Virus record (IMG/VR): IMGVR_UViG_3300005470_000003
Coordinates: 1 to 54,194 of that record
Reading direction: 5' to 3' (one strand)
DNA from: a virus
Lineage: Duplodnaviria; Caudoviricetes
Length of the DNA stretch: 54,194 nucleotides
The notes under the pieces are model-generated. The model was given only the letters and a program-made list of their open reading frames with translations, ran no database searches and was not told the origin of the DNA. A program made the translations under genes and the position numbers. Below, piece after piece: positions 1 through 54,194 of the stretch (the first letter of the stretch is position 1; every line of letters begins with the position of its first letter).

Positions 1-161
1 AGTCCCTGATAATAAAGTATAAATGACTGGCGGCGGCGTGGAGGAAAGTCATGAAAATAATCAAGATTGATTCATGCGTTGATTGTCCGTATAGAAGCGT
101 CTGGGACGGTAGTCTGTGACAACCCGCCGTGGACGGATTACGGGAAGATTGGAGGTAGGAA

Positions 162-305
162 ATGACCGAGCTTAAGCCATGCCCATTTTGCGGCAGTCAT
201 GATGTTGAACACTATATGACGGGAGATTGCGGGTTTCCGTTTAATTTCGTGCGCTGCCGAGATTGTTCAGCTGAAAGGAATAAGAAATGGAAACAACCCC
301 ATTAA
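162..305 (+). pseudogene. Truncated Lar-family (restriction alleviation) zinc-ribbon protein
   Basis: Own translation MTELKPCPFCG...RCRDC, with GGAGG RBS upstream. Lacks the usual AxxxWNxR C-terminus. Locally GC-rich. Confidence 0.5.
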
Positions 306-622
306 ACGATCTTGAAATGTTTGAACTTTTGCAAGCCGCATACCCTGAAAAATTCCCGAATGATGACAATGAAACTTGGGATGCTGCACAGGAATTTGCA
401 GATCAGATTGAAGGTTACGACATGATTGCCGATCTGCTTGGTCGTGTTGTCATGCTCACAATGCCGATAAAAAGTATGCTTACTGACAAATATCATCACT
501 GCCTTGGAAAAATAGAAATCAAAAACGGAAATGCACTTATGATATCGGCAGTTAAAAGGGAAAGTGTTAATGTGTATAATGTTGGTTTAGTCGGTAGAGC
601 TGTGTTTGACAAACCACAATAA
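287..622 (+). CDS. Hypothetical phage protein
   Basis: 111 aa ORF with AAGGA RBS, on the coding strand. Confidence 0.6.
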   Translation: METTPLNDLEMFELLQAAYPEKFPNDDNETWDAAQEFADQIEGYDMIADLLGRVVMLTMPIKSMLTDKYHHCLGKIEIKNGNALMISAVKRESVNVYNVGLVGRAVFDKPQ

Positions 623-750
623 TGTGTTTCCAACAACATAATCATCATATATATCTTATTAAAAAATCTTTTCCCAACGGTATCTTCCAATTATATAATT
701 ATTTGGCACATATTTTGCATAATTATTTTGTAAATATAAACTCAAAAAGG
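601..750 (+). promoter_or_regulatory. Repeated sigma54-type promoter cassette, copy 1
   Basis: TGT-N10-ACA at 603-618 and 623-638. TGGCAC-ATATT-TTGCA at 704-719. Homologous to 4198-4343 and 9088-9233. Confidence 0.75.
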
Positions 751-761
751 AGATGTAAAAT

Positions 762-1040
762 ATGTATGAAACATTTAATGAGAAAACAGCATCAATAAAT
801 GATTGTATAATGTCAAAATTGGTTTCAACATTAAATGAGTTAGATGTAATAATAATGGTTGCTAATAGTAACAGTGACAGGATGATTGAATCTAAGTTTT
901 TTATGGACTTTCAAAATAGTTTATATGATGTAAAATTAAGATTAAATCAGTTATTGTCTGAAGTGTCAAAAGAAGAAATAGAAAATATCCCGATTCAATA
1001 TATTGATTTATTTCAAGATTTTAAGGATAAAAAATTTTAA
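762..1040 (+). CDS. Hypothetical protein, first gene after promoter cassette 1
   Basis: 92 aa ORF with AAGGAG RBS. Confidence 0.65.
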   Translation: MYETFNEKTASINDCIMSKLVSTLNELDVIIMVANSNSDRMIESKFFMDFQNSLYDVKLRLNQLLSEVSKEEIENIPIQYIDLFQDFKDKKF

Positions 1041-1097
1041 ATACTATATTAATTTTTTTATTATAGATATAATATCTGAAATACGTTTGGGGGTAAA

Positions 1098-1376
1098 ATG
1101 GTAAAACTTGAGGATTGGAGTGTGACAGCTATTGGCGGACCATATACGGCACCAGAACTTTGGAGGGAGGCTTTATATGGTAAAGTATATGGACATCCAA
1201 AATTTAATAATGGAGATAAAGTGCGTACTTCTCCTATTGAAAAAGTGGATGGTCGTATGATTACTACGGCTTCTGGAACCATTTACAAAATTGGTAAAAT
1301 AAGCCCAATATATCGTAAATGGTTACGAAAAAATAGACCAAATTGGAACTGGCGTAAACCCATAATAATGCTATAA
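1098..1376 (+). CDS. Hypothetical phage protein
   Basis: 92 aa with GGGG RBS. YGHPKF..G..VRTSPI motif recalled from small phage proteins. Confidence 0.7.
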   Translation: MVKLEDWSVTAIGGPYTAPELWREALYGKVYGHPKFNNGDKVRTSPIEKVDGRMITTASGTIYKIGKISPIYRKWLRKNRPNWNWRKPIIML

Positions 1377-1404
1377 TAATTAATTTTTAATAGGGGATTT
1401 AAAT

Positions 1405-1662
1405 ATGTATAACATATATCAATCGGGTCCAAGGAAAGGACAACCAAAGACTCTTACAGATAGGGTTGTCAGGTTTATTGTAGAAGGAATTGGATTTATT
1501 GAGGTTCCATCAAGATCACGGTATCGCCAATTTGAAAATTGTGATAAACTTTGGTTTGTTGGTAAAGCCGGTTCTGTTAGGTCTGGTAAATGTTCCAGTA
1601 AGTCTGTTTCTATTACTGCTGGTGTTAAAAAGAAGATGGAAGAATGGGAGAAAACTTTATAA
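1405..1662 (+). CDS. Hypothetical protein
   Basis: 85 aa ORF with AGGGG RBS. Confidence 0.6.
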   Translation: MYNIYQSGPRKGQPKTLTDRVVRFIVEGIGFIEVPSRSRYRQFENCDKLWFVGKAGSVRSGKCSSKSVSITAGVKKKMEEWEKTL

Positions 1663-1707
1663 TATGTGTTTTAGAATGATAAATAATGAGATCTGAGGGG
1701 ATTTAAA

Positions 1708-1917
1708 ATGAGTAGATTTCCTACTTTTGAAGAGCAATATAAGAAATTATCGCAAGAATATAGAGGATTGCGGAGAGAAGATTTGGAAAAAATGAATCCT
1801 TCTTATTCATGCGTACTATGTAAAGATTTCAAGAAATGCGGAGTTATTGGAAGGGCTTGTCCGGATGCTAGGAAGATGTCAGAAGATGAATTCTCACTCA
1901 TGTATAATTTCACATAA
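1708..1917 (+). CDS. Small Cys-rich hypothetical protein
   Basis: 69 aa with CxxC..C..C and GAGGGG RBS. Confidence 0.55.
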   Translation: MSRFPTFEEQYKKLSQEYRGLRREDLEKMNPSYSCVLCKDFKKCGVIGRACPDARKMSEDEFSLMYNFT

Positions 1918-1953
1918 AATCATTTGTAAAAAGTTAAGTATTAGGGGTATATA

Positions 1954-2973
1954 ATGTCACGAGTAGATCGATTGATAAAAATGGGATTAATAAATCCACC
2001 TAAATTTTTAAAGAATACTGTTCAATACGAAGTGGTTACAGGGTCGATAGCATATGGGGTTAGTTCAGATAATTCCGATATAGATCTTTATGGGTTTTGT
2101 ATACCTAGTAAAGAGGTTGTCTTTCCTCATCTAGTCGGAGTTATTCAAGGATTTGATATAGAGTATGAGAAATTTGATCAATTTCAACAGCACCATGTTC
2201 AGGACAAAGAAGCAAGAAAAGATTATGATATAACCATTTTTAATATTGTCAAATATTTTAGGCTTTGTGCTGATGGTAATCCCAATATGGTTGATAGTCT
2301 GTTTGTGCCTAGAAGGTGTGTGCTTCATTCTACACGTATCGGTGAAATGGTTCGTGAAAATAGAAGGTTATTCTTATCTAAGAAATGTTGGAGTAAATTG
2401 AAAGGGTATTCTTATTCTCAGTTGGCAAAGATGAACAGTAAGAATAATCTTGGTGTGAAACTTAGGGCCATGGAAGATAAATTTGGATTGGATCATATTT
2501 CAACATATGAAGATTATAATTACACAAATCCAGATGAAAATTTTATAAATTATAAAAAGTTATTGAAGGAATTGAGTGAAACTCAGAGTACTAGACACCA
2601 AAAGATTAGGGAAATCGGATATGACGTAAAGTTTGCCTATCATGTGGTTAGATTGCTTAATCAGGCTGAGCAGATCCTCACAGAACATGATTTAGATTTG
2701 GAAACGAATAGAGAACAGCTTAAATCAATTCGTAGGGGTGATTGGACTAAAGAGCAGATTCAACAATATTTTGATAATAAGGAAAAACAATTAGAAAAAG
2801 TTTATCTTGAAAGCACTTTGAGGTATAAACCTGCTGTAGATGAAATAAAGGAATTGTTGGTTAAGTGCCTTGAGGAATATTACGGTTCAATCGATGAAGC
2901 CTTGAAGTGTAATTCTAAAGGAACAAGTTTCTTGATCAAAGATATTGAGGAAGTTCTAGCAAGATATAGCTGA
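1954..2973 (+). CDS. DNA polymerase beta superfamily nucleotidyltransferase (RlaP/YcgL-like)
   Basis: GSIAYG...SDIDLYG catalytic motif, GNPN, and YDVKFAYHVVRLL helix typical of this family. Confidence 0.85.
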   Translation: MSRVDRLIKMGLINPPKFLKNTVQYEVVTGSIAYGVSSDNSDIDLYGFCIPSKEVVFPHLVGVIQGFDIEYEKFDQFQQHHVQDKEARKDYDITIFNIVKYFRLCADGNPNMVDSLFVPRRCVLHSTRIGEMVRENRRLFLSKKCWSKLKGYSYSQLAKMNSKNNLGVKLRAMEDKFGLDHISTYEDYNYTNPDENFINYKKLLKELSETQSTRHQKIREIGYDVKFAYHVVRLLNQAEQILTEHDLDLETNREQLKSIRRGDWTKEQIQQYFDNKEKQLEKVYLESTLRYKPAVDEIKELLVKCLEEYYGSIDEALKCNSKGTSFLIKDIEEVLARYS

Positions 2974-3101
2974 AATCTAATGTTTATAAGTAAATGGTAT
3001 GATTATTGTAAAAAAGATATGTTGTTGTGTGGTTATAATTACTAACATTAATTAACTTTTTAAATTTTGAATTCTTTTTTATAGATTTTTTAATAAAATA
3101 T

Positions 3102-3188
3102 CCCTGAGTAGCCGAATTGGTTTAGGCAGGAGACTTAAAATCTCCGATCATTATGATCATAAGGGTTCGAATCCCTTCTCAGGGACCA
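3102..3188 (+). tRNA. tRNA-Leu (anticodon UAA) with long variable arm and encoded CCA
   Basis: Acceptor stem CCCTGAG/CTCAGGG, anticodon arm GGAGA-CTTAAAA-TCTCC, variable stem GATCA/TGATC, T arm AAGGG-TTCGAAT-CCCTT, 3' ACCA. Confidence 0.95.
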
Positions 3189-3207
3189 ATAATTGGGGTG
3201 ACATATA

Positions 3208-3438
3208 ATGGCATTAAGAATTGCAGCGTATTGTTATAATTGTAAAAGATCATTCGTTGATTTAGTTAGTTCGGATCATGCTGGACGACATTTATGCCCG
3301 GAATGTAAAAAATTAGAAGAAGATGCGAATTATAAAGTATATTTTGATAAGTTGGATTCTTTAACAATTGAAGAACGTCTTAGGAAAGTTGAGGAATGGA
3401 TTTATAATTATAAACCACATAGTAATGTAAGATTTTAA
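3208..3438 (+). CDS. Zinc-ribbon hypothetical protein
   Basis: CYNC...CPEC in a 76 aa ORF. Confidence 0.65.
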   Translation: MALRIAAYCYNCKRSFVDLVSSDHAGRHLCPECKKLEEDANYKVYFDKLDSLTIEERLRKVEEWIYNYKPHSNVRF

Positions 3439-3479
3439 TATAAATTATTGTTTTAGACAATTATTAAAAGGAAAATTTT

Positions 3480-3692
3480 ATGAAAATTATTATTAGTGAT
3501 AATGATGTCGTTTTTGAACCTGAGTATGATATAGATTGGTTTAGGCTGGGGCAAATGTCGAAAAATGGTACAATCTCTGTTAAATTTAATAATGAAAGAT
3601 TAAGCCCCAAATTGGATAAACATGCTAGAATTAATAAAGATTTATTGGTCGAGTGTTTGGCAGAGGGTATATTTAATAAAGTTAAAGATTAA
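3480..3692 (+). CDS. Hypothetical protein
   Basis: 70 aa with AAGGA RBS. Confidence 0.55.
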   Translation: MKIIISDNDVVFEPEYDIDWFRLGQMSKNGTISVKFNNERLSPKLDKHARINKDLLVECLAEGIFNKVKD

Positions 3693-3841
3693 TGCTTGGA
3701 AATAATAAAATGATATATTTAATGATTGTGGTTTTATTTATTTTGGTGATTTTGATAATAAATTCATTTAAGGGAATTGTTATTAGGGAGGGTTTTAAAT
3801 CTAAATCTGATTAAATGTCTATTTTTATATTGTTATGTTAA

Positions 3842-3868
3842 AGTAAATATAAAAGAAAGATTGTGGGC
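3842..3868. repeat. Left arm of perfect 27-bp inverted repeat
   Basis: AGTAAATATAAAAGAAAGATTGTGGGC is the exact reverse complement of 4163-4189. Confidence 0.9.
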
Positions 3869-3889
3869 TGTATATTTTGGGGGCTTGTC

Positions 3890-4153
3890 ATGATTGATAG
3901 TACTAATATGTTTACAGTCAAGAAAATAATTTACGATGATGGTGAATTTGCAGTATCTAAAGGATTGTGGGATGGGCGCAGTAGGCGCATAGGTGTTCGT
4001 TGGTATGAGGAAGATGGTATGGGTTTCCCTCAGACATATGGAAAACCCCAATGGCTGGTGTTACCAGCTAAATTTACCCCGTTTATCAATAAAATGTATA
4101 AGGAATTCAAATTAAATAAACGTATGAATGAATTCCTGGAATCAATTAAATAA
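3890..4153 (+). CDS. Hypothetical protein enclosed by the 27-bp inverted repeats
   Basis: ATG at 3890 after GGGG. GxWDG..IGVRW..GFP..GKPQW motif. Confidence 0.7.
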   Translation: MIDSTNMFTVKKIIYDDGEFAVSKGLWDGRSRRIGVRWYEEDGMGFPQTYGKPQWLVLPAKFTPFINKMYKEFKLNKRMNEFLESIK

Positions 4154-4162
4154 TTTTGTCTG

Positions 4163-4189
4163 GCCCACAATCTTTCTTTTATATTTACT
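4163..4189. repeat. Right arm of perfect 27-bp inverted repeat
   Basis: GCCCACAATCTTTCTTTTATATTTACT. Confidence 0.9.
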
Positions 4190-4197
4190 CTTTAATA

Positions 4198-4343
4198 TGT
4201 TTGATAAACTACAATAATGTGTTTCTAACAACATAATTATTATATATTTTTAACAAAAGGATTCTTTTCTGACGGTATAATCCATTTATATAATTATTTG
4301 GCACGTATTTTGCATAATTATTTTGTAAATATAAATCCAAAAG
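4198..4343 (+). promoter_or_regulatory. Repeated sigma54-type promoter cassette, copy 2
   Basis: TGT-N10-ACA at 4198-4213 and 4218-4233. TGGCAC-GTATT-TTGCA at 4299-4314. Confidence 0.75.
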
Positions 4344-4404
4344 ACTGAGGAATTTAACACCTCATTAAATTGTTAATATATAAAAATTATCGAGGTTATT
4401 TATC

Positions 4405-4587
4405 ATGTCTAATACAGTTGAAAAATTGTCTAAATTTTATGAAGGTAAGGATGTATTGAAAGTTTATGATAACGGGAAGGCTGAAGAACTTGTAAAAATT
4501 TTAAAGAAAGATCATAAGAGTAAGAAAGGTGATTACATCATTGAGTTTGATGATCCAAGATATATTATTTCATATAAGCCAAAATAA
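4405..4587 (+). CDS. Small hypothetical protein, first gene after promoter cassette 2
   Basis: 60 aa with GAGG RBS. Confidence 0.6.
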   Translation: MSNTVEKLSKFYEGKDVLKVYDNGKAEELVKILKKDHKSKKGDYIIEFDDPRYIISYKPK

Positions 4588-4742
4588 TTCTAAAATTGGA
4601 TTAGATGGGTATTATTGTAAAATTATAAATAAGAAGAAAGGAGAAAAATTGATGAAGAAGATATTTTCGAAATTGGGTTGTGGTGGGTGTTTTGTGGTTC
4701 CTTTTAGTGGATGTGCAATCCTGTTGATTATGGGGTTTTATT

Positions 4743-4949
4743 TTGTTTATTAAATTAATTAAAGTTTGGCAGAGGTTTGGTTCCCCTACTTCAAAGGAAC
4801 TGAATCTCTGTCGATTTACGCCGTGTTGTTCAGAATACGCTATCGGGTGTTTTGAAAAATTCGGTGCAGTTAAAGGGTTATATTTATCTACAAAACGAAT
4901 TCTAAAGTGCAATCCTTTTTATTCAAAGGGCCATGATCCAGTTCCATAA
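4743..4949 (+). CDS. yidD: Membrane protein insertion efficiency factor YidD-like
   Basis: CRFTPxCSEYA...FG..KG....RILKCNPF..G.DPVP signature. Confidence 0.85.
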   Translation: MFIKLIKVWQRFGSPTSKELNLCRFTPCCSEYAIGCFEKFGAVKGLYLSTKRILKCNPFYSKGHDPVP

Positions 4950-4995
4950 TTTTAAATAATAATATAATTTTGTATTGCAAAATGGTTAAATCGAA

Positions 4996-5190
4996 ATGGA
5001 TGAAATTGCAGACATTATTTATGATAAAATAAAAAGTAAAAGAGAGCAATTACAAAATGCTAAAAATAATGATAATTTTGGCAAATGTATTTGGTTAGAA
5101 GGTCAAATTTTTGCACTAGAGAATATATATTTAGATTTAAGACATATTCAAGCAAAAGAAGGAGATGAGAATGACAGAAGCATACCATGA
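4996..5190 (+). CDS. Hypothetical protein
   Basis: 64 aa ORF overlapping the start of the next gene. Confidence 0.5.
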   Translation: MDEIADIIYDKIKSKREQLQNAKNNDNFGKCIWLEGQIFALENIYLDLRHIQAKEGDENDRSIP

Positions 5191-5902
5191 AGAAGAATAC
5201 AAAGGGATAAAAATTGAAATTCACCCTTATGATGATGCGGAGTCACCTAGAAATTGGGATAATTTTGGGGTTATGAAATGTTTTCACACTAAATATAATC
5301 TTGGAGATGAAAAACGGTATAATACAGCGATTGATGAATTGAAGGATATTCTGACCGATAATGGAATCGAAATTTCAGATGTTCTAGAGGATAAATTAGA
5401 ATATGAATTTTCCCACAATGAAGCGGTCGATTATCTGATGGGTAAACTAGAGGAAATAGCAGTGGTTTTACCGCTATATCTTTATGATCATAGTGGGATT
5501 ACCATGAATACCGGTGGGTTAACTTGCTCCTGGGATAGTGGGCAGGTTGGTTTTATTTACGCCACAAAAGAACAAATCAGAAAAGAGTTTAATGTTAGAC
5601 ATGTAACAAAAAAAGTGCGGGAAAAAGCAATCAAACTTTTGAATGGGGAAGTTAAAACCTACGATCAATATCTGACAGGGGATGTATTGGGGTATGTTGT
5701 AAAAGATCCTGAAGGTTATGGTGAAGATTCTTGTTGGGGATTCTACGGCTTTGACTACTGCTTAGAAGAAGCTAAGGCTATTGCAAAACATATGTACAAG
5801 GAAAAATTGAAAGCTAAATGTATGGAAATTATTGAATCAGGCAAAAGGTCTTTAAAAGCTATGGATATTGATATAATATTAACTCATCCGAAAGACTTGT
5901 AA
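5165..5902 (+). CDS. Conserved hypothetical protein of mobile elements
   Basis: SPRxWDN, PLYLYDHSGIT, WDSGQVGFIY, DSCWGFYG motifs. Confidence 0.75.
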   Translation: MRMTEAYHEEEYKGIKIEIHPYDDAESPRNWDNFGVMKCFHTKYNLGDEKRYNTAIDELKDILTDNGIEISDVLEDKLEYEFSHNEAVDYLMGKLEEIAVVLPLYLYDHSGITMNTGGLTCSWDSGQVGFIYATKEQIRKEFNVRHVTKKVREKAIKLLNGEVKTYDQYLTGDVLGYVVKDPEGYGEDSCWGFYGFDYCLEEAKAIAKHMYKEKLKAKCMEIIESGKRSLKAMDIDIILTHPKDL

Positions 5903-5910
5903 TATGGAAA
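5853..5910 (+). repeat. 58-bp perfect direct repeat, copy 1
   Basis: Identical to 6939-6996. Encodes KAMDIDIILTHPKDL-stop plus the next start codon. Confidence 0.9.
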
Positions 5911-6287
5911 TTAAAAAATCTGATGTAATAATGTGTGAATTTTATCCAAAATTTGAAGATGAAACCTATGTATGTTATGCTGGATCTGATATAAGTGGTG
6001 CTGATCTTATTGGAGCATGTACTGATATCTATTCGAAAACATGTCAATGGGCAAATCATGTTAGAAAAGACTTCTTGAACTATAAATCTGAACATGATAA
6101 AGGTGATGTTATTATGAAAGATTCTACTGATAGAACAATATATGAATATTGGGTAAATGATAAAGTTCCAAAATTAAAAAGTCTAATTGGTCTTTTTTTA
6201 TTGGATAATGCAAATCCAAATTTGTCAATTAAAGATGTTAGTCTTTTGATAGACGATATATATGATTTGATAATTGATGAACTATAA
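5904..6287 (+). CDS. Hypothetical protein
   Basis: 127 aa. N-terminus MEIKKSDVIMC resembles MEIEKADPIMC at 6818. Confidence 0.6.
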   Translation: MEIKKSDVIMCEFYPKFEDETYVCYAGSDISGADLIGACTDIYSKTCQWANHVRKDFLNYKSEHDKGDVIMKDSTDRTIYEYWVNDKVPKLKSLIGLFLLDNANPNLSIKDVSLLIDDIYDLIIDEL

Positions 6288-6290
6288 TTA

Positions 6291-6500
6291 TTGTTTAAAT
6301 GGGTGACAAATATGTATAATAAAAATTATAAGATCGATTATGTTGGTGATGGAGTATATGCTTTGTTTGACGGTTATGGTATATGGTTACATACTGATCA
6401 TCATGAACATCCAAAAAATCAAATATATATAGAGCCGGGTGTTTTAAAATCCTTAAATAACTTTGCAAAACGTATGGAGATTGAAAGTGATTATAAATAA
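6291..6500 (+). CDS. Hypothetical protein
   Basis: DYVGDGVYA.FDG..IWL...IYIEP motif. Confidence 0.6.
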   Translation: MFKWVTNMYNKNYKIDYVGDGVYALFDGYGIWLHTDHHEHPKNQIYIEPGVLKSLNNFAKRMEIESDYK

Positions 6501-6684
6501 TATAATAAATACTTTTATTGGGAAAAATATAAAAAATTAAAAAGAGATGAGATCATAAAGGAAGGTGCAATGCAATCTTGGTGTCATGGAGAACTACAAC
6601 CAATTAGAAATACAACTATCGGTTCAAAACCTTCTGATTTTTCTGTTGAACGGGATTTTTATAATCCAATGGAGGATAGATAAA

Positions 6685-6801
6685 ATGAGATTCCAAGAAG
6701 CGGACTACGCATGGCACGTCCATTTCTACTATGGATACGACCGCTGTTGCTTTAAGTACCACAGTTCTTATTACGTTTGGTCGGTTCGCGGAGGGAGGTA
6801 G
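6685..6801 (+). pseudogene. Internally deleted DUF1566/CLec paralog retaining a DGR-like variable region
   Basis: RBS and start nearly identical to those of 10403 (GGAGGATAG.TAAAATGA.ATTCCAAGAA), fused directly to YAWHVHFYYGYD...YYVWSVRGG. Confidence 0.75.
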
Positions 6802-6802
6802 T

Positions 6803-6988
6803 ATGGTTTTAATAAATATGGAAATAGAAAAGGCTGATCCGATTATGTGTAGTGGGTATAAATCCATAGATAATTGCCATAATAAAGGAAAATATGATTC
6901 AAAAAGTATCAGTTGTAAAGAATGTACAGAGGATGCCATAAAAGCTATGGATATTGATATAATATTAACTCATCCGAAAGACTTGTAA
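6803..6988 (+). CDS. Small Cys-rich hypothetical protein
   Basis: GGAGGT RBS. Ends in the 58-bp repeat. Confidence 0.5.
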   Translation: MVLINMEIEKADPIMCSGYKSIDNCHNKGKYDSKSISCKECTEDAIKAMDIDIILTHPKDL

Positions 6989-6996
6989 TATGGAAA
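6939..6996 (+). repeat. 58-bp perfect direct repeat, copy 2
   Basis: Identical to 5853-5910. Confidence 0.9.
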
Positions 6997-7280
6997 AAAT
7001 TATTTGTAGAACAAATTTGGATTTATGGAATGAGGAATGGCCTACAGAACTTCCTAGAATTCCAATTGTTGGAGAAATAATTGAATCAAAAACTATACAT
7101 GGAGATTTTAGACTATCTTTGAAAGTTGTAGCAATTCGATGGAAATTTTTTAGTATATCTGGTAATGTCGGAGTTTATGTTCCAGAAATTGAGTTATATG
7201 ATTATAGACAAAGAAGCATTACGGAGTTTTATGAATGGTATGCTCCGTTAGTTGGAAAATCTGTCCAATATTTTATTTAG
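6990..7280 (+). CDS. Hypothetical protein
   Basis: 96 aa ORF. Confidence 0.6.
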   Translation: MEKIICRTNLDLWNEEWPTELPRIPIVGEIIESKTIHGDFRLSLKVVAIRWKFFSISGNVGVYVPEIELYDYRQRSITEFYEWYAPLVGKSVQYFI

Positions 7281-7302
7281 CGAAAGGATAGATGGGGATT
7301 AA

Positions 7303-7515
7303 ATGGATAATTCAAAAGAGGCACTAAAAAATTGGGTAAGTGAGGTATTAAGAGAAGCAATCAAAGAAAGAGGAATGTCTATCGCGAGAGCGATTGAGCT
7401 TAGATTAGCAGCTAATCGTATAATTTCCCAGGGAGGGTGGAGGGGAGATATCTCCATATGTTGGAGAGATGAGTGCAAGGTAACTCACGAAGAAGTTTCA
7501 GATCTTTATTTATAA
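7303..7515 (+). CDS. Hypothetical protein
   Basis: 70 aa with GGGG RBS. Confidence 0.55.
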   Translation: MDNSKEALKNWVSEVLREAIKERGMSIARAIELRLAANRIISQGGWRGDISICWRDECKVTHEEVSDLYL

Positions 7516-7526
7516 TGAGGTAAGAG

Positions 7527-7727
7527 ATGGGAAAAAAGTTTGAGGAATTATATTTAGTTAAATTCTCATATAAGAAATCAGATGGATTCTGGGAACAATC
7601 TAAAATTGAAGATGTATATGTGGAAGTAGAATACGGTATAAATGAAAAAAATAATCATAATAAAGCTAAGGAAATCATACAGAATAAATATAAAGGATGT
7701 AAAATTATTTCTGTTATATATGTGTAA
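7527..7727 (+). CDS. Hypothetical protein
   Basis: 66 aa with GAGG RBS. Confidence 0.55.
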   Translation: MGKKFEELYLVKFSYKKSDGFWEQSKIEDVYVEVEYGINEKNNHNKAKEIIQNKYKGCKIISVIYV

Positions 7728-7951
7728 TCATATAGTTGATAAATAATAGCATTGGGTAATAAATTAAATGAAAGCACAAATTAAACAAACAATTATATTG
7801 GAGATGACGACTGAACAAGCCGAATGGCTCCAGACATTAATGCAAAATCCACTATCAAACGATCCAGACCCCGAGAACGAGGATCCAATAAATAGTCAAA
7901 ATAGGGCAGATATATGGCATGCCCTAAATGAACTTGTGTAGGAGAAATAAA

Positions 7952-8060
7952 ATGAGATTTAAAGAGAAGGAAGACTATTTTTTAGATGTCAAGATTGGAT
8001 TGGAGTGGTCTAAAAAAGAATTTTGGATATACTTCCTGGGATACCGCCATGAAACAAGCG
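7952..8060 (+). pseudogene. Frameshifted N-terminal remnant of a DUF1566/CLec paralog
   Basis: MRFKEKEDYFLDVKIGLEWSK, frameshift in an A-run, then KNFGYTSWDTAMKQ. Matches MKFQERPDCYLDIKTGLEWSKENFGPMSWDEAMKQ at 10403. Confidence 0.75.
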
Positions 8061-8413
8061 GAGTTGTTTTCCTATAACCCAACGCTTCAACTTAATTGTT
8101 ATCTGATTGGAGAACATATGGATCTTATAGACAAGCGAATAATTGTAGAGGCACATAAAGACAGTTCCGGAAATTGGGTTAATTGGCATTTTCATTGCCC
8201 ATGTGAAACGGTTGATGAGCAGATTGAATGTCTATATTTTTTCCCTCTGCAAAAAGATCCGGGTACTTTTTTATGTGGCAATATGGATGGAGACATTTGC
8301 AGATGCAAATAACTCACCGCAACGGGGGGCGATTGGTACCCATTGGAAGACGCGTCTACAGAATGTGAACATTATATTGAGCCAAGCTTTTGTGGGTCTA
8401 GAGAGGGGAAGAT

Positions 8414-8785
8414 ATGATAGAGCTAAAATCATGCCCTTTTTGCGGCTTTTCAGCATTCATCGAAGAAACAGATCTAGAATGGAAAGACCAATTCCCATAT
8501 CGGATTCTGTGCGGTAACGAAGATTGTGCTGGCAGTCACTCATGGGCCAGCACTGAAGAAGAGGCCATCACTGCTTGGAACACCCGCGCCGACGGTTGGA
8601 TCAGCGTCGAGGATCGGTTGCCCAAATTGCCAACTCGTACTTATGATTGGTTTTTGGTAGTGGTATCAGATGGTTTAGAGTCAGATATTACAATCGCAAC
8701 TTATTCAACCGAAACATCATGGTCTAGAACCAACATCACCCACTGGAGGCCTCTACCAAAACCACCCGACACCGGAAAGGAGTAG
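8414..8785 (+). CDS. Lar-family zinc ribbon fused to DUF551-like domain
   Basis: LKSCPFCG...EEAITAWNTRA followed by WISVEDRLP...THWRPLPKPP. Confidence 0.8.
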   Translation: MIELKSCPFCGFSAFIEETDLEWKDQFPYRILCGNEDCAGSHSWASTEEEAITAWNTRADGWISVEDRLPKLPTRTYDWFLVVVSDGLESDITIATYSTETSWSRTNITHWRPLPKPPDTGKE

Positions 8786-8788
8786 GAT

Positions 8789-8992
8789 ATGAATGAACAG
8801 GAGTTTAAAAAAGCTGTGGAAGAAATAAAATGCTTGTGTTGTCTTTGCATAGATTTGAAAGCGTCTGTTCTGGAACATGGGGTGAAAGCTGTTGATGAGT
8901 ATGATGGCATGGTTTGTGGAGGAGTTGAAACCATAAAATGGTTAAGAGAGAAAGTGTTACATAAACCAGACACCAGGAATAAGACAACCTGA
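8789..8992 (+). CDS. Hypothetical protein
   Basis: 67 aa with AGGAG RBS. Confidence 0.5.
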   Translation: MNEQEFKKAVEEIKCLCCLCIDLKASVLEHGVKAVDEYDGMVCGGVETIKWLREKVLHKPDTRNKTT

Positions 8993-9087
8993 AGCAGGGG
9001 AGCGGGGTGGGGAATCTCGCCTGTCGGTGCAAAAATTATTATATATTTTTAACAGATGGGTGAATTTAAATTTTGTTTTATAAATAA

Positions 9088-9233
9088 TGTGGTAGATTAA
9101 CCACAATAATGTGTTTCCTACAATATAATCATTATATATATCTTATCAAAAAACCTTTTTCCAACGGTATCATCCAACTATATAATTATTTGGCACATAT
9201 TTTGCATAATTATTTTGTAAATGTAACCTAAAA
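9088..9233 (+). promoter_or_regulatory. Repeated sigma54-type promoter cassette, copy 3
   Basis: TGG-N10-ACA at 9090-9105 and TGT-N10-ATA at 9110-9125. TGGCAC-ATATT-TTGCA at 9191-9206. Confidence 0.75.
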
Positions 9234-9252
9234 ATGTGTTAAGGGAGAAATT

Positions 9253-9456
9253 ATGGAAGATGAAATACGTAGAGTTGAATCGATTGTTGAGGCAGCGCGT
9301 GTAATTATTCAATCTAGGATCTTGGGTGAAAGTTTCGAGAGTACAATTGTTGATGAATTGGCCGAAGGTTTGGCCAGAGAGGGTCACGATTGGGCTGCAG
9401 GTATGGTAGAGGGATTCCTGGAAGCAGTCAGACCTGAAGATCCAGAGGATTACTAA
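9253..9456 (+). CDS. Small acidic protein, first gene after promoter cassette 3
   Basis: 67 aa with GGGAG RBS. Confidence 0.6.
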   Translation: MEDEIRRVESIVEAARVIIQSRILGESFESTIVDELAEGLAREGHDWAAGMVEGFLEAVRPEDPEDY

Positions 9457-9941
9457 GTGGACTTTGTACCTTTCTATGATTATATTTGGCCGAGATATAT
9501 AATTAATGTTGTATTTTTTTAATTCTTATAGTTATAAAAAATAAAATCAAATGGTGAAAATATGAAATTAATATGTTGTAAATGTTCTGAACTAATAAAA
9601 GAGTATGGAACTAATAATTTAGTATCTCATGGTATATGTATTAAATGTGCTGTTAAATCATTTATGAAAAGAGATATATGGAAGTTTAATTATGAAATAT
9701 TGAAATTGTGGAATAGGGGGTAATATGAACATATATATTTTAACAGATAATGAAAAGGTATTGAGATGTTCTACCAATATGGAAAAGTTACAATCTCTTG
9801 CCAATTTATACAACGAGATTTCCGAGTTAGACAAAGATGATCGTGAATTTCAAGTAACTCAATGTATGTTAGAAGATGCCTAAATCTTGCAACAGTTAAT
9901 TTGTTTTGAAATAAAGATAATAAAATGAAAGGATATTTACA

Positions 9942-10184
9942 ATGCATCTAGCATTTACACGGTGTGAAGGTCCAACTTCTTTTAAAATGGATTTTGGTGA
10001 TTATGAAATTTCTATTGCATTTGATACAAATCATGTTGTGAAAGGTAATTTTCCGATGTGTTCCTTGTGTGTGTTTAAAGGAACCGAAAATGTTACATCT
10101 GATTTTTTCACAGGACAGAATGAAAGATATCATGCAACTGAGGAAGATATTGTAAAAGTGATTAATCAATTAGCGTATATTTAG
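9942..10184 (+). CDS. Hypothetical protein
   Basis: 80 aa with AAGGA RBS. Confidence 0.55.
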   Translation: MHLAFTRCEGPTSFKMDFGDYEISIAFDTNHVVKGNFPMCSLCVFKGTENVTSDFFTGQNERYHATEEDIVKVINQLAYI

Positions 10185-10387
10185 TGAAAAGAGGACATAA
10201 AATGATATTTGAACCAGTACATGCAATAGAGAAAGATAGAGCTATTATGTTAATAGATAAACCCGTACTATTTGCAAATCGGAAAGAAGGATTGGGTGCA
10301 TATGGAAAGCTCGTAGGATGGGACAAACATGGGCGATTCATTGTAAAACCCGATCATACAAAAATACTGCACATTGTATATGGATAG
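10184..10387 (+). CDS. Hypothetical protein
   Basis: ORF on the coding strand; start may lie slightly downstream. Confidence 0.5.
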   Translation: MKRGHKMIFEPVHAIEKDRAIMLIDKPVLFANRKEGLGAYGKLVGWDKHGRFIVKPDHTKILHIVYG

Positions 10388-10402
10388 TGGAGGATAGGTA
10401 AA

Positions 10403-10753
10403 ATGAAATTCCAAGAAAGACCAGATTGTTACCTGGATATAAAGACCGGACTGGAATGGTCCAAAGAGAACTTTGGGCCTATGTCTTGGGATGAAGCCAT
10501 GAAGCAATTTGACGATTCTGACGGCTGGAGACTGCCTACGATTGATGAACTACTTACGTTGGTAGACCATGATGGATATAAACCAGCCACAGAATTACCT
10601 GGCATGGTGTCGTCCTATTACTGGTCGTCTACTACCCATGCCGACTATACCAACTACGCCTGGCTCGTCTATTTCAGCAATGGCTACGACAACCACGACT
10701 ATAAGTTCTTCCATTATTATGTCCGGGCCGTTCGTGGCGGAAAGGAGAAATAA
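10403..10753 (+). CDS. DUF1566 (Lcl C-terminal, C-type lectin fold) protein, probable DGR target
   Basis: DxKTGLEW, WRLPTIDEL, YWSSTT, AWxVxF, VRAVRGG motifs. The 3' ~130 bp is GC-richer and built from NNC/NNT codons. Confidence 0.85.
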   Translation: MKFQERPDCYLDIKTGLEWSKENFGPMSWDEAMKQFDDSDGWRLPTIDELLTLVDHDGYKPATELPGMVSSYYWSSTTHADYTNYAWLVYFSNGYDNHDYKFFHYYVRAVRGGKEK

Positions 10754-10805
10754 AATTTTAATAGGTGTATAGAGGACCATCATTATTTAGGAGAATATAA
10801 AAACA

Positions 10806-11207
10806 ATGTCACCAAAACCCTTTGGTCTTAAAACCCATTATCATATCAAGAAGCGTTTTGCAAAAAAATTAATACAAAAAAAAGGTAGAAATCTTTGGAA
10901 TAGATATAAACAATTCCATAATTATACTGGATTGGTTAATGGATGTACAGGCTTAAATTTTCTGCCTATAGAAATAAATCCTATCTATTGGTATTCTAAA
11001 GACGGTAAGAAATCCTATTTAATGGATATCGAATTAGTGGGAAAGAAAAACTCCTGTAGTTTTTATCATTGTGGCATTGATAAACCAAAAACGTTACAAG
11101 AGTGTCAAGACTTTTTGAATAAAATTGCAAATGGTCCTGATGATAAATGGGATTTTAAAGAGAGGTATGGTAAAATTGAATTGGATACAAACGGATGTGA
11201 AAGATAA
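10806..11207 (+). CDS. Hypothetical protein
   Basis: 133 aa with AGGAG RBS. Confidence 0.6.
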   Translation: MSPKPFGLKTHYHIKKRFAKKLIQKKGRNLWNRYKQFHNYTGLVNGCTGLNFLPIEINPIYWYSKDGKKSYLMDIELVGKKNSCSFYHCGIDKPKTLQECQDFLNKIANGPDDKWDFKERYGKIELDTNGCER

Positions 11208-11494
11208 AAGCACACAGAACTTTTGCAATGAAGAACATTCACAACAGTTCTATTAAGGAGAGGAAAGGAGATGAAATGGATATACAGGTAGATTTTAATC
11301 TGCCCAATGTCTATATATGGAAAATAATGGAATGGAAATCGCAACAACCGGACAAAAATGAAGGTTTCCATTACATTTTCATACCAACTAAAAATATGAT
11401 GACGAAGGCTATCGATATTATCGTTTAATTATTGAATCCGCTGCTGGTGTACAACACATTGTACATGATCATATGTTGTTATGAAAGGAAAATT

Positions 11495-12208
11495 ATGATA
11501 TTTGTTTGTGGTGATACTCATGGATACGAAGATATAGATAAGTTATCCTCCAAAAATTGGCCTGAAGGAAAACTTCTTACCAAAGACGATTACTTAATTA
11601 TTCTTGGGGATACTGGCTTAGTTTGGGATACAAAATCTTCTCCAAGAGAAAAGAGGTTGCTTGAGTGGTATAATAAAAAACCATGGACCACTTTATTTAT
11701 AGATGGTAATCATGAAAATTTTTATCGTTTATTTTCCAATGAATTTGGCAATGTTTCGAAATTTGGATCAACAGCCAAACAAATATCCGATTCCATTTTT
11801 TATTTAAAAAGAGGAAACATATATAGAATAGACTATAAAAGAATCTTTGCATTTGGCGGTGGAGAATCCATCGATAAAGAAAGACGATTAACATATGTTA
11901 GTTGGTGGCCTCAAGAAATTCCTAGTTATGGGGAAATCGACAAAGCTATTGAACAATTGAAAAGGTATAATAATGATGTTGATATAATCCTTACACATTC
12001 CTGCTCAAGTCTTGCATTTGGGATGTTAACGCAAAGAGCTGACATAGGATATAAAAGGGATGCCGAACTGGGACTACGATCCTTCTTTGATTGGATAGAA
12101 AGAAATGTGAAATATAAACAATGGCATTTCGGTCATTATCATGATGATTTTAAATTAGATTACAAACATTTTTTACATTTTGAGAATAGACCAATGCAAA
12201 TCACATAG
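11495..12208 (+). CDS. Calcineurin-like metallophosphoesterase
   Basis: GDTHG, LGD, GNHE, LTH and GHYH motifs. Start moved to the ATG after the AAGGA RBS. Confidence 0.9.
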   Translation: MIFVCGDTHGYEDIDKLSSKNWPEGKLLTKDDYLIILGDTGLVWDTKSSPREKRLLEWYNKKPWTTLFIDGNHENFYRLFSNEFGNVSKFGSTAKQISDSIFYLKRGNIYRIDYKRIFAFGGGESIDKERRLTYVSWWPQEIPSYGEIDKAIEQLKRYNNDVDIILTHSCSSLAFGMLTQRADIGYKRDAELGLRSFFDWIERNVKYKQWHFGHYHDDFKLDYKHFLHFENRPMQIT

Positions 12209-12227
12209 AAAATTTTGGTGATATACT

Positions 12228-12461
12228 ATGGAAAATTTAAATCCGACTGATCTAAGAAATAAAATAGGCAGTCTTCCAGTAAGGATGGACGATCCTTCCG
12301 GTGATAATGTTGGAATTGCTTTAGCATCTTATTTTTCAGATTTACCCGATTGTCCAACTGACGATATTAATGATGAAACAGGATGGAGTCAGTGGGTTAT
12401 GAATAAAACTGATGATGTTTTGGATAGGATTGTAGATCACTTTTTAAGTAGATTAAAATGA
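12228..12461 (+). CDS. Hypothetical protein
   Basis: 77 aa with GGTGA RBS. Confidence 0.55.
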   Translation: MENLNPTDLRNKIGSLPVRMDDPSGDNVGIALASYFSDLPDCPTDDINDETGWSQWVMNKTDDVLDRIVDHFLSRLK

Positions 12462-12562
12462 AAGAATGGATTGTGTATATAGCAAATTATAATGGTTTAA
12501 CCAGAAAAAACTGGTTTAAAGTTATTATACATGTTATAAATAGTTGCTAAGGGGTAAATAAT

Positions 12563-13873
12563 ATGATAGATAGATATTCTAAGGATAGTAAAATAAAAGA
12601 AATTTTCAGTGATGAAAGTAAGTATAAATATTGGCTTAAAATAGAGAAATCATTATTTAAGGTTCTTAGAAATAATGGTGTGATTACTAATGATTGTTAT
12701 AAAGCATTAAATGAAATTGACGATCTGTCCTTAGATAAAATAATTGAAAAGGAAAAATTGGTAAAGCACGATGTAATTGCTTTCATAGAGTATATTTCGG
12801 AGATATCTAATAATGAGTGTGTTTCTAGATTTATACATTATGGTCTTACGTCATCTGATGTTGTGGATACTGCTCTATCATTACAAATAATTGATTCTTC
12901 CAAGATTTTAATTGATGAATTTGATAAACTGCGTGTTTCATTGATGAATTTTATTTATAATACTTATGATATAAAAACTGTTGGCAGAACACATGGTCAG
13001 CATGCCTCAATTACTTCATTTGGTTTGAAGTTTTCAAAAATGTTGAAGGTTTTAGAAGTTAATTTTGGTAATTTTATTAATTCAGTTTCTTCTCTAAAAA
13101 ATTGTTGTAATATGTCTGGTCCTGTTGGTGATTTTTCGAGTTTACACAAATCAATGTCATGTGAAATATGTGATGAATTGAGTTTAAAAGTTGATCTTTC
13201 GTCTACTCAAATAATTGACAGGAGTTTTTATGCAAATGTTTTTACTTCATTGGCAATATTTATTTCTACTATTGAAAGAATATCAGTTAATTTACGTAAT
13301 TTAAGTAGAACTGAAATAGGTGAAGTATATGAGGGTTTTAGCCATGGTCAAAAGGGTTCATCTTCAATGCCGCATAAGAAGAACCCGATTGGTCTTGAAA
13401 ATATATCTGGTTTATCTAGGATAGTAAGATCAAATATGATGGCTTTTATGGAAAATATAATTTTATGGGATGAGAGAGATATAAGTCATTCATCCGTTGA
13501 AAGAATTCTAGTTCCAGATACATTTATATTATCCGAATATATTATTAAAAGATTTTCTTCAATAATCAATAGTCTTGTAGTTAATTTAGATAGAATAAGT
13601 GATAATTATAAAATTTCTAGAAATTCAAATTTTTCAGATCTAATATTGTCTAGTCTTGTATTGGCTGGTATGAATAGAAAACAGGCTTATGAGGAAATAC
13701 AGAAATGTGCATTTTCAAGTGGTGATTTTATAAATAATGTTTTGTCTAGTTCTGTTTTTTCGGAATATATAACAAATGATGATGTCAAAAGAATCCTTGA
13801 TTTTAATCCCAATAAATATTTAAAACTTATAAATGAGATTTTATTAAATGAAGAAAGTAATAATAAGTTGTAA
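12563..13873 (+). CDS. purB: Adenylosuccinate lyase
   Basis: MIDRY start, HDVIAF, HYGLTSSDVVDT, GRTHGQHA, GSSSMPHKKNP signature, ERDISHSSVER. Confidence 0.95.
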   Translation: MIDRYSKDSKIKEIFSDESKYKYWLKIEKSLFKVLRNNGVITNDCYKALNEIDDLSLDKIIEKEKLVKHDVIAFIEYISEISNNECVSRFIHYGLTSSDVVDTALSLQIIDSSKILIDEFDKLRVSLMNFIYNTYDIKTVGRTHGQHASITSFGLKFSKMLKVLEVNFGNFINSVSSLKNCCNMSGPVGDFSSLHKSMSCEICDELSLKVDLSSTQIIDRSFYANVFTSLAIFISTIERISVNLRNLSRTEIGEVYEGFSHGQKGSSSMPHKKNPIGLENISGLSRIVRSNMMAFMENIILWDERDISHSSVERILVPDTFILSEYIIKRFSSIINSLVVNLDRISDNYKISRNSNFSDLILSSLVLAGMNRKQAYEEIQKCAFSSGDFINNVLSSSVFSEYITNDDVKRILDFNPNKYLKLINEILLNEESNNKL

Positions 13874-14045
13874 TCATGCTATAGTTTTTAATTCTTGTGG
13901 TAAATGTCCAAAATCATTGTATACCGATGATGGTTTATTGTGTACTATAACAAGAAATATCATATATGATCCAAATTTTATCAATAAATCATGCAGACTA
14001 AAAACCTTCAAAAAACAATTCGATCTTATCATAGATTATATTTAA
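13848..14045 (+). CDS. Small Cys-rich protein
   Basis: 65 aa overlapping the purB stop. Confidence 0.45.
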   Translation: MKKVIISCNHAIVFNSCGKCPKSLYTDDGLLCTITRNIIYDPNFINKSCRLKTFKKQFDLIIDYI

Positions 14046-14120
14046 TAATAAAATCATATGAATTGTGTCCCTTATGCCTTTTTTATAAAAGTGTAATTTT
14101 TAATGTTCTTGGGGGACACA

Positions 14121-14564
14121 ATGGAAGAACAAGGTAATGAGGTTTTTAGTAAGGCATTAGACTTAATCAAAAATAACGGTGTGGGGTTCAATGCTTTAAA
14201 GGCAAAAGGTCTTGGTTTAAATTTGGTATTATTAGCTTTAGCCGAGGTACAAAGTAAGAGGATATGTAATCTTTCTAATGTCATACTTTTACTTGAGAAC
14301 AAAGTTTTTGATCAGGATTCGATGAAAAATCTTGATGGTAGCGAAGCTATTGGACATTATACTATGGCTTCTAAAGCCCTTGAGAATGCTTCCAATTATG
14401 TTAAGCAAATAACGAATTTTACCGATTGGGAATTGTTGGAATCACAATTAACTACTGTAACTGAAGATGACGATTCTGATGTAAAAGTATCAGAAGCAGC
14501 AAAATTTTTCTTGAAGAAGGTTGCTAAATTAAATTTGTCTAGTGGCGTAGATGGCATTATATAA
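14121..14564 (+). CDS. Hypothetical helical protein
   Basis: ATG after GGGGG. Lies upstream of terL; a small-terminase role is possible but unsupported. Confidence 0.65.
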   Translation: MEEQGNEVFSKALDLIKNNGVGFNALKAKGLGLNLVLLALAEVQSKRICNLSNVILLLENKVFDQDSMKNLDGSEAIGHYTMASKALENASNYVKQITNFTDWELLESQLTTVTEDDDSDVKVSEAAKFFLKKVAKLNLSSGVDGII

Positions 14565-14608
14565 TTTAAATAGAAAAGAGTTGATAGTAGTTTATTTTTG
14601 GAGTAGTT

Positions 14609-15154
14609 ATGAGAATCAATGCTAGATCGGTAATTAAAATCTGTGAAGAGTTGAATTTAAATAATAAAAATTCTAAAAGTTGTGGTATTCTGCCATTATA
14701 TGAAGACAATTTGTTTGTTTATCATCATACTTCTTATCCTGCTGCTTTAAACATTTGTTTGATTGATAAATTACTTGTCGGTAAGACTGGTTTTATTTCA
14801 TTTACTACTAATAAAAATCTTCATTTACAGGGGACTGTAGGATTTAGTGGACATGGGGTTTATTTTCAGGTTTTTCGGAAAAAGTTGGAAAATGATTATA
14901 AATTAGAATCATATAAATATCATTCGTTGGATATTAAGGTCAATGATGAATCTGAAGTTCGGATTGAAACTAATAAAATTAATAAGTTTTTATCATATGT
15001 AAAAAGTATAAATTTAATCAAAACTTATTATCCGTCTCCAACAGATGTTGACTCAAGATTATTGTATCGATTCATGAAAATAGAAGAACCTACTTTTGAT
15101 GAGTATATTAAATTTTTACAAAAGTGTATAACTAAACCAATAAACATTGTGTGA
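14609..15154 (+). CDS. Hypothetical protein with variant leader (MRINARSVIKICEE)
   Basis: 181 aa with GGAG RBS. Confidence 0.6.
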   Translation: MRINARSVIKICEELNLNNKNSKSCGILPLYEDNLFVYHHTSYPAALNICLIDKLLVGKTGFISFTTNKNLHLQGTVGFSGHGVYFQVFRKKLENDYKLESYKYHSLDIKVNDESEVRIETNKINKFLSYVKSINLIKTYYPSPTDVDSRLLYRFMKIEEPTFDEYIKFLQKCITKPINIV

Positions 15155-15348
15155 TTTATAACATAATTATAAAAATCTTTAGATAAGTTATGAGAAATTG
15201 ACAAGAAAACCTAGTGGGCTCGCCATGAGGATGAATTGGCAAAATAATTTAAAAAATACTTATATAGAAGTAATGTCTATGAACTTATGAAATCAAATAA
15301 ATTTGATTTTTTGAAATATAAATACAAAATAAATAGTGGAGTTTAATT

Positions 15349-15780
15349 GTGTCTAGAGCAAATGGATTGATGGGTGTTTTGGAGAAGATGCTCGATAAGG
15401 TTTATTATATTAAGGGAAAGGAGAAACATATATGGGCAGATCCTATTTCTTCTGAATTTCTTGATGCAGCTAGTGAAGGAACATTTAAAGCAATAAGGTT
15501 TGTTGCCAACAGTAAAGATAAATCACTTCATATATGGCATTATCTTGGATTCCATGAGACTATATGGAATATACTTACAGGTAAAAAACTTGATTATGAT
15601 GATAAATCTTTACTAAATGGAGTAATGCTTAAAGAGGGTGGTAAATGGGTAGTTACTGCTGTATCAGAATTGTCATGGTATAGGAGTAACATAGACGAAT
15701 TGATAAAATCTAATAAATTTAATTTTTTGAAAGACAAATACAAGATAGAGTTCGATTTTGATCAAATCAAGGTAAGTTAA
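15349..15780 (+). CDS. Leader-bearing protein, paralog of the C-terminal part of 30379..31053
   Basis: MSRANGLMGVLEK. IRFVANSKDKSLHIW matches IRFTAYNKTKTVYAW. Confidence 0.7.
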   Translation: MSRANGLMGVLEKMLDKVYYIKGKEKHIWADPISSEFLDAASEGTFKAIRFVANSKDKSLHIWHYLGFHETIWNILTGKKLDYDDKSLLNGVMLKEGGKWVVTAVSELSWYRSNIDELIKSNKFNFLKDKYKIEFDFDQIKVS

Positions 15781-15850
15781 CATTTAGCCACGCATTGAAG
15801 CCTCTATGTACAAGGAAGACCCAAAAGAAATCCTTCCAGATATTATTTGA

Positions 15851-17698
15851 TTGGATAATGAGATGTTAGATCAAGTTGATTTGATAGAAACTTCAGACCA
15901 GTATATAAGACAGATGGTTGATTCATATGGATACAAAAATACTATGTTATCACTTGCCAAACTGTCTGGATATTCAGATATCCCACCTACAATAACTGAA
16001 TTTATAGATACAACCCATTATCTAAAACATTCATTGTGGAATGAGATGAAAGATGAGTCCACGATATTCCCATTGTGGAGAAATGCTTTAAAAGAAGTTT
16101 ATCCAAATCCTTTATATTCTCCATATAGGGAAGTAATATCAACTGGATCTATTGGGGGTGGAAAGACTACATTCTCAAAAATAGGCCTTTTATATGATAT
16201 AACAACTATGATGTTTTTAGAGTGCCCGCAATTCTATTATGGGCTTACTAAAGCTACTAAGTTAATATTTGCAGTTTATTCATCTACACTTAGTTTGGCA
16301 AAAGGTGTTTTATTCGATGAGCTTTATGAATGGATTAAGAGTTCACCATATCTTAGTGATAAAATAAATATTTTTGATAATAAGAAATATGCAAATTATA
16401 CACTTTTCAAATCAAATATAGATATAAAAGAAGGTTCTAAATTTACTCATACTCTTGGTCAGGCAGTAACAGGTGGTTTATTGAGTGAGTTGAATTTTCA
16501 GAATTCGTGGAATTCCCAGGCTTATAACAATTATACTTCAGTAAAAAGAAGAATTAAATCTAGATTTTTGAATGACATACCTGGCCGTATGTGGTTGGAT
16601 TCTTCTAAATCGGATTCAACATCATTTCTTGAGGGTCATATAAGAAAAGTTTCAAGTGACCCTGAAGTTATAATATATGATAATGCATTATGGGAAGCAA
16701 AACCGCATGAATATAAATCAAATAAAACTTTTAAAGTATTTGTTGGCGATTCTTATAGAGATCCAATTATAATCGAGAAACCATCTCAAATTATTGGGTT
16801 GGATGAGTCTAAAATAATTGACGTACCTGAAAAGCATTATACTGATTTTTCTGATGATATATTTAGTTCTTTACAGGATATTGCCGGTGTAAGTACATCA
16901 GCTATTCACAAGTTTATACCGTCAGTTGAAAAAATAGAGGAATCGCTTATTAGAGTAAATCCGATATATCGTGAAGTTATTCAGACTGATTTTTATGATC
17001 AAAATGACACTTTAATTAGTTATGTTGACTTTCGTAAAATAAAATATTTAGATAAAGTAAGGTTTTTACATATCGATTTAGGTTTGAGGAACGATTTGGC
17101 CGGTATATGCTCTACTGGCATAATTGGTTTTGTTTCATCTAATGATTCACAATCTCTAAAATATCCAATATATTTTACTGATTTCATAATGGCTATTCAG
17201 GCAAAACCAGGCCAGGATATACCAATATATAAAATAAAATCATTAATTACTGATCTTAGAAGTAGAGGTCTTAAAATTGTTAAAGTTACTGCTGATGGTT
17301 ATCAGTCTGAGAATCTTAAACAGGATATGTGGATGCTCGGTATAAAGTCTGAGATTATATCGGTTGATAAAAACAAAGCACCATATGAAACTTTTAAGAA
17401 TGCTATATTGGAAGGAAGATATAATGGGGTAAAACATGAAATACTATCTAATGAATTGAAAGATTTATTGGATACGGGTAAAAAGATAGATCATCCGCAA
17501 TTCAGGAGTAATAGTGAAAAACGTGAGAATGGTAGTAAGGATTGTTCTGATGCGGTTTGTGGTTCCGTATATTCAGCATTTATGAGTATGAATGAGTATT
17601 ATGGCTCTAGTTATGATATGGTTTCTGGTGATTTTGTAAAAGAAATTAGAACTAGTAGTGAGAATAATCTATATGAATCAATAGCTATGGGGGCTTAG
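15851..17698 (+). CDS. terL: Terminase large subunit
   Basis: Walker A GSIGGGKT, RNase H-like HIDLG, ADGYQS, KIDHP...SKDCSDAV. Confidence 0.9.
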   Translation: MDNEMLDQVDLIETSDQYIRQMVDSYGYKNTMLSLAKLSGYSDIPPTITEFIDTTHYLKHSLWNEMKDESTIFPLWRNALKEVYPNPLYSPYREVISTGSIGGGKTTFSKIGLLYDITTMMFLECPQFYYGLTKATKLIFAVYSSTLSLAKGVLFDELYEWIKSSPYLSDKINIFDNKKYANYTLFKSNIDIKEGSKFTHTLGQAVTGGLLSELNFQNSWNSQAYNNYTSVKRRIKSRFLNDIPGRMWLDSSKSDSTSFLEGHIRKVSSDPEVIIYDNALWEAKPHEYKSNKTFKVFVGDSYRDPIIIEKPSQIIGLDESKIIDVPEKHYTDFSDDIFSSLQDIAGVSTSAIHKFIPSVEKIEESLIRVNPIYREVIQTDFYDQNDTLISYVDFRKIKYLDKVRFLHIDLGLRNDLAGICSTGIIGFVSSNDSQSLKYPIYFTDFIMAIQAKPGQDIPIYKIKSLITDLRSRGLKIVKVTADGYQSENLKQDMWMLGIKSEIISVDKNKAPYETFKNAILEGRYNGVKHEILSNELKDLLDTGKKIDHPQFRSNSEKRENGSKDCSDAVCGSVYSAFMSMNEYYGSSYDMVSGDFVKEIRTSSENNLYESIAMGA

Positions 17699-17699
17699 T

Positions 17700-18545
17700 A
17701 TGTCTAGATCTACAGATATAATTAATTCAATTTTGGAAGTTTCTGACATCTCGGAAGATGAAAAGACTTTATTGAGATTAGGTATAAAGAAATTTAAAAA
17801 GAATGATGATGGTTCTTTTGATGTAAATGGTATTGTCGATATATCAAATAAGGGACTTACTGAAATTCCGGTTAAGTTTAGAAATATTAAACATGGGTTC
17901 ATTTGTAATAAAAATAAGCTTACTTCCCTTAAAAATTCACCGGTAAAGGTAGGTGGTTATTTTATATGTAGTAGCAATAAATTGACTTCACTTTCTGGTG
18001 GACCCGAATCAGTTAAAGGTTATTTTGATTGTGATAATAATGAACTTAAATCTTTAGATGGTTGCCCAAAATTTGTTGGAGATGATTTTAATTGTAACCA
18101 TAATAAGTTAACTTCTCTTTCAGGTTCACCGAATAAAATTAATGGTGGATTTTATTGCAATGGTAATAAACTAAAATCATTGGAAGGTTGTCCATCTGAT
18201 ATAGCAGAGAATTTTTTTTGCAGGAATAATGATTTGATCTCTTTGAAAGGATCACCCAAGAAAATTGGTGATTCTTTTGATTGTAGTAATAACAAACTAA
18301 AATCATTGGAAGGTGGTCCGACTAATATAGGTAAAAATTATAAATGTTCTGATAATGAATTAACTTCCTTGAAGGGGGCACCAGAATCCATTAATGGCTC
18401 TTTTTCTTGTGACGGTAATAAATTAACTTCTTTGAAAGGCGCACCCAATAGTGTTAAGGATTATTTTAATTGTAGTTTTAATCCTGGGAAGTTTACACAT
18501 GAGGATGTTGAAGAATTTGTAAGAACTAAGGATGCAGTAACATAA
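17700..18545 (+). CDS. Leader-bearing leucine-rich-repeat protein
   Basis: About nine 22-aa repeats FxCxxNxLxSLxGxPxx[VI]xG after MSRSTDIINSILE. Confidence 0.85.
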   Translation: MSRSTDIINSILEVSDISEDEKTLLRLGIKKFKKNDDGSFDVNGIVDISNKGLTEIPVKFRNIKHGFICNKNKLTSLKNSPVKVGGYFICSSNKLTSLSGGPESVKGYFDCDNNELKSLDGCPKFVGDDFNCNHNKLTSLSGSPNKINGGFYCNGNKLKSLEGCPSDIAENFFCRNNDLISLKGSPKKIGDSFDCSNNKLKSLEGGPTNIGKNYKCSDNELTSLKGAPESINGSFSCDGNKLTSLKGAPNSVKDYFNCSFNPGKFTHEDVEEFVRTKDAVT

Positions 18546-18576
18546 TAATCAATATATTAATTTTGTAATTCTTTTT

Positions 18577-18624
18577 ATTGAAGGTATTTTTTTCCTACAA
18601 TTTTTGCGGGCCGATTCCCTCCCT
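18577..18624 (+). repeat. Orphan copy of the sequence at the downstream end of IscB element 1
   Basis: 47/48 identical to 32595-32642. Confidence 0.8.
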
Positions 18625-18768
18625 CCTCTATGGTTAGTTAAAAATTGGGATTTTTTTTAATTATGGATACTCATACTAATAAAGTTAAGGTTTTGTTGAT
18701 TGAAAAAGATAAAAAAGACAAGGATGAGAAATCTAAAGTTGGGGTAGTAACCAAGGAGGAAAATAAAA

Positions 18769-19251
18769 ATGAGTGAAGCTACTGATATTTTAAATAAATT
18801 GGATGAAAAGACTGTAGTGACTTTACAGAACTTGGTTAACGGGGCTGAATTAGTTCAACCAGGAATTAAATCCAAATCACAAAATGTCAAGGTAGATCTA
18901 AAAAGTCAAAATGAGTGGAAGGGTACTAAAAGTATTATATTTGTTGGTGAAGGGGAGAAGGATTATAAACCAAAGGTAAGATTTTATGGTGTTTCAGGAA
19001 AGCCAAATACAAAGAGAACTTCAGTCAGGGTTGATTGTAATTGTTCTTCTTATTACTTTTATTTCTCAATGGCCAATTTTAAGGCCGGGGCACATGAAGG
19101 TCCTAAAGATAAAGTTTATGTCCCTGTTCCAGATGATCAAAGAAAAAGAAAACCTGGTCCGCCAAAGAATCCTGATTCTATACCTGGTTTGTGCAAACAT
19201 TTGTATAGATTTGTCAATAATTTGATTGATTCGGGTTACGTTGACGATTGA
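18769..19251 (+). CDS. Leader-bearing SWIM-like zinc-finger protein
   Basis: VDCNC...NP...GLCKHL, with N-terminus MSEATDILNKLDE. Confidence 0.75.
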   Translation: MSEATDILNKLDEKTVVTLQNLVNGAELVQPGIKSKSQNVKVDLKSQNEWKGTKSIIFVGEGEKDYKPKVRFYGVSGKPNTKRTSVRVDCNCSSYYFYFSMANFKAGAHEGPKDKVYVPVPDDQRKRKPGPPKNPDSIPGLCKHLYRFVNNLIDSGYVDD

Positions 19252-19264
19252 ATTGGAATATCAT

Positions 19265-19492
19265 ATGAATGCAAAAAAGATAATAGACGAATTGAGCGAG
19301 TCTTGGGTTGGCAATGTATTAATCCCAACTTTACAGGATATAGCCGATTCCGGTGGTAATGTCTTAACTAGGGCTAAAGCAATGGATGCATTAGATGCTT
19401 ACAATGACAAAACATCAAAAAGTGTATATAAGTGGCTTGATTCTATAGATGATAAAGATTATTACAAATTTTATCACATGTGGCTAAAGTAA
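19265..19492 (+). CDS. Small leader-bearing protein
   Basis: MNAKKIIDELSES. Confidence 0.65.
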   Translation: MNAKKIIDELSESWVGNVLIPTLQDIADSGGNVLTRAKAMDALDAYNDKTSKSVYKWLDSIDDKDYYKFYHMWLK

Positions 19493-19524
19493 TGATGTAT
19501 AAATAAACTGTTTTTGATAATCAT

Positions 19525-20520
19525 GTGGTTTATTTAGTCTCATTCCCTAGAAGTGGTAGAAATTGGTTGTGTCTTTTACTGGATGTTTACAATGGTGGAC
19601 CTGTTTTCAATAACCGTTTAAATAATCCTGAAAATCCAGATGTATTAATGGATTTCAAAGGAAGATATGATCACGACCATAAAGCAAATAAAAATATTCC
19701 TGGTAGAATTTTGTATTTATATAGAAATCCAGTTGATGTAATATTTTCCATGTTAAATTATATGAATGTTTGGGTTAAACAAGATAAACTATTGACTAAT
19801 ACTGAACAACGTGTAGTAGCTTGGTCAAATAGATGGAAAAATCATATGAATAAATGGTATTATAATACACCTGATTCTTGTTCAGATAAATGCATTATTT
19901 CTTATGAAGATTTAGTTACCGATCCAACTGTTTGTAATTTTATTTGGCCGATTGATAAACCAGATTTAGAAGCCATTTCTAAAGGTGTATCAGAAAATTT
20001 AAAAATATCATTAGAGCAAGCAATTAATTATGTCTCATTGCGTTTACCCGATAGATGGGAACAGTTGAATGATAAGAATTTTAAAGATAAATCCGAAAAT
20101 AAAGCTATATTTTTATCTGTTGGTGATCATTATTCAGCATATATTAGGAAAAAAAATATAGATTTAATTGTAAATGATTCTTTTGTTAAAAAATATGCAT
20201 TAGATATAGTCAAAAATGTTGATGATTCAATGTTATTATCAATATTGAATTTGATTGGGGATTTTAATAATAGATTTGGTGCATCTATAAAAAGAAATCA
20301 CCTTGATAATTTTATTCGGAATGCATTTAATAATAAATTATATTCTGTTCTTGAACCATTTGTTAATTCTAAAGATTATTGGGTTCTTTCTGATGATGCT
20401 AAAAAATTGATAAAAAATTTTGGTGATTATATTGATATTGATTTACCTAAGAAATTTACTACATCATTTTGGATAGATATTTTCACCAAGGAAATGGAAA
20501 ATGATTTCATGTTTGATTAA
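19525..20520 (+). CDS. Sulfotransferase domain fused to an unrelated C-terminal region
   Basis: 5'PSB SFPRSGRNWL, 3'PB YRNPVDVIFS, and YEDL. Recognisable similarity ends near residue 135. Confidence 0.75.
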   Translation: MVYLVSFPRSGRNWLCLLLDVYNGGPVFNNRLNNPENPDVLMDFKGRYDHDHKANKNIPGRILYLYRNPVDVIFSMLNYMNVWVKQDKLLTNTEQRVVAWSNRWKNHMNKWYYNTPDSCSDKCIISYEDLVTDPTVCNFIWPIDKPDLEAISKGVSENLKISLEQAINYVSLRLPDRWEQLNDKNFKDKSENKAIFLSVGDHYSAYIRKKNIDLIVNDSFVKKYALDIVKNVDDSMLLSILNLIGDFNNRFGASIKRNHLDNFIRNAFNNKLYSVLEPFVNSKDYWVLSDDAKKLIKNFGDYIDIDLPKKFTTSFWIDIFTKEMENDFMFD

Positions 20521-20601
20521 AATTTATTATTTAATTACTATATTTTTTTATTCTTTAATTTATCGGTTCTATAATGAAATAGAATTCAAGTTGGGGGCTT
20601 T

Positions 20602-20802
20602 ATGGCAAATAGTAATCATTCAATTGAGAGTATGCTCGATAGATTAAAAAAAGAGTTAAAATTAATTAGGTCATCCAAAAAAATAAATAATATTTTAATC
20701 GGTTATTGTGCTGGTATGTCAGAAGATGAAATTTGTCATGCCTATGGTATTCTCAACGATCAGGTTGTGGAAATTTTAGATATGTATACTCAATATCTGT
20801 GA
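20602..20802 (+). CDS. Small possible helix-turn-helix protein
   Basis: GMSEDEICHAYGI pattern. Confidence 0.45.
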   Translation: MANSNHSIESMLDRLKKELKLIRSSKKINNILIGYCAGMSEDEICHAYGILNDQVVEILDMYTQYL

Positions 20803-20889
20803 TTTAAGTCTAATATTGTTAATTGTCACATAGGGATGTAAATTTATTGGTTTTTGTATATTTCAATTTTTAATTGCAATGGGGGTGTA

Positions 20890-21699
20890 ATGAACAAGGA
20901 TCTTATTAAAAGAGGAATTGAGAAAATAGGAGCCAATGTGGTCTTTACAAATTTGTCTCCCTTTCGTCGTGGAGAATTGGATTTCGATATTGATGTTGTC
21001 AGTGATAAAAAAGGTTCATTCTTTTCTTTTGGCGTTATAGATGAAAGCATTTTCGATGGTTTTACCGTTTTGGACATTAATCCGAAAGATCGCCATCTTC
21101 TTCTTATGAAAAAACGTCCTGTTCTTTCACGTGATGGAAAGAATGTTGTAGATGTATTGAAAGATCGTTTGCTTCTCGGTCATGATGAAAGGGATTGGTT
21201 TTGTGCTGCTGTTCCTGGAAATGTTTCTACTGTTCAACAAGCAAAGGATTCGCTTCGTCCTGATGTTGCCACCAAAAGCATTAAGAAGAGAGGAAAGCTG
21301 AAAAATCGTAATAAGAGGAGGAATAAAGGATTCATTCGACAAGGTGAATGGTTTTTTATTCCAGTCGATCTAGATATTGATGATAGTATTATCCATACAA
21401 ATGAACCTATTGTACGACAAGGTGGTGGCAAACCCCATATTGTTGAGGAAATTGTTCGTAGTGGAGGTAAATCTGTTTATGTTAACGGTGATCGTAAGAT
21501 CACTACTATTGAATATGATAAACTTCCTACTAGTAGTAAATTTATGTGGAGTCAAAGAGTTGAAGATGCTAAAGTGTATGGAAGGGGTGCTGTTCGTCAT
21601 CCCGATCATAAGACCGTTATGCTTAATAAATGGCACGAAATTGTGCCAAATACAGAAGATAAAACTACTATTCGTAGTAATCTTTCCTTCCTTGATTAA
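20890..21699 (+). CDS. Conserved hypothetical protein
   Basis: GHDERxWF, RQGEWFFIP, VRHPDH motifs. Confidence 0.75.
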   Translation: MNKDLIKRGIEKIGANVVFTNLSPFRRGELDFDIDVVSDKKGSFFSFGVIDESIFDGFTVLDINPKDRHLLLMKKRPVLSRDGKNVVDVLKDRLLLGHDERDWFCAAVPGNVSTVQQAKDSLRPDVATKSIKKRGKLKNRNKRRNKGFIRQGEWFFIPVDLDIDDSIIHTNEPIVRQGGGKPHIVEEIVRSGGKSVYVNGDRKITTIEYDKLPTSSKFMWSQRVEDAKVYGRGAVRHPDHKTVMLNKWHEIVPNTEDKTTIRSNLSFLD

Positions 21700-21909
21700 C
21701 TTAGTGAATAATAATATGTAATGGGTTGATAGTGGTTCCTTATCAAAATAAACGTTTTGGTGAAACTGTTTATTATTGTTCATCTACATCTATTGATATA
21801 TATCAAGGATGTCATTCTCCTACTGATATGAATGGACTTTTACAATAGATGGAACAGCAAAAGGAACTGACAAATCCTGGCAACAACAATTGAAAGATTT
21901 TGGTATGAT

Positions 21910-22338
21910 ATGATGCAAACTGCAAAACAAATAATAGATTTGTTTGAATCTTTTAAGGTTCCTGAGTACCATAAGATTCTATACAGGAATTCTAATTTTA
22001 AAATTGGTTCTGATGAGATCCTGATGCTTCATACATCTCCCAAAAAGAATTTGAAGTCTATAGTAAAGTCAGGTTTACGAGCAGGTACAGGTAAACCAGG
22101 TTCCGTTGGTTCCGCAGGTTCTACGGATCTATGGGCATGGAGTAATCCTCAGGAAGTAGTCAATGCTATAAAGTCGGGTAAGGAAATTGTAGTTATTTTT
22201 GCGGCTAAAGACGCAAGTGTTGTACGTCTTCCCAATACAAAAGCTTCCTTCATTAAAAAGGGAAGCATACCATCCGATAAGATTAGTTTTATTACAATTC
22301 CCAGAATAGGTGTGCAATGCGAACCGCACAAGAAATAA
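21910..22338 (+). CDS. Leader-bearing ADP-ribosyltransferase-fold (KptA/Tpt1-like) protein
   Basis: MQTAKQIIDLFES; LHTS...LKSIVKSGL; IPSDKI. Confidence 0.6.
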   Translation: MMQTAKQIIDLFESFKVPEYHKILYRNSNFKIGSDEILMLHTSPKKNLKSIVKSGLRAGTGKPGSVGSAGSTDLWAWSNPQEVVNAIKSGKEIVVIFAAKDASVVRLPNTKASFIKKGSIPSDKISFITIPRIGVQCEPHKK

Positions 22339-22922
22339 TAAATTTGTTTGAAGTTAAAATAGAACCATGTAGTATTAGTCCCAGGGGTTATTATACTGGT
22401 AAACCTTTGGAAAAAGGTGGAACTAGTATTCAAGGTAAAGCAGCCCATGGTGTCAGGTGGTTGTTTGGTAAAGGGTATATCGAATCGACCGATAAAGTGT
22501 TAGATTATGGGGCTGGTAAATATGGACGAAATGGCTTGTATCTAAGGGAACAAGGTTGTCAAGTATTTTGTTATGATCCTTTTAATGGTAAGTCAAACGC
22601 GGATGGTTGGAATGGGGTTTCCACAACCCCCCCAAAAACTCGGTTCGATATAGCCTTTACTTCCTTTGTACTTAATGTAGTCCCTTTGAAGGTAGAAAAA
22701 GATATTATTAGGGAAGTAAGTTCATTATCTAAGAAGTCATTTCATATTACAAGGAACACAGACATTTTTGATTCTGTTAAGAAAGCCTTGTTAAGGAGGG
22801 ATAAATTAGTAGGGGAATTTTTCACAAAGAATTTTGCTACTGGTTTTGAAAAGGACGCCTATGAGAATAACACATTAGATGATGAAACCATCATGGAGTT
22901 TTGTCTTTTAATGGTATTATGA
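22317..22922 (+). CDS. Leader-bearing class I SAM-dependent methyltransferase
   Basis: MRTAQEIINLFE; VLDYGAGKYG, YDPF, FVLNVV. Confidence 0.8.
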   Translation: MRTAQEIINLFEVKIEPCSISPRGYYTGKPLEKGGTSIQGKAAHGVRWLFGKGYIESTDKVLDYGAGKYGRNGLYLREQGCQVFCYDPFNGKSNADGWNGVSTTPPKTRFDIAFTSFVLNVVPLKVEKDIIREVSSLSKKSFHITRNTDIFDSVKKALLRRDKLVGEFFTKNFATGFEKDAYENNTLDDETIMEFCLLMVL

Positions 22923-23055
22923 TTTATAAATACGAAGGATGTACTATTTGGAGTAGTTGTTTTGGAGTAAGTACTTTAACAAAAAATTTGGTGTTAAATA
23001 TATGTCCATATTTTAAATTTAATGGCAGACCTTGCTGTATGAGAAAGGAAGAGAA

Positions 23056-23321
23056 ATGATAACAGCTAATGATGTTATAGAATCCATTTCAACTTCCAAA
23101 TACAAGTATGATAAGTAAACCGTAGCAAATATGGCTTGGTTATCTTTCCTAGTGTATCCTTATCATGGGGAATAGATCCAAAAGATATTTTAATTGATGT
23201 TAATTATGTAGCAAACAAGAACAATTACCGGTCTGGTGAGTTAAAGTTTTATAATGAATATGAGATTGTAACAAGACCTATGAAGGGAAAAGCTAAGATT
23301 GTGATGGTGTATGAACCATGA
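23056..23321 (+). pseudogene. Broken leader-bearing gene with ART-like C-terminal fragment
   Basis: Stub MITANDVIES... stops at 23118. Downstream fragment DILID...EYEIV resembles the ExE end of 47428. Confidence 0.45.
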
Positions 23322-23782
23322 AAATTTTCAATATAGGGATCAATAATTATTATCATACAGCATCAATTCATTTGAAAGAAATTCCTATTGGACTTTATTA
23401 TTTAAGTAATTTTGTAATGTGGATTTGTGATAAAGTTCCGGATGTTCCATTTCCAAAATTTATTCCTTGGAAAAGTCCAGAAGGTTGGATGTCCATGAGT
23501 GAATGGTTTGGAGATACACAACAATGGTTTCATGCTAATATATGCACACCAATGTTTTATTTTTCAAGTAAACATACTAAATCAGTTATAATTCCATTGC
23601 CCTATGAATATTTGAAGGAGTTGTTCCCGGATTATTTTTCAGATGATTCAGATTGGGATGACGAAGATATTTATTATAGGGAACTGACTAGAGAATTATC
23701 TATAATAAATACTAACGCGTTTAAACAACTTCAAAAGAAATTGGATTATAAATATGTTAAGCAGGTTTGTGATAATCAATAG
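23318..23782 (+). CDS. Hypothetical protein
   Basis: 154 aa ORF. Confidence 0.6.
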   Translation: MKIFNIGINNYYHTASIHLKEIPIGLYYLSNFVMWICDKVPDVPFPKFIPWKSPEGWMSMSEWFGDTQQWFHANICTPMFYFSSKHTKSVIIPLPYEYLKELFPDYFSDDSDWDDEDIYYRELTRELSIINTNAFKQLQKKLDYKYVKQVCDNQ

Positions 23783-23795
23783 GTGAAATAATAAA

Positions 23796-25277
23796 ATGAC
23801 AAACGCAAATGAAATAATTGATATATTTGAAAAAGTTTATGGTAAACTGGCTACCGTGTATACCAGGCGTAGACGTGACTTAACCCTCAAGAAAATAGAA
23901 CAGGAAGGATTTCGTGCTGGATCTGGTGCCATGTATGGTAAAGCTATTTATACCTGTTACGATTTCAGATCTCAACAACGTGAAGGAATGATAGAATCTT
24001 ATGGTCCATATATTGTTAAGTCTAAAGTAAATTTGGATAAGTTTTTTATTTGTGATCCGTGGGCTGCTAAAAAGGTGTATGGGAAGAAATATTATACATT
24101 GAGTGATCAAGCTGAGTATATATTGGGAAAGGATCTTTCAGAGGATGATTTTTTAGAACTTGTTGATTTGGAAAGCATGATAAAATCTGAAAAGGGTGGA
24201 TACACTTCTGAGGTGGCATTAAAACTTTCTCATTCTAAATTTAAAAAGATATGTAGGGGTTTAGTTTTTACTGGTAGACATGATGGTAGAGTGGCGGTTG
24301 TATATAACCAAGAAGCCATCACACCTATATCATATACTTACGCTCCTGAAGAATCATTTAAGTTAAAAGAAAATGAAATGGAATGGATTAGTGTAAAGAA
24401 TAAAGCATTAATAGCTAAAGCACTATCCATTCAGTTGGATGACATACAAAAGGCTACAAGTACTGAATTTCAACCTACTGAAGAGGTAGTCCAAAGTTTT
24501 ATAAAACGTAAAACTATGCTTCAAGACGTTGCTGAAGAAGTGATTATTTTTCTGGAAGGGTCAGATGATTATGTTATTACAGTAGGATATGGTGATTTGG
24601 TTTATAAAATTGTAAGTGAATTCATAGAAGAATATATCCGTACTCATTCTCGTACTGATAAGTTGAAAGAAGTCAAATGGACTAAAAAGACAGGTTGGCT
24701 TGAATTTGATTTATCAGCTTGGTATCCTAATTTGAAATCTATTAGGGGTAGACTTGATAATTACCATCCTGATATTTCAGCTGTATTTGATAACGAAAAG
24801 AAACTTGAGAATTTAGTAAACGGACCATGGCAGAATGTTTTGTTTCACGAATTCGAATATGGTTCTGGAAGTTATCATTCCGGTGCTTTCGATATCAGAC
24901 CTAAGTTTGGAACTAAAGGAAAAAAGTGGATAACGGATGTTCAGAAAGTTACGATTAGGCCATCCATTATTAAGTTGAGACCGTTGGTGAATAAATTTTT
25001 AAAGTCTTATAAGTATAATCCAAATCATTTTAAATTTGACCTACAGGCACGGTATCCTGAGGATGAATTTACTAAAATCGTAGTGAATGGTCTGAAAGAT
25101 TACTTTATAAAGTCTAATCAGGATGAAATTAAGGATTGTTGGAAGCTAAGTCCTTTTGCTATTAACGGTTTGGCTAGAATTCTAAATTTCTTATCATATG
25201 AATATGAAAAGGAGTTATCACCAGAAGTAATGGTGGATGTCATTAAGCAGACTTGGGACAATGCCCATCCTAAATAA
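23796..25277 (+). CDS. Leader-bearing protein with N-terminal PARP-like ADP-ribosyltransferase fold
   Basis: MTNANEIIDIFEK; EGFRAGSGAMYGKAIY; YGPYIVKSKV; GLVFTG...AVVYN. Confidence 0.65.
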   Translation: MTNANEIIDIFEKVYGKLATVYTRRRRDLTLKKIEQEGFRAGSGAMYGKAIYTCYDFRSQQREGMIESYGPYIVKSKVNLDKFFICDPWAAKKVYGKKYYTLSDQAEYILGKDLSEDDFLELVDLESMIKSEKGGYTSEVALKLSHSKFKKICRGLVFTGRHDGRVAVVYNQEAITPISYTYAPEESFKLKENEMEWISVKNKALIAKALSIQLDDIQKATSTEFQPTEEVVQSFIKRKTMLQDVAEEVIIFLEGSDDYVITVGYGDLVYKIVSEFIEEYIRTHSRTDKLKEVKWTKKTGWLEFDLSAWYPNLKSIRGRLDNYHPDISAVFDNEKKLENLVNGPWQNVLFHEFEYGSGSYHSGAFDIRPKFGTKGKKWITDVQKVTIRPSIIKLRPLVNKFLKSYKYNPNHFKFDLQARYPEDEFTKIVVNGLKDYFIKSNQDEIKDCWKLSPFAINGLARILNFLSYEYEKELSPEVMVDVIKQTWDNAHPK

Positions 25278-25305
25278 TTTATGAATAGAACAATTGGTGA
25301 TAACA

Positions 25306-25458
25306 ATGAAAGCAAAACAAATAGTTAAGGATTTATGGGAAGCATCTTATCCAGATAACATTGGATTTGAGGAAATGGTGAAATTTTATACTGCGGCTTC
25401 CAATAAACAGATAAAAGAAATAGAGATTGATGATTTCATAAGGAATTATAATGGATGA
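25306..25458 (+). CDS. Small or truncated leader-bearing protein
   Basis: Own translation MKAKQIVKDLWEASYPDNIGFEEMVKFY..., with GGTGA RBS. Confidence 0.55.
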   Translation: MKAKQIVKDLWEASYPDNIGFEEMVKFYTAASNKQIKEIEIDDFIRNYNG

Positions 25459-25631
25459 TAATATAAATAGTTTTGATCTATTAATTCATGCTGGTCTCAC
25501 TAAGACTGAAGCCATTAGTTTTAATCGTGTTGTAAACGATAATTTGCAAAATGATACTATAAATTTTTATTGTGAATTTGATAGTGAAAATGATATAGAT
25601 ATTGATTGATATTTTGAAATGAGGTGAAATT

Positions 25632-25769
25632 ATGATGAATGCAAGAAAAATAATAAATATTATTGATGAGGTCGATGATGTAATTAAAAAAGAAATCGTT
25701 AGCTCTTTTTCAGTTGATAAAGATATAGATAAACATGATGATAAAGATAATAAAAATGGTGACAATTGA
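25632..25769 (+). CDS. Small leader-bearing acidic peptide
   Basis: MMNARKIINIIDEV..., with GAGGTG RBS. Confidence 0.5.
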   Translation: MMNARKIINIIDEVDDVIKKEIVSSFSVDKDIDKHDDKDNKNGDN

Positions 25770-25979
25770 TTTAAAATTTTTTGAAAGGAGCTTTTAGTTG
25801 GCCAAACGTAAAAAATTAACATTGGAAATGAAGAAGGAATTAAGGAAGCAAGGAATTTGTTGGAAATGTGGCGAGAAATTGAATTCCAAGAAACACTTAG
25901 TGTGCGATAACTGCAAATAAATTGAGGATTAAAAATGTACCTCTAATGTAAAATCAAATTTAGATTAAGAGGTTTTATC

Positions 25980-26186
25980 ATGAATAGCGAATTTGATAAA
26001 TGGAGTAAAGATGCACTTACCATTATGAAAAATTTTAATGAAGAGAATAGTAAAGAGCATGAGAATATTATAAATATTATTAATTTATTGAGAAAATCTT
26101 TGAATAAAACTAATACTATTGTATTAATTTTTGGTGCTCTTATGATTTGTCTTATTTTATATGAAATTTATGAATTGTTTGGATAA
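25980..26186 (+). CDS. Small protein with C-terminal transmembrane helix
   Basis: IVLIFGALMICLILY segment. Confidence 0.6.
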   Translation: MNSEFDKWSKDALTIMKNFNEENSKEHENIINIINLLRKSLNKTNTIVLIFGALMICLILYEIYELFG

Positions 26187-26189
26187 TAA

Positions 26190-26501
26190 ATGCCTGGTGA
26201 CTTAAAAACTATAACAGCTTTACTTACTAGAACAACAGAGAGATTACAGAGGGAGGAAGAAAGAGATAACCCTGATATGAGGAATGTTCTTTTTTCCATA
26301 TCTACTGTAACTACTGCTGCTATTGGTATGGCATCTTCAATAGAAGATTTATATAAAAAATTATTCGATTTAGAGAAATCCCATGATAAAAGACTCTTAG
26401 ATTTATCGAAAAAAATTATTTATTTATCTGCTGTTATATCTATCGGTGGTGGTTCCATAGTATTAATTGGAAAATATCTAATGGGTGTGGTGTTCAAATG
26501 A
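26190..26501 (+). CDS. Coiled-coil protein with C-terminal transmembrane helix
   Basis: IIYLSAVISIGGGSIVLIG. Overlaps the start of the PAS gene. Confidence 0.65.
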   Translation: MPGDLKTITALLTRTTERLQREEERDNPDMRNVLFSISTVTTAAIGMASSIEDLYKKLFDLEKSHDKRLLDLSKKIIYLSAVISIGGGSIVLIGKYLMGVVFK

Positions 26502-28582
26502 AATTCTTTGACAACATTATTCAAAAATTTTTAATAGACCCCCTTTTTACGGAAATAAGGGATGGAGTTGAGCTATCAGGCTATGATAGTAAGCAAAAAT
26601 ATTTACAAGATAAAATAGATATTTTAGAACACAATCGAGATCAATTAATCTCAATGGCTAAAAAGATCGAAATATTAACAGATAAATTAGCCCTTAATAA
26701 AAATGATCTGCATTTTAGTGAACAGAAATACAAGGATCTTGTTGAACATAGTAAAGATATTATATTTTTGTTAAATGAGGATTGTTCGTTTTCTTATGTT
26801 TCTCCTGCATTATTAGACATATGTGGGTATGATCCTGAAGATTTGATTGGTAAACATCTACCAAAAGATTGGATTTCCAAAAAAGATTACAAAAATCTAA
26901 CACATAAATTACAATTATTAAGTAGTCGGGAATTGGATTATATTGTATTTGAATCTGAATTTAAATGTAAAGATGAGAAGATAATCTATATAGAATTGAC
27001 TGCGTTTTCCATTATTTCTAATATATTAAAGGGAATACAGGGAATTGTTAGAGATACTACTGAACAGAAGAACTATGAAAGGAAAATCTTAGATAATGAA
27101 ATTTTTTTAAATTCAATCATTAATAACATTCCGATACCTGTTTTTTTTAAAGATAATAATGGATATTACAATCTTACAAATAAAGCATTTGAAGATTTTG
27201 TTGGAAAGTCTAAAGAAGAATTACTAAAATGTACTCCTTATGATATTACAGAAGAAAAATTCGCTCAAATATATCATAAAGTAGATATGGAATTACTACA
27301 AGGACTTAAATACAAGAAATTTACAACACAATTTCAACATATATATGGGCAGTTATCTGATATAATTGTACATAGAGCTTCCCTTTGTAATACAGAAGGA
27401 GATTTTATTGGAAGTATTGGTGCAATACAGGATATCACAGAGTTGAAACAGATTGAATTAGCCCTTAGAGAAAGTGAAGAGAAATATAGAACATTGGTTG
27501 AAAATCTTCCTATTCCTATTTACAGGGTTACTCCTGGTCCGATAGGTAAATTTATTCATGTTAACGAAGCTCTCTGTAAATTATTTAGTCTTTCTAAGGA
27601 AGAATTACTAGAAACAAAAATTTGTAATTTTTATAAAGATCCAGATAGAAGAAAGGATTTTTCAGATACTTTAATAGAAAAGGGATGTGTTACTAATTTT
27701 GAAGAAGAATTAGTTTTACCAAATGGGTCAATGGTTAATGTTGTCATAAGTGCCCGAGCTATACAGGACAATGATCAAGTATACTTTGATTGTAGTTTAT
27801 TAGATGTAACTAGGGAATGTAGAATAAGGCAAAGATATAAACATTTATTTGATAATATGCTAGATGCGGTAGCAATATACAAGGTTGAAAATGATCAGTT
27901 TATTTTTGTAGATATAAATCAGACTGGTGAGAATTGGGATAATATTAAAAAAGAAGATATTATAGGTAGGGAAGTATCTGAAGTTTTCCCCGGTGTAGAA
28001 CAATTTGGGTTATTACCAGTATTACAAAAAGTATGGGAAACTGGTATACCAGAAAAGTTGGAAACCTCTCTTTATGATGATGGTAAGTATTGTGGGTGGA
28101 GAGAAAATATAGTTTATAAACTTCCACACCAGGAAATAGTGGCTATCTATTCTGATGAAACAGAACGAATGACAGCTCTACTTAAATTACAAAAAAATAA
28201 TCAAATATTAGAGAGTATTTTGGAAAGTCAAACTGATTGTATTGCTAGGTGTGATCTAAATAGAAAAATATTATATGCTAATAAAGCTTATTTAAGATTT
28301 TTCTGTGGAACAGAAGAAATGTCAAATGACTGTAGATGTTTACAAGATTTTTTAAATAGTGTATATCCTGAAGATTTACAAAAAGTTGAAAAAACCATGG
28401 AACAGTTGTTAAGGATTATACCACATCATCAAACCCTAGATTGTAGAGCTTTAGATCATAAAGGAAACGTAAAGTTTTTTCATTGGGAAGCTTATGGTAT
28501 ATTGGATGACAAAGGTAATGTAATAGAGATACAAGGGATAGGTAGAGACATATTAGACCAAGTGAGGAAGAGAATAAAATGA
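26498..28582 (+). CDS. Multi-PAS/PAC sensor protein (five PAS domains) with no kinase or output domain
   Basis: Repeated SEE/QKY linkers and RDTTE, QDITE, LDVT, DETE, GRDI PAC ends. No H-box, HATPase or GGDEF visible. Confidence 0.9.
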   Translation: MKFFDNIIQKFLIDPLFTEIRDGVELSGYDSKQKYLQDKIDILEHNRDQLISMAKKIEILTDKLALNKNDLHFSEQKYKDLVEHSKDIIFLLNEDCSFSYVSPALLDICGYDPEDLIGKHLPKDWISKKDYKNLTHKLQLLSSRELDYIVFESEFKCKDEKIIYIELTAFSIISNILKGIQGIVRDTTEQKNYERKILDNEIFLNSIINNIPIPVFFKDNNGYYNLTNKAFEDFVGKSKEELLKCTPYDITEEKFAQIYHKVDMELLQGLKYKKFTTQFQHIYGQLSDIIVHRASLCNTEGDFIGSIGAIQDITELKQIELALRESEEKYRTLVENLPIPIYRVTPGPIGKFIHVNEALCKLFSLSKEELLETKICNFYKDPDRRKDFSDTLIEKGCVTNFEEELVLPNGSMVNVVISARAIQDNDQVYFDCSLLDVTRECRIRQRYKHLFDNMLDAVAIYKVENDQFIFVDINQTGENWDNIKKEDIIGREVSEVFPGVEQFGLLPVLQKVWETGIPEKLETSLYDDGKYCGWRENIVYKLPHQEIVAIYSDETERMTALLKLQKNNQILESILESQTDCIARCDLNRKILYANKAYLRFFCGTEEMSNDCRCLQDFLNSVYPEDLQKVEKTMEQLLRIIPHHQTLDCRALDHKGNVKFFHWEAYGILDDKGNVIEIQGIGRDILDQVRKRIK

Positions 28583-28968
28583 ATAAAGTTTTAGTGGTAG
28601 ACGATGAACAACAATTATTAGATATTATCAAACAAATGTTGGAAAAACTTGGATATAAGGTATATACTGCTTTAACAGCTACACAAGCTTTAAAATTATG
28701 GAAAGAACACAATATAGGGATAATTCTATCTGATTTACAATTAAATACCGATATGGATGGGTTAAGTCTCTGTTCAAGAATTAGATCAGAAGATTTAAAA
28801 ACCATCATGATTGCTATAACAGGACTTATTGAACATTATACTCTAGATTTATGTTTAACTGTAGGTTTTAGAGATGTATTACCAAAACCGATCAGATTTG
28901 AAGATTTACGATCTACAATGGAATGTGCTATGATTCAAAGAGAAAGATGGGAATTGTTAAATTATTAA
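28579..28968 (+). CDS. Stand-alone response regulator receiver domain (CheY-like)
   Basis: VLVVDDE, ILSD, MDG, AITG and PKP all intact. Overlaps the PAS stop (ATGA). Confidence 0.92.
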   Translation: MNKVLVVDDEQQLLDIIKQMLEKLGYKVYTALTATQALKLWKEHNIGIILSDLQLNTDMDGLSLCSRIRSEDLKTIMIAITGLIEHYTLDLCLTVGFRDVLPKPIRFEDLRSTMECAMIQRERWELLNY

Positions 28969-28987
28969 TATTTAATGGAGATAAAAA

Positions 28988-29275
28988 ATGAGAACAACAA
29001 ATTGGATGAACCGTTTGCAGGGTTTGAACGAATCTTATTATCGTCAGGATAGTGAAGTCGATGAAAAATCTATAAATATAATTGATGAATCAGTTAAATC
29101 AATTGATATAATTAAAGAATTGATAGATACTTCTTGGGGCGGGGATAATGAATCGCAAGGGAAAGCAGTTCAATTGTTAAAAGGCTTAGCCTTTTCTGAT
29201 GAGGAGTCATCAAATAAATTTATGTCAGCTCTTGATAAATTTACGTCTGAACTGAATGCCGACGATTTTGTTTAG
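28988..29275 (+). CDS. Hypothetical protein with leader-like N-terminus
   Basis: MRTTNWMNRLQGLNES, with GGAG RBS. Confidence 0.6.
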   Translation: MRTTNWMNRLQGLNESYYRQDSEVDEKSINIIDESVKSIDIIKELIDTSWGGDNESQGKAVQLLKGLAFSDEESSNKFMSALDKFTSELNADDFV

Positions 29276-29299
29276 TCGATAACCCCATACCTAAGGGTA
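29275..29299 (+). repeat. Orphan copy of the upstream end (omegaRNA scaffold start) of IscB element 1
   Basis: GTCGATAACCCCATACCTAAGGGTA, 24/25 identical to 31117-31141. Confidence 0.8.
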
Positions 29300-29305
29300 A
29301 TAATT

Positions 29306-29614
29306 ATGCAAGGAATTTATGATAGTTACATTGAATTTTGTCCTGAAGCCGGTGGAACGTGTTTGGGTCCTATATGTGCTGCTTTTAAATCAACAATTCA
29401 TTTGGGTTTAGATGGATCTATATTGATTAGACAGATGGGTTATGAATTACAAACACCAACACCAGTCATGTTGTCTATTGATATTGCTATATGTAATAAA
29501 TATAATAAATTGATAGGAGAGGATTCAGCTAATCTGTATTATAATTTCTTGCAGGATATGGGTATAATTAAAAACATAAGGTTTTTATCGATTGGAGAAG
29601 AAGAAGATGAGTAG
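29306..29614 (+). CDS. Hypothetical protein
   Basis: 102 aa with CPxxxxxCxxxxC motif. Confidence 0.55.
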   Translation: MQGIYDSYIEFCPEAGGTCLGPICAAFKSTIHLGLDGSILIRQMGYELQTPTPVMLSIDIAICNKYNKLIGEDSANLYYNFLQDMGIIKNIRFLSIGEEEDE

Positions 29615-30329
29615 AGCGATTGATTTGATTAATTTATTGAATGAAGTTGGAACTGGTGGAGATGGACAGGAAGCCGGTAAACTTGAAATTGCTAAAATTT
29701 CCATGCAACAAGCTATCGATTTTATGGATAATAAGAAGTTTGATTGGAAAGAATTAATACCTGACTTTGAAAAAAATTTTAAAATAGCACAAGATAGAGC
29801 TAAAAAGGGTTGGACTAAACGTGAGGAAATGCCGGTTATAGAAGACGAAGATGTCCGTAAATTACAAGCTCGTTTAAGAAAGGGTAATTTGGATATTAAT
29901 AAACCATTTGCTGATGATACAAATCCAAAGAATCCTTTTCCACAAGGTTTGAGTGGTTTCGAGGCTGCTGAGTTTCTTGAACGTGGATTGAAGGATGGCA
30001 GTATTAAGGATGATCAAATAGATGTTGACATTAGTACAGCAATTATAAAAGATTTGACACCAATACAAAAACAAATTTACTTTGATATAGCAATTGGAAA
30101 TACCATTAAGTTTGGCTTGAAATCAAGTATTGATTTCGTATCAAATAAATCATTTTTCATTCTTAGTAAAGATAAGAGAATCATTGATGGGCACCACAGA
30201 TTTTTAACCGGTATGTTGATTAATCCGGATATGAAAATTAATGCGCTTGTTATTGATTTACCAATTAAAAAATTGTTGCCATTAACTATTTCATATTCAG
30301 ATGCCTTAGGACATAAACGAAACAAATAA
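29607..30329 (+). CDS. Leader-bearing protein with ParB/Srx-like domain
   Basis: MSRAIDLINLLNE; LxPxQ and IIDGHHRF motifs. Confidence 0.75.
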   Translation: MSRAIDLINLLNEVGTGGDGQEAGKLEIAKISMQQAIDFMDNKKFDWKELIPDFEKNFKIAQDRAKKGWTKREEMPVIEDEDVRKLQARLRKGNLDINKPFADDTNPKNPFPQGLSGFEAAEFLERGLKDGSIKDDQIDVDISTAIIKDLTPIQKQIYFDIAIGNTIKFGLKSSIDFVSNKSFFILSKDKRIIDGHHRFLTGMLINPDMKINALVIDLPIKKLLPLTISYSDALGHKRNK

Positions 30330-30378
30330 TAATTAATATTCAATTTCATCAATTATAAAACTAAAGGCAGGTATAATA

Positions 30379-31053
30379 ATGTCAGATAAAGTCAGTTTTA
30401 ATATTGTGTCTTATTCTTCTGATGGAGAAGTAATAGCCATTATAGATGGAATGAAATACTCATATCATGGTGTTGGTCCTGGAGAAGTCGATTATATTAA
30501 TAAACTTGCAAAAAAATCCCCAGGTAATGCATTAAACTATTTAAAAAAATCGGCCACTAGTTTCGATAAAATAGAAGAATCCGAGATGAGTAAAGCAGCA
30601 TATATCATAAAAAATTTGAATACACTTTCTGAAGAATATTTTGAACGAATTAAATCTACTGTACCGGGTAAAGGTAATATCGAGATTTTCAAGAATCCGA
30701 GTAAATCTGATTATAAGGCATTGGGCAGTATAATCCGATTTACAGCTTATAACAAAACAAAAACAGTTTATGCATGGATTTATGATCAAGCCCATCATAA
30801 TGATGTTTCCAGGGCTGTAGGTATTAAACATTCATATAACGATCCTGATTTACTTACAGGTGGGGCTGAATGGAAAAATGGTAAGTACATTTTCAGTTCA
30901 TCAGATTTTTTGAAAGATTTTAAACGTATGATATCCTCAGAATCAGAATATCTTGGTGCTTTATTGTCAAACGATTGGTCATGGGCTGATAAATACATTT
31001 TAGTTACACCAATAATAAACAAACTAAAAGAATATTTTGAACAGTATAAATAA
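30379..31053 (+). CDS. KTSC-like domain fused to an internal leader-bearing domain
   Basis: YSYHGV...SPGNALNY, then MSKAAYIIKNL at 30586 and a paralog of 15349. Confidence 0.65.
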   Translation: MSDKVSFNIVSYSSDGEVIAIIDGMKYSYHGVGPGEVDYINKLAKKSPGNALNYLKKSATSFDKIEESEMSKAAYIIKNLNTLSEEYFERIKSTVPGKGNIEIFKNPSKSDYKALGSIIRFTAYNKTKTVYAWIYDQAHHNDVSRAVGIKHSYNDPDLLTGGAEWKNGKYIFSSSDFLKDFKRMISSESEYLGALLSNDWSWADKYILVTPIINKLKEYFEQYK

Positions 31054-31116
31054 TAATTTGGAATAAGAAAAATGACAAGAGCGAATGAAATCTTGAATAA
31101 AATCGATTTTAATCAC

Positions 31117-31365
31117 GTCGATAACCCCATACCCAAGGGTAGGAATTTTTAATAATTCTAGTTATCGACCAGATTAAGAAAGTTATTTTTTTTTAACTTT
31201 CTACGTGTATTTAGTTATGATACCTACAAATGCGTGCCAGTTTGTAGCCCTATCGTTAAGCATCATGAAAACATGGTTGGGGACATGGTGAAGGTGTTTA
31301 GCATGACAAGCTTTATACACATTATCGAGGCAAACATTACAGCCGAAAGGCTAGAAGGAGTTTTA
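31117..31365 (+). ncRNA. omegaRNA scaffold of IscB element 1
   Basis: GTCGATAAC...GTTATCGAC stem, CAGATTAAG, CTACGT, CTACAAA-TGCGTGCCAG-TTTGTAG, CATTATCGAGG, GCCGAAAGGC hairpin directly upstream of iscB. Confidence 0.75.
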
Positions 31366-31445
31366 AAACCATGAACAATCATGTGTTTGTGTTGGATACA
31401 AATAAAAAGTCATAATATCCATTTACAATTATTTTAAAAATTGCT

Positions 31446-32588
31446 ATGCCAGAAGCTGTAGTAAAAGCATTAATTACTAAAATTGATCCAGGTAGTAAAT
31501 ATACCGGTATAGTACTTGTAGATAATAATGATCGTGTATTGTTTGCTGCTGAAATAGAGCATAGAGGATTATTCATTAAAAATAAATTGGATAGCCGTAG
31601 AGTTCTTAGAAGGGGTAGAAGAGGTAGAAATACCAGATATAGACAACCAAGGTTTTTAAATAGGACAAGACCTGATGGTTGGCTACCTCCAAGTTTACAA
31701 CATAGACTTCTAACAACTATGACATGGATAGATAAGTTTAGAAGGTATGCTGAAATCTCAAAGTTAGCTGTAGAACGTGTAAAATTTGATATGCAAAAAA
31801 TGCAAAATCCAGGAATTTCTGGTGTTGAATATCAACAAGGAACCTTAGCCGGTTATGAAATGCGTGAATATTTGCTTGAAAAATGGAATCGTACATGCGC
31901 ATATTGTGGTAAACAAGATATTCCATTAGAGATAGAACATATTCATCCAAAATCGAAAGGAGGTTCTAACAGAATTAGTAATTTGACATTGGCATGCCGT
32001 TCATGTAATGAGAAAAAAGGTAATATGTTAATTGAAGAATTCCTTAAAAATAAACCTGATGTTTTGAAGATAATTTTAGCACAAGCAAAGGCACCGTTGA
32101 AAGATGCCGCTGCTGTAAATGCTACTAGAAATATGTTATTTAAAAAATTATTGAATACTGGATTATTAGTGGAAACTGGTACAGGTGCACAGACAAAATT
32201 TAATCGCATTGGGTTAAAATTACCGAAAGAACATTGGATTGATGCAGCATGTGTTGGAGATTCTGGATGTAATGTTAAGGTTGATTCAAATTTAAAGCCA
32301 TTGAAGATTAAAGCAACTGGACACGGAAATAGAAGGATGTGTAGTACTAATAAATACGGATTTCCTATTCAACATAGGACAAATAAAAAGTTTCATTTCG
32401 GTTTTCAAACAGGAGATATAGTCAAAGCTGTAGTAACAAAAGGAAAAAATATAGGGATACATATTGGCAAGGTTATGTGTCGTGCCAAAGGTAATTTTGA
32501 TGTTCAAACATTAAAAGGTAAAATAGGTGCTTCTTATAAAAATTGTAGTATTTTGAGTAGAAAGGATGGGTATATCTATAACACCTAA
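31446..32588 (+). CDS. iscB: IscB RNA-guided endonuclease lacking the PLMP core
   Basis: RuvC-I IDPGS, Arg-rich bridge helix, WLPPSL, RuvC-II E, HNH CAYC..EHIHP..GG..N..C..CN, RuvC-III HWIDA. Original start at 31371 is followed by an in-frame TAA at 31413. Confidence 0.9.
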   Translation: MPEAVVKALITKIDPGSKYTGIVLVDNNDRVLFAAEIEHRGLFIKNKLDSRRVLRRGRRGRNTRYRQPRFLNRTRPDGWLPPSLQHRLLTTMTWIDKFRRYAEISKLAVERVKFDMQKMQNPGISGVEYQQGTLAGYEMREYLLEKWNRTCAYCGKQDIPLEIEHIHPKSKGGSNRISNLTLACRSCNEKKGNMLIEEFLKNKPDVLKIILAQAKAPLKDAAAVNATRNMLFKKLLNTGLLVETGTGAQTKFNRIGLKLPKEHWIDAACVGDSGCNVKVDSNLKPLKIKATGHGNRRMCSTNKYGFPIQHRTNKKFHFGFQTGDIVKAVVTKGKNIGIHIGKVMCRAKGNFDVQTLKGKIGASYKNCSILSRKDGYIYNT

Positions 32589-32665
32589 TTAGAGATTGAA
32601 GGTATTTTTTTCCTATAATTTTTGCGGGCCGATTCCCTCCCTGTCTAAAGCCTTGTGGAAAAGGT

Positions 32666-32902
32666 ATGGCTATTTTAACATCTGATAATCCTATGGGCAA
32701 AAAATCATCACCAGAAGAAAACAATAAAGATATAGCAGAAAGGATGGGCAGTAAGGATCATATCATATCCGCTGGATTTGTTAAATTTAATTCTATTGGA
32801 GATAAAGTAAAAGCAAGTTGTTATGGACAATCTACTTCTTTAGGTAAGTTCAGTCATCCTATGGATTCTGATTGGTTAACCATTTATATGGATAACTTTT
32901 AA
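32666..32902 (+). CDS. Hypothetical protein, paralog of the 33193-33474 remnant
   Basis: ISAGFVKF...CYGQSTSLG...DSDWL. Confidence 0.6.
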   Translation: MAILTSDNPMGKKSSPEENNKDIAERMGSKDHIISAGFVKFNSIGDKVKASCYGQSTSLGKFSHPMDSDWLTIYMDNF

Positions 32903-32918
32903 ATTGAGGAGCAGAAAA

Positions 32919-33200
32919 ATGAATAGAGCTCAGAAAATAATTGAGTCATTAATTATATCAGAAGGTCTAAAACCAGTTGATAAGAAAGTTGTAGACGATT
33001 TCTATAGTGAAAAAGAAAATCACAAAGGTAAACTTCTTGATACAGATGGCAAGACGCTTGAAAAGATGGGTTTGGGTAGACAACAAATTGCCAAGTGGGA
33101 AAATGATAAGATAGTCATTACAGCTAAACAGGATGTTAAATCTACTGAAAGTATTCTTACATATATGAGAAAATTGATACCTAAAAACAATTTTGCTTAG
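32919..33200 (+). CDS. Leader-bearing hypothetical protein
   Basis: MNRAQKIIESLIISE, with GAGGAG RBS. Confidence 0.7.
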   Translation: MNRAQKIIESLIISEGLKPVDKKVVDDFYSEKENHKGKLLDTDGKTLEKMGLGRQQIAKWENDKIVITAKQDVKSTESILTYMRKLIPKNNFA

Positions 33201-33474
33201 GAGAATCTTAATTAATGGTGAGTTTAAGTACATCATGATAGATAACACAGGACCAATGGGTAGTACAGAAGGAATTATAATTTTTCCAGTATGAGAAAAT
33301 CATAAGGATGTTGTTAAGAAGTTAGGCAGTAAGGAACATGTAGTATCAGTTGGATTTGTAAAATTCAGTTCTGTTGATGGAGAGATAAAACCAAGATGTT
33401 ATGGGCAATTCACTTCTTTAGGAATAGCTAGTCAGCCCAAAGATTCTGATTGGTTAATTAATTACATCAAATAA
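33193..33474 (+). pseudogene. Paralog of 32666 with an in-frame TGA
   Basis: FKYIMI...IIFPV*ENHKD...VSVGFVKF...CYGQFTSLG...DSDWL. TGA at 33292. Confidence 0.7.
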
Positions 33475-33483
33475 GGGATAACA

Positions 33484-33954
33484 ATGAAAGTAAAGTACTA
33501 TTGTGGTCTTTATAAAACTGCTGATTTTGATGAGCCTGATAAATGCTGTCAGGAAGGTACTATTAATGTAGATGAAGATGCTTGGAAAAAAGGTTTGGTA
33601 TCTTATCCTTGCCCATCATGTGGACTTATAATGATTCAAGGAAGAAATCATTTCCAACCTATAGGTAGAAATTTAAAGTTAGTTGACTTTATGGAGCCCA
33701 AAGAAAAAACAGAATACTCAGTAGATGATGAGAAGGAAGTTCCAGTAATTTCCAGTAAGTGTATGGCAAAGGTTATAGGCTTTTTACTCAAAGAAAATGA
33801 AGGGATGATGGTTGAATTAGATGATTCTTTTTTACGGGGTAAATATGTAGTCCATAAGGGAGATGGTCAAATCCACATCAATGAATTTAATCAGGACCAG
33901 GAAAAGATTGAATTCTTAGATGGAGGTAAGTTGTGGTTAAAGCAAAAGAGGTAG
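33484..33954 (+). CDS. Hypothetical zinc-ribbon protein
   Basis: 156 aa with CPSCG. Confidence 0.6.
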   Translation: MKVKYYCGLYKTADFDEPDKCCQEGTINVDEDAWKKGLVSYPCPSCGLIMIQGRNHFQPIGRNLKLVDFMEPKEKTEYSVDDEKEVPVISSKCMAKVIGFLLKENEGMMVELDDSFLRGKYVVHKGDGQIHINEFNQDQEKIEFLDGGKLWLKQKR

Positions 33955-34162
33955 TTGGATTATTTGAAGATTTTGTTGATAAACTATTTCTTAAATTTGA
34001 GGAGTTAATTAATACTTCTTTTCATATGGGTCACAATCACAAGTCTGACTGAGGTTAAACGTCTCTTCAATTACTAGATTCACTAAAAAAATCTAAAAGA
34101 GATTTAGTAATGAAAGCAAATGAAATCATAGAAAGTATTGAATCTATATTGGAGGAATTAAA

Positions 34163-34426
34163 ATGTCCAAAGCTAAAAATATTATTAACAAAATGAATGA
34201 ACAATATGATGAGGATTTTTTAGAGACTCTTAAAGGGGACTTTGAAGATCTATTAGATCAAATTGATGAATTAGATAGATTGAGATTAAATATCGAAGTT
34301 GGTATAGATGGGTTGAATTTAACAAATGGTAAAATTGGTAAAACCTTTAGTAAAGCCAATGACATGTTTGATAAAACTGTAAAAGAATATAAAAATCTCC
34401 AAAAAATGGTAAATAACATTAAATAA
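34163..34426 (+). CDS. Leader-bearing coiled-coil protein
   Basis: MSKAKNIINKMNE, with GGAGG RBS. Confidence 0.7.
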   Translation: MSKAKNIINKMNEQYDEDFLETLKGDFEDLLDQIDELDRLRLNIEVGIDGLNLTNGKIGKTFSKANDMFDKTVKEYKNLQKMVNNIK

Positions 34427-34437
34427 GTAACAAATCA

Positions 34438-34456
34438 TAGGTATGGGGTTATCGAC
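34438..34456 (-). repeat. Inverted orphan copy of the IscB element upstream end
   Basis: Reverse complement reads GTCGATAACCCCATACCTA. Confidence 0.75.
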
Positions 34457-34572
34457 CCATAAGTTATTTTAAATTTCTAAAAGTTTTCTGGTCTAATAGA
34501 ATCAAATTCATAAACAACTACACCATTAATCTCTATTGGGTAAATTGTTAGGAATCATAAAGGGTGCCTATT

Positions 34573-35154
34573 ATGAAAGCTAGTAATATAATTGAACTGT
34601 TAGATAATCCGATGTATGAGATGGCCGATACAAATTGGGTTATTGAACCCGGTAATACCCCAAAGAAAATTAAAAAAGCTTATAAACTTTTTAAACTTAA
34701 AAATGGTGGTTTATATCCGTTGTTTATTGGTAAAAATAAAGAGACACCAATGAATATTTGGTTAATCGCAGATTTTATTCCGACTAAGGGATATGCCGAA
34801 AGACCTGGGTGGCATTCTGGTATTTTACCGATAGCCCCTCATTTACGTAGAAAAAGTACTGGAAAGATTAATTCAAACAGAGTCTGGGCTGAAGTTTCAG
34901 TTTCTGCTGATAAGGATTGGAGTAAAGATCCAGAAATGACAAAGAACGGTATTACTGGTAAAGTACCGAAGGATGGTTACTATAAGTTCAAGACTAATAA
35001 AATGCAGGGCGGTGCTTGGATAATTTCTGGAGCTTTAAAGGTTAATAAAGTTCTTAGTGATTTTGAAGTTTCTAAAATTTTGTCAAAGGCTGGCTACCCA
35101 AAATCAGAAATAGAAAATGAAATGCATGATCCTGAATTTAACGGAAGAATATAA
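34573..35154 (+). CDS. Leader-bearing conserved phage protein
   Basis: MKASNIIELLD; YKLF..LYPLFI, RPGWH, RVWAEV, GYYKFKTN, WIISG. Confidence 0.75.
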   Translation: MKASNIIELLDNPMYEMADTNWVIEPGNTPKKIKKAYKLFKLKNGGLYPLFIGKNKETPMNIWLIADFIPTKGYAERPGWHSGILPIAPHLRRKSTGKINSNRVWAEVSVSADKDWSKDPEMTKNGITGKVPKDGYYKFKTNKMQGGAWIISGALKVNKVLSDFEVSKILSKAGYPKSEIENEMHDPEFNGRI

Positions 35155-35195
35155 TTTTTTTTTATAATAATTTATGAATCGGGGGTTAATATCAT

Positions 35196-35387
35196 ATGAA
35201 AGCAAAAAAATTTTTGGACAGCGTTAATGAGGGTTACAAGGTTGATGATATAAAAGATTTTTTCAGAAAGGTTAAAGATCCATCCCTTTATAGTTTTTTT
35301 GCTGAATTTCAAAAATCTGTAGAAAGTGAATGCGGTGAAATGATTCCAACTGAAATATTAGTTAAATCTTTGAAAAAAATTATGTAA
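35196..35387 (+). CDS. Small leader-bearing protein
   Basis: MKAKKFLDSVNE. Confidence 0.6.
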   Translation: MKAKKFLDSVNEGYKVDDIKDFFRKVKDPSLYSFFAEFQKSVESECGEMIPTEILVKSLKKIM

Positions 35388-35519
35388 TTAATTTATTATT
35401 GTGACCCAAAATTCTATTATTTAACAGTAATTTATTTTAGGGGGTTGTAAGATTGTGAAATTTGACAATCTATAAATTACTATTAAAATATTTTAAACAA
35501 ATATGTAAAGGGTTTATCG

Positions 35520-35714
35520 ATGGAATGGAAAGTTTCTGAAAATGTTAGTAATGCAGTTAATGATTATAAAACAATAGTGGCTGATAATAATCAAGAATTA
35601 GATACTAAAGTTAATAAACTTTTGAAGGATGGGTGGCAACCTTATGGTAAGTTGATTGTTATTATGTTTAACAATTGTCCTACATTTTTTCAAACCATGG
35701 TTCAGTATACATAG
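35520..35714 (+). CDS. DUF1737-like protein
   Basis: L..KVN.LL.DGWQPYG...QTMV. Confidence 0.65.
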   Translation: MEWKVSENVSNAVNDYKTIVADNNQELDTKVNKLLKDGWQPYGKLIVIMFNNCPTFFQTMVQYT

Positions 35715-35886
35715 GTGAAATAAATGTCTAATTTTTTGCTTTTATTTTTTGCAGCTTTTGGTCCTGTAATTATATTTGTAATAATTGCGCTTGCTTGTAA
35801 AAATAGTAAATTTTATTAGGTATAGACTGTTAAAGTTATAGATTTAAAAGATATTTATTAACATTTATACGGGCGGTGTATTTAAA

Positions 35887-36720
35887 ATGAAATGTTTTTA
35901 TCATTCTGCTGATCTCGATGGAAAATGTAGCGGTGCCATAGTAAAACAGGTTTATCCTGAATGTGAAATGATTGGTATCAATTATGGTGAAGAGTTTCCT
36001 TGGGGTGATTTGGTGTTAAATGAAACTGTTTTTATGGTTGATTTTTCACTCCAACCATTTTCTGATATGTTTAGATTGAATGAAATAACTAATTTAGTAT
36101 GGATTGATCATCACATTTCTGCAATTGAAGAAGCAAATAAAAATAATTTTTTTGCATATCGTCAAATTTTAGTTAATGATATGGCAGCGTGTGAAAGTGT
36201 TTGGAACTATTTCTATTCATCTATACCCATCCCAAAAGTAGTTCATTTGTTAGGTAGATACGATGTATGGGATTTAATTGATGGTACTTTGGAACTACAG
36301 AATGGTATGCGCCTAAATGATACAAGTCCCGAAAATCAGAAATTTTGGGGGAATTTATTTTCCAATGATGTAGCTGTAGATGATTTAATACAGACCGGTG
36401 CAATTCTTTTAAAGAAACAAAATATTGATAATGAATTACATGCTAAATCGTGTGCTTTTGAAACTGAACTGGATGGTTTGAAAGTAATAGCTATGAATAC
36501 AAATTTTCTTAGTTCAATAGCTTTTAAATCTGTTTGGGATTCAGATAAATATGATGCAATGTTAGCTTTTATTTTTCGTAAGAAATTTTGGTCAGTTTCT
36601 TTATACACAGATAAAGATGGAATAGATGTTAGTAAGGTATGTAAAGCTAGGGGCGGTGGTGGACATAAGCAAGCTGCTGGGTTTCAATGTAATGAATTGC
36701 CTTTTTTAAAAAATCAATAA
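35887..36720 (+). CDS. DHH/DHHA1 phosphoesterase
   Basis: YHSADLDG, MVDFS, WIDHH, SLY, GGGGHKQAAGF. Confidence 0.9.
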   Translation: MKCFYHSADLDGKCSGAIVKQVYPECEMIGINYGEEFPWGDLVLNETVFMVDFSLQPFSDMFRLNEITNLVWIDHHISAIEEANKNNFFAYRQILVNDMAACESVWNYFYSSIPIPKVVHLLGRYDVWDLIDGTLELQNGMRLNDTSPENQKFWGNLFSNDVAVDDLIQTGAILLKKQNIDNELHAKSCAFETELDGLKVIAMNTNFLSSIAFKSVWDSDKYDAMLAFIFRKKFWSVSLYTDKDGIDVSKVCKARGGGGHKQAAGFQCNELPFLKNQ

Positions 36721-36737
36721 ATTTAGGGGAATTTTAA

Positions 36738-37055
36738 ATGTCTAAAGCTAATGAACTTATACACAAATTATCAGATAAAAATGAAGCTAATTCATCTAAT
36801 GATGAGGCATGGAAGATAATGGCCTCTTTGGAACTTAAAGTTATTGAAATTACTGATGGGGACTGGAAAAAAGCTGATAATATTTATAACGATTGGAAAA
36901 AGGTATATAACATTATTTTTGAGCAAATTTCAAAACTTACAAACAAGTTTAAAGATAAAGATAAAGCAAGACAAATCTTAGATGTACTTATTGATAAGGG
37001 ACATAAAGCTTTAAAGAGAGCTTCATTGGCCATTGTTAATGATAAAAATTTATAA
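36738..37055 (+). CDS. Leader-bearing hypothetical protein
   Basis: MSKANELIHKLSDKNE. Confidence 0.65.
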   Translation: MSKANELIHKLSDKNEANSSNDEAWKIMASLELKVIEITDGDWKKADNIYNDWKKVYNIIFEQISKLTNKFKDKDKARQILDVLIDKGHKALKRASLAIVNDKNL

Positions 37056-37071
37056 TTCAGGTGATGATCTT

Positions 37072-37563
37072 ATGTCTGATATTTTAATTGATGCAGTTAG
37101 GTTTTTAAATGATAAGACAAATGATATTGATCATAATTTATCGGTATCTAAAATATTATATAACATGAAATGTGATGATAATGATGCTGTAGTATCTGGA
37201 ATTTTACATAATATTTTAGATTTTGGTGTTTCCATACAGAATGTTGAGAATAATTTTGGTATGGTAGTTGCTGCAATAGTAGAACAAATATCTGAGGATA
37301 AGAATCTAACATGGAGTGAACGTAAACATGATTTCTTTATTATGGCTGAAAATGCACCGAGTTTTATAAAAAGTATTGTTTTAGCTGATTGTTACGATCA
37401 TGTAAAACGAATTGTTTTTGATAATTCTATTAATAATAATACGGAGGATTTGATTTGGTATTATGACAATATGCTTAGTTCTTTAAAACCTAAGTCCAAT
37501 TACAAAGTCGGCTATAAAATTTATTATCGAAAATTTAAAGATATTGTTAGATGTTTTAAATAA
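37072..37563 (+). CDS. Degenerate HD-domain protein (SpoT/Mesh1-hydrolase-like)
   Basis: H..V..IL, GILHNILD (HD changed to HN), FG..VA.IV, SEDK...WSERK, LAD. Confidence 0.7.
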   Translation: MSDILIDAVRFLNDKTNDIDHNLSVSKILYNMKCDDNDAVVSGILHNILDFGVSIQNVENNFGMVVAAIVEQISEDKNLTWSERKHDFFIMAENAPSFIKSIVLADCYDHVKRIVFDNSINNNTEDLIWYYDNMLSSLKPKSNYKVGYKIYYRKFKDIVRCFK

Positions 37564-37595
37564 ATTGTATAATAAAATTTTTTATTTATGGGGGT

Positions 37596-37784
37596 ATGAT
37601 GGACTACGATAAAATTAGAGTTGTTTTGCCAGTAATGTATTTGATGGAAAATTGTAGTAGTTGGCATGGATTTTGTACTGCCGAGGGCTTGAGTGATGAT
37701 TTTATAAAGGAACTTTCATCAAGACCTGATGGAAAATATTCTGGTTCAATTAAGAATTTAAGAATTTTCGGAATACTTAAATAA
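37596..37784 (+). CDS. Hypothetical protein
   Basis: 62 aa with GGGG RBS. Confidence 0.45.
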   Translation: MMDYDKIRVVLPVMYLMENCSSWHGFCTAEGLSDDFIKELSSRPDGKYSGSIKNLRIFGILK

Positions 37785-37789
37785 TTATT

Positions 37790-38053
37790 ATGGATTGTAA
37801 AGATAGAAAGCATTTAAATAATGATAAGCTAATGTCAATGGATGATTGGAATGTTAGTGTTTCAGGTAAGACTTTATTATCTATCTGGGATTTTATTAAA
37901 TCACCTAAACAATTTATCAATAATTTTTCGGAACGCAATAAAAAACATTATGAATATGTATATGAATGTGGGTGTATTGCTAAGGATGGTCCTAGTAGTC
38001 CACATTATTGTCCAGATCATCCTTGGATGGTTATAACCAAAGTTGAAAAATGA
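37790..38053 (+). CDS. Hypothetical zinc-binding protein
   Basis: YECGC...CPDH. Confidence 0.55.
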   Translation: MDCKDRKHLNNDKLMSMDDWNVSVSGKTLLSIWDFIKSPKQFINNFSERNKKHYEYVYECGCIAKDGPSSPHYCPDHPWMVITKVEK

Positions 38054-38136
38054 AAGGATATTAGATATTTATTTTATTTGATACAGTTGAAATTATTGAG
38101 GTTTTGAATCAATCAATGTTGGAGGATTAAAAAGTT

Positions 38137-38532
38137 ATGATTAAAAAAAAGTATGAGCAGTTTATTGTTTCATTATTTGTAGTTGCCATGTTATCGGTTT
38201 TTGTTACAGGGTGTCAGACTTCACCCGATGTTCAACCATCCTCACCAGTTAAAATTGCATATGCTACCATTAAATCATCAGCTATTGCTTATGATGCTGT
38301 TATGTTGGCTCTTGGTGATATGGATAAACAGGGTAAACTTAAACCAGAGCAAAAAACTCAAGTTCTTAAATATGGCAATGAATTTTGGAGAGCATATCAT
38401 ACTGCAGTTGATGCTCTTTTTGTTTATAAACAGTCCGGTAATGGTGAGTTAAATCTTGAATCAGCTTTGATTACTTTGACTGAAGTATTATCTTCTTTTT
38501 TAGAATATTCTTCTAAAATTACGGAGGTTTGA
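38137..38532 (+). CDS. Lipoprotein
   Basis: Basic N-terminus, hydrophobic core, VTGC lipobox, GGAGG RBS. Confidence 0.75.
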   Translation: MIKKKYEQFIVSLFVVAMLSVFVTGCQTSPDVQPSSPVKIAYATIKSSAIAYDAVMLALGDMDKQGKLKPEQKTQVLKYGNEFWRAYHTAVDALFVYKQSGNGELNLESALITLTEVLSSFLEYSSKITEV

Positions 38533-38536
38533 AAAA

Positions 38537-38701
38537 ATGAACTTAGAATTTTTATTGGCTGTTGGCGCTCTTGTTCTCAAGTATGGTGTTGGTGCTGCTG
38601 TTGAAATCATTAAAACATGGAATACTCAAGGTGAACCTACATTAGAAGATATTGAAGCTCTGAAAGAAATGGTTCCACCACCTGATTCATATTTTAAATA
38701 A
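38537..38701 (+). CDS. Small protein with hydrophobic N-terminus
   Basis: Own translation MNLEFLLAVGALVLKYGV..., 54 aa, GGAGG RBS. Confidence 0.6.
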   Translation: MNLEFLLAVGALVLKYGVGAAVEIIKTWNTQGEPTLEDIEALKEMVPPPDSYFK

Positions 38702-38781
38702 TGGAATTTTTTATTTAAATAATTAAGATCGTGTATCTGATAGATTTTTTAGATTTAATTCTATTATTGATTAGGAGAATT

Positions 38782-39372
38782 ATGACTAGAGCTAGACAAA
38801 TTTTAAAGGAATTAAATGAGTCCAGTCTTTCAAGAGTTTGGAATCATGTAACTAAACATGATTCAGGTACTATCTCTGCTTTTCGATATGCTAAAGATTG
38901 TGGTGATGGTGAAGTATTTTCTAAGAAAGAAAATAAAGATCGTAATGCTGTCTTAAAAGCAAAGTTATTAAATGTTGGATATGGGGTAACTCCAGTAAAA
39001 GGTATTTATATTGAAAATTACAAATCTAATAATGAAATTGAGGTTTCCGAAAATAGTTTTATTGTAGTAGATTTAAAAGATACAGGAAATCTTAAAGAAG
39101 CTCTTATTAAATTCGGAAATGAATTTGAACAGGATAGTATTACTTATTCAAAAGCTAATGGGGATTATTTCCTAATAGGGACTAATGATTGTCCTAAGTC
39201 TTATCCGGGATTTAAAAAGGAAGTGAAGTTGGGAGGTCCCATGTTTGGAAAGAAGGGGATTTTTTATTCTAAAGTTAATGGGAGACCTTTTGTTTTTGAA
39301 AGTATTAATTCTAATGTAATATCATTAGTTGATTTATCTATTTCTGAGATTAGATCAATTAAGCAGTTATAG
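38782..39372 (+). CDS. Leader-bearing conserved phage protein
   Basis: MTRARQILKELNE then SSLSR...ISAFR...G.YIE...E.SF...FEQDSI. Confidence 0.75.
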   Translation: MTRARQILKELNESSLSRVWNHVTKHDSGTISAFRYAKDCGDGEVFSKKENKDRNAVLKAKLLNVGYGVTPVKGIYIENYKSNNEIEVSENSFIVVDLKDTGNLKEALIKFGNEFEQDSITYSKANGDYFLIGTNDCPKSYPGFKKEVKLGGPMFGKKGIFYSKVNGRPFVFESINSNVISLVDLSISEIRSIKQL

Positions 39373-39465
39373 AGAATCGCCAAGAAAACCCCCACATACT
39401 TGCATCTATTTTAGATGAAATAGCAAAAGCCTGTAAGAAAATAATTTTTAAATTAGGAAAACAAA

Positions 39466-39801
39466 GTGTACGAATATAAGGCAAGAGTGGTTAGAATTGT
39501 TGATGCTGACACATTTGATGTTTTAGTTGATCTTGGATTTGATTTAAGTTTTAAGATTAGAATTAGAATAAATGATTATGATGCTCCCGAAATTTGGCGT
39601 CCAAGAAATCAATCTGAAGCAGAGCATGGAGATAAAGCTACAGCACAGGCAAATAAACTTGTTTGGCAAAAAGATATAACTATTAGGACTTATAAATTAG
39701 GGATTTATGGTAGATACACTGCCGATGTGATACTACCAGATGGAAGAAGTTATTCTACTTTAATGAAGGAGCTTGGATTTGAAAAATCTGAGAATTATTA
39801 A
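39466..39801 (+). CDS. Thermonuclease (staphylococcal nuclease-like)
   Basis: VRIVDADT..V.VDLGF, RIR...DAPE, YGRY. Confidence 0.88.
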   Translation: MYEYKARVVRIVDADTFDVLVDLGFDLSFKIRIRINDYDAPEIWRPRNQSEAEHGDKATAQANKLVWQKDITIRTYKLGIYGRYTADVILPDGRSYSTLMKELGFEKSENY

Positions 39802-40067
39802 TGAAAGCTATTGATATATTACAGATGTTCGAAAAGAAATTTGAAATTGGTGAAGGAACTGTTGTAATTATTAATCCAAAAATTTCTGGATCTGATGGTG
39901 GTGTTGGTATAGTTAAAGATCCTAGAGATGGGAAATTTATGATTGTGAAAAATTTTAAAACTATGAAAACTCATTCTTTTGCTGGTTCTGATATTAGGCA
40001 TTTAGATGATCCAAGGGCAGATGAGTGGATCACACCGGAAATAGAGAAGATTTTGAACAAGATGTAA
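39801..40067 (+). CDS. Small leader-bearing beta-rich protein
   Basis: MKAIDILQMFEK. Confidence 0.65.
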   Translation: MKAIDILQMFEKKFEIGEGTVVIINPKISGSDGGVGIVKDPRDGKFMIVKNFKTMKTHSFAGSDIRHLDDPRADEWITPEIEKILNKM

Positions 40068-40093
40068 ATTATTTACTTTCCCAATTTTTATGA

Positions 40094-40178
40094 TGGCAGT
40101 CATGAAACCCTGTCCATGGTCAATGGTTGAATTGACTCACACACTACTTATGTGCATGGGTGATGTATCCATTTTTTT
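40094..40178 (+). ncRNA. Candidate structured RNA, partial copy 1
   Basis: GTCAAT-GGTTGA-ATTGAC hairpin and ACACTACT. The 3' half is missing. Confidence 0.45.
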
Positions 40179-40241
40179 GATTATTCAAAGGCCGGTGAGC
40201 AAATCACACCCGATGTAGAGAATATTCTATAGGGCAATGTA

Positions 40242-40670
40242 ATGGAAATTAAACAAAAATTAATTCATGAAAAATCATTGAGTTCGAAAAATTCTAGTGA
40301 ATCCAGAGTTCTTAAAATGTTAGCTATGCAATCACTTAAGATACCATCCAACATCAATGATAAAATTATAAAATGGACTGGTGAACGTAATAAGAATTGT
40401 TATATGTTATCAGGACGTTTTGGACTCGATAATGATGATTGGGAAGTTTGTCACGGAATTATAAATCCACCGATAGGACCATATAGTAATACTGATTATG
40501 ATCATGCTTGGTGTGAAAAAAGTAATGTGGTGTATGAATCTGTTTTTAATAAATTTTTTGAAAAGAAAGATTATTATGATGTATACATTCCAATGGATGT
40601 TAAACGTTACAAAGGTAATTCGTTAAGACGTATAATTTTAAAGAATGAAACATGGGGTCCATGGAAATGA
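40242..40670 (+). CDS. Hypothetical protein, possible Cys-His hydrolase or transglutaminase-like fold
   Basis: NCY...VCHG...HAWCE. Confidence 0.6.
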   Translation: MEIKQKLIHEKSLSSKNSSESRVLKMLAMQSLKIPSNINDKIIKWTGERNKNCYMLSGRFGLDNDDWEVCHGIINPPIGPYSNTDYDHAWCEKSNVVYESVFNKFFEKKDYYDVYIPMDVKRYKGNSLRRIILKNETWGPWK

Positions 40671-40858
40671 AGGATAGATTTAAGGAAAAATCAAAGAAGC
40701 ATATTAAGGTTGATTCTGGTACATTGAATAGTATTATGGAAAGTACAAAAAGTAAAGCTAGTAAATTAATTACAATTCTAGAGTCTGTTGTTAAGAAAAC
40801 AAATTAAATAATATCATCTTTGGTGGGTTCTGTATTTAGGGCTGATCTCCACCATGGG

Positions 40859-41008
40859 CGCTGCTGCGTTTTTCGGTTTTTGTGGCAGCAAATCATGAAA
40901 TCCTGTCCATGACTCAATGTTTGAATTGGGCCACACACTACTTATGCGCAGGATAGTATACCTCCTTTCTTTGACTGCAAAATAGAGTTGGGTAGTGTCT
41001 CTTTTTTT
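40859..41008 (+). ncRNA. Candidate structured RNA, copy 2
   Basis: Four stems shared with copy 3, ACCTCCTTT motif, terminal hairpin plus T tract. Confidence 0.6.
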
Positions 41009-41033
41009 ATTATCAAATAATGGTGAATATAAT

Positions 41034-41627
41034 ATGACTAAGGCTACTGATATTATTGATTTATATGTGGGGCTTGAATTAGATGAAGCCTTTTATCGAG
41101 GTTTACAAATACTTGAATCTTATGATTTAACAGATCAATGTGAGACTGCAAATCAAGAGAAGACAGATGAAGCGTTTGGGGTGGTAGCAATACTCGGGCT
41201 AGTTATGGCTATGCCTAGTTTTGTTAAGTTGGTTGCCAAGGCGTTTGGTTGGATTTATAAAAAGATTGTTAAGTTATTTACGAAAAAAGATATAGATTCA
41301 CCTGAATTCATAGATAAGATTATTATTTTTGCAGAAAAATGGCATGATAAATACATTATTGTCCTTGAAAAGATTTTGAAAATAGCTGGTGTGTTTAAGG
41401 CAGCTAAATTAGAAGATCATGAGAAACAAAAGATGGCTGCTGAGGTCTTATTTTATATAATTGTGTTCGGTATGGCTGTCTATAGTGGTGTTGGAGCCAC
41501 TAAAGCAATAATTACTGCCATTCAGAATAGTAGTGCAGCACACAGTAAGATCGCGGTCATAGAAAGTGTATTAACTGGATTGAAATCCAAGGAGGTAAAG
41601 ACATTTATACAAAACATAAGTGCTTAA
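41034..41627 (+). CDS. Leader-bearing protein with two hydrophobic segments
   Basis: MTKATDIIDL; FGVVAILGLVMAMP and VLFYIIVFGMAV. Confidence 0.7.
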   Translation: MTKATDIIDLYVGLELDEAFYRGLQILESYDLTDQCETANQEKTDEAFGVVAILGLVMAMPSFVKLVAKAFGWIYKKIVKLFTKKDIDSPEFIDKIIIFAEKWHDKYIIVLEKILKIAGVFKAAKLEDHEKQKMAAEVLFYIIVFGMAVYSGVGATKAIITAIQNSSAAHSKIAVIESVLTGLKSKEVKTFIQNISA

Positions 41628-41815
41628 GTTGTAACTGTTAATATCTATAATTATTATTTTGTTTTTATAAACTATATTAATCGTTTAAATAATATGAATT
41701 ATGTCTTTAATACCTTTTATGTAAAAAGTAATTTTATTATCAGCTACTGTAGGAACTATATTAGTTCATTGTAAGGGTAGATAATTCTAGACGATAAATA
41801 TTCATTGGATTGATC

Positions 41816-42703
41816 ATGTTGATAAAAGCAAATGACATAATTTCACTATTCGAATCAAAAGAATTGATGTATCACGGAACATCATCCAAGTTTTTAGATA
41901 GTATCATAAAGAACGGTCTTTTATTTAAAGAGGATGGAAGGGTTTGGGGTACTAAACAGGTTTCAACTCATTTGAATGATCTTGAATCTTATCATGGAAC
42001 TTATTTTACACTGAATTTTATGACTGCATATAGTGCATCTGGTCAAGCACATCGTAAATTTGGTGGAAATCGTTTAATTATAATTGCCAATATTGAGACC
42101 AGGACCCCGCAAGTAGTTGCAGATGAAGATGATGTCAAGAATAAAATTACCATTTTTTCAAAAGATTATAAAATTTACCCTGAAAGCGATACACTTAAAG
42201 TTGACATATTGAAATATGATAGTCTTGATTATGAAAGAAGTTGGGAAGAATTTAAATCAAGTGTAACTTATGGTAGATTGGGTTTTCCAAAGAAGTTGGA
42301 TTTATTATTTCCATTATATAAAGACTTATTGCTTGCTAAATTGTTATGGGAATTGTCATTTCATGATGTTGAAAAAGTTACTGGAATAAGTTACGATTTA
42401 AAACAGCTGCATAAAAAATATGATTTTAAAAATGCAAGGAGTAACTTTAGGAGTTTGTTTGATAAATTTTTGAAAAAGTTAAATTTTTTAGCAAGCCCGC
42501 CTCCTACTGGTCGTTTCATGCATTCAGTGAGGATGACAGATCCTGTTGGTTTCAAAGGGAAAAACAGAATTGTATATATTGTTGAAAATACTGACGATAA
42601 AAAATACATATGGACTGAAAGATATAATAAAAGTGGTGTTGCAAAGGAAATGTTTTTGAAAAATATAAAAACAAGTTTGTCTAAAAACGCTACAATTATC
42701 TAA
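41816..42703 (+). CDS. Leader-bearing ADP-ribosyltransferase-fold protein
   Basis: KANDIISLFES; MYHGTS..L.SI.KNGL; GTYFT; ADED. Confidence 0.72.
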   Translation: MLIKANDIISLFESKELMYHGTSSKFLDSIIKNGLLFKEDGRVWGTKQVSTHLNDLESYHGTYFTLNFMTAYSASGQAHRKFGGNRLIIIANIETRTPQVVADEDDVKNKITIFSKDYKIYPESDTLKVDILKYDSLDYERSWEEFKSSVTYGRLGFPKKLDLLFPLYKDLLLAKLLWELSFHDVEKVTGISYDLKQLHKKYDFKNARSNFRSLFDKFLKKLNFLASPPPTGRFMHSVRMTDPVGFKGKNRIVYIVENTDDKKYIWTERYNKSGVAKEMFLKNIKTSLSKNATII

Positions 42704-42727
42704 TTTTGTTTATTTTTTTGGTGTAAT

Positions 42728-43405
42728 ATGACTATTGCAAGAGATATTTTAAGAATCATAGAAGATAGATGGGGTACCAATTTTTCAGGTGACGACACTG
42801 GAAATTGGGAATCAAAATTAATATTATCAAACGATTGGACAATGACTTGTGGACTTTCATTAAAAAATGATAGGAAAAATTATTCAGTTGAAGGTGCAAC
42901 AGAGGATCATCCTGGTTTTAGAAAAGCTCTTGATGAAATTGTTAAAAAATATCCATATATAAAAGATTATCTTATATCTTTTGATGGGCCATATATTAAA
43001 ATATCTGATGTATTAAAGCGTAAGAAATTTTCTTGGAAAGATATTACACTGTATCATGGAACGGCCTCAGCCTTTTTGGATTCTATAAAAAAGAATGGGT
43101 TGAGTCCAAGGTCTGTTACTAATCAAAATGCCGGGTATGGTTCATTTGTTGGGGCTAAAAGTGGTAATAAAGATGCCATATATCTCACAACACAAATTGG
43201 AATGGCTAAATTTGCTGGTTTAGAAGTTTCAAGTAAAACAAATTCAGATAGGATAATATTATCGGTAAATGGAAAAGATCTCAATCCAAAGCTTTTGATT
43301 CCAGATGAAGATAGTAGAAAACAAACACCAGAAGATAGTTTATTTAAAATTGGATCGGTTGGGTATCTAGGGATTATTCCGTTTAGTCAGTTGTCAAGGT
43401 CTTAA
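42728..43405 (+). CDS. Leader-bearing ADP-ribosyltransferase-fold (KptA/Tpt1-like) protein
   Basis: MTIARDILRIIED; LYHGT..L.SI.KNGL.P; IYLT; PDED; YLGIIP. The last codons come from IscB element 2. Confidence 0.75.
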   Translation: MTIARDILRIIEDRWGTNFSGDDTGNWESKLILSNDWTMTCGLSLKNDRKNYSVEGATEDHPGFRKALDEIVKKYPYIKDYLISFDGPYIKISDVLKRKKFSWKDITLYHGTASAFLDSIKKNGLSPRSVTNQNAGYGSFVGAKSGNKDAIYLTTQIGMAKFAGLEVSSKTNSDRIILSVNGKDLNPKLLIPDEDSRKQTPEDSLFKIGSVGYLGIIPFSQLSRS

Positions 43406-43620
43406 TACCTTGGTTTGTTAGGTGACTAACAACGATTAAAAGAGCTGATTAGTCTAAGTCTTAATTGACTACGTTATCTTAGAATATATAGGTACTTCAG
43501 AATGCCTCCCAAGTTCTGAACACTACGGATGATAGTTAAACAGAGTTCAAAGACTCGGTGCTATTATTAAAAACCTAAGAATAACATTGACGATGGGAAT
43601 CAACTCCGAAAGGAGATTTA
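43386..43620 (+). ncRNA. omegaRNA scaffold of IscB element 2
   Basis: GTCAGTT...AGCTGATTAGTCTAAG, CTACGTT, TTCAGAA-TGCCTCCCAAG-TTCTGAA, AACATTGACGATGGG, CTCCGAAAGGAG hairpin. Confidence 0.75.
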
Positions 43621-43622
43621 TA

Positions 43623-44813
43623 ATGAATCCAAAAGTATTTGTTTTGGCAGAAGATGGGACACCATTGATGCCTACAACTGCATCAAGGGCTAGACGAAAA
43701 TTGAGGGATGGTCAAGCTAAAGTTGTGAAAAGAGAACCTTTCACAATTCAATTGCTTTACAAATCAGGAATGGAGATTCAACCAATTAAGTTGGGGATTG
43801 ATTCGGGCTATCAAAATATAGGTTTTTCCGCAACAACAGAAAAAGATGAATTAATATCCGGTGAAGTTAAGTTGGATAATGGAATGTCAAAGAGAATCCA
43901 AGACAAAGCCATATATCGTAGGAATCGCAGGAATAGACTTAGATACAGACAATCAAGATTTGATAATAGAACACAAAAAGAAAATTGGTTGCCACCATCA
44001 ATTCAAAGAAGATTTGATACTAATATTAGTCTTATTAACAAATTGAGATCAATACTTCCTATTTCTGAGATTATTGTTGAGGCAGGTAGTTTTGATATTC
44101 AAAAGTTACAAAATCCTGAAATTGAAAGTAAACAATATCAACAAGGTGAAATGTATGGTTATGCAAATCTAAAATCTTATCTTTTGACAAGAGAAAAAAG
44201 TTTATGTCAATTGTGTGGTAAAGTTCACAAAAAGTGGCAGATGCATCATATTATTCCAAGGTCTAAAGGTGGAACAAATAGACCAAAGAATTTTGCATTG
44301 TTGGGCGATAAATGTCATGATAAATTGCATAAACAAAATTTATATCACAAATTAAAAAAGAATAGACAATTTAAAGGATCTACTTTCATGTCTATCATTA
44401 GAAAGAGATTCTATGATTTCGGATATAACGTAGTTTATGGTTATCAGACCTTTGTGGATCGCAATAAATTGAGTTTATCTAAGAGTCATGCAAATGATGC
44501 CTTTGTAATATCAGGTGGTATAAATCAAAATAGAGTAAATATGTTCATAGTAACTCAAAAAAGAAAAAATAATAGATGTCTGCAAATTAATAGAAAGTCG
44601 GGAATTTTGATTCGTAGAAAGAGATATAGTATTCGACCAAAAGATTTAGTTAAATATTCAGGTAAGATGTTTGAAGTGATAGGGATTATTAGTAGGGGAT
44701 TAAGTGTTGGTCTGACGGATGGAATTAAAAAGATTTATAAATCACCATCAAAATTGGATGATTGGATCTTTCATAGAAAGACATTGATTTGGAGAAACTG
44801 TATAGGTCAATAA
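43623..44813 (+). CDS. iscB: IscB RNA-guided endonuclease with intact PLMP domain
   Basis: VFVL...PLMPT..RAR, RuvC-I GIDSG, bridge helix, WLPPS, HNH HHIIP..GG, RuvC-III SHANDA. Confidence 0.92.
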   Translation: MNPKVFVLAEDGTPLMPTTASRARRKLRDGQAKVVKREPFTIQLLYKSGMEIQPIKLGIDSGYQNIGFSATTEKDELISGEVKLDNGMSKRIQDKAIYRRNRRNRLRYRQSRFDNRTQKENWLPPSIQRRFDTNISLINKLRSILPISEIIVEAGSFDIQKLQNPEIESKQYQQGEMYGYANLKSYLLTREKSLCQLCGKVHKKWQMHHIIPRSKGGTNRPKNFALLGDKCHDKLHKQNLYHKLKKNRQFKGSTFMSIIRKRFYDFGYNVVYGYQTFVDRNKLSLSKSHANDAFVISGGINQNRVNMFIVTQKRKNNRCLQINRKSGILIRRKRYSIRPKDLVKYSGKMFEVIGIISRGLSVGLTDGIKKIYKSPSKLDDWIFHRKTLIWRNCIGQ

Positions 44814-45052
44814 TAATGATAGGTGAGAAGGCAACTATTTGTTTATGTCCAAAATGTAATTGTAAACACAAATATAAGATTTATTGGGTTGGCAACGGCA
44901 TTCCTCGTGTCTATTGTAAAATTTGTAGGGCAATAATTTCAAGAAGAATATTTATGGAATCATATAAAGTCAGCAACGGTTCAAATTCATCACAACGTTT
45001 AGTCGATACCTAATGGTATGAATTTTTAATAATTTAGAATTGGTGCCATAAT

Positions 45053-45198
45053 ATGACTATTGCAAGAGACATTTTTAAAAATTATAGAAGATGGAGGTAA
45101 TTATTATGAGTAAGGCTAGTATGATATTGGAAATTCTTGAACCAAAAGATCCTAGTAAAATTTCTTATTCTCTAATCTTGATGAAAAGTCAGAATTGA
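45053..45198 (+). pseudogene. Two orphan leader stubs
   Basis: 45053 is a frameshifted near-copy of the 42728 start (MTIARDIF). 45106 reads MSKASMILEILEP... and stops at 45198. Confidence 0.6.
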
Positions 45199-46028
45199 TT
45201 TTGAAGACTTTTTATCATAAAAATCCTGAAAAATATAAGTTTAATCTTTTTCATATATATGATCTCGATTTAAGAGAATCTTTAGCAAAAATTGTTGGAT
45301 TGGATATTGACTGGGATTATGATCAACATGAAGTTAATAAATCTCTTACTTTTTTTGCTAATAAATTTTATGAATTTTCAGAATCTAATGAATATTTAAT
45401 CAGCAGGGGGGTTACTGAAGATCAAATTAATAGATTTAAGTTAGGCAATGTTTCGGGATTTTTCAATCATTTGGAAAAAAATGTTGATCTTTATGATTTT
45501 AATGAAGTCTCAAAAAGTTTAATGAGATTTTATATATGTTCCATGCAAGAAGTATCCAGCCTCTATGGTCCTACTGAAATGGTTACTATTCCAAATTTTA
45601 ATGTTGATTGTTTAGGAATAGTAGGTAGAGTTGTTGGTTATACTGATAAATATAAGATAGATAGGAACATTCATAAATTTTCGAATACCAATCAACTGAC
45701 TTATCTTTTAGGGGAAGATGTTCTTGATGATTATGATTGGGTTTATCTTGTAGAAGGGGTATTTGATCTTCTTGCTATGGATAGAATTGGAATAAAGAAT
45801 GTAGTTACAGCTTCTGCAACATCACTTTCTAATATGCATGTGAAAAAATTAATGGGAAAAGGGGTAATTGCTATATTTGATAATGATTTAGGCGGATACC
45901 ATGGAATTGAAAGATTAAAAAATCAGGATATTGATTTAATTGATGGTGTTCAAATTGATTTTGCTAAAGATATAGACGAGGCTGATCCAAATCAATTATA
46001 TAATTGGGTTACAAGCATGTTTCTTTAA
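45195..46028 (+). CDS. DnaG-type primase / TOPRIM-domain protein
   Basis: YL.SRG....I..F.LG, VGR, LVEGVFD, IFDND..G, KDIDE. Confidence 0.8.
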   Translation: MILKTFYHKNPEKYKFNLFHIYDLDLRESLAKIVGLDIDWDYDQHEVNKSLTFFANKFYEFSESNEYLISRGVTEDQINRFKLGNVSGFFNHLEKNVDLYDFNEVSKSLMRFYICSMQEVSSLYGPTEMVTIPNFNVDCLGIVGRVVGYTDKYKIDRNIHKFSNTNQLTYLLGEDVLDDYDWVYLVEGVFDLLAMDRIGIKNVVTASATSLSNMHVKKLMGKGVIAIFDNDLGGYHGIERLKNQDIDLIDGVQIDFAKDIDEADPNQLYNWVTSMFL

Positions 46029-46160
46029 GGCACTATAATAATTAGTAAATAATGTTAATTGTTTGTGTGTTCTAGTGTGTAGTTTCGAAAGCAAAATAGC
46101 ACCAGGTTCAAATTTATTTCAACGTTTAGATAATAATTGATATTTTTTAAGTTTATCTCA

Positions 46161-46301
46161 TCATTGCCTTTTTCGCATTTTAGGCAATGAGTAATTATGT
46201 CTATCCAAGTCTGATGTTTGAATCAGAACAAACACTACTATTGCATAGAGTACTACCTCCTTTGTTGGGATTATTGAGGGTTGGGTAGTGTCCCTCTTTT
46301 T
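46161..46301 (+). ncRNA. Candidate structured RNA, copy 3
   Basis: TCATTGCCT/AGGCAATGA, TCTAT/ATAGA, TCTGAT-GTTTGA-ATCAGA, ACCTCCTTT, GAGGG-TTGGGTAGTGT-CCCTC-TTTTT. Confidence 0.6.
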
Positions 46302-46522
46302 ATATGTTGTAATTTTTACTAAAATTTATTAATGGTGATCATAATTATGAATGTATTGATATGGCTTCTTGATTTTTTTGGTATTTTTAAAACTGTAAAT
46401 GTAAAGAACGATATAGATAAATATGCTGCTGCCTATGTTATATTTTTAGTCTCAGTCATATTTCTCGGGTCTCTGATTGTTTTATCATTTGTTAAACACT
46501 TTTTTAATTAGTAGGGGTCACA

Positions 46523-47086
46523 ATGCCAACACCAACAATAGAAAAAGTCGCTGATGTGTGCGATATAGATAAAGAAGAAGTTGAAAACTTATGGTCTAAA
46601 GCTAAAATCATTGCTAAGAATAATGGAGTTGAAAAATATTCATATGTTATGGGCGTTTTTAAGAAACTGATTGGTGATGATTGTATAAAAAAATTAGATT
46701 GGGAGAAAAGTGAAAGCAAAGCTGAAGAAATCTTGGAATTGCTTGAAAGAACAGTTAATTCAGAATTGTTGCTAGAACGGTTTGATTCTGATCTAGGTAA
46801 TTTTTATGCATCAGATGTTGGTACTATAAATTTCCAGATACATCCACGAGAATCGTCTGCTGAGGTCGATGTTTTTTCATTTGTTTATAAGGCTAATAAT
46901 AAAGATACTTATAGATTATTTTATGATGATTTTAAAGACATATATGCTGTTGCTAAGGGTAGATGGGAAAAGGAAGCAGAAGAATTAGCAAAGGCTGTTA
47001 AAATAGCTCAAGACGCTTTGGTATTGAAATTTCAAGGTGAGTTGCAAGCAGAAGTAGATAAATTAGATAAGAAGTATAATGGATAA
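46523..47086 (+). CDS. Two-domain hypothetical protein with internal leader
   Basis: N-terminal VE.LW.KAK domain followed by SKAEEILELLE. Confidence 0.7.
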   Translation: MPTPTIEKVADVCDIDKEEVENLWSKAKIIAKNNGVEKYSYVMGVFKKLIGDDCIKKLDWEKSESKAEEILELLERTVNSELLLERFDSDLGNFYASDVGTINFQIHPRESSAEVDVFSFVYKANNKDTYRLFYDDFKDIYAVAKGRWEKEAEELAKAVKIAQDALVLKFQGELQAEVDKLDKKYNG

Positions 47087-47089
47087 CAA

Positions 47090-47422
47090 ATGGGAAAAGC
47101 TACGAATATATTAGAGGGTTATGGTGATAATTATAGTGTTAGTCTTTCTGCTACTGGTAGTTGGCAAATCAGTTTAAAAATACCTACAAAGACTACTGAT
47201 ATGATTCATTTTAGGGATATTGTTGACGGTATTTCAAAAGATAAACAGGATGATATGCTTGATGAGTTAGATGATAGTATGAAGAAATTAGAAAAGAGAG
47301 CCGATAAAGATATAAAAGAATTGTCTGATGCAGTTGAAATAATGCTCGAATCTGTAGCCATTAAATATTCCGACGTTGTTAAAGATCTGGTTTCAGAATA
47401 TAGAAAGAAGTACGGGGCATAG
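47090..47422 (+). CDS. Leader-bearing protein resembling the C-terminal part of 46523
   Basis: MGKATNILE; KELSDAV...KKYG versus EELAKAV...KKYNG. Confidence 0.7.
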   Translation: MGKATNILEGYGDNYSVSLSATGSWQISLKIPTKTTDMIHFRDIVDGISKDKQDDMLDELDDSMKKLEKRADKDIKELSDAVEIMLESVAIKYSDVVKDLVSEYRKKYGA

Positions 47423-47427
47423 CAAAT

Positions 47428-48570
47428 ATGATTAAACTAACGGAAAGTAATGATTATAAAGTTGTTAAAGTGAAGCCAATTACTTCTGCTGAAAAGAAAG
47501 CCTTGCAAAAATTACAAGGTATGTTTGAAGTAGTATATGAATTTTTTTCAGAAAAGAATAAAACTAAAGCAGGGTATTTTCTGTTTAAACAAAATATAGC
47601 CCAATACTTAAAATTGCCATTTGCTAAACCATTGGTTTCAATTATATCAAATATAGATAAAGAACTTGAAAGTATTCAAGGAGCCAGAAAAGATTTAGAT
47701 AAAACAAATAAACAATTTAATGCCAAGGTGGATAAGTTTATAGGTTTAGTTAAGAAGCAGGACATCAATGGTTTTATAAAGATGTCAAAGGAAATGGCAT
47801 CTATTAATAAGTCCATTCAAAAGGCCCTAACTAGTACAGAAGGAACAGTTAAGGAGATTAGGAATCCTTTCAAGAAAGAAAGTAATTGGTTATTTCAAGC
47901 TACCGGTATTTTGAAAAACTTTGATTTAGTTGATATGAAGAAAATCATTGATATTGACCTTTCAAAGTTCAAGTTTAGTTATTTGAACTTTCCATCAAAG
48001 CATCTCAATGATTTCGAATACCTTGTTATATTTGCTCAGAAGTTAAGGGATAGTGATGAGGAAGTAGGGATAGATCAAGAAGATTTTCATAGATTTACAG
48101 ATTTTTTATATCAAGCTAAGGGAGATTGGCAAGAGTTAAGAAATATGGTTGATGATTATCTTCATAGAAACAATAAAAACCTAATACCAAAAATTATTGC
48201 GAAATTAGATGAATTTGATGAATTAAAATTAGCTAATGATAATCAGAAGAAAAAGCTTAAATACTTATACCGTGGTGTGGGTGGTGAAGGTGAATATCAG
48301 TCTAAAAAAGCTATCGATAAGATTTTAAAAGAAGAAAAGAAACGTAAAATTGTTTCTACATCTAAATTTAAAGATTCTGCTGAAAATTTTGCTATGCATA
48401 AAGGACATTTAATGGGTAGTCGTAACAATGATTGGGGTCTTTTGATAACTTATAAGGTTAATCCAAATTCTATTATTCTTGATACCGAAATTTTTGGTTC
48501 AATATTTGGTGAGTCAGAGGTTTTGATTGATACTTCAAAAGCTAAAGTTGACAATTATGAGGTTGTATGA
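47428..48570 (+). CDS. R-S-E class ADP-ribosyltransferase (Alt/Mod/VIP2-like C-terminal domain)
   Basis: LYRG, VSTS, A.NFA and ESEVLI after a long helical region. Confidence 0.78.
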   Translation: MIKLTESNDYKVVKVKPITSAEKKALQKLQGMFEVVYEFFSEKNKTKAGYFLFKQNIAQYLKLPFAKPLVSIISNIDKELESIQGARKDLDKTNKQFNAKVDKFIGLVKKQDINGFIKMSKEMASINKSIQKALTSTEGTVKEIRNPFKKESNWLFQATGILKNFDLVDMKKIIDIDLSKFKFSYLNFPSKHLNDFEYLVIFAQKLRDSDEEVGIDQEDFHRFTDFLYQAKGDWQELRNMVDDYLHRNNKNLIPKIIAKLDEFDELKLANDNQKKKLKYLYRGVGGEGEYQSKKAIDKILKEEKKRKIVSTSKFKDSAENFAMHKGHLMGSRNNDWGLLITYKVNPNSIILDTEIFGSIFGESEVLIDTSKAKVDNYEVV

Positions 48571-48627
48571 ATCGAGAAATTTTGATGTAATTACAAGAAA
48601 ATTAATTTATCATAAAACGGTAAAGTC

Positions 48628-49587
48628 ATGAAAGCTTTAAAACTTATAAATATAATAAATGAACTTTCGTATCGTGTAGAAAATATACCAAAACTGTTTA
48701 GGGTTGTTCTAACTTTAGAAGATGCTGTAAAAGATTTGAAAAAACAGGAATTGAATGGTGTTACCGGAATTTCAGATACTAAGGAAATTGTGATGTCTTT
48801 CCTTGGTGTGGCAAGAGATACAGTATTAATTATGCCAGCCAAGGAAACTGAAAAAATGAACAAGTTGTCTCGCATAATGTATGATAATCCACATTATCTT
48901 CTGCAAGATAATATGTATGCCTTAATGAGAATTTGGGACCGAACTCCTAGATCGATGGATGGAGTCATATTTAATATTTTTGAGTATGTTGTAGCATATT
49001 GGAAGGAAAGTCATAATCATGAAGAATTAGTTTATCCGGCACAATATTTTGCCTGGTGGCAAGCATTAGCTAATGTTTATTATGAGAAGGCTAAAAAGAT
49101 CAATAACATTGATGATCTCACTAAATGGGCCATAAAAACAACAAAAAATGAATTAGTTAAAGAGTATAGACATTATGCTGAAGAGATTGCTAAACTTTCA
49201 TACAAAGAAATGAGAGATTCTATTTGGAATGGGCTATTAAGAGTAAAGAAGATTTATGGTTCTGAAGGTGAGTGGGTAATAAAAGATAAGATTTTAAAAA
49301 TTCCAAATGGTTCTACTTTGTTGGTTTTGAAGTATCCTGCATCAACTTGGAAATATAGTATAATGGATTTCATGACTAATCTTAGGGCTGGTAAATTAAA
49401 AGAATTTAGCAAAGATTTACCTGATGATGAAATTAATGATGCCTATAGTGATTATATATGGAAACATTCGCCTCAATTAAAGTTGGTTAAAGATAATAAA
49501 TTAGATAAATTATATAAAGTTATTTTCTTGAATGCACAGGAATTTGATGGAATTAAAAAACGATTTTTTTCCAAAAAATACAGTTGA
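48628..49587 (+). CDS. Leader-bearing protein, possibly a divergent ART
   Basis: MKALKLINIINE; LFR, GIS, EGEWV (weak). Confidence 0.6.
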   Translation: MKALKLINIINELSYRVENIPKLFRVVLTLEDAVKDLKKQELNGVTGISDTKEIVMSFLGVARDTVLIMPAKETEKMNKLSRIMYDNPHYLLQDNMYALMRIWDRTPRSMDGVIFNIFEYVVAYWKESHNHEELVYPAQYFAWWQALANVYYEKAKKINNIDDLTKWAIKTTKNELVKEYRHYAEEIAKLSYKEMRDSIWNGLLRVKKIYGSEGEWVIKDKILKIPNGSTLLVLKYPASTWKYSIMDFMTNLRAGKLKEFSKDLPDDEINDAYSDYIWKHSPQLKLVKDNKLDKLYKVIFLNAQEFDGIKKRFFSKKYS

Positions 49588-49723
49588 TAATAAAGATTTA
49601 ACAATTTACGATTATTACAGAATCTACAATTATTGGGATAAAATGTGTGATGAAATTCCTGATTTAAAGAAATTGAAAATCAAGGATTTTTTGAAATTTA
49701 AAAAGGAATTGAAGGGGGCTAAA

Positions 49724-49933
49724 ATGAAATCTGGTTGGAGAACTACTGAATTTTGGACTTCTGTTGGTACTTCTATTGTTGGAATATTGGTTGTATTGGG
49801 GTGGATTACACCTGATTTTCAACAAGATATGCCAGGGTTAATTGAGAAGTTGACTGGTGGCGTAATATCTATTGTTTCAGTGGTTTCTTACATCTGGAGC
49901 AGAACTAAGGTAAAATCATCCAATAAAGTTTAA
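49724..49933 (+). CDS. Holin-like small membrane protein
   Basis: GWRTTEFW, two hydrophobic helices, basic tail, GGGG RBS. Confidence 0.6.
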   Translation: MKSGWRTTEFWTSVGTSIVGILVVLGWITPDFQQDMPGLIEKLTGGVISIVSVVSYIWSRTKVKSSNKV

Positions 49934-49941
49934 TAATCTTG

Positions 49942-49964
49942 GTCGATAACCCCCATACCTAAGG
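49942..49964 (+). repeat. Orphan copy of the IscB element upstream end
   Basis: GTCGATAACCCCCATACCTAAGG. Confidence 0.75.
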
Positions 49965-49974
49965 AAAATTTGAA

Positions 49975-50409
49975 ATGGTAATTTGGATAACTGGTAAAGC
50001 CGGTGCTGGAAAAACCTTTTTAGCTAAAAATTTAAAAAGTCAATTAAATAATATAAATTATCCGTGTTTAATAATTGATGGTGATGAATTACGTAAAATT
50101 GTTGATTATGGATATTCACACGAAGGTCGTTATAAAAATGTAATGTTTGCCTCAAAACTAGCAGGTATGTCTGAAGAACAGGGAATTATTGCTATAATTT
50201 CAATGGTTTCACCTATAAAAGAACATAGATTTGAGGCAAGACAATTATTTAAGAATTCTGAATTGATACATGTTTTGGGTGGAAAATTGTGGGAAGGGTC
50301 TGTTTATGATGAACCCGATGAAGATGAGGCAAGTTTTATCTATGATTGGAGAAACAAAACTGTCGTCAGGAATTCTTTCTCATGGGTTGGAAATTTTCTA
50401 AAATTCTAG
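49975..50409 (+). CDS. cysC: Adenylyl-sulfate (APS) kinase-like protein
   Basis: VIWITG..GAGKT, IDGDELR, GYS.EGR..N, SP....R, YDEP. Shorter than typical CysC. Confidence 0.8.
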   Translation: MVIWITGKAGAGKTFLAKNLKSQLNNINYPCLIIDGDELRKIVDYGYSHEGRYKNVMFASKLAGMSEEQGIIAIISMVSPIKEHRFEARQLFKNSELIHVLGGKLWEGSVYDEPDEDEASFIYDWRNKTVVRNSFSWVGNFLKF

Positions 50410-50602
50410 ACATAGGGTGATGATGTGATATTATATAGCAATGTGCCTACAATTACAGACGGTAATGTTCAGAAAGTTTTAGTTGATGATTTCAATGGCA
50501 GCGTTCTGCTTTCCGACATATTAAAAGAAATGAAGAAAATGAATCTGCATATGTCCATAGTAAATGATATGAGTATAGAAAATACGGAAGTGGAGGTATA
50601 AT

Positions 50603-50881
50603 ATGCCAGATATGATTAAAGGTGGTGGAGCAAGAAGTTATCTTGCAATAGTTAATTCAAAAGGTAGATTATTAACTAGAGCTACAATTGTTGAACAAAG
50701 GTTAAAAGCAGCTATAGATGGGGATTATTATGAAGCAACATCTGGAGCTTTAACACTTACGGATGCAAATGAAATGTGGCCTTTGTATTTATTGAATTCT
50801 GACCAGAATAAAAGAGTGATAGTAATTGATAGGTTATTTTTTGATTGCTGGGAAAGTACAGGAGGTTCTAACTGCTTATGA
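50603..50881 (+). pseudogene. Phage gene apparently truncated by the IS607 insertion
   Basis: GGAGG RBS. The ORF ends just after the composition shift near 50866. Confidence 0.5.
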
Positions 50882-50918
50882 AAATCCAACAAAATCAAAA
50901 GAAATCGGTTAAAATCAC

Positions 50919-50947
50919 TTGCTTTTTAACCCAAAATGTAGTATATT
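50919..50947 (+). promoter_or_regulatory. Sigma70-type promoter
   Basis: TTGCTT-17 bp-TATATT upstream of an AAGGAG RBS. Confidence 0.6.
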
Positions 50948-50960
50948 AAAGGAGTGAAAT

Positions 50961-51119
50961 ATGAAAGTCATAAAGGTAACGAAAGAGTATTTTCAGACAG
51001 AGGACGAGAAGGTTTATTTCTTCGAGCCTTTGGAAAAAGAAATATCCGTCGAAGATATGCAGAAGATTGTGGACACAAACAAAAAATTAGTTAAGGAGTT
51101 GAAAGATGAAAATAAGTAG
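50961..51119 (+). CDS. Small protein within the IS607 element
   Basis: Own translation MKVIKVTKEYFQTEDEKVYFFEPL..., 52 aa. Confidence 0.65.
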   Translation: MKVIKVTKEYFQTEDEKVYFFEPLEKEISVEDMQKIVDTNKKLVKELKDENK

Positions 51120-51597
51120 AGTTTGGTCAATGCCGTCTATCTGGACATTTGGCATGAAGCCTGTCGGAAAGTTGTTTTCTGAATATGGTGTTGGTGTGGG
51201 ATGGGTTGACCCCTTTGCAGGCGAAAAAAGTCCTGCGGAACACAGAAACGACATAGAAGGTCGGGGAAATCCAAGCCAATTAGACGCATTGGAATTTCTG
51301 AAAACTCTACCAGATAACAATTTTGGGGGTGTTTTATTTGACCCCCCTTACTCGACTGAACAGTGCCTACGAAGATACACACCAAAACACAACGGAACAG
51401 CGGGAAGAGCAGAGTATTGGGCAAAATGTAAAGATGAAATTTCCCGAATCCTTAAAAACGGTGGTTTGTGTATTAGTTTTTGTTGGGACAGTGTGGGTAT
51501 TGGAGCAAACAGGGGCTTTGAAATAGAAGAAATTTTACTTATTTGTCATGGGGCTTGCCATAACGACACTATTGTTACGGTAGATAGGAAGAAATGA
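51106..51597 (+). CDS. Small amino-methyltransferase-like protein (putative DNA adenine methylase)
   Basis: VDPFAG and FDPPYS motifs, HG..HNDTI. Confidence 0.8.
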   Translation: MKISRVWSMPSIWTFGMKPVGKLFSEYGVGVGWVDPFAGEKSPAEHRNDIEGRGNPSQLDALEFLKTLPDNNFGGVLFDPPYSTEQCLRRYTPKHNGTAGRAEYWAKCKDEISRILKNGGLCISFCWDSVGIGANRGFEIEEILLICHGACHNDTIVTVDRKK

Positions 51598-52211
51598 AAA
51601 TCTATAAAATCACAGAAGCAAGCGAATATCTTGGGGTGTCAATCAACACGCTCAAGACGCTTGCCAACAATGGAAAGATAAAATCTTTCAAGACTACTGG
51701 TGAGCATAGGCGTTTCCGTCAGGAAGACTTAGACGCTTATATGGGAATCGAGAAAGAGAAGCAAGAAAAGGTTACGGTGATTTATGCAAGATGTTCAACC
51801 GCAAAGCAGAAAGAAAACCTTGAACGGCAAAAAGACAGGTTGAGAAAACACGCCGAAGCCAAAGGGTACAAATATGTTTTGATTGATGAGATTGCCAGCG
51901 GGATAAACGAGAAACGGAACGGCATACACAAGTTAATCAAGATGTGCTTTGAAGGCAAAGTTGAACGGGTACTGATTGAATACAAAGACAGGCTTGCTCG
52001 ATTCGGTTATGAATATCTTGACGCTATTTTCTCTAATCTGGAAATCACAGTTGAAATAATGGAAGTGAAAGACAAAAAATATGAAGAAGAACTGGCAGAG
52101 GATATTATGAAAATTCTCACCTGTTATTCGGCTCGTTATTACGGAGCAAGAGGTGGTAGAAAGAAGAAAAACAAGGCTGAAAATGAGCCAGTCGAATCTA
52201 ATGGAATTTAA
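51594..52211 (+). CDS. tnpA: IS607 transposase (MerR-like HTH plus serine recombinase)
   Basis: EASEYLGVS..TL, GEHRRF, IYARCST, L.RQ, EIASG, DRLARFG. Confidence 0.93.
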   Translation: MKIYKITEASEYLGVSINTLKTLANNGKIKSFKTTGEHRRFRQEDLDAYMGIEKEKQEKVTVIYARCSTAKQKENLERQKDRLRKHAEAKGYKYVLIDEIASGINEKRNGIHKLIKMCFEGKVERVLIEYKDRLARFGYEYLDAIFSNLEITVEIMEVKDKKYEEELAEDIMKILTCYSARYYGARGGRKKKNKAENEPVESNGI

Positions 52212-52301
52212 AAAGGAAATGTCATTGACTGTAAATGATAATTTATCTGGGCTATTGGTATTAAAAGTCGGAGCAGGTTCAAAAATAGAGACTAGACGAT
52301 A

Positions 52302-53366
52302 ATGCAATTTATACATGGACAAAATATACCTTTCACTTTACAATTGATAAAATCAGATAATACTTACGATGAAGATGCTTCTGTTACCTATGATATTTAT
52401 TCATCAGATTTATCAGAGGTTTATTTTGAAGGTATTGAGGTTCAATGGAATGAAACATTACAGGCATATTATGATCTTTTAGAATGTGATTCTGTTGGTG
52501 TTTTATTACCAGGAAATTATATAATCAAATGGACTATCTCTAACACACTTTTCTTTCCTTCTACTATGGTGGAAAATTTTAGTATTGTAGAAACCTCAAA
52601 TTCAGGAAATCCAGTTGATTTATCTGGTATAAATACAAAATTAGATAATATACAAACAGACTTGGATAATCCAGATCAATATAAAGCGGATGTTAGTGGA
52701 TTAGCTTTAGCAGGGGAATATAATATCAGATTAGCTACCATCCAAGCTGACTTGGATGATGTGTCACAATATCAAACTGATATTTCTGATTTAGTTACAG
52801 CTGTAAAATTAGAAACAGAACTCGCAATTTTAGAACAAAATATCATAGGGTCAGAATCAACTGGAAATAATTTACAATCGTTATCAGAACAAATTGGAGC
52901 TGTTGCTGGTAGTGTATGGGATCAATCAATAGATGAACATAATGAGGCTAGATCATTTGGGGAATTGGTACAAAATGTTCAAATTGATATGAAACGAGCG
53001 TTAGGTTTAATGCATGAAAATATTTTTATTGATTTACCTACTTATGATACTGACAGTAATTTGGTAGGTGCTAGGGTTCGTATTTATTCTAATCCAGAAT
53101 CAGTGGGAACAACAGCGAATATTATTGGTACATATACTATTACATCGGAATCAACGGGACCTGGTAAATTCGATACTTGGAAGCAAGTTGGTACAATAGG
53201 GGAGTCCAGTGCATTTGAAAGAACTCCTCTCGAAGCAGACGATATTTCGTTTAATCCTACTGATACCATAGAAGCTAATACAATCCAAGAGGCAATAGAG
53301 GAAATGTGGACTGAATTATATAATGAAATTGGAGAAGCAGGAGATGTAGATGGAGGGGAGTGGTAG
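52302..53366 (+). CDS. Probable virion structural protein
   Basis: Acidic 354 aa protein with repeated IQxDLD..QY..D and C-terminal DGGEW. Adjacent to the tail-fibre-like gene. Confidence 0.6.
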   Translation: MQFIHGQNIPFTLQLIKSDNTYDEDASVTYDIYSSDLSEVYFEGIEVQWNETLQAYYDLLECDSVGVLLPGNYIIKWTISNTLFFPSTMVENFSIVETSNSGNPVDLSGINTKLDNIQTDLDNPDQYKADVSGLALAGEYNIRLATIQADLDDVSQYQTDISDLVTAVKLETELAILEQNIIGSESTGNNLQSLSEQIGAVAGSVWDQSIDEHNEARSFGELVQNVQIDMKRALGLMHENIFIDLPTYDTDSNLVGARVRIYSNPESVGTTANIIGTYTITSESTGPGKFDTWKQVGTIGESSAFERTPLEADDISFNPTDTIEANTIQEAIEEMWTELYNEIGEAGDVDGGEW

Positions 53367-54194
53367 ATGTCTAATAAAATTCAAGTAAAACGGGGAGTGG
53401 TAGCATCGCTTCCAACTTTAGATAGTGGCGAATTTGGTTTTTGCACCGATACTCAACAAGTATTTATAGGCACAAATGCAACAAATTATGAAGTATTAAT
53501 GAAACATGCGTTTAATGCTACTTCATTTTTATATGCTACTTCTGATAATACTCCAGAAAACAAAACTCCTGCGGAAGTATTAAGTATTTTATCGGGTCAA
53601 GCTAATGCATCGTTTAGTTTAAATAATCAAAAATTAACTTCGGTATTAGACCCCACATCTTCACAAGATGCTGCTACAAAAGCTTATGTTGATAGTGTAG
53701 CTCAAGGTTTAAATGTCCATACAGCAGTAGCATGTGCCTCTACTGAAAATGTCACTTTATCAGGTGAACAAACTATAGATGGGATTTTAACATCCACTAG
53801 TCGTATATTGTTAAAAGATCAAACAGATGCTTCTGAAAATGGTCTATACGTTACAGCGAGTGGGGCATGGGCTAGAGCATCTGATATGGATGCTAATGAT
53901 GAAGTAGCCAGTTCTTTTGTTTTTGTAACGGGTGGTACTGTAAACAGTAATACAGGTTGGGTATGTACTAATGAACCTGAGACTGTGGCAATTGGAACTG
54001 ATAATATTGTTTGGAGTCAATTTAGTGATGCAGGTTACATTGACGCTGGAACCGGACTCATTAAATCTGGTAATCAACTTTCTGTAAATGCGGAGTTAGC
54101 TGCAATATCGGGATTAACTAGTGCTGCTAATAAAATTCCATATTTTACTGGTTCTGAAACAGCTGGATTACTGGATTTAGTAACAAGTGTTGGA
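53367..54194 (+). CDS. Tail-fibre-like structural protein (runs off the window end)
   Basis: Own translation MSNKIQVKRG..LPTL..GEFGF.TDT, DAATKAYVD, LSGEQTIDG..RILLKDQT...ENGLY. Open to the end of the window. Confidence 0.75.
   Translation, partial: MSNKIQVKRGVVASLPTLDSGEFGFCTDTQQVFIGTNATNYEVLMKHAFNATSFLYATSDNTPENKTPAEVLSILSGQANASFSLNNQKLTSVLDPTSSQDAATKAYVDSVAQGLNVHTAVACASTENVTLSGEQTIDGILTSTSRILLKDQTDASENGLYVTASGAWARASDMDANDEVASSFVFVTGGTVNSNTGWVCTNEPETVAIGTDNIVWSQFSDAGYIDAGTGLIKSGNQLSVNAELAAISGLTSAANKIPYFTGSETAGLLDLVTSVG

Follow-up and report, generated by a model that had tools for sequence, protein, structure and literature searches.

A peptide of 12–13 residues was found at the N terminus of the products of about one-fifth of the genes on a 54,194-nucleotide fragment of a large uncultured phage (the window, that is, the whole stretch of DNA that was analyzed), and this shared leader is probably a T4-type propeptide for capsid targeting that is worded differently and is 2–3 residues longer. 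The leader has the consensus M-x-[KR]-A-x-[DE]-I-[IL]-x-[LI]-x-E and is a predicted amphipathic helix in which positions 4, 7, 8, and 11 are hydrophobic and which ends in [L/I]-x-Glu at residue 12–13. A differently worded T4-type capsid-targeting sequence that the prohead protease removes after Glu had been proposed in the initial annotation of this DNA, and the proposal is supported by the L/I-x-E ending, by the S77 protease and Gp23 capsid protein of relatives, by the avoidance of [LI]xE within the leader-bearing proteins, and by the proteome of phage YerA41.

As shown in Table 1, 26 starts in the window bear the leader, consisting of 22 ORFs of 44 to 493 aa and four short ORFs of 9, 20, 26, and 28 aa. 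All 19 of the starts in the initial annotation were recovered in place with the text as quoted, and seven more were identified (11399, 14609, 23056, 25306, 25635, 31072, and 34110). Few or no other possible starts precede the leader methionine in its frame, with an in-frame stop 0–63 nt upstream in 25 of the 26. It had also been reported that PurB, TerL, the DHH protein, primase, and CysC lack the motif and that the first 14 kb contains no clear example; when checked in the window, none of these five proteins was found to carry it, and apart from the remnant of 9 codons at 11399, no trace of it was seen in the first 14 kb.

Table 1. Leader-bearing starts in the window, with the N-terminal text of each.
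Position	Strand	Feature	N terminus	Remarks
11399..11428	+	leader remnant, 9 codons	MTKAIDIIV, then stop	5′ of metallophosphoesterase gene (11495–12205; Metallophos match)
14609..15154	+	leader ORF, 181 aa	MRINARSVIKICEE	weaker leader; body with a faint ADP-ribosyltransferase-like hint only
17700..18545	+	leader ORF, 281 aa	MSRSTDIINSILE	adjoins TerL on its 3′ side; phrog_21719/7816
18769..19251	+	leader ORF, 160 aa	MSEATDILNKLDE	C-terminal part homologous to G001/G007 head-module protein
19265..19492	+	leader ORF, 75 aa	MNAKKIIDELSE	
21913..22338	+	leader ORF, 141 aa	MQTAKQIIDLFE	
22317..22922	+	leader ORF, 201 aa	MRTAQEIINLFE	methyltransferase-like body, under Pfam cut-off; phrog_14016 match
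23056..23118	+	leader remnant, 20 codons	MITANDVIESIS...	
23796..25277	+	leader ORF, 493 aa	MTNANEIIDIFE	longest cargo
25306..25458	+	leader ORF, 50 aa	MKAKQIVKDLWE	homologue in G007
25635..25769	+	leader ORF, 44 aa	MNARKIINIIDE	
29607..30329	+	leader ORF, 240 aa	MSRAIDLINLLNE	G001 orthologue also with leader, 35% identity over full length
31072..31152	+	leader ORF, 26 codons	MTRANEILNKID...	HEARO RNA / IscB-like element interrupts 45 nt in
32919..33200	+	leader ORF, 93 aa	MNRAQKIIESL	G001 orthologue with leader, 55% identity
34110..34196	+	leader ORF, 28 codons	MKANEIIESIE	overlaps following leader gene in a different frame
34163..34426	+	leader ORF, 87 aa	MSKAKNIINKMNE	
34573..35154	+	leader ORF, 193 aa	MKASNIIELLD	36-residue extension ahead of body
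35196..35387	+	leader ORF, 63 aa	MKAKKFLDSVNE	
36738..37055	+	leader ORF, 105 aa	MSKANELIHKLSD	Asp at usual Glu position
38782..39372	+	leader ORF, 196 aa	MTRARQILKELNE, followed by SSLSR	S-AdoMet-lyase family body (predicted)
39801..40067	+	leader ORF, 88 aa	MKAIDILQMFE	
41034..41627	+	leader ORF, 197 aa	MTKATDIIDLY	no in-register Glu; hydrophobic stretch in body
41816..42703	+	leader ORF, 295 aa	MLIKANDIISLFE	ADP-ribosyltransferase-like hint under cut-off; start of G001 orthologue leader-like
42728..43405	+	leader ORF, 225 aa	MTIARDILRIIE	distant 41816 paralogue; Tpt1, PARP, and Diphtheria_C hints under cut-off
47090..47422	+	leader ORF, 110 aa	MGKATNILEGYGD	weak leader
48628..49587	+	leader ORF, 319 aa	MKALKLINIINE	G001 orthologue starts MKKAVDIIELTE, 35% identity

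The frequency of the motif was evaluated with a strict core, [AS]-x-[DENKQRST]-[ILFV]-[ILV]-x-x-[ILMFV], starting at residues 2–6. This core matched 18 of the 113 plus-strand gene calls, relative to 0.86 expected from its internal frequency (22 internal matches in 14,482 internal positions), and when residues 2–20 were shuffled 2000 times as a control, the mean was 0.59 and the maximum was 5. The matches were confined to one region: 18 of the 63 gene calls within 14609–49587 matched, but none of the 42 that precede 14609 and none of the 8 thereafter. A regular-expression scan of every ATG on both strands of the window gave 19 matches on the plus strand and one on the minus strand.

Codons rich in A, AAA and GCA among them, are common after the start codon of well-translated genes, and in an AT-rich genome the pattern could reflect a constraint on the mRNA near the start codon, for translation initiation, instead of on the protein. 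This is extremely improbable, because the pairwise identity of the leader DNA is 0.63 at codon positions 1 and 2 but only 0.35 at position 3, similar to the 0.34 of the 27 nt upstream of the leader; synonymous codons are used freely (for Ala, GCT 13 times, GCA 10, and GCG 2), and the pattern is absent from the 42 gene calls that this genome has in its first 14.6 kb. The conservation of the leader is at the level of protein and not of DNA.

The motif had initially been described as ending in Glu; six of the 26 leaders (14609, 32919, 34573, 36738, 41034, and 47090) have no in-register Glu and are therefore graded as weaker. In the model system, passages of PMC9026906 describe cleavage by T4 gp21 after L/I-X-E, capsid-targeting sequences of 10–19 residues in which residues 4 and 7 are needed for targeting, and a Glu to Asp change at the cleavage site that blocks processing. 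Among 83 strict leaders from four contigs (the window and the three relatives described below), Glu is at residue 12 or 13 in 59, and 65 have an in-register Glu, with L or I at P3 in 51 of these 65; the absence of an in-register Glu from the remaining 18 counts against the capsid-targeting explanation.

Twelve motifs were compared for depletion in the bodies behind the leader, of which [LI]xE alone had been chosen beforehand. In the bodies of the 83 leader proteins, we found 66 occurrences of [LI]xE relative to 96.3 expected (observed/expected 0.69, bootstrap 95% interval 0.49–0.87), whereas 380 non-leader proteins had 863 relative to 744 expected, and in 5000 random draws of 83 non-leader proteins, no value that low was obtained. 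In contrast, [LI]xD was enriched in the leader bodies (observed/expected 1.30), and the ratio of [LI]xE to [LI]xD was 66:145 in leader bodies versus 863:827 in non-leader proteins (Fisher p = 5e-8). The bodies of T4 IPI, IPII, and IPIII contain no internal [LI]xE, relative to 2.7 expected. The motif [KR]xE was also low in leader bodies (0.69), for which we have no explanation.

The leader is on mostly unrelated bodies, as had been claimed; a single pair among the 22 bodies gave a BLAST match under E 1e-3, and the spread of the leader is modular. The families matched by the bodies include S-AdoMet lyase, a methyltransferase-like PHROG, RimK ATP-grasp (in G001, one of the relatives), and DUF5661. 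One could suppose instead a single expanded paralogous family of which the N-terminal helix alone is still recognizable, and a distant ADP-ribosyltransferase-like subset does exist, in which the bodies at 41816 and 42728 are related (E 2.8e-6) and have weaker links to those at 14609, 21913, and 23796. However, the bodies span 44–493 aa and match different families, and homologues of two of them are present elsewhere without the window-type leader, so that this supposition is very unlikely to hold. For the body at 34573, 24 of 40 homologues start no more than 9 residues from the conserved motif, that is, without an extension. The bodies are basic, with a median pI of 8.7 versus 6.1 in the window and 9.2 versus 5.3 in G001, a signal that was not seen in G002 or G007 (the other two relatives). 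Few of the cargos could be recognized as enzymes, namely one SAM-lyase-like protein and one methyltransferase-like protein, in addition to some sub-threshold ADP-ribosyltransferase-like hints, and the initial description of the cargos as "a set of enzymes" is therefore an overstatement.

The cargo at 38782 is assigned to the S-adenosylmethionine lyase family by Pfam (PF23780, 50.3 bits relative to a cut-off of 28) and by its modeled fold, and is a predicted enzyme. The model has a pLDDT of 84, and its top seven Foldseek matches are phage SAM lyases, although these matches are weak (E 1.5e-3, TM 0.38–0.54). The leader is modeled as a low-confidence helix at residues 3–13 (residues 8–14 are under pLDDT 50), with the confident body behind it. 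A variable extension of 3–45 residues precedes the conserved body in 119 of the 120 homologues listed; among the matches listed, Glu is the last residue of the extension in 117 of 117, P3 is L, I, V, or F in 109 of these 117, and several extensions in other phages resemble the leaders of T4 internal proteins. In this family, the Glu could open the conserved fold instead of marking cleavage, and the family taken alone had an [LI]xE observed/expected ratio of 0.91, which is no clear depletion.

The window leader was turned into a degenerate DNA pattern, and a search of IMG/VR with this pattern yielded three further uncultured contigs that carry the leader, G001, G002, and G007, in 47 of 168, 11 of 39, and 18 of 204 ORFs, respectively. 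A scoring matrix trained on the window leaders alone, at a threshold of at least 8 bits, detected 47 of 168 N termini in G001 and 11 of 39 in G002, relative to 11 among 5190 internal blocks and 0 among 1149, respectively. The 18 strict leaders of G007 are clustered within and around the head module, and in both G007 and G001, leader genes form clusters within the modules for the head and the baseplate. G001 encodes a Peptidase_S77 protease of the gp21 family (40.4 bits relative to a cut-off of 27) and a Gp23-family capsid protein (63.1 bits relative to 24.4), and G002 and G007 have homologues of the protease and capsid protein by BLAST. G001, G002, and the cultured Yersinia phage YerA41 have capsid proteins with an invariant [I/L]-x-E followed by A-D near residue 70. 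In the window, a 54-kb fragment, we found no prohead protease, scaffold, or capsid gene, and because of this the link between the window and head genes runs through the relatives, to which the window TerL is 43% (G001) and 51% (G007) identical.

The capsid protein of YerA41 is 36% identical to that of G001, and we found that seven YerA41 proteins share a leader of their own, MS[RK]IS.LN.KFE, on bodies that are unrelated except for one pair at E 0.002. When GenBank tags were matched to the rows of Table S2 of PMC7354516 by protein lengths and gene order, all seven were marked there as particle-associated, a mark given to 63 of 201 YerA41 genes. YerA41_066 is orthologous to a leader-bearing G001 protein (34% over 451 aa, E 1e-72), in an alignment that begins just past both leaders, and YerA41_059 is likewise orthologous to a leader-bearing G001 protein (37% over 107 aa). 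Association with the YerA41 virion does not require the tag, because most of the 63 particle-associated proteins do not have the leader, and the particle preparation may hold passengers. Furthermore, P3 of the YerA41 leader is Lys and not L/I, which counts against the capsid-targeting explanation. We did not find this leader described in PMC7354516, in that the word "N-terminal" is absent from the main text of that paper. A shared leader of the YerA41 type is also present in Cobetia phage Carin-5. The YerA41 leader resembles the window leader in that small proteins without relation to one another carry it as a helix of 12 residues with a final Glu, and the head gene family of YerA41 is that of G001; the YerA41 leader differs in its wording, in having seven carriers found, and in that virion association has been published.

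These observations also bear on two explanations in which the leader does not load a capsid. Short amphipathic N-terminal helices act as degrons or docking peptides elsewhere, and the helix might be an address or stability tag that gives its proteins a common fate, as an N-terminal degron for a host AAA+ protease or a peptide that docks to a chaperone or hub. This would fit the very high proportion of small ORFs without annotated function that carry the leader, which resemble typical early genes, and also the finding that the T4 late-promoter word TATAAATA is not placed ahead of leader genes, where no late-promoter signal was found. We consider it unlikely, however, since such a tag leaves unexplained the conservation of a final Glu together with L/I at P3, the internal depletion of [LI]xE and enrichment of [LI]xD, the clusters of leader genes within head and baseplate modules in G007 and G001, and the presence of YerA41 orthologues in virions.

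In the second explanation, the leader is a propeptide, cut by the prohead protease, that mainly holds the proteins inactive or times when they become active, and the proteins are neither carried in the head nor injected. This fits the same cleavage-rule evidence as the capsid-targeting explanation, and several cargos, such as the SAM-lyase-like and ADP-ribosyltransferase-like candidates, appear potentially harmful to the producing cell. It nevertheless appears quite improbable, because a flexible 12-residue helix, as in the fold model, would hardly serve as an inhibitor for a wide range of unrelated folds, the YerA41 counterparts were found in particles, and T4-type prohead proteases work inside the prohead, as stated in passages of PMC9026906.

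The capsid-targeting explanation was also compared with known systems. The T4 capsid-targeting sequence, which is present on IPI, IPII, IPIII, and Alt and is removed by gp21, is likewise a short N-terminal propeptide on unrelated proteins, and the T4 internal proteins are mostly small and basic, like the leader cargos of the window and G001. Both leaders are hydrophobic at positions 4 and 7–8 and end in L/I-x-Glu, although the T4 wording, MKTYQEFIAE in ipII and ipIII, is different from the window consensus and places the Glu at residue 10 instead of 12–13. In sequence, the window leader is not like the T4 leaders; the two have in common only which positions are hydrophobic and the Glu at the end. 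The number of cargos also differs, with about 5 in T4 and 7 in YerA41, relative to 22–26 on 54 kb in the window and at least 47 on 98 kb in G001; a leader on 20–28% of ORFs is a scale without precedent, and this counts against the capsid-targeting explanation. Loading of the phage P1 Dar anti-restriction proteins follows a hierarchy of Dar proteins and is not known to use a common cleavable leader. Passages of PMC12810830 describe the Dar proteins as head-packaged counter-defence proteins delivered with the DNA, as is proposed here for the leader cargos. In the giant phages phiKZ, 201phi2-1, and SPN3US, a protease related to gp21 cuts long N-terminal propeptides off head and ejection proteins, after Glu, and these propeptides are presumed to direct the proteins into the prohead, with 8 of about 50 head proteins processed in SPN3US; according to the passages of PMC5694885 that describe them, these propeptides differ from the window leader in being mostly longer than 100 residues, having no single shared sequence, and being cut at A/S/G-x-E.

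By analogy with T4 and from the virion proteome of YerA41, we infer that the helix would dock its protein onto the scaffolding core of the prohead during head assembly, that the gp21-family (S77) prohead protease would cut after the Glu to leave the mature protein free inside the head, and that the proteins would exit with the DNA at infection as ready-made factors for host takeover and counter-defence. A wider proposal, to which we give slightly less than an even chance, is that in this uncultured lineage of phages of about 200 kb with T4-type heads, one-fifth to one-quarter of the genes encode capsid cargo, that the virion delivers at least 50 ready-made proteins, and that the packaged proteome can be read from the leader and from selection against internal [LI]xE, with Asp replacing Glu.

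If this is true, the few internal proteins of T4 would be a modest instance of a far more extensive strategy, in which some phages carry dozens of pre-made effectors, here including SAM-lyase-like and ADP-ribosyltransferase-like candidates, that could act ahead of any phage gene expression, with a bearing on how phages escape restriction, BREX-type, and abortive-infection defences. With the leader as a simple rule, candidates for injected proteins can be listed from the sequences of uncultured phages, with the shift from [LI]xE to [LI]xD as a second, independent mark, and the leader is also a natural candidate packaging tag that could be tried on foreign proteins to bring them into phage heads. 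Because YerA41 is cultured and proteomics data for it already exist, its leader allows the idea to be tested at present.

It was found that all 19 ORF starts at which the initial annotation had recognized the same N-terminal leader (a peptide of 12-13 residues) are real, and seven further starts, at 14609, 23056, 25306, 25635, 31072, 34110, and 11399, bring the total to 26. ORFs of 44-493 aa follow 22 of these starts, and the remaining four, heading ORFs of 9-28 codons, look like remnants. A strict core, [AS]-x-[DENKQRST]-[ILFV]-[ILV]-x-x-[ILMFV] beginning at residues 2-6, matched 18 of 113 gene calls, compared to 0.86 expected from the internal frequency of the motif, and this excess held against shuffled controls (residues 2-20, 2000 shuffles), which averaged 0.59 matches and never exceeded 5. 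The matches all lay within 14609-49587 (18/63 gene calls), with 0/8 after this region and 0/42 before it, in agreement with the earlier statement that the first 14 kb has no clear leader. The hydrophobic leader positions 4, 7, 8, and 11 form one helix face, and a fold model of the SAM-lyase-like protein 38782 (leader ORFs are named by their starts) has a low-confidence helix at residues 3-13, ahead of a confidently modeled body.

The leader pattern matched 19 times on the + strand and once on the opposite strand. Such a pattern might reflect a constraint on the mRNA. However, identity between leader codons was 0.63 at positions 1 and 2 and 0.35 at position 3, and that of the upstream DNA was 0.34. 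Because position-3 identity is low, the upstream DNA is not conserved, and synonymous codons are used freely at conserved leader residues, selection acts on the leader peptide, contrary to an mRNA constraint.

Membership of the leader proteins in one paralogous family was also considered, but it is contradicted by the homology results: when 22 bodies (the proteins without their leaders) were compared with one another, the sole pair below an E value of 1e-3 was 41816 and 42728. Furthermore, 24 of 40 homologues of protein 34573 begin no more than 9 residues from the conserved body motif, and the window protein is longer by an extension of 36 residues with the leader at its start, which indicates, from the alignment, that the leader is an add-on to this body. 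Protein 38782 falls in the S-AdoMet-lyase family (PF23780, 50.3 bits; cut-off 28), and its model (pLDDT 84) had phage SAM lyases as its best seven fold matches, all weak. The body of 22317 is methyltransferase-like, and no family was found for most of the leader bodies. A relaxed-threshold Pfam search gave ADP-ribosyltransferase-type hints for 30379, 41816, and 42728; because all were sub-threshold, no enzyme identity was assigned to these three proteins.

The window, whose 54,194 bases are the full record of this genome, is AT-rich (28-37% G+C), and its credible genes are all on the + strand. The 611-aa product of 15863-17695 (TerL) had no match in Pfam or PHROG and is 35-43% identical to annotated large terminases of 110-207-kb myoviruses. 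Because of these matches and the tail fiber-like genes at its end, the window is part of the genome of a large tailed phage; genes for a protease, a scaffold, or a capsid protein were not found on these 54 kb. At 26498-28968, a 694-aa protein carrying four PAS domains and, after it, a 129-aa response-regulator receiver domain make up a sensor pair that is unusual for a phage. A DNA-methyltransferase-like gene is overlapped at its end by a gene for an IS607-type serine recombinase (51106-52211; MerR-like HTH plus resolvase; phrog_6620, "transposase"), next to which no TnpB-like gene was recognized. The first 14 kb, free of strict leaders, contains repeated elements, namely two short ORFs at 622-798 and 9109-9231 that are 80% identical over 40 aa (MCFQQHNHH... 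and MCFLQYNHY...) and an identical stretch of 18 bases (5886-5903 and 6972-6989) that precedes the starts at 5904 and 6990. Upstream of each of two IscB-like genes (RRXRR plus HNH), whose products of 380 and 396 aa share 44% identity over 125 aa, lies a full-length HEARO RNA (110.9 bits for the first and 109.9 for the second, with a gathering score of 83). Because the RNA of the first element begins 45 nt inside the leader ORF 31072, this element seems to be located within a leader gene, and the second IscB-like element has a 55%-identical copy in G007, an uncultured IMG/VR contig with the same leader.

Coordinates of features in the window, in related uncultured contigs (G001, G002, and G007), and in the Yersinia phage YerA41
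Feature	Sequence	Position	Strand
Lar-like restriction-alleviation protein	window	162-305	
tRNA-Leu(UAA)	window	3102-3188	
YidD homologue	window	4743-4949	
Lar-like restriction-alleviation protein (second)	window	8414-8785	
Adenylosuccinate lyase	window	12563-13873	
Sulfotransferase-like protein	window	19525-20520	
IscB-like + HEARO element (first)	window	31117-32588	
IscB-like + HEARO element (second)	window	43386-44813	
APS-kinase	window	49975-50409	
Scaffold protein	G001	11014-11676	reverse
Scaffold protein	G002	13827-15197	reverse
Scaffold protein	G007	22143-23705	reverse
Capsid gene in three ORFs (86, 202, 45 aa) with a 364-aa ORF between	G007	23805-27034	reverse
Leader carriers (tags 205c, 206c, 208c, 209c, 210c, 066, 059)	YerA41 (MW570730)	139741-143979, 29211-30632, 23860-24207	

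Nucleotide and protein searches with the window and two leader proteins as queries yielded no cultured close relative, and the phage collection gave no more than two matches, both weak, partial, and to records of uncultured phages; a TerL-based scan of IMG/VR viral contigs also gave no relative. Relatives came solely by way of a degenerate DNA pattern derived from the leader. Scans with this pattern gave 19 and 10 matches, most of them due to chance. The pattern occurred many times on one strand in G001 (14), G002 (6), and G007 (8), with none in a reversed control, and 1-3 times in each of G003, G004, G006, G008, and G009. A scoring matrix trained on window leaders only reached at least 8 bits at 47/168 N-termini of G001 and 11/39 of G002, compared to 11/5190 and 0/1149 internal blocks, respectively, and strict leaders numbered 18/204 in G007. 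The window TerL is 43% identical to that of G001 and 51% to that of G007, and the full-length G001 orthologues of four window leader proteins begin with the leader or a leader-like sequence. Leader genes in G001 and G007 lie within head and baseplate modules and also in long arrays of small genes. The T4 late-promoter word TATAAATA has 17 forward and 8 reverse occurrences in the window (10 versus 12 in G001), and these showed no association with leader genes.

Contig G001 encodes a Peptidase_S77 protease of the T4 gp21 family (40.4 bits; cut-off 27) and a Gp23-family capsid protein (63.1 bits; cut-off 24.4), and G002 and G007 have homologues, in which protease and scaffold are fused. Near residue 70, an invariant [I/L]-x-E↓A-D (the arrow follows the Glu) is common to the capsid proteins from G001, G002, and the cultured phage YerA41, with S-I-C-E↓D-D at the corresponding place in G007, a putative site that fits a T4-like maturation cut. 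To locate the cleavage site, alignment to a solved T4 gp23 was attempted: a single capsid sequence gave no match, and a three-sequence capsid profile gave one weak Gp23 match, with the N-terminus outside the alignment. The scaffolds of the three contigs contain 4-6 tandem repeats of a unit of about 23 residues (such as YKELG.p.E..EALD), which might be docking sites for the leader. The split capsid gene of G007 suggests an intron or homing-endonuclease insertion.

According to PMC9026906, gp21 cuts after L/I-X-E, the propeptides of internal proteins (IPs) are 10-19 residues long, IP targeting needs residues 4 and 7 and processing needs residues 8 and 10, and a change of Glu to Asp blocks processing; PMC3012670 describes T-even internal proteins as diverse defense proteins with the conserved capsid-targeting sequence (CTS) alone in common. 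T4 ipII and ipIII begin MKTYQEFIAE↓A, and ipI begins MKTFKEF...ITE↓A. Strict leaders on proteins of 60 aa or more numbered 83 across the window, G001, G002, and G007. Of these, 59 have Glu at residue 12 or 13 and 18 lack a Glu in register; among the 65 leaders having Glu, the third residue back from the predicted cut (P3) is L or I in 51.

Exposure of the leader proteins to an [LI]xE-specific protease in the prohead would be expected to select against [LI]xE in their bodies. In the 83 bodies, we found 66 occurrences compared to 96.3 expected from within-protein shuffles (observed/expected 0.69; bootstrap 95% interval 0.49-0.87), whereas 380 non-leader proteins of the same contigs had 863 compared to 744 (1.16), and 5000 random sets of 83 such proteins never fell below 0.88. 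The direction was the same in all four contigs (19/25.7, 28/42.6, 6/13.6, and 13/14.9), and the control motifs [LI]xD (1.30), E-x-[LI] (1.21), [LI]E (1.18), [LI]xK (1.23), and [AGS]xE (1.12) were not depleted. The ratio of [LI]xE to [LI]xD was 66:145 in leader bodies versus 863:827 in the rest (Fisher p = 5e-8). Twelve motifs were tested, of which only [LI]xE was chosen beforehand; [KR]xE was also depleted (77 observed compared to 112 expected, 0.69), which may be a second protease preference, as the YerA41 leader has Lys at P3, or chance among the 12. The three T4 IPs likewise lack internal [LI]xE (0 compared to 2.7 expected), and they are basic; of the leader bodies, those of the window and G001 are basic, and those of G002 and G007 are not. 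Two other identities of the leader, a sliding-clamp-binding motif and an AAA+ protease degron, were rejected, as they account for neither the conserved Glu nor the [LI]xE depletion.

The nearest cultured capsid proteins include those of Thermus phage phiLo (41%), YerA41 (36%), and the Cobetia phage Carin-5 (36%). YerA41 has a leader of its own, MS[RK]IS.LN.KFE with A, S, or G as the next residue, on seven proteins with bodies that are unrelated except for one pair (E 0.002). We matched these carriers, by protein length and gene order, to Table S2 of PMC7354516, where 7/7 are marked particle-associated, compared to 63/201 genes overall (by these marks, a hypergeometric chance of about 2e-4), and where five of the genes are late and two middle. 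The GenBank label "structural protein" is given to 5/6 leader proteins versus 35/207 other genes (p = 0.001). The word "N-terminal" is absent from the main text of PMC7354516. The YerA41 capsid protein has the start ...KKYE↓S, and in Carin-5, ...KYE leaders adjoin head genes (L041, 13046 and 21517). Two YerA41 carriers are orthologous to leader-bearing G001 proteins: a RimK-type ATP-grasp protein (34% over 451 aa, E 1e-72), with an alignment that begins just past both leaders, and a 210-aa protein (37% over 107 aa). As alternative roles, a degron or hub-docking tag would leave the Glu, the depletion, and these virion data unexplained, and an activation propeptide would leave the virion data unexplained.

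Protein 38782, which is encoded on an 84-kb contig as well, has 905 homologues, and among the 120 listed ones that we examined, 119 have, ahead of the conserved body, a variable extension that is 3-45 residues long (median 11). This extension ends in Glu in 117/117, and P3 is L, I, V, or F in 109 of these; several extensions resemble T4 IP leaders, and the window-type core was present in the window protein only. In the Campylobacter phage CP220, the homologue (gp189) and two neighbors have yet another common leader, as the adjacent gp189, gp188, and gp187 (L042, 1426-2984) begin with the T4-like MKFKDYIK, MKFIDYLK, and MTFKGYLY. The Glu that ends these extensions could be part of the SAM-lyase fold itself. 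Within this family alone, [LI]xE had an observed/expected ratio of 0.91; as its members are not independent of one another, this value is uninformative.

Taken together, we infer that the leader is a capsid-targeting sequence for this lineage. This reading accounts for the placement of the motif at the starts of ORFs and for its modular distribution among unrelated bodies, for the terminal L/I-x-E and the T4-type head genes in relatives, and for the depletion of the cleavage word in the bodies and the YerA41 virion data. A literature search for an expanded CTS set of this size found no paper. The share of tagged genes is unprecedented, and this is both the main doubt about the leader as a capsid-targeting sequence and its main interest.

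What the first reader, a model, noticed from the sequence alone, without database searches (positions are those of the whole stretch)
40094..46301. Three-copy structured RNA candidate with compensatory base changes
Seen: intergenic copies at 40094-40178 (partial), 40859-41008 and 46161-46301 keep their loops while changing their stems. The central hairpin is GTCAAT/ATTGAC, CTCAAT/ATTGGG or TCTGAT/ATCAGA around G(G/T)TTGA. The enclosing stem is ACCCTG/CATGGGT, ATCCTG/CAGGAT or TCTAT/ATAGA. The 5' hairpin is GCTGCTGCG/TGTGGCAGC or TCATTGCCT/AGGCAATGA around a TTTTCG..TTTT loop. The 3' hairpin is AGAG/CTCT or GAGGG/CCCTC around an invariant TTGGGTAGTGT, followed by a T tract. G-U pairs favour the + strand. 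I do not recognise it as a known family. Inference: a phage ncRNA or cis-regulatory RNA family.
Basis: partly seen in the sequence, partly recalled or inferred. Interest (0 to 1): 0.8.

Follow-up and report, generated by a model that had tools for sequence, protein, structure and literature searches.

The report
Orphan structured RNA repeated in phage
A roughly 150-base RNA-like element occurs two and a half times between genes of an uncharacterised phage, keeping its loops while its stems change in matching pairs; it looks like a real, undescribed RNA structure, but nothing like it was found elsewhere and its job is still a guess.

Summary
There are exactly three + strand copies: B 40858-41010 and C 46158-46303 are complete, and A 40079-40173 is a decayed remnant. 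Four helices are kept by compensatory changes: 98.7% of 78 cells pair, and 14 of 31 pairs change on both sides, which 0 of 500 shuffles reached. Unpaired columns are better conserved than paired ones, 67/87 against 25/57. Nine G-U cells favour the + strand.

No Rfam family matches. No homologue turned up in the phage, plasmid, viral, metagenome or genome collections, so covariation cannot be tested beyond this one contig. No sequencing run was listed either.

New here: the 11-nt internal loop pairs with the 3' hairpin loop over 7-10 bp (ACACUAC with GUAGUGU). That gives a pseudoknot that would stack on the weak 3' hairpin just before the U tract, 25-45 nt upstream of the next gene's ribosome-binding site.

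My best reading, at 0.4, is a cis-acting leader that works as a pseudoknot-gated attenuator in polycistronic + strand transcripts. The rivals are a processing site or ribozyme, a small RNA with an anti-Shine-Dalgarno-like segment, a put-like antiterminator, and a DNA-level cassette. Interest is moderate.

The parts
40858..41010 (+). Copy B, complete element: P1, linker, P2-P2b-P3, CU-rich linker, P4, U tract
   Evidence: Reference for model R1; 203 bits
40860..40889 (+). B P1: 9-bp hairpin, arms 40860-40868 and 40881-40889, with the 12-nt U-rich loop UUUUUCGGUUUU; three G-U pairs
40900..40954 (+). B extended hairpin: P2 (40900-40906 with 40948-40954), P2b (40908-40912 with 40942-40946), P3 (40913-40918 with 40925-40930), hexaloop GUUUGA (40919-40924), 11-nt 3'-side internal loop (40931-40941)
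   Evidence: In the MFE fold; RNAalifold; pair counts
40935..40941 (+). B internal-loop segment ACACUAC, complementary to the P4 loop (pseudoknot strand)
   Evidence: Duplex of -12.0 kcal/mol, 10 bp including G-U pairs; unpaired probability 0.93 in the nested ensemble
40960..40968 (+). B CU-rich block ACCUCCUUU, which I recall as matching the 16S rRNA anti-Shine-Dalgarno tail
   Evidence: Exact in B and C only; mean unpaired probability 0.40
40984..41008 (+). B P4: AGAG and CUCU around the 11-nt loop UUGGGUAGUGU (40988-40998), then a U tract to 41008
   Evidence: the hairpin alone is -1.6 kcal/mol
41022..41036 (+). GGTGA ribosome-binding site and ATG of the 197-codon gene downstream of B
   Evidence: weak similarity to the region downstream of C, score 44 against shuffles 25 +/- 4.2, maximum 40
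46158..46303 (+). Copy C, complete element
   Evidence: 77.5 bits, E 6e-15 with the B-only model
46161..46190 (+). C P1: UCAUUGCCU and AGGCAAUGA around the loop UUUUCGCAUUUU
46200..46249 (+). C extended hairpin: P2 (46200-46204 with 46245-46249), P2b (46206-46208 with 46241-46243), P3 (46210-46215 with 46222-46227), loop GUUUGA, internal loop carrying ACACUAC (46232-46238)
   Evidence: The MFE of C keeps P3 but replaces P2 with another pairing
46255..46263 (+). C CU-rich block ACCUCCUUU
   Evidence: Almost fully paired in the nested ensemble, unpaired probability 0.04
46276..46301 (+). C P4: GAGGG and CCCUC around UUGGGUAGUGU (46281-46291), then UUUUU
   Evidence: Hairpin -7.3 kcal/mol; pseudoknot duplex -10.9 kcal/mol
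46334..46349 (+). GGTGA ribosome-binding site and the likely ATG (46347) of a small hydrophobic protein downstream of C
40079..40173 (+). Copy A, decayed: keeps P2 (40107-40113 with 40154-40161), P2b, P3 (40119-40124 with 40131-40136) and ACACUAC (40141-40147); lacks the 5' arm of P1, the CU-rich block and P4
   Evidence: 48.5 bits, E 1e-8; alignment
40174..40233 (+). Relic of the 3' end of a paralogue of ORF 39801-40067, which marks a deletion that truncated copy A
   Evidence: Local alignment score 59 against shuffles 23 +/- 4, maximum 40; FDYSKAGEQITPDVENIL* against LDDPRADEWITPEIEKIL

Best explanation
This is a genuine RNA structure read from the + strand, about 150 nt long, carried inside the phage's long co-directional transcripts just upstream of the next gene's ribosome-binding site.

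Architecture:
- P1, a hairpin with a conserved U-rich 12-nt loop.
- A long hairpin P2-P2b-P3 with a conserved hexaloop and an 11-nt one-sided internal loop.
- A CU-rich linker, ACCUCCUUU.
- A short hairpin P4 with an invariant 11-nt loop, followed by a U tract.

Proposed mechanism (inferred, not shown). The element is a cis-acting leader that gates read-through. When the internal-loop segment ACACUAC pairs with GUAGUGU in the P4 loop, the 7-bp pseudoknot helix stacks on the 4-5-bp P4 stem. The result is an 11-12-bp composite helix abutting the U tract, which would terminate or pause transcription. When the CU-rich linker instead pairs with the 5' arm and loop of P4, that helix cannot form and transcription runs into the downstream gene. 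The strongly conserved unpaired segments would be where an unknown factor (protein, small molecule or RNA polymerase) binds and chooses between the states.

Shown: the helices, their compensatory changes, the strand, both complementarities and the position.
Inferred: transcription of the element, termination, switching, and the existence of a factor.
For: - Compensatory changes in P1, P2, P2b, P3 and one pair of P4.
- Loops are more conserved than stems, 67/87 against 25/57 columns. This pattern is the reverse of what a protein-bound DNA palindrome would show.
- Nine G-U cells and one non-pair on the + strand.
- All neighbouring genes are on the + strand.
- The internal loop and the P4 loop are complementary in both full copies: -12.0 and -10.9 kcal/mol, against -1.6 and -7.3 for P4 alone.
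- A competing CU-rich:P4 helix exists in both full copies, at -7.9 and -14.5 kcal/mol.
- Similarity between B and C starts at P1, with none upstream: score 34 against shuffles 29.6 +/- 5.
- The U tracts end 25-45 nt before a GGTGA ribosome-binding site and ATG. That leaves no room for a separate promoter, so a constitutive terminator here would silence the downstream gene.
Against: - There are only two complete copies and one remnant, all in one genome, so the pseudoknot and the switch have no covariation support. Both pseudoknot strands are invariant.
- The competing helix uses different registers in B and C.
- P4 is not a canonical terminator: a 4-5 bp stem with an 11-nt loop. The consensus scan does not call it.
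- Fold energies are unremarkable: z -1.0, -2.05 and -0.06.
- No promoter stands out upstream. Promoter-like sites number 43, against 42.5 expected.
- There is no transcript evidence.
- No RNA-binding regulator was recognised among 60 ORFs scanned against Pfam.
- The genes downstream of A, B and C have no recognised family or shared function, so there is no obvious signal to sense.
Confidence: 0.4

Rival explanations
1. An RNA processing or stabilising site, or a self-cleaving ribozyme. The element would be cut by a host or phage RNase, or by itself, to split polycistronic transcripts and leave protective hairpins. The comparison is with the RNase III sites between early genes of phages T7 and SP82.
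For: The element is repeated and intergenic inside co-directional gene arrays. P2-P2b-P3 gives about 18 bp of near-continuous helix with an asymmetric internal loop. Highly conserved unpaired nucleotides plus a pseudoknot fit a compact catalytic or recognition fold. Phage SP82 RNase III targets are mentioned in a passage of PMC4838370. What I know of those sites' structure is recalled.
Against: No known ribozyme family matches, even at E <= 10 on about 220-nt inputs. A plain RNase III site would not need conserved loops. No cleavage data exist.
Confidence: 0.17
2. A free-standing or attenuation-derived small RNA of about 150-190 nt. Its CU-rich segment ACCUCCUUU would pair with Shine-Dalgarno regions of host or phage mRNAs, like the C-rich seeds of Gram-positive sRNAs (recalled).
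For: The block is a perfect complement of AAAGGAGGU and is present only in the two full copies. A hairpin plus U tract sits at the 3' end. Weak promoter-like hexamers lie 20-35 nt upstream of P1 in both copies: TTGTTA-18-TATCAT at 40788-40817 and TTCAAA-16-GATAAT at 46107-46134.
Against: The CU-rich block is mostly paired in the predicted ensembles, with unpaired probability 0.40 in B and 0.04 in C. There is no conserved promoter. Promoter-like hits are at the chance level. No phage site has extended complementarity: apart from the two exact matches that are the motif copies themselves, the 6 matches elsewhere in the window each have one mismatch, and 8 matches in all against 5.0 expected is not an excess. 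An efficient terminator would cut off the downstream gene.
Confidence: 0.15
3. A processive antitermination RNA of the HK022 put, Bacillus EAR or Tn916 canT type. The nascent folded RNA would bind the transcribing polymerase and make it ignore downstream terminators.
For: The element is a multi-hairpin cis RNA present in more than one copy per phage, with compensatory stem changes between copies. That such RNAs act in cis and are structurally complex is described in PMC11658703 (abstract and sections 16 and 21). The abstract of PMC9378689 describes HK022 putRNA (search listing).
Against: I made no sequence or structure comparison with put, EAR or canT. I did not check whether Rfam holds models for them, and no Rfam family matched. 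The element itself ends in a terminator-like feature. My crude scan did not single out strong terminators downstream of it that would need overriding; most of its hits lie inside ORFs.
Confidence: 0.1
4. A DNA-level element, or no present function. This would be a repeated intergenic cassette that serves as a recombination point between gene modules (as T4 PeSLs do), or single-stranded DNA hairpins acting in replication near the primase gene.
For: Copy A is truncated and abuts a relic of a paralogue's 3' end, so rearrangement has happened at the element. The region is full of paralogous genes and repeats. Copy C lies just after the primase gene. PeSLs are repeated composite intergenic motifs tied to indels (PMC4122927, abstract and passages).
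Against: PeSLs are defined by a conserved sigma-70 promoter after one stem-loop, and I found no conserved -35/-10 pair reading the element by eye. Stems that vary while loops stay fixed, and nine G-U pairs, three of them in one 9-bp stem, fit RNA better than duplex or single-stranded DNA.
Confidence: 0.1

Closest known systems
Riboswitch-type and protein-dependent transcription attenuators in 5' leaders (terminator or antiterminator switches)
   Same: A structured domain with conserved unpaired nucleotides, followed by a hairpin plus U tract a few tens of nt before the ribosome-binding site. Mutually exclusive pairings involve the terminator arm.
   Different: No known aptamer or leader family matches. 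The terminator stem is only 4-5 bp and would need a pseudoknot to be effective. The downstream genes are of unknown function. No ligand or regulator is identified.
HK022 put RNA, Bacillus EAR, Tn916 canT (RNA-mediated processive antitermination)
   Same: Cis-acting folded RNAs of mobile elements. I recall that HK022 has two related copies whose stems differ by compensatory changes. They are described as complex and tertiary-structure dependent (PMC11658703, sections 16 and 21).
   Different: I showed no sequence or structure similarity. This element is larger than put (about 70 nt, recalled) and ends in a U tract. Its function is untested.
PeSL promoter-terminator cassettes of T4-like phages
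   Same: Repeated composite intergenic motifs in plastic, gene-dense regions that extend to the ribosome-binding site and start codon of the next gene. Degraded half-copies sit next to indels (PMC4122927 passages). Here, copy A plays that part.
   Different: PeSLs consist of one stem-loop plus a conserved sigma-70 promoter. This element has four helices, conserved loops, a pseudoknot and no recognisable conserved promoter.
RNase III processing sites between early genes of phages T7 and SP82
   Same: Several related intergenic hairpins with an internal loop, inside polycistronic phage transcripts. The structural details are recalled; the existence of the SP82 targets is cited in a passage of PMC4838370.
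   Different: Those are single hairpins. Here there are extra domains (P1, P4, the pseudoknot) and strongly conserved loops. Cleavage is untested.
HEARO / IscB omega RNA (RF02033), present twice in the same window
   Same: A structured, pseudoknotted phage-borne RNA of comparable size on the same strand.
   Different: The three copies do not match the HEARO model, are not next to an IscB gene, and lie 2.3 kb upstream and 1.1 kb downstream of the nearest IscB unit.

Membership tests
Any Rfam 15 family (4227 models) | Score at or above the family's gathering threshold | tested here: not met
   The whole window at gathering thresholds gives only HEARO twice and one tRNA. At E <= 5 over 39800-46600, and at E <= 10 on B and C alone, there are only sub-threshold chance hits of 9-25 bits.
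Intrinsic terminator / attenuator leader | A G+C-rich hairpin directly followed by a U tract | tested here: inconclusive
   A U tract of 5-7 is present. The stems are only 4 bp (B, -1.6 kcal/mol) and 5 bp (C, -7.3) with an 11-nt loop, and the consensus scan does not call them. A stacked 7-bp pseudoknot would lengthen the helix, but that is inference.
Intrinsic terminator / attenuator leader | A conserved alternative pairing that excludes the terminator | tested here: inconclusive
   A CU-rich:P4 helix is predicted in both copies (-7.9 and -14.5 kcal/mol), but in different registers and with no covariation.
Intrinsic terminator / attenuator leader | Condition-dependent 3' ends or read-through | not testable with these tools
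   No sequencing run was listed.
Trans-acting small RNA | Its own promoter and a discrete transcript | tested here: inconclusive
   There are only 9-of-12 hexamer matches upstream, at the chance rate, and no conserved upstream sequence. No expression data exist.
Trans-acting small RNA | An accessible seed region | tested here: not met
   Mean unpaired probability of ACCUCCUUU is 0.40 in B and 0.04 in C in nested ensembles. Pseudoknot states were not modelled.
PeSL cassette | A conserved sigma-70 -35/-10 pair after a stem-loop, then the Shine-Dalgarno sequence and start codon | tested here: not met
   I found no conserved -35/-10 pair inside or upstream of the element by eye or by scan. Only the ribosome-binding-site region shows weak similarity.
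HEARO / omega RNA of IscB | A match to RF02033 and adjacency to an iscB ORF | tested here: not met
   RF02033 hits only 31117-31340 and 43386-43604. The ORFs flanking the motif carry no RRXRR or HNH domain.
put / EAR / canT antiterminator RNAs | Confers terminator read-through in cis | not testable with these tools
   This is a functional definition, and I made no sequence comparison.

The most novel reading that the evidence does not exclude
The element may be a phage-made mimic of the 3' tail of 16S rRNA. It has a long hairpin followed, 5-6 nt later, by ACCUCCUUU(C/G)U, the anti-Shine-Dalgarno sequence (recalled). It would be released from the transcript at the U tract and used in trans to soak up Shine-Dalgarno sites or factors that bind or cut the 16S tail. 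The pseudoknot would control whether the tail is exposed. That would be a new way for a phage to reprogramme or protect translation.
Probability: 0.06. Interest if true: 0.85.

Novelty: new variant of a known kind. Interest (0 to 1): 0.45.

Why it matters
If it is real and functional, this would be a new structured RNA class from a phage lineage with almost no sequenced relatives. The neighbouring primase has only two relatives at E <= 1e-5 in the word-indexed search of 5.8 billion clustered proteins. The element sits in a region packed with anti-restriction-type genes and genes that share an N-terminal signature. A terminator that depends on a pseudoknot, rather than on a long hairpin, would be an unusual expression platform. 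The strongly conserved loops imply an unidentified binding partner. On present evidence it remains a single-genome candidate. Its value is as a well-defined target for RNA-seq, structure probing and reporter assays once the phage or a relative is in hand.

Tried and rejected
Homologue searches, all negative:
- blastn of B against phages gave no match. C against phages gave one 21-nt chance hit at E 0.6. B against plasmids gave no match.
- Exact-pattern scans of viral contigs returned 7, 0, 62 and 15 stretches. The metagenome-contig scan returned 24 and the genome-contig scan 109.
- The 7 stretches were read by eye and are unrelated coding sequence.
- The rest were searched with model R2. It found 0 matches at E <= 1 in the 62 and in the 124. 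It found 2 of 24 at E 0.039 and 0.28, both mostly mismatched in the helices.
- All hit counts fit chance expectation.
- These patterns need 15-19 exact bases, so diverged relatives would be missed.

Relatives through neighbouring proteins:
- The primase and the 197-aa protein as single queries in viral contigs found none.
- A primase alignment matched 275 pattern stretches, and none was confirmed.
- The two primase relatives (55% and 47% identity) sit on contigs I could not fetch.
- R2 over the whole records of two Clostridium/Clostridioides phages that share the IscB gene gave 0 of 2.

Other checks that led nowhere:
- No sequencing run was listed and no RNA holder was listed.
- A full-text search for four motif strings returned 52 papers; the 10 listed were unrelated.

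Ideas rejected:
- A - strand gene or mini-ORF after the AAAGGAGGT on the - strand. No conserved frame exists (by eye).
- Five-codon frames starting at the linker AUG in B and C. Their peptides and stop positions differ, and there is no ribosome-binding site.
- Ends of the IscB element. The distances are 1.1-2.3 kb.
- An internal sigma-70 or sigma-54 promoter.
- ANTAR-type hexaloops. The loop GUUUGA does not fit the recalled consensus.
- My crude terminator scan of the window was uninformative; most of its hits lie inside ORFs.

Full report
**What the window is.** The window is an entire IMG/VR virus record of 54,194 bases, which CheckV estimates to be 37% complete. All sizeable ORFs lie on the + strand. 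Of 20 ORFs scanned against PHROGs, 13 match no family at the thresholds used. Recognisable functions include:
- two IscB genes, each preceded by a HEARO omega RNA
- a Toprim primase
- Lar, SAM lyase, a PurB-like lyase, sulfotransferase and APS kinase, a multi-PAS protein followed by a receiver-domain protein, and a small serine recombinase

The phage has no close relative in the collections available. The primase has only two relatives at E <= 1e-5 among the 380 word-sharing candidates scored from the 5.8 billion clustered proteins.

It recovers C (46158-46303, 77.5 bits, E 6e-15) and A (40079-40230, 48.5 bits, E 1e-8). The other 11 of 14 listed matches have E >= 0.39.
- *Pairing.* On the model-derived alignment of the three copies, 98.7% of 78 cells pair, against a shuffled mean of 85.1%. 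Fourteen of 31 pairs change on both sides, which 0 of 500 shuffles reached. Sliding the 3' partners by one to three columns drops pairing to 26-46%. RNAalifold independently returns P1, P2, a middle helix I call P2b, and P3, with 12 of 26 pairs showing double changes. It does not return P4, because copy A is gapped there.
- *Loops versus stems.* Between the two full copies, unpaired columns are more conserved than paired ones: 67/87 against 25/57, Fisher p 8e-5.
- *Strand.* Nine cells are G-U or U-G and one is non-standard. On the - strand those nine would be A-C mismatches, so the + strand is the structured one.
- *Limits.* The alignment was fitted to the structure. There are three related rows from one genome. 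Fold energies are ordinary: z -1.0, -2.05 and -0.06 on the + strand.

**Copy A is a remnant.** It keeps P2, P2b, P3 and the internal loop, with compensatory differences from B. It has lost the 5' arm of P1, the CU-rich block and P4. Immediately after it, 40174-40233 is a relic of the last 18 or so codons of a paralogue of the upstream ORF 39801-40067. The alignment score is 59 against shuffles 23 +/- 4, maximum 40. The simplest history is a deletion between tandem paralogues that removed the 3' third of the element and most of the next gene.

**New structural points.**
- *A pseudoknot.* The 11-nt one-sided internal loop between P3 and P2b contains ACACUAC, and the invariant P4 loop contains GUAGUGU. 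The duplex is 10 bp in B (-12.0 kcal/mol) and 8 bp in C (-10.9), compared with -1.6 and -7.3 for the P4 hairpin alone. By my own geometric reasoning, a 7-bp version is sterically possible as an H-type pseudoknot. The four loop bases UUGG would cross the deep groove, and GUAGUGU would continue directly into the 3' arm of P4. That gives an 11-12-bp composite helix abutting the U tract.
- *A competing helix.* The conserved block ACCUCCUUU, with flanking bases, can instead pair with the 5' arm and loop of P4 (-7.9 and -14.5 kcal/mol). This is what nested folding prefers, so the block is mostly paired: unpaired probability 0.40 in B and 0.04 in C. The registers differ between B and C, and neither this helix nor the pseudoknot has covariation, because the strands are invariant.

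**Position.** Similarity between B and C begins at P1, and nothing upstream aligns better than shuffles: 34 against 29.6 +/- 5. Downstream, the U tracts are followed within 25-45 nt by a GGTGA ribosome-binding site and ATG. The weak similarity there, 44 against 25 +/- 4.2, reflects the ribosome-binding context that many genes of this phage share. Promoter-like hexamers are at the chance level, 43 against 42.5, and the best ones upstream of P1 match 9 of 12.

**What it is not.**
- *Rfam.* No family matches at gathering thresholds or at E <= 10 on the isolated copies.
- *Collections.* blastn finds nothing meaningful in the phage and plasmid collections. Six exact-pattern scans built from the conserved blocks returned only chance-level hits: viral 7, 0, 62 and 15; metagenome 24; genomes 109. 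None is a convincing match to the three-copy model R2.
- *Relatives.* Phage relatives could not be reached through the primase or the 197-aa neighbour. Two phage records that share the IscB gene have no copy.
- *Expression.* No sequencing run was listed.

**Mechanism.** I favour a cis-acting leader, at 0.4. An efficient terminator this close to the next ribosome-binding site, with no room for a promoter, would silence the downstream gene. So the 3' hairpin must be weak or conditional, and both properties are visible: P4 alone is feeble, and two alternative partners compete for its loop. The pseudoknot would complete a terminator-like helix, and the CU-rich pairing would dissolve it. The conserved loops (U-rich L1, GUUUGA, the internal loop) would be contact points for whatever selects the state. 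All of the functional part is inference.

**Rivals:**
- a processing site or ribozyme (0.17)
- a small RNA using the anti-Shine-Dalgarno-like block as a seed (0.15), weakened by the block's predicted pairing and the lack of a promoter
- a put/EAR/canT-like antiterminator (0.10), with the class as described in PMC11658703 (abstract and sections 16 and 21)
- a DNA-level cassette of the PeSL kind (0.10). PMC4122927 (abstract and passages) defines PeSLs by a conserved sigma-70 promoter, which is absent here.

**Verdict.** The interpretation as an undescribed structured RNA is reasonable and is sharpened towards a cis-regulatory role. However, the family is an orphan, with no outside homologues and no expression evidence. 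Interest is moderate at 0.45. The supplementary files of the cited papers were not consulted.

Noticed in passing
window 31117-32588 and 43386-44813; fragments at 29267-29315 and 44986-45034: There are two HEARO (IscB omega RNA) matches, at 110.9 and 109.9 bits, each directly followed by an RRXRR+HNH IscB ORF of 380 and 408 aa. Two further stretches resemble the first 49 nt of HEARO at 67% and 78% identity, one of them just after the second IscB gene (family D5). So this phage fragment carries two IscB units plus remnants.
   Followed up: partly
window 601-747, 4196-4342, 9088-9234: Three copies, 84-90% identical, of a 147-nt intergenic cassette. Each contains an exact sigma-54-type -24/-12 element, TGGCAC-N5-TTGCA, on the + strand. 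The pattern gives 5 matches at up to 1 mismatch against 0.82 expected, and 0 of 100 shuffles reach 5. Upstream in the cassette lies a conserved near-palindrome that could be an enhancer-binding site. A multi-PAS protein (26498-28582) and a receiver-domain protein (28579-28968) are encoded in the same window.
   Followed up: partly
window 18769-48700, e.g. ORF starts 18769, 21910, 22317, 23796, 29607, 34163, 36738, 38782, 39801, 41034, 41816, 42728, 47090, 48628: Nineteen of 104 non-overlapping + strand ORFs begin with a shared N-terminal signature, roughly M-x(1-3)-[AK]-x-x-[ILFE]-[ILV]-x-x-[LIFMY], often followed by E (for example MTNANEIIDIFE and MRTAQEIINLFE). The same post hoc pattern's internal rate predicts 1.6. 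It resembles, from memory and untested, the T4 capsid-targeting sequence with an L/I-x-E prohead-protease site. That would make this an array of packaged or injected proteins. One carrier (41816-42703) has a sub-threshold PARP/ADP-ribosyltransferase hit at E 0.0054. The genes flanking motif copies A and B belong to this set.
   Followed up: partly
window 18577-18624 and 32595-32642: A 48-nt repeat, 98% identical, lies just after ORF 17700-18545 and just after the first IscB ORF. It may be a transposon end or a shared terminator region.
   Followed up: no
window 5853-5910 and 6939-6996: A perfect 58-nt direct repeat spans a gene end and the next start codon (family D9). Several other repeat families join paralogous gene starts (D6, D7, D11). 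The region shows heavy recent duplication or recombination.
   Followed up: no
window 1954-3188: A nucleotidyltransferase (phrog_388, E 9e-49) sits immediately upstream of a tRNA-Leu(UAA) with a long variable arm at 3102-3188.
   Followed up: no
window 8414-8785, 12563-13873, 19525-20520, 38782-39372, 39466-39801, 49975-50409: The window encodes several anti-restriction and nucleotide or sulfur-metabolism genes: Lar+DUF551, a PurB-like adenylosuccinate lyase (33-37% identical to phage purB annotations), a sulfotransferase, SAM lyase, an SNase-like nuclease and an APS kinase.
   Followed up: no
window 32716-32889 and 33294-33467: A 174-nt direct repeat, 72% identical and 578 nt apart, was not examined further (family D2).
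   Followed up: no
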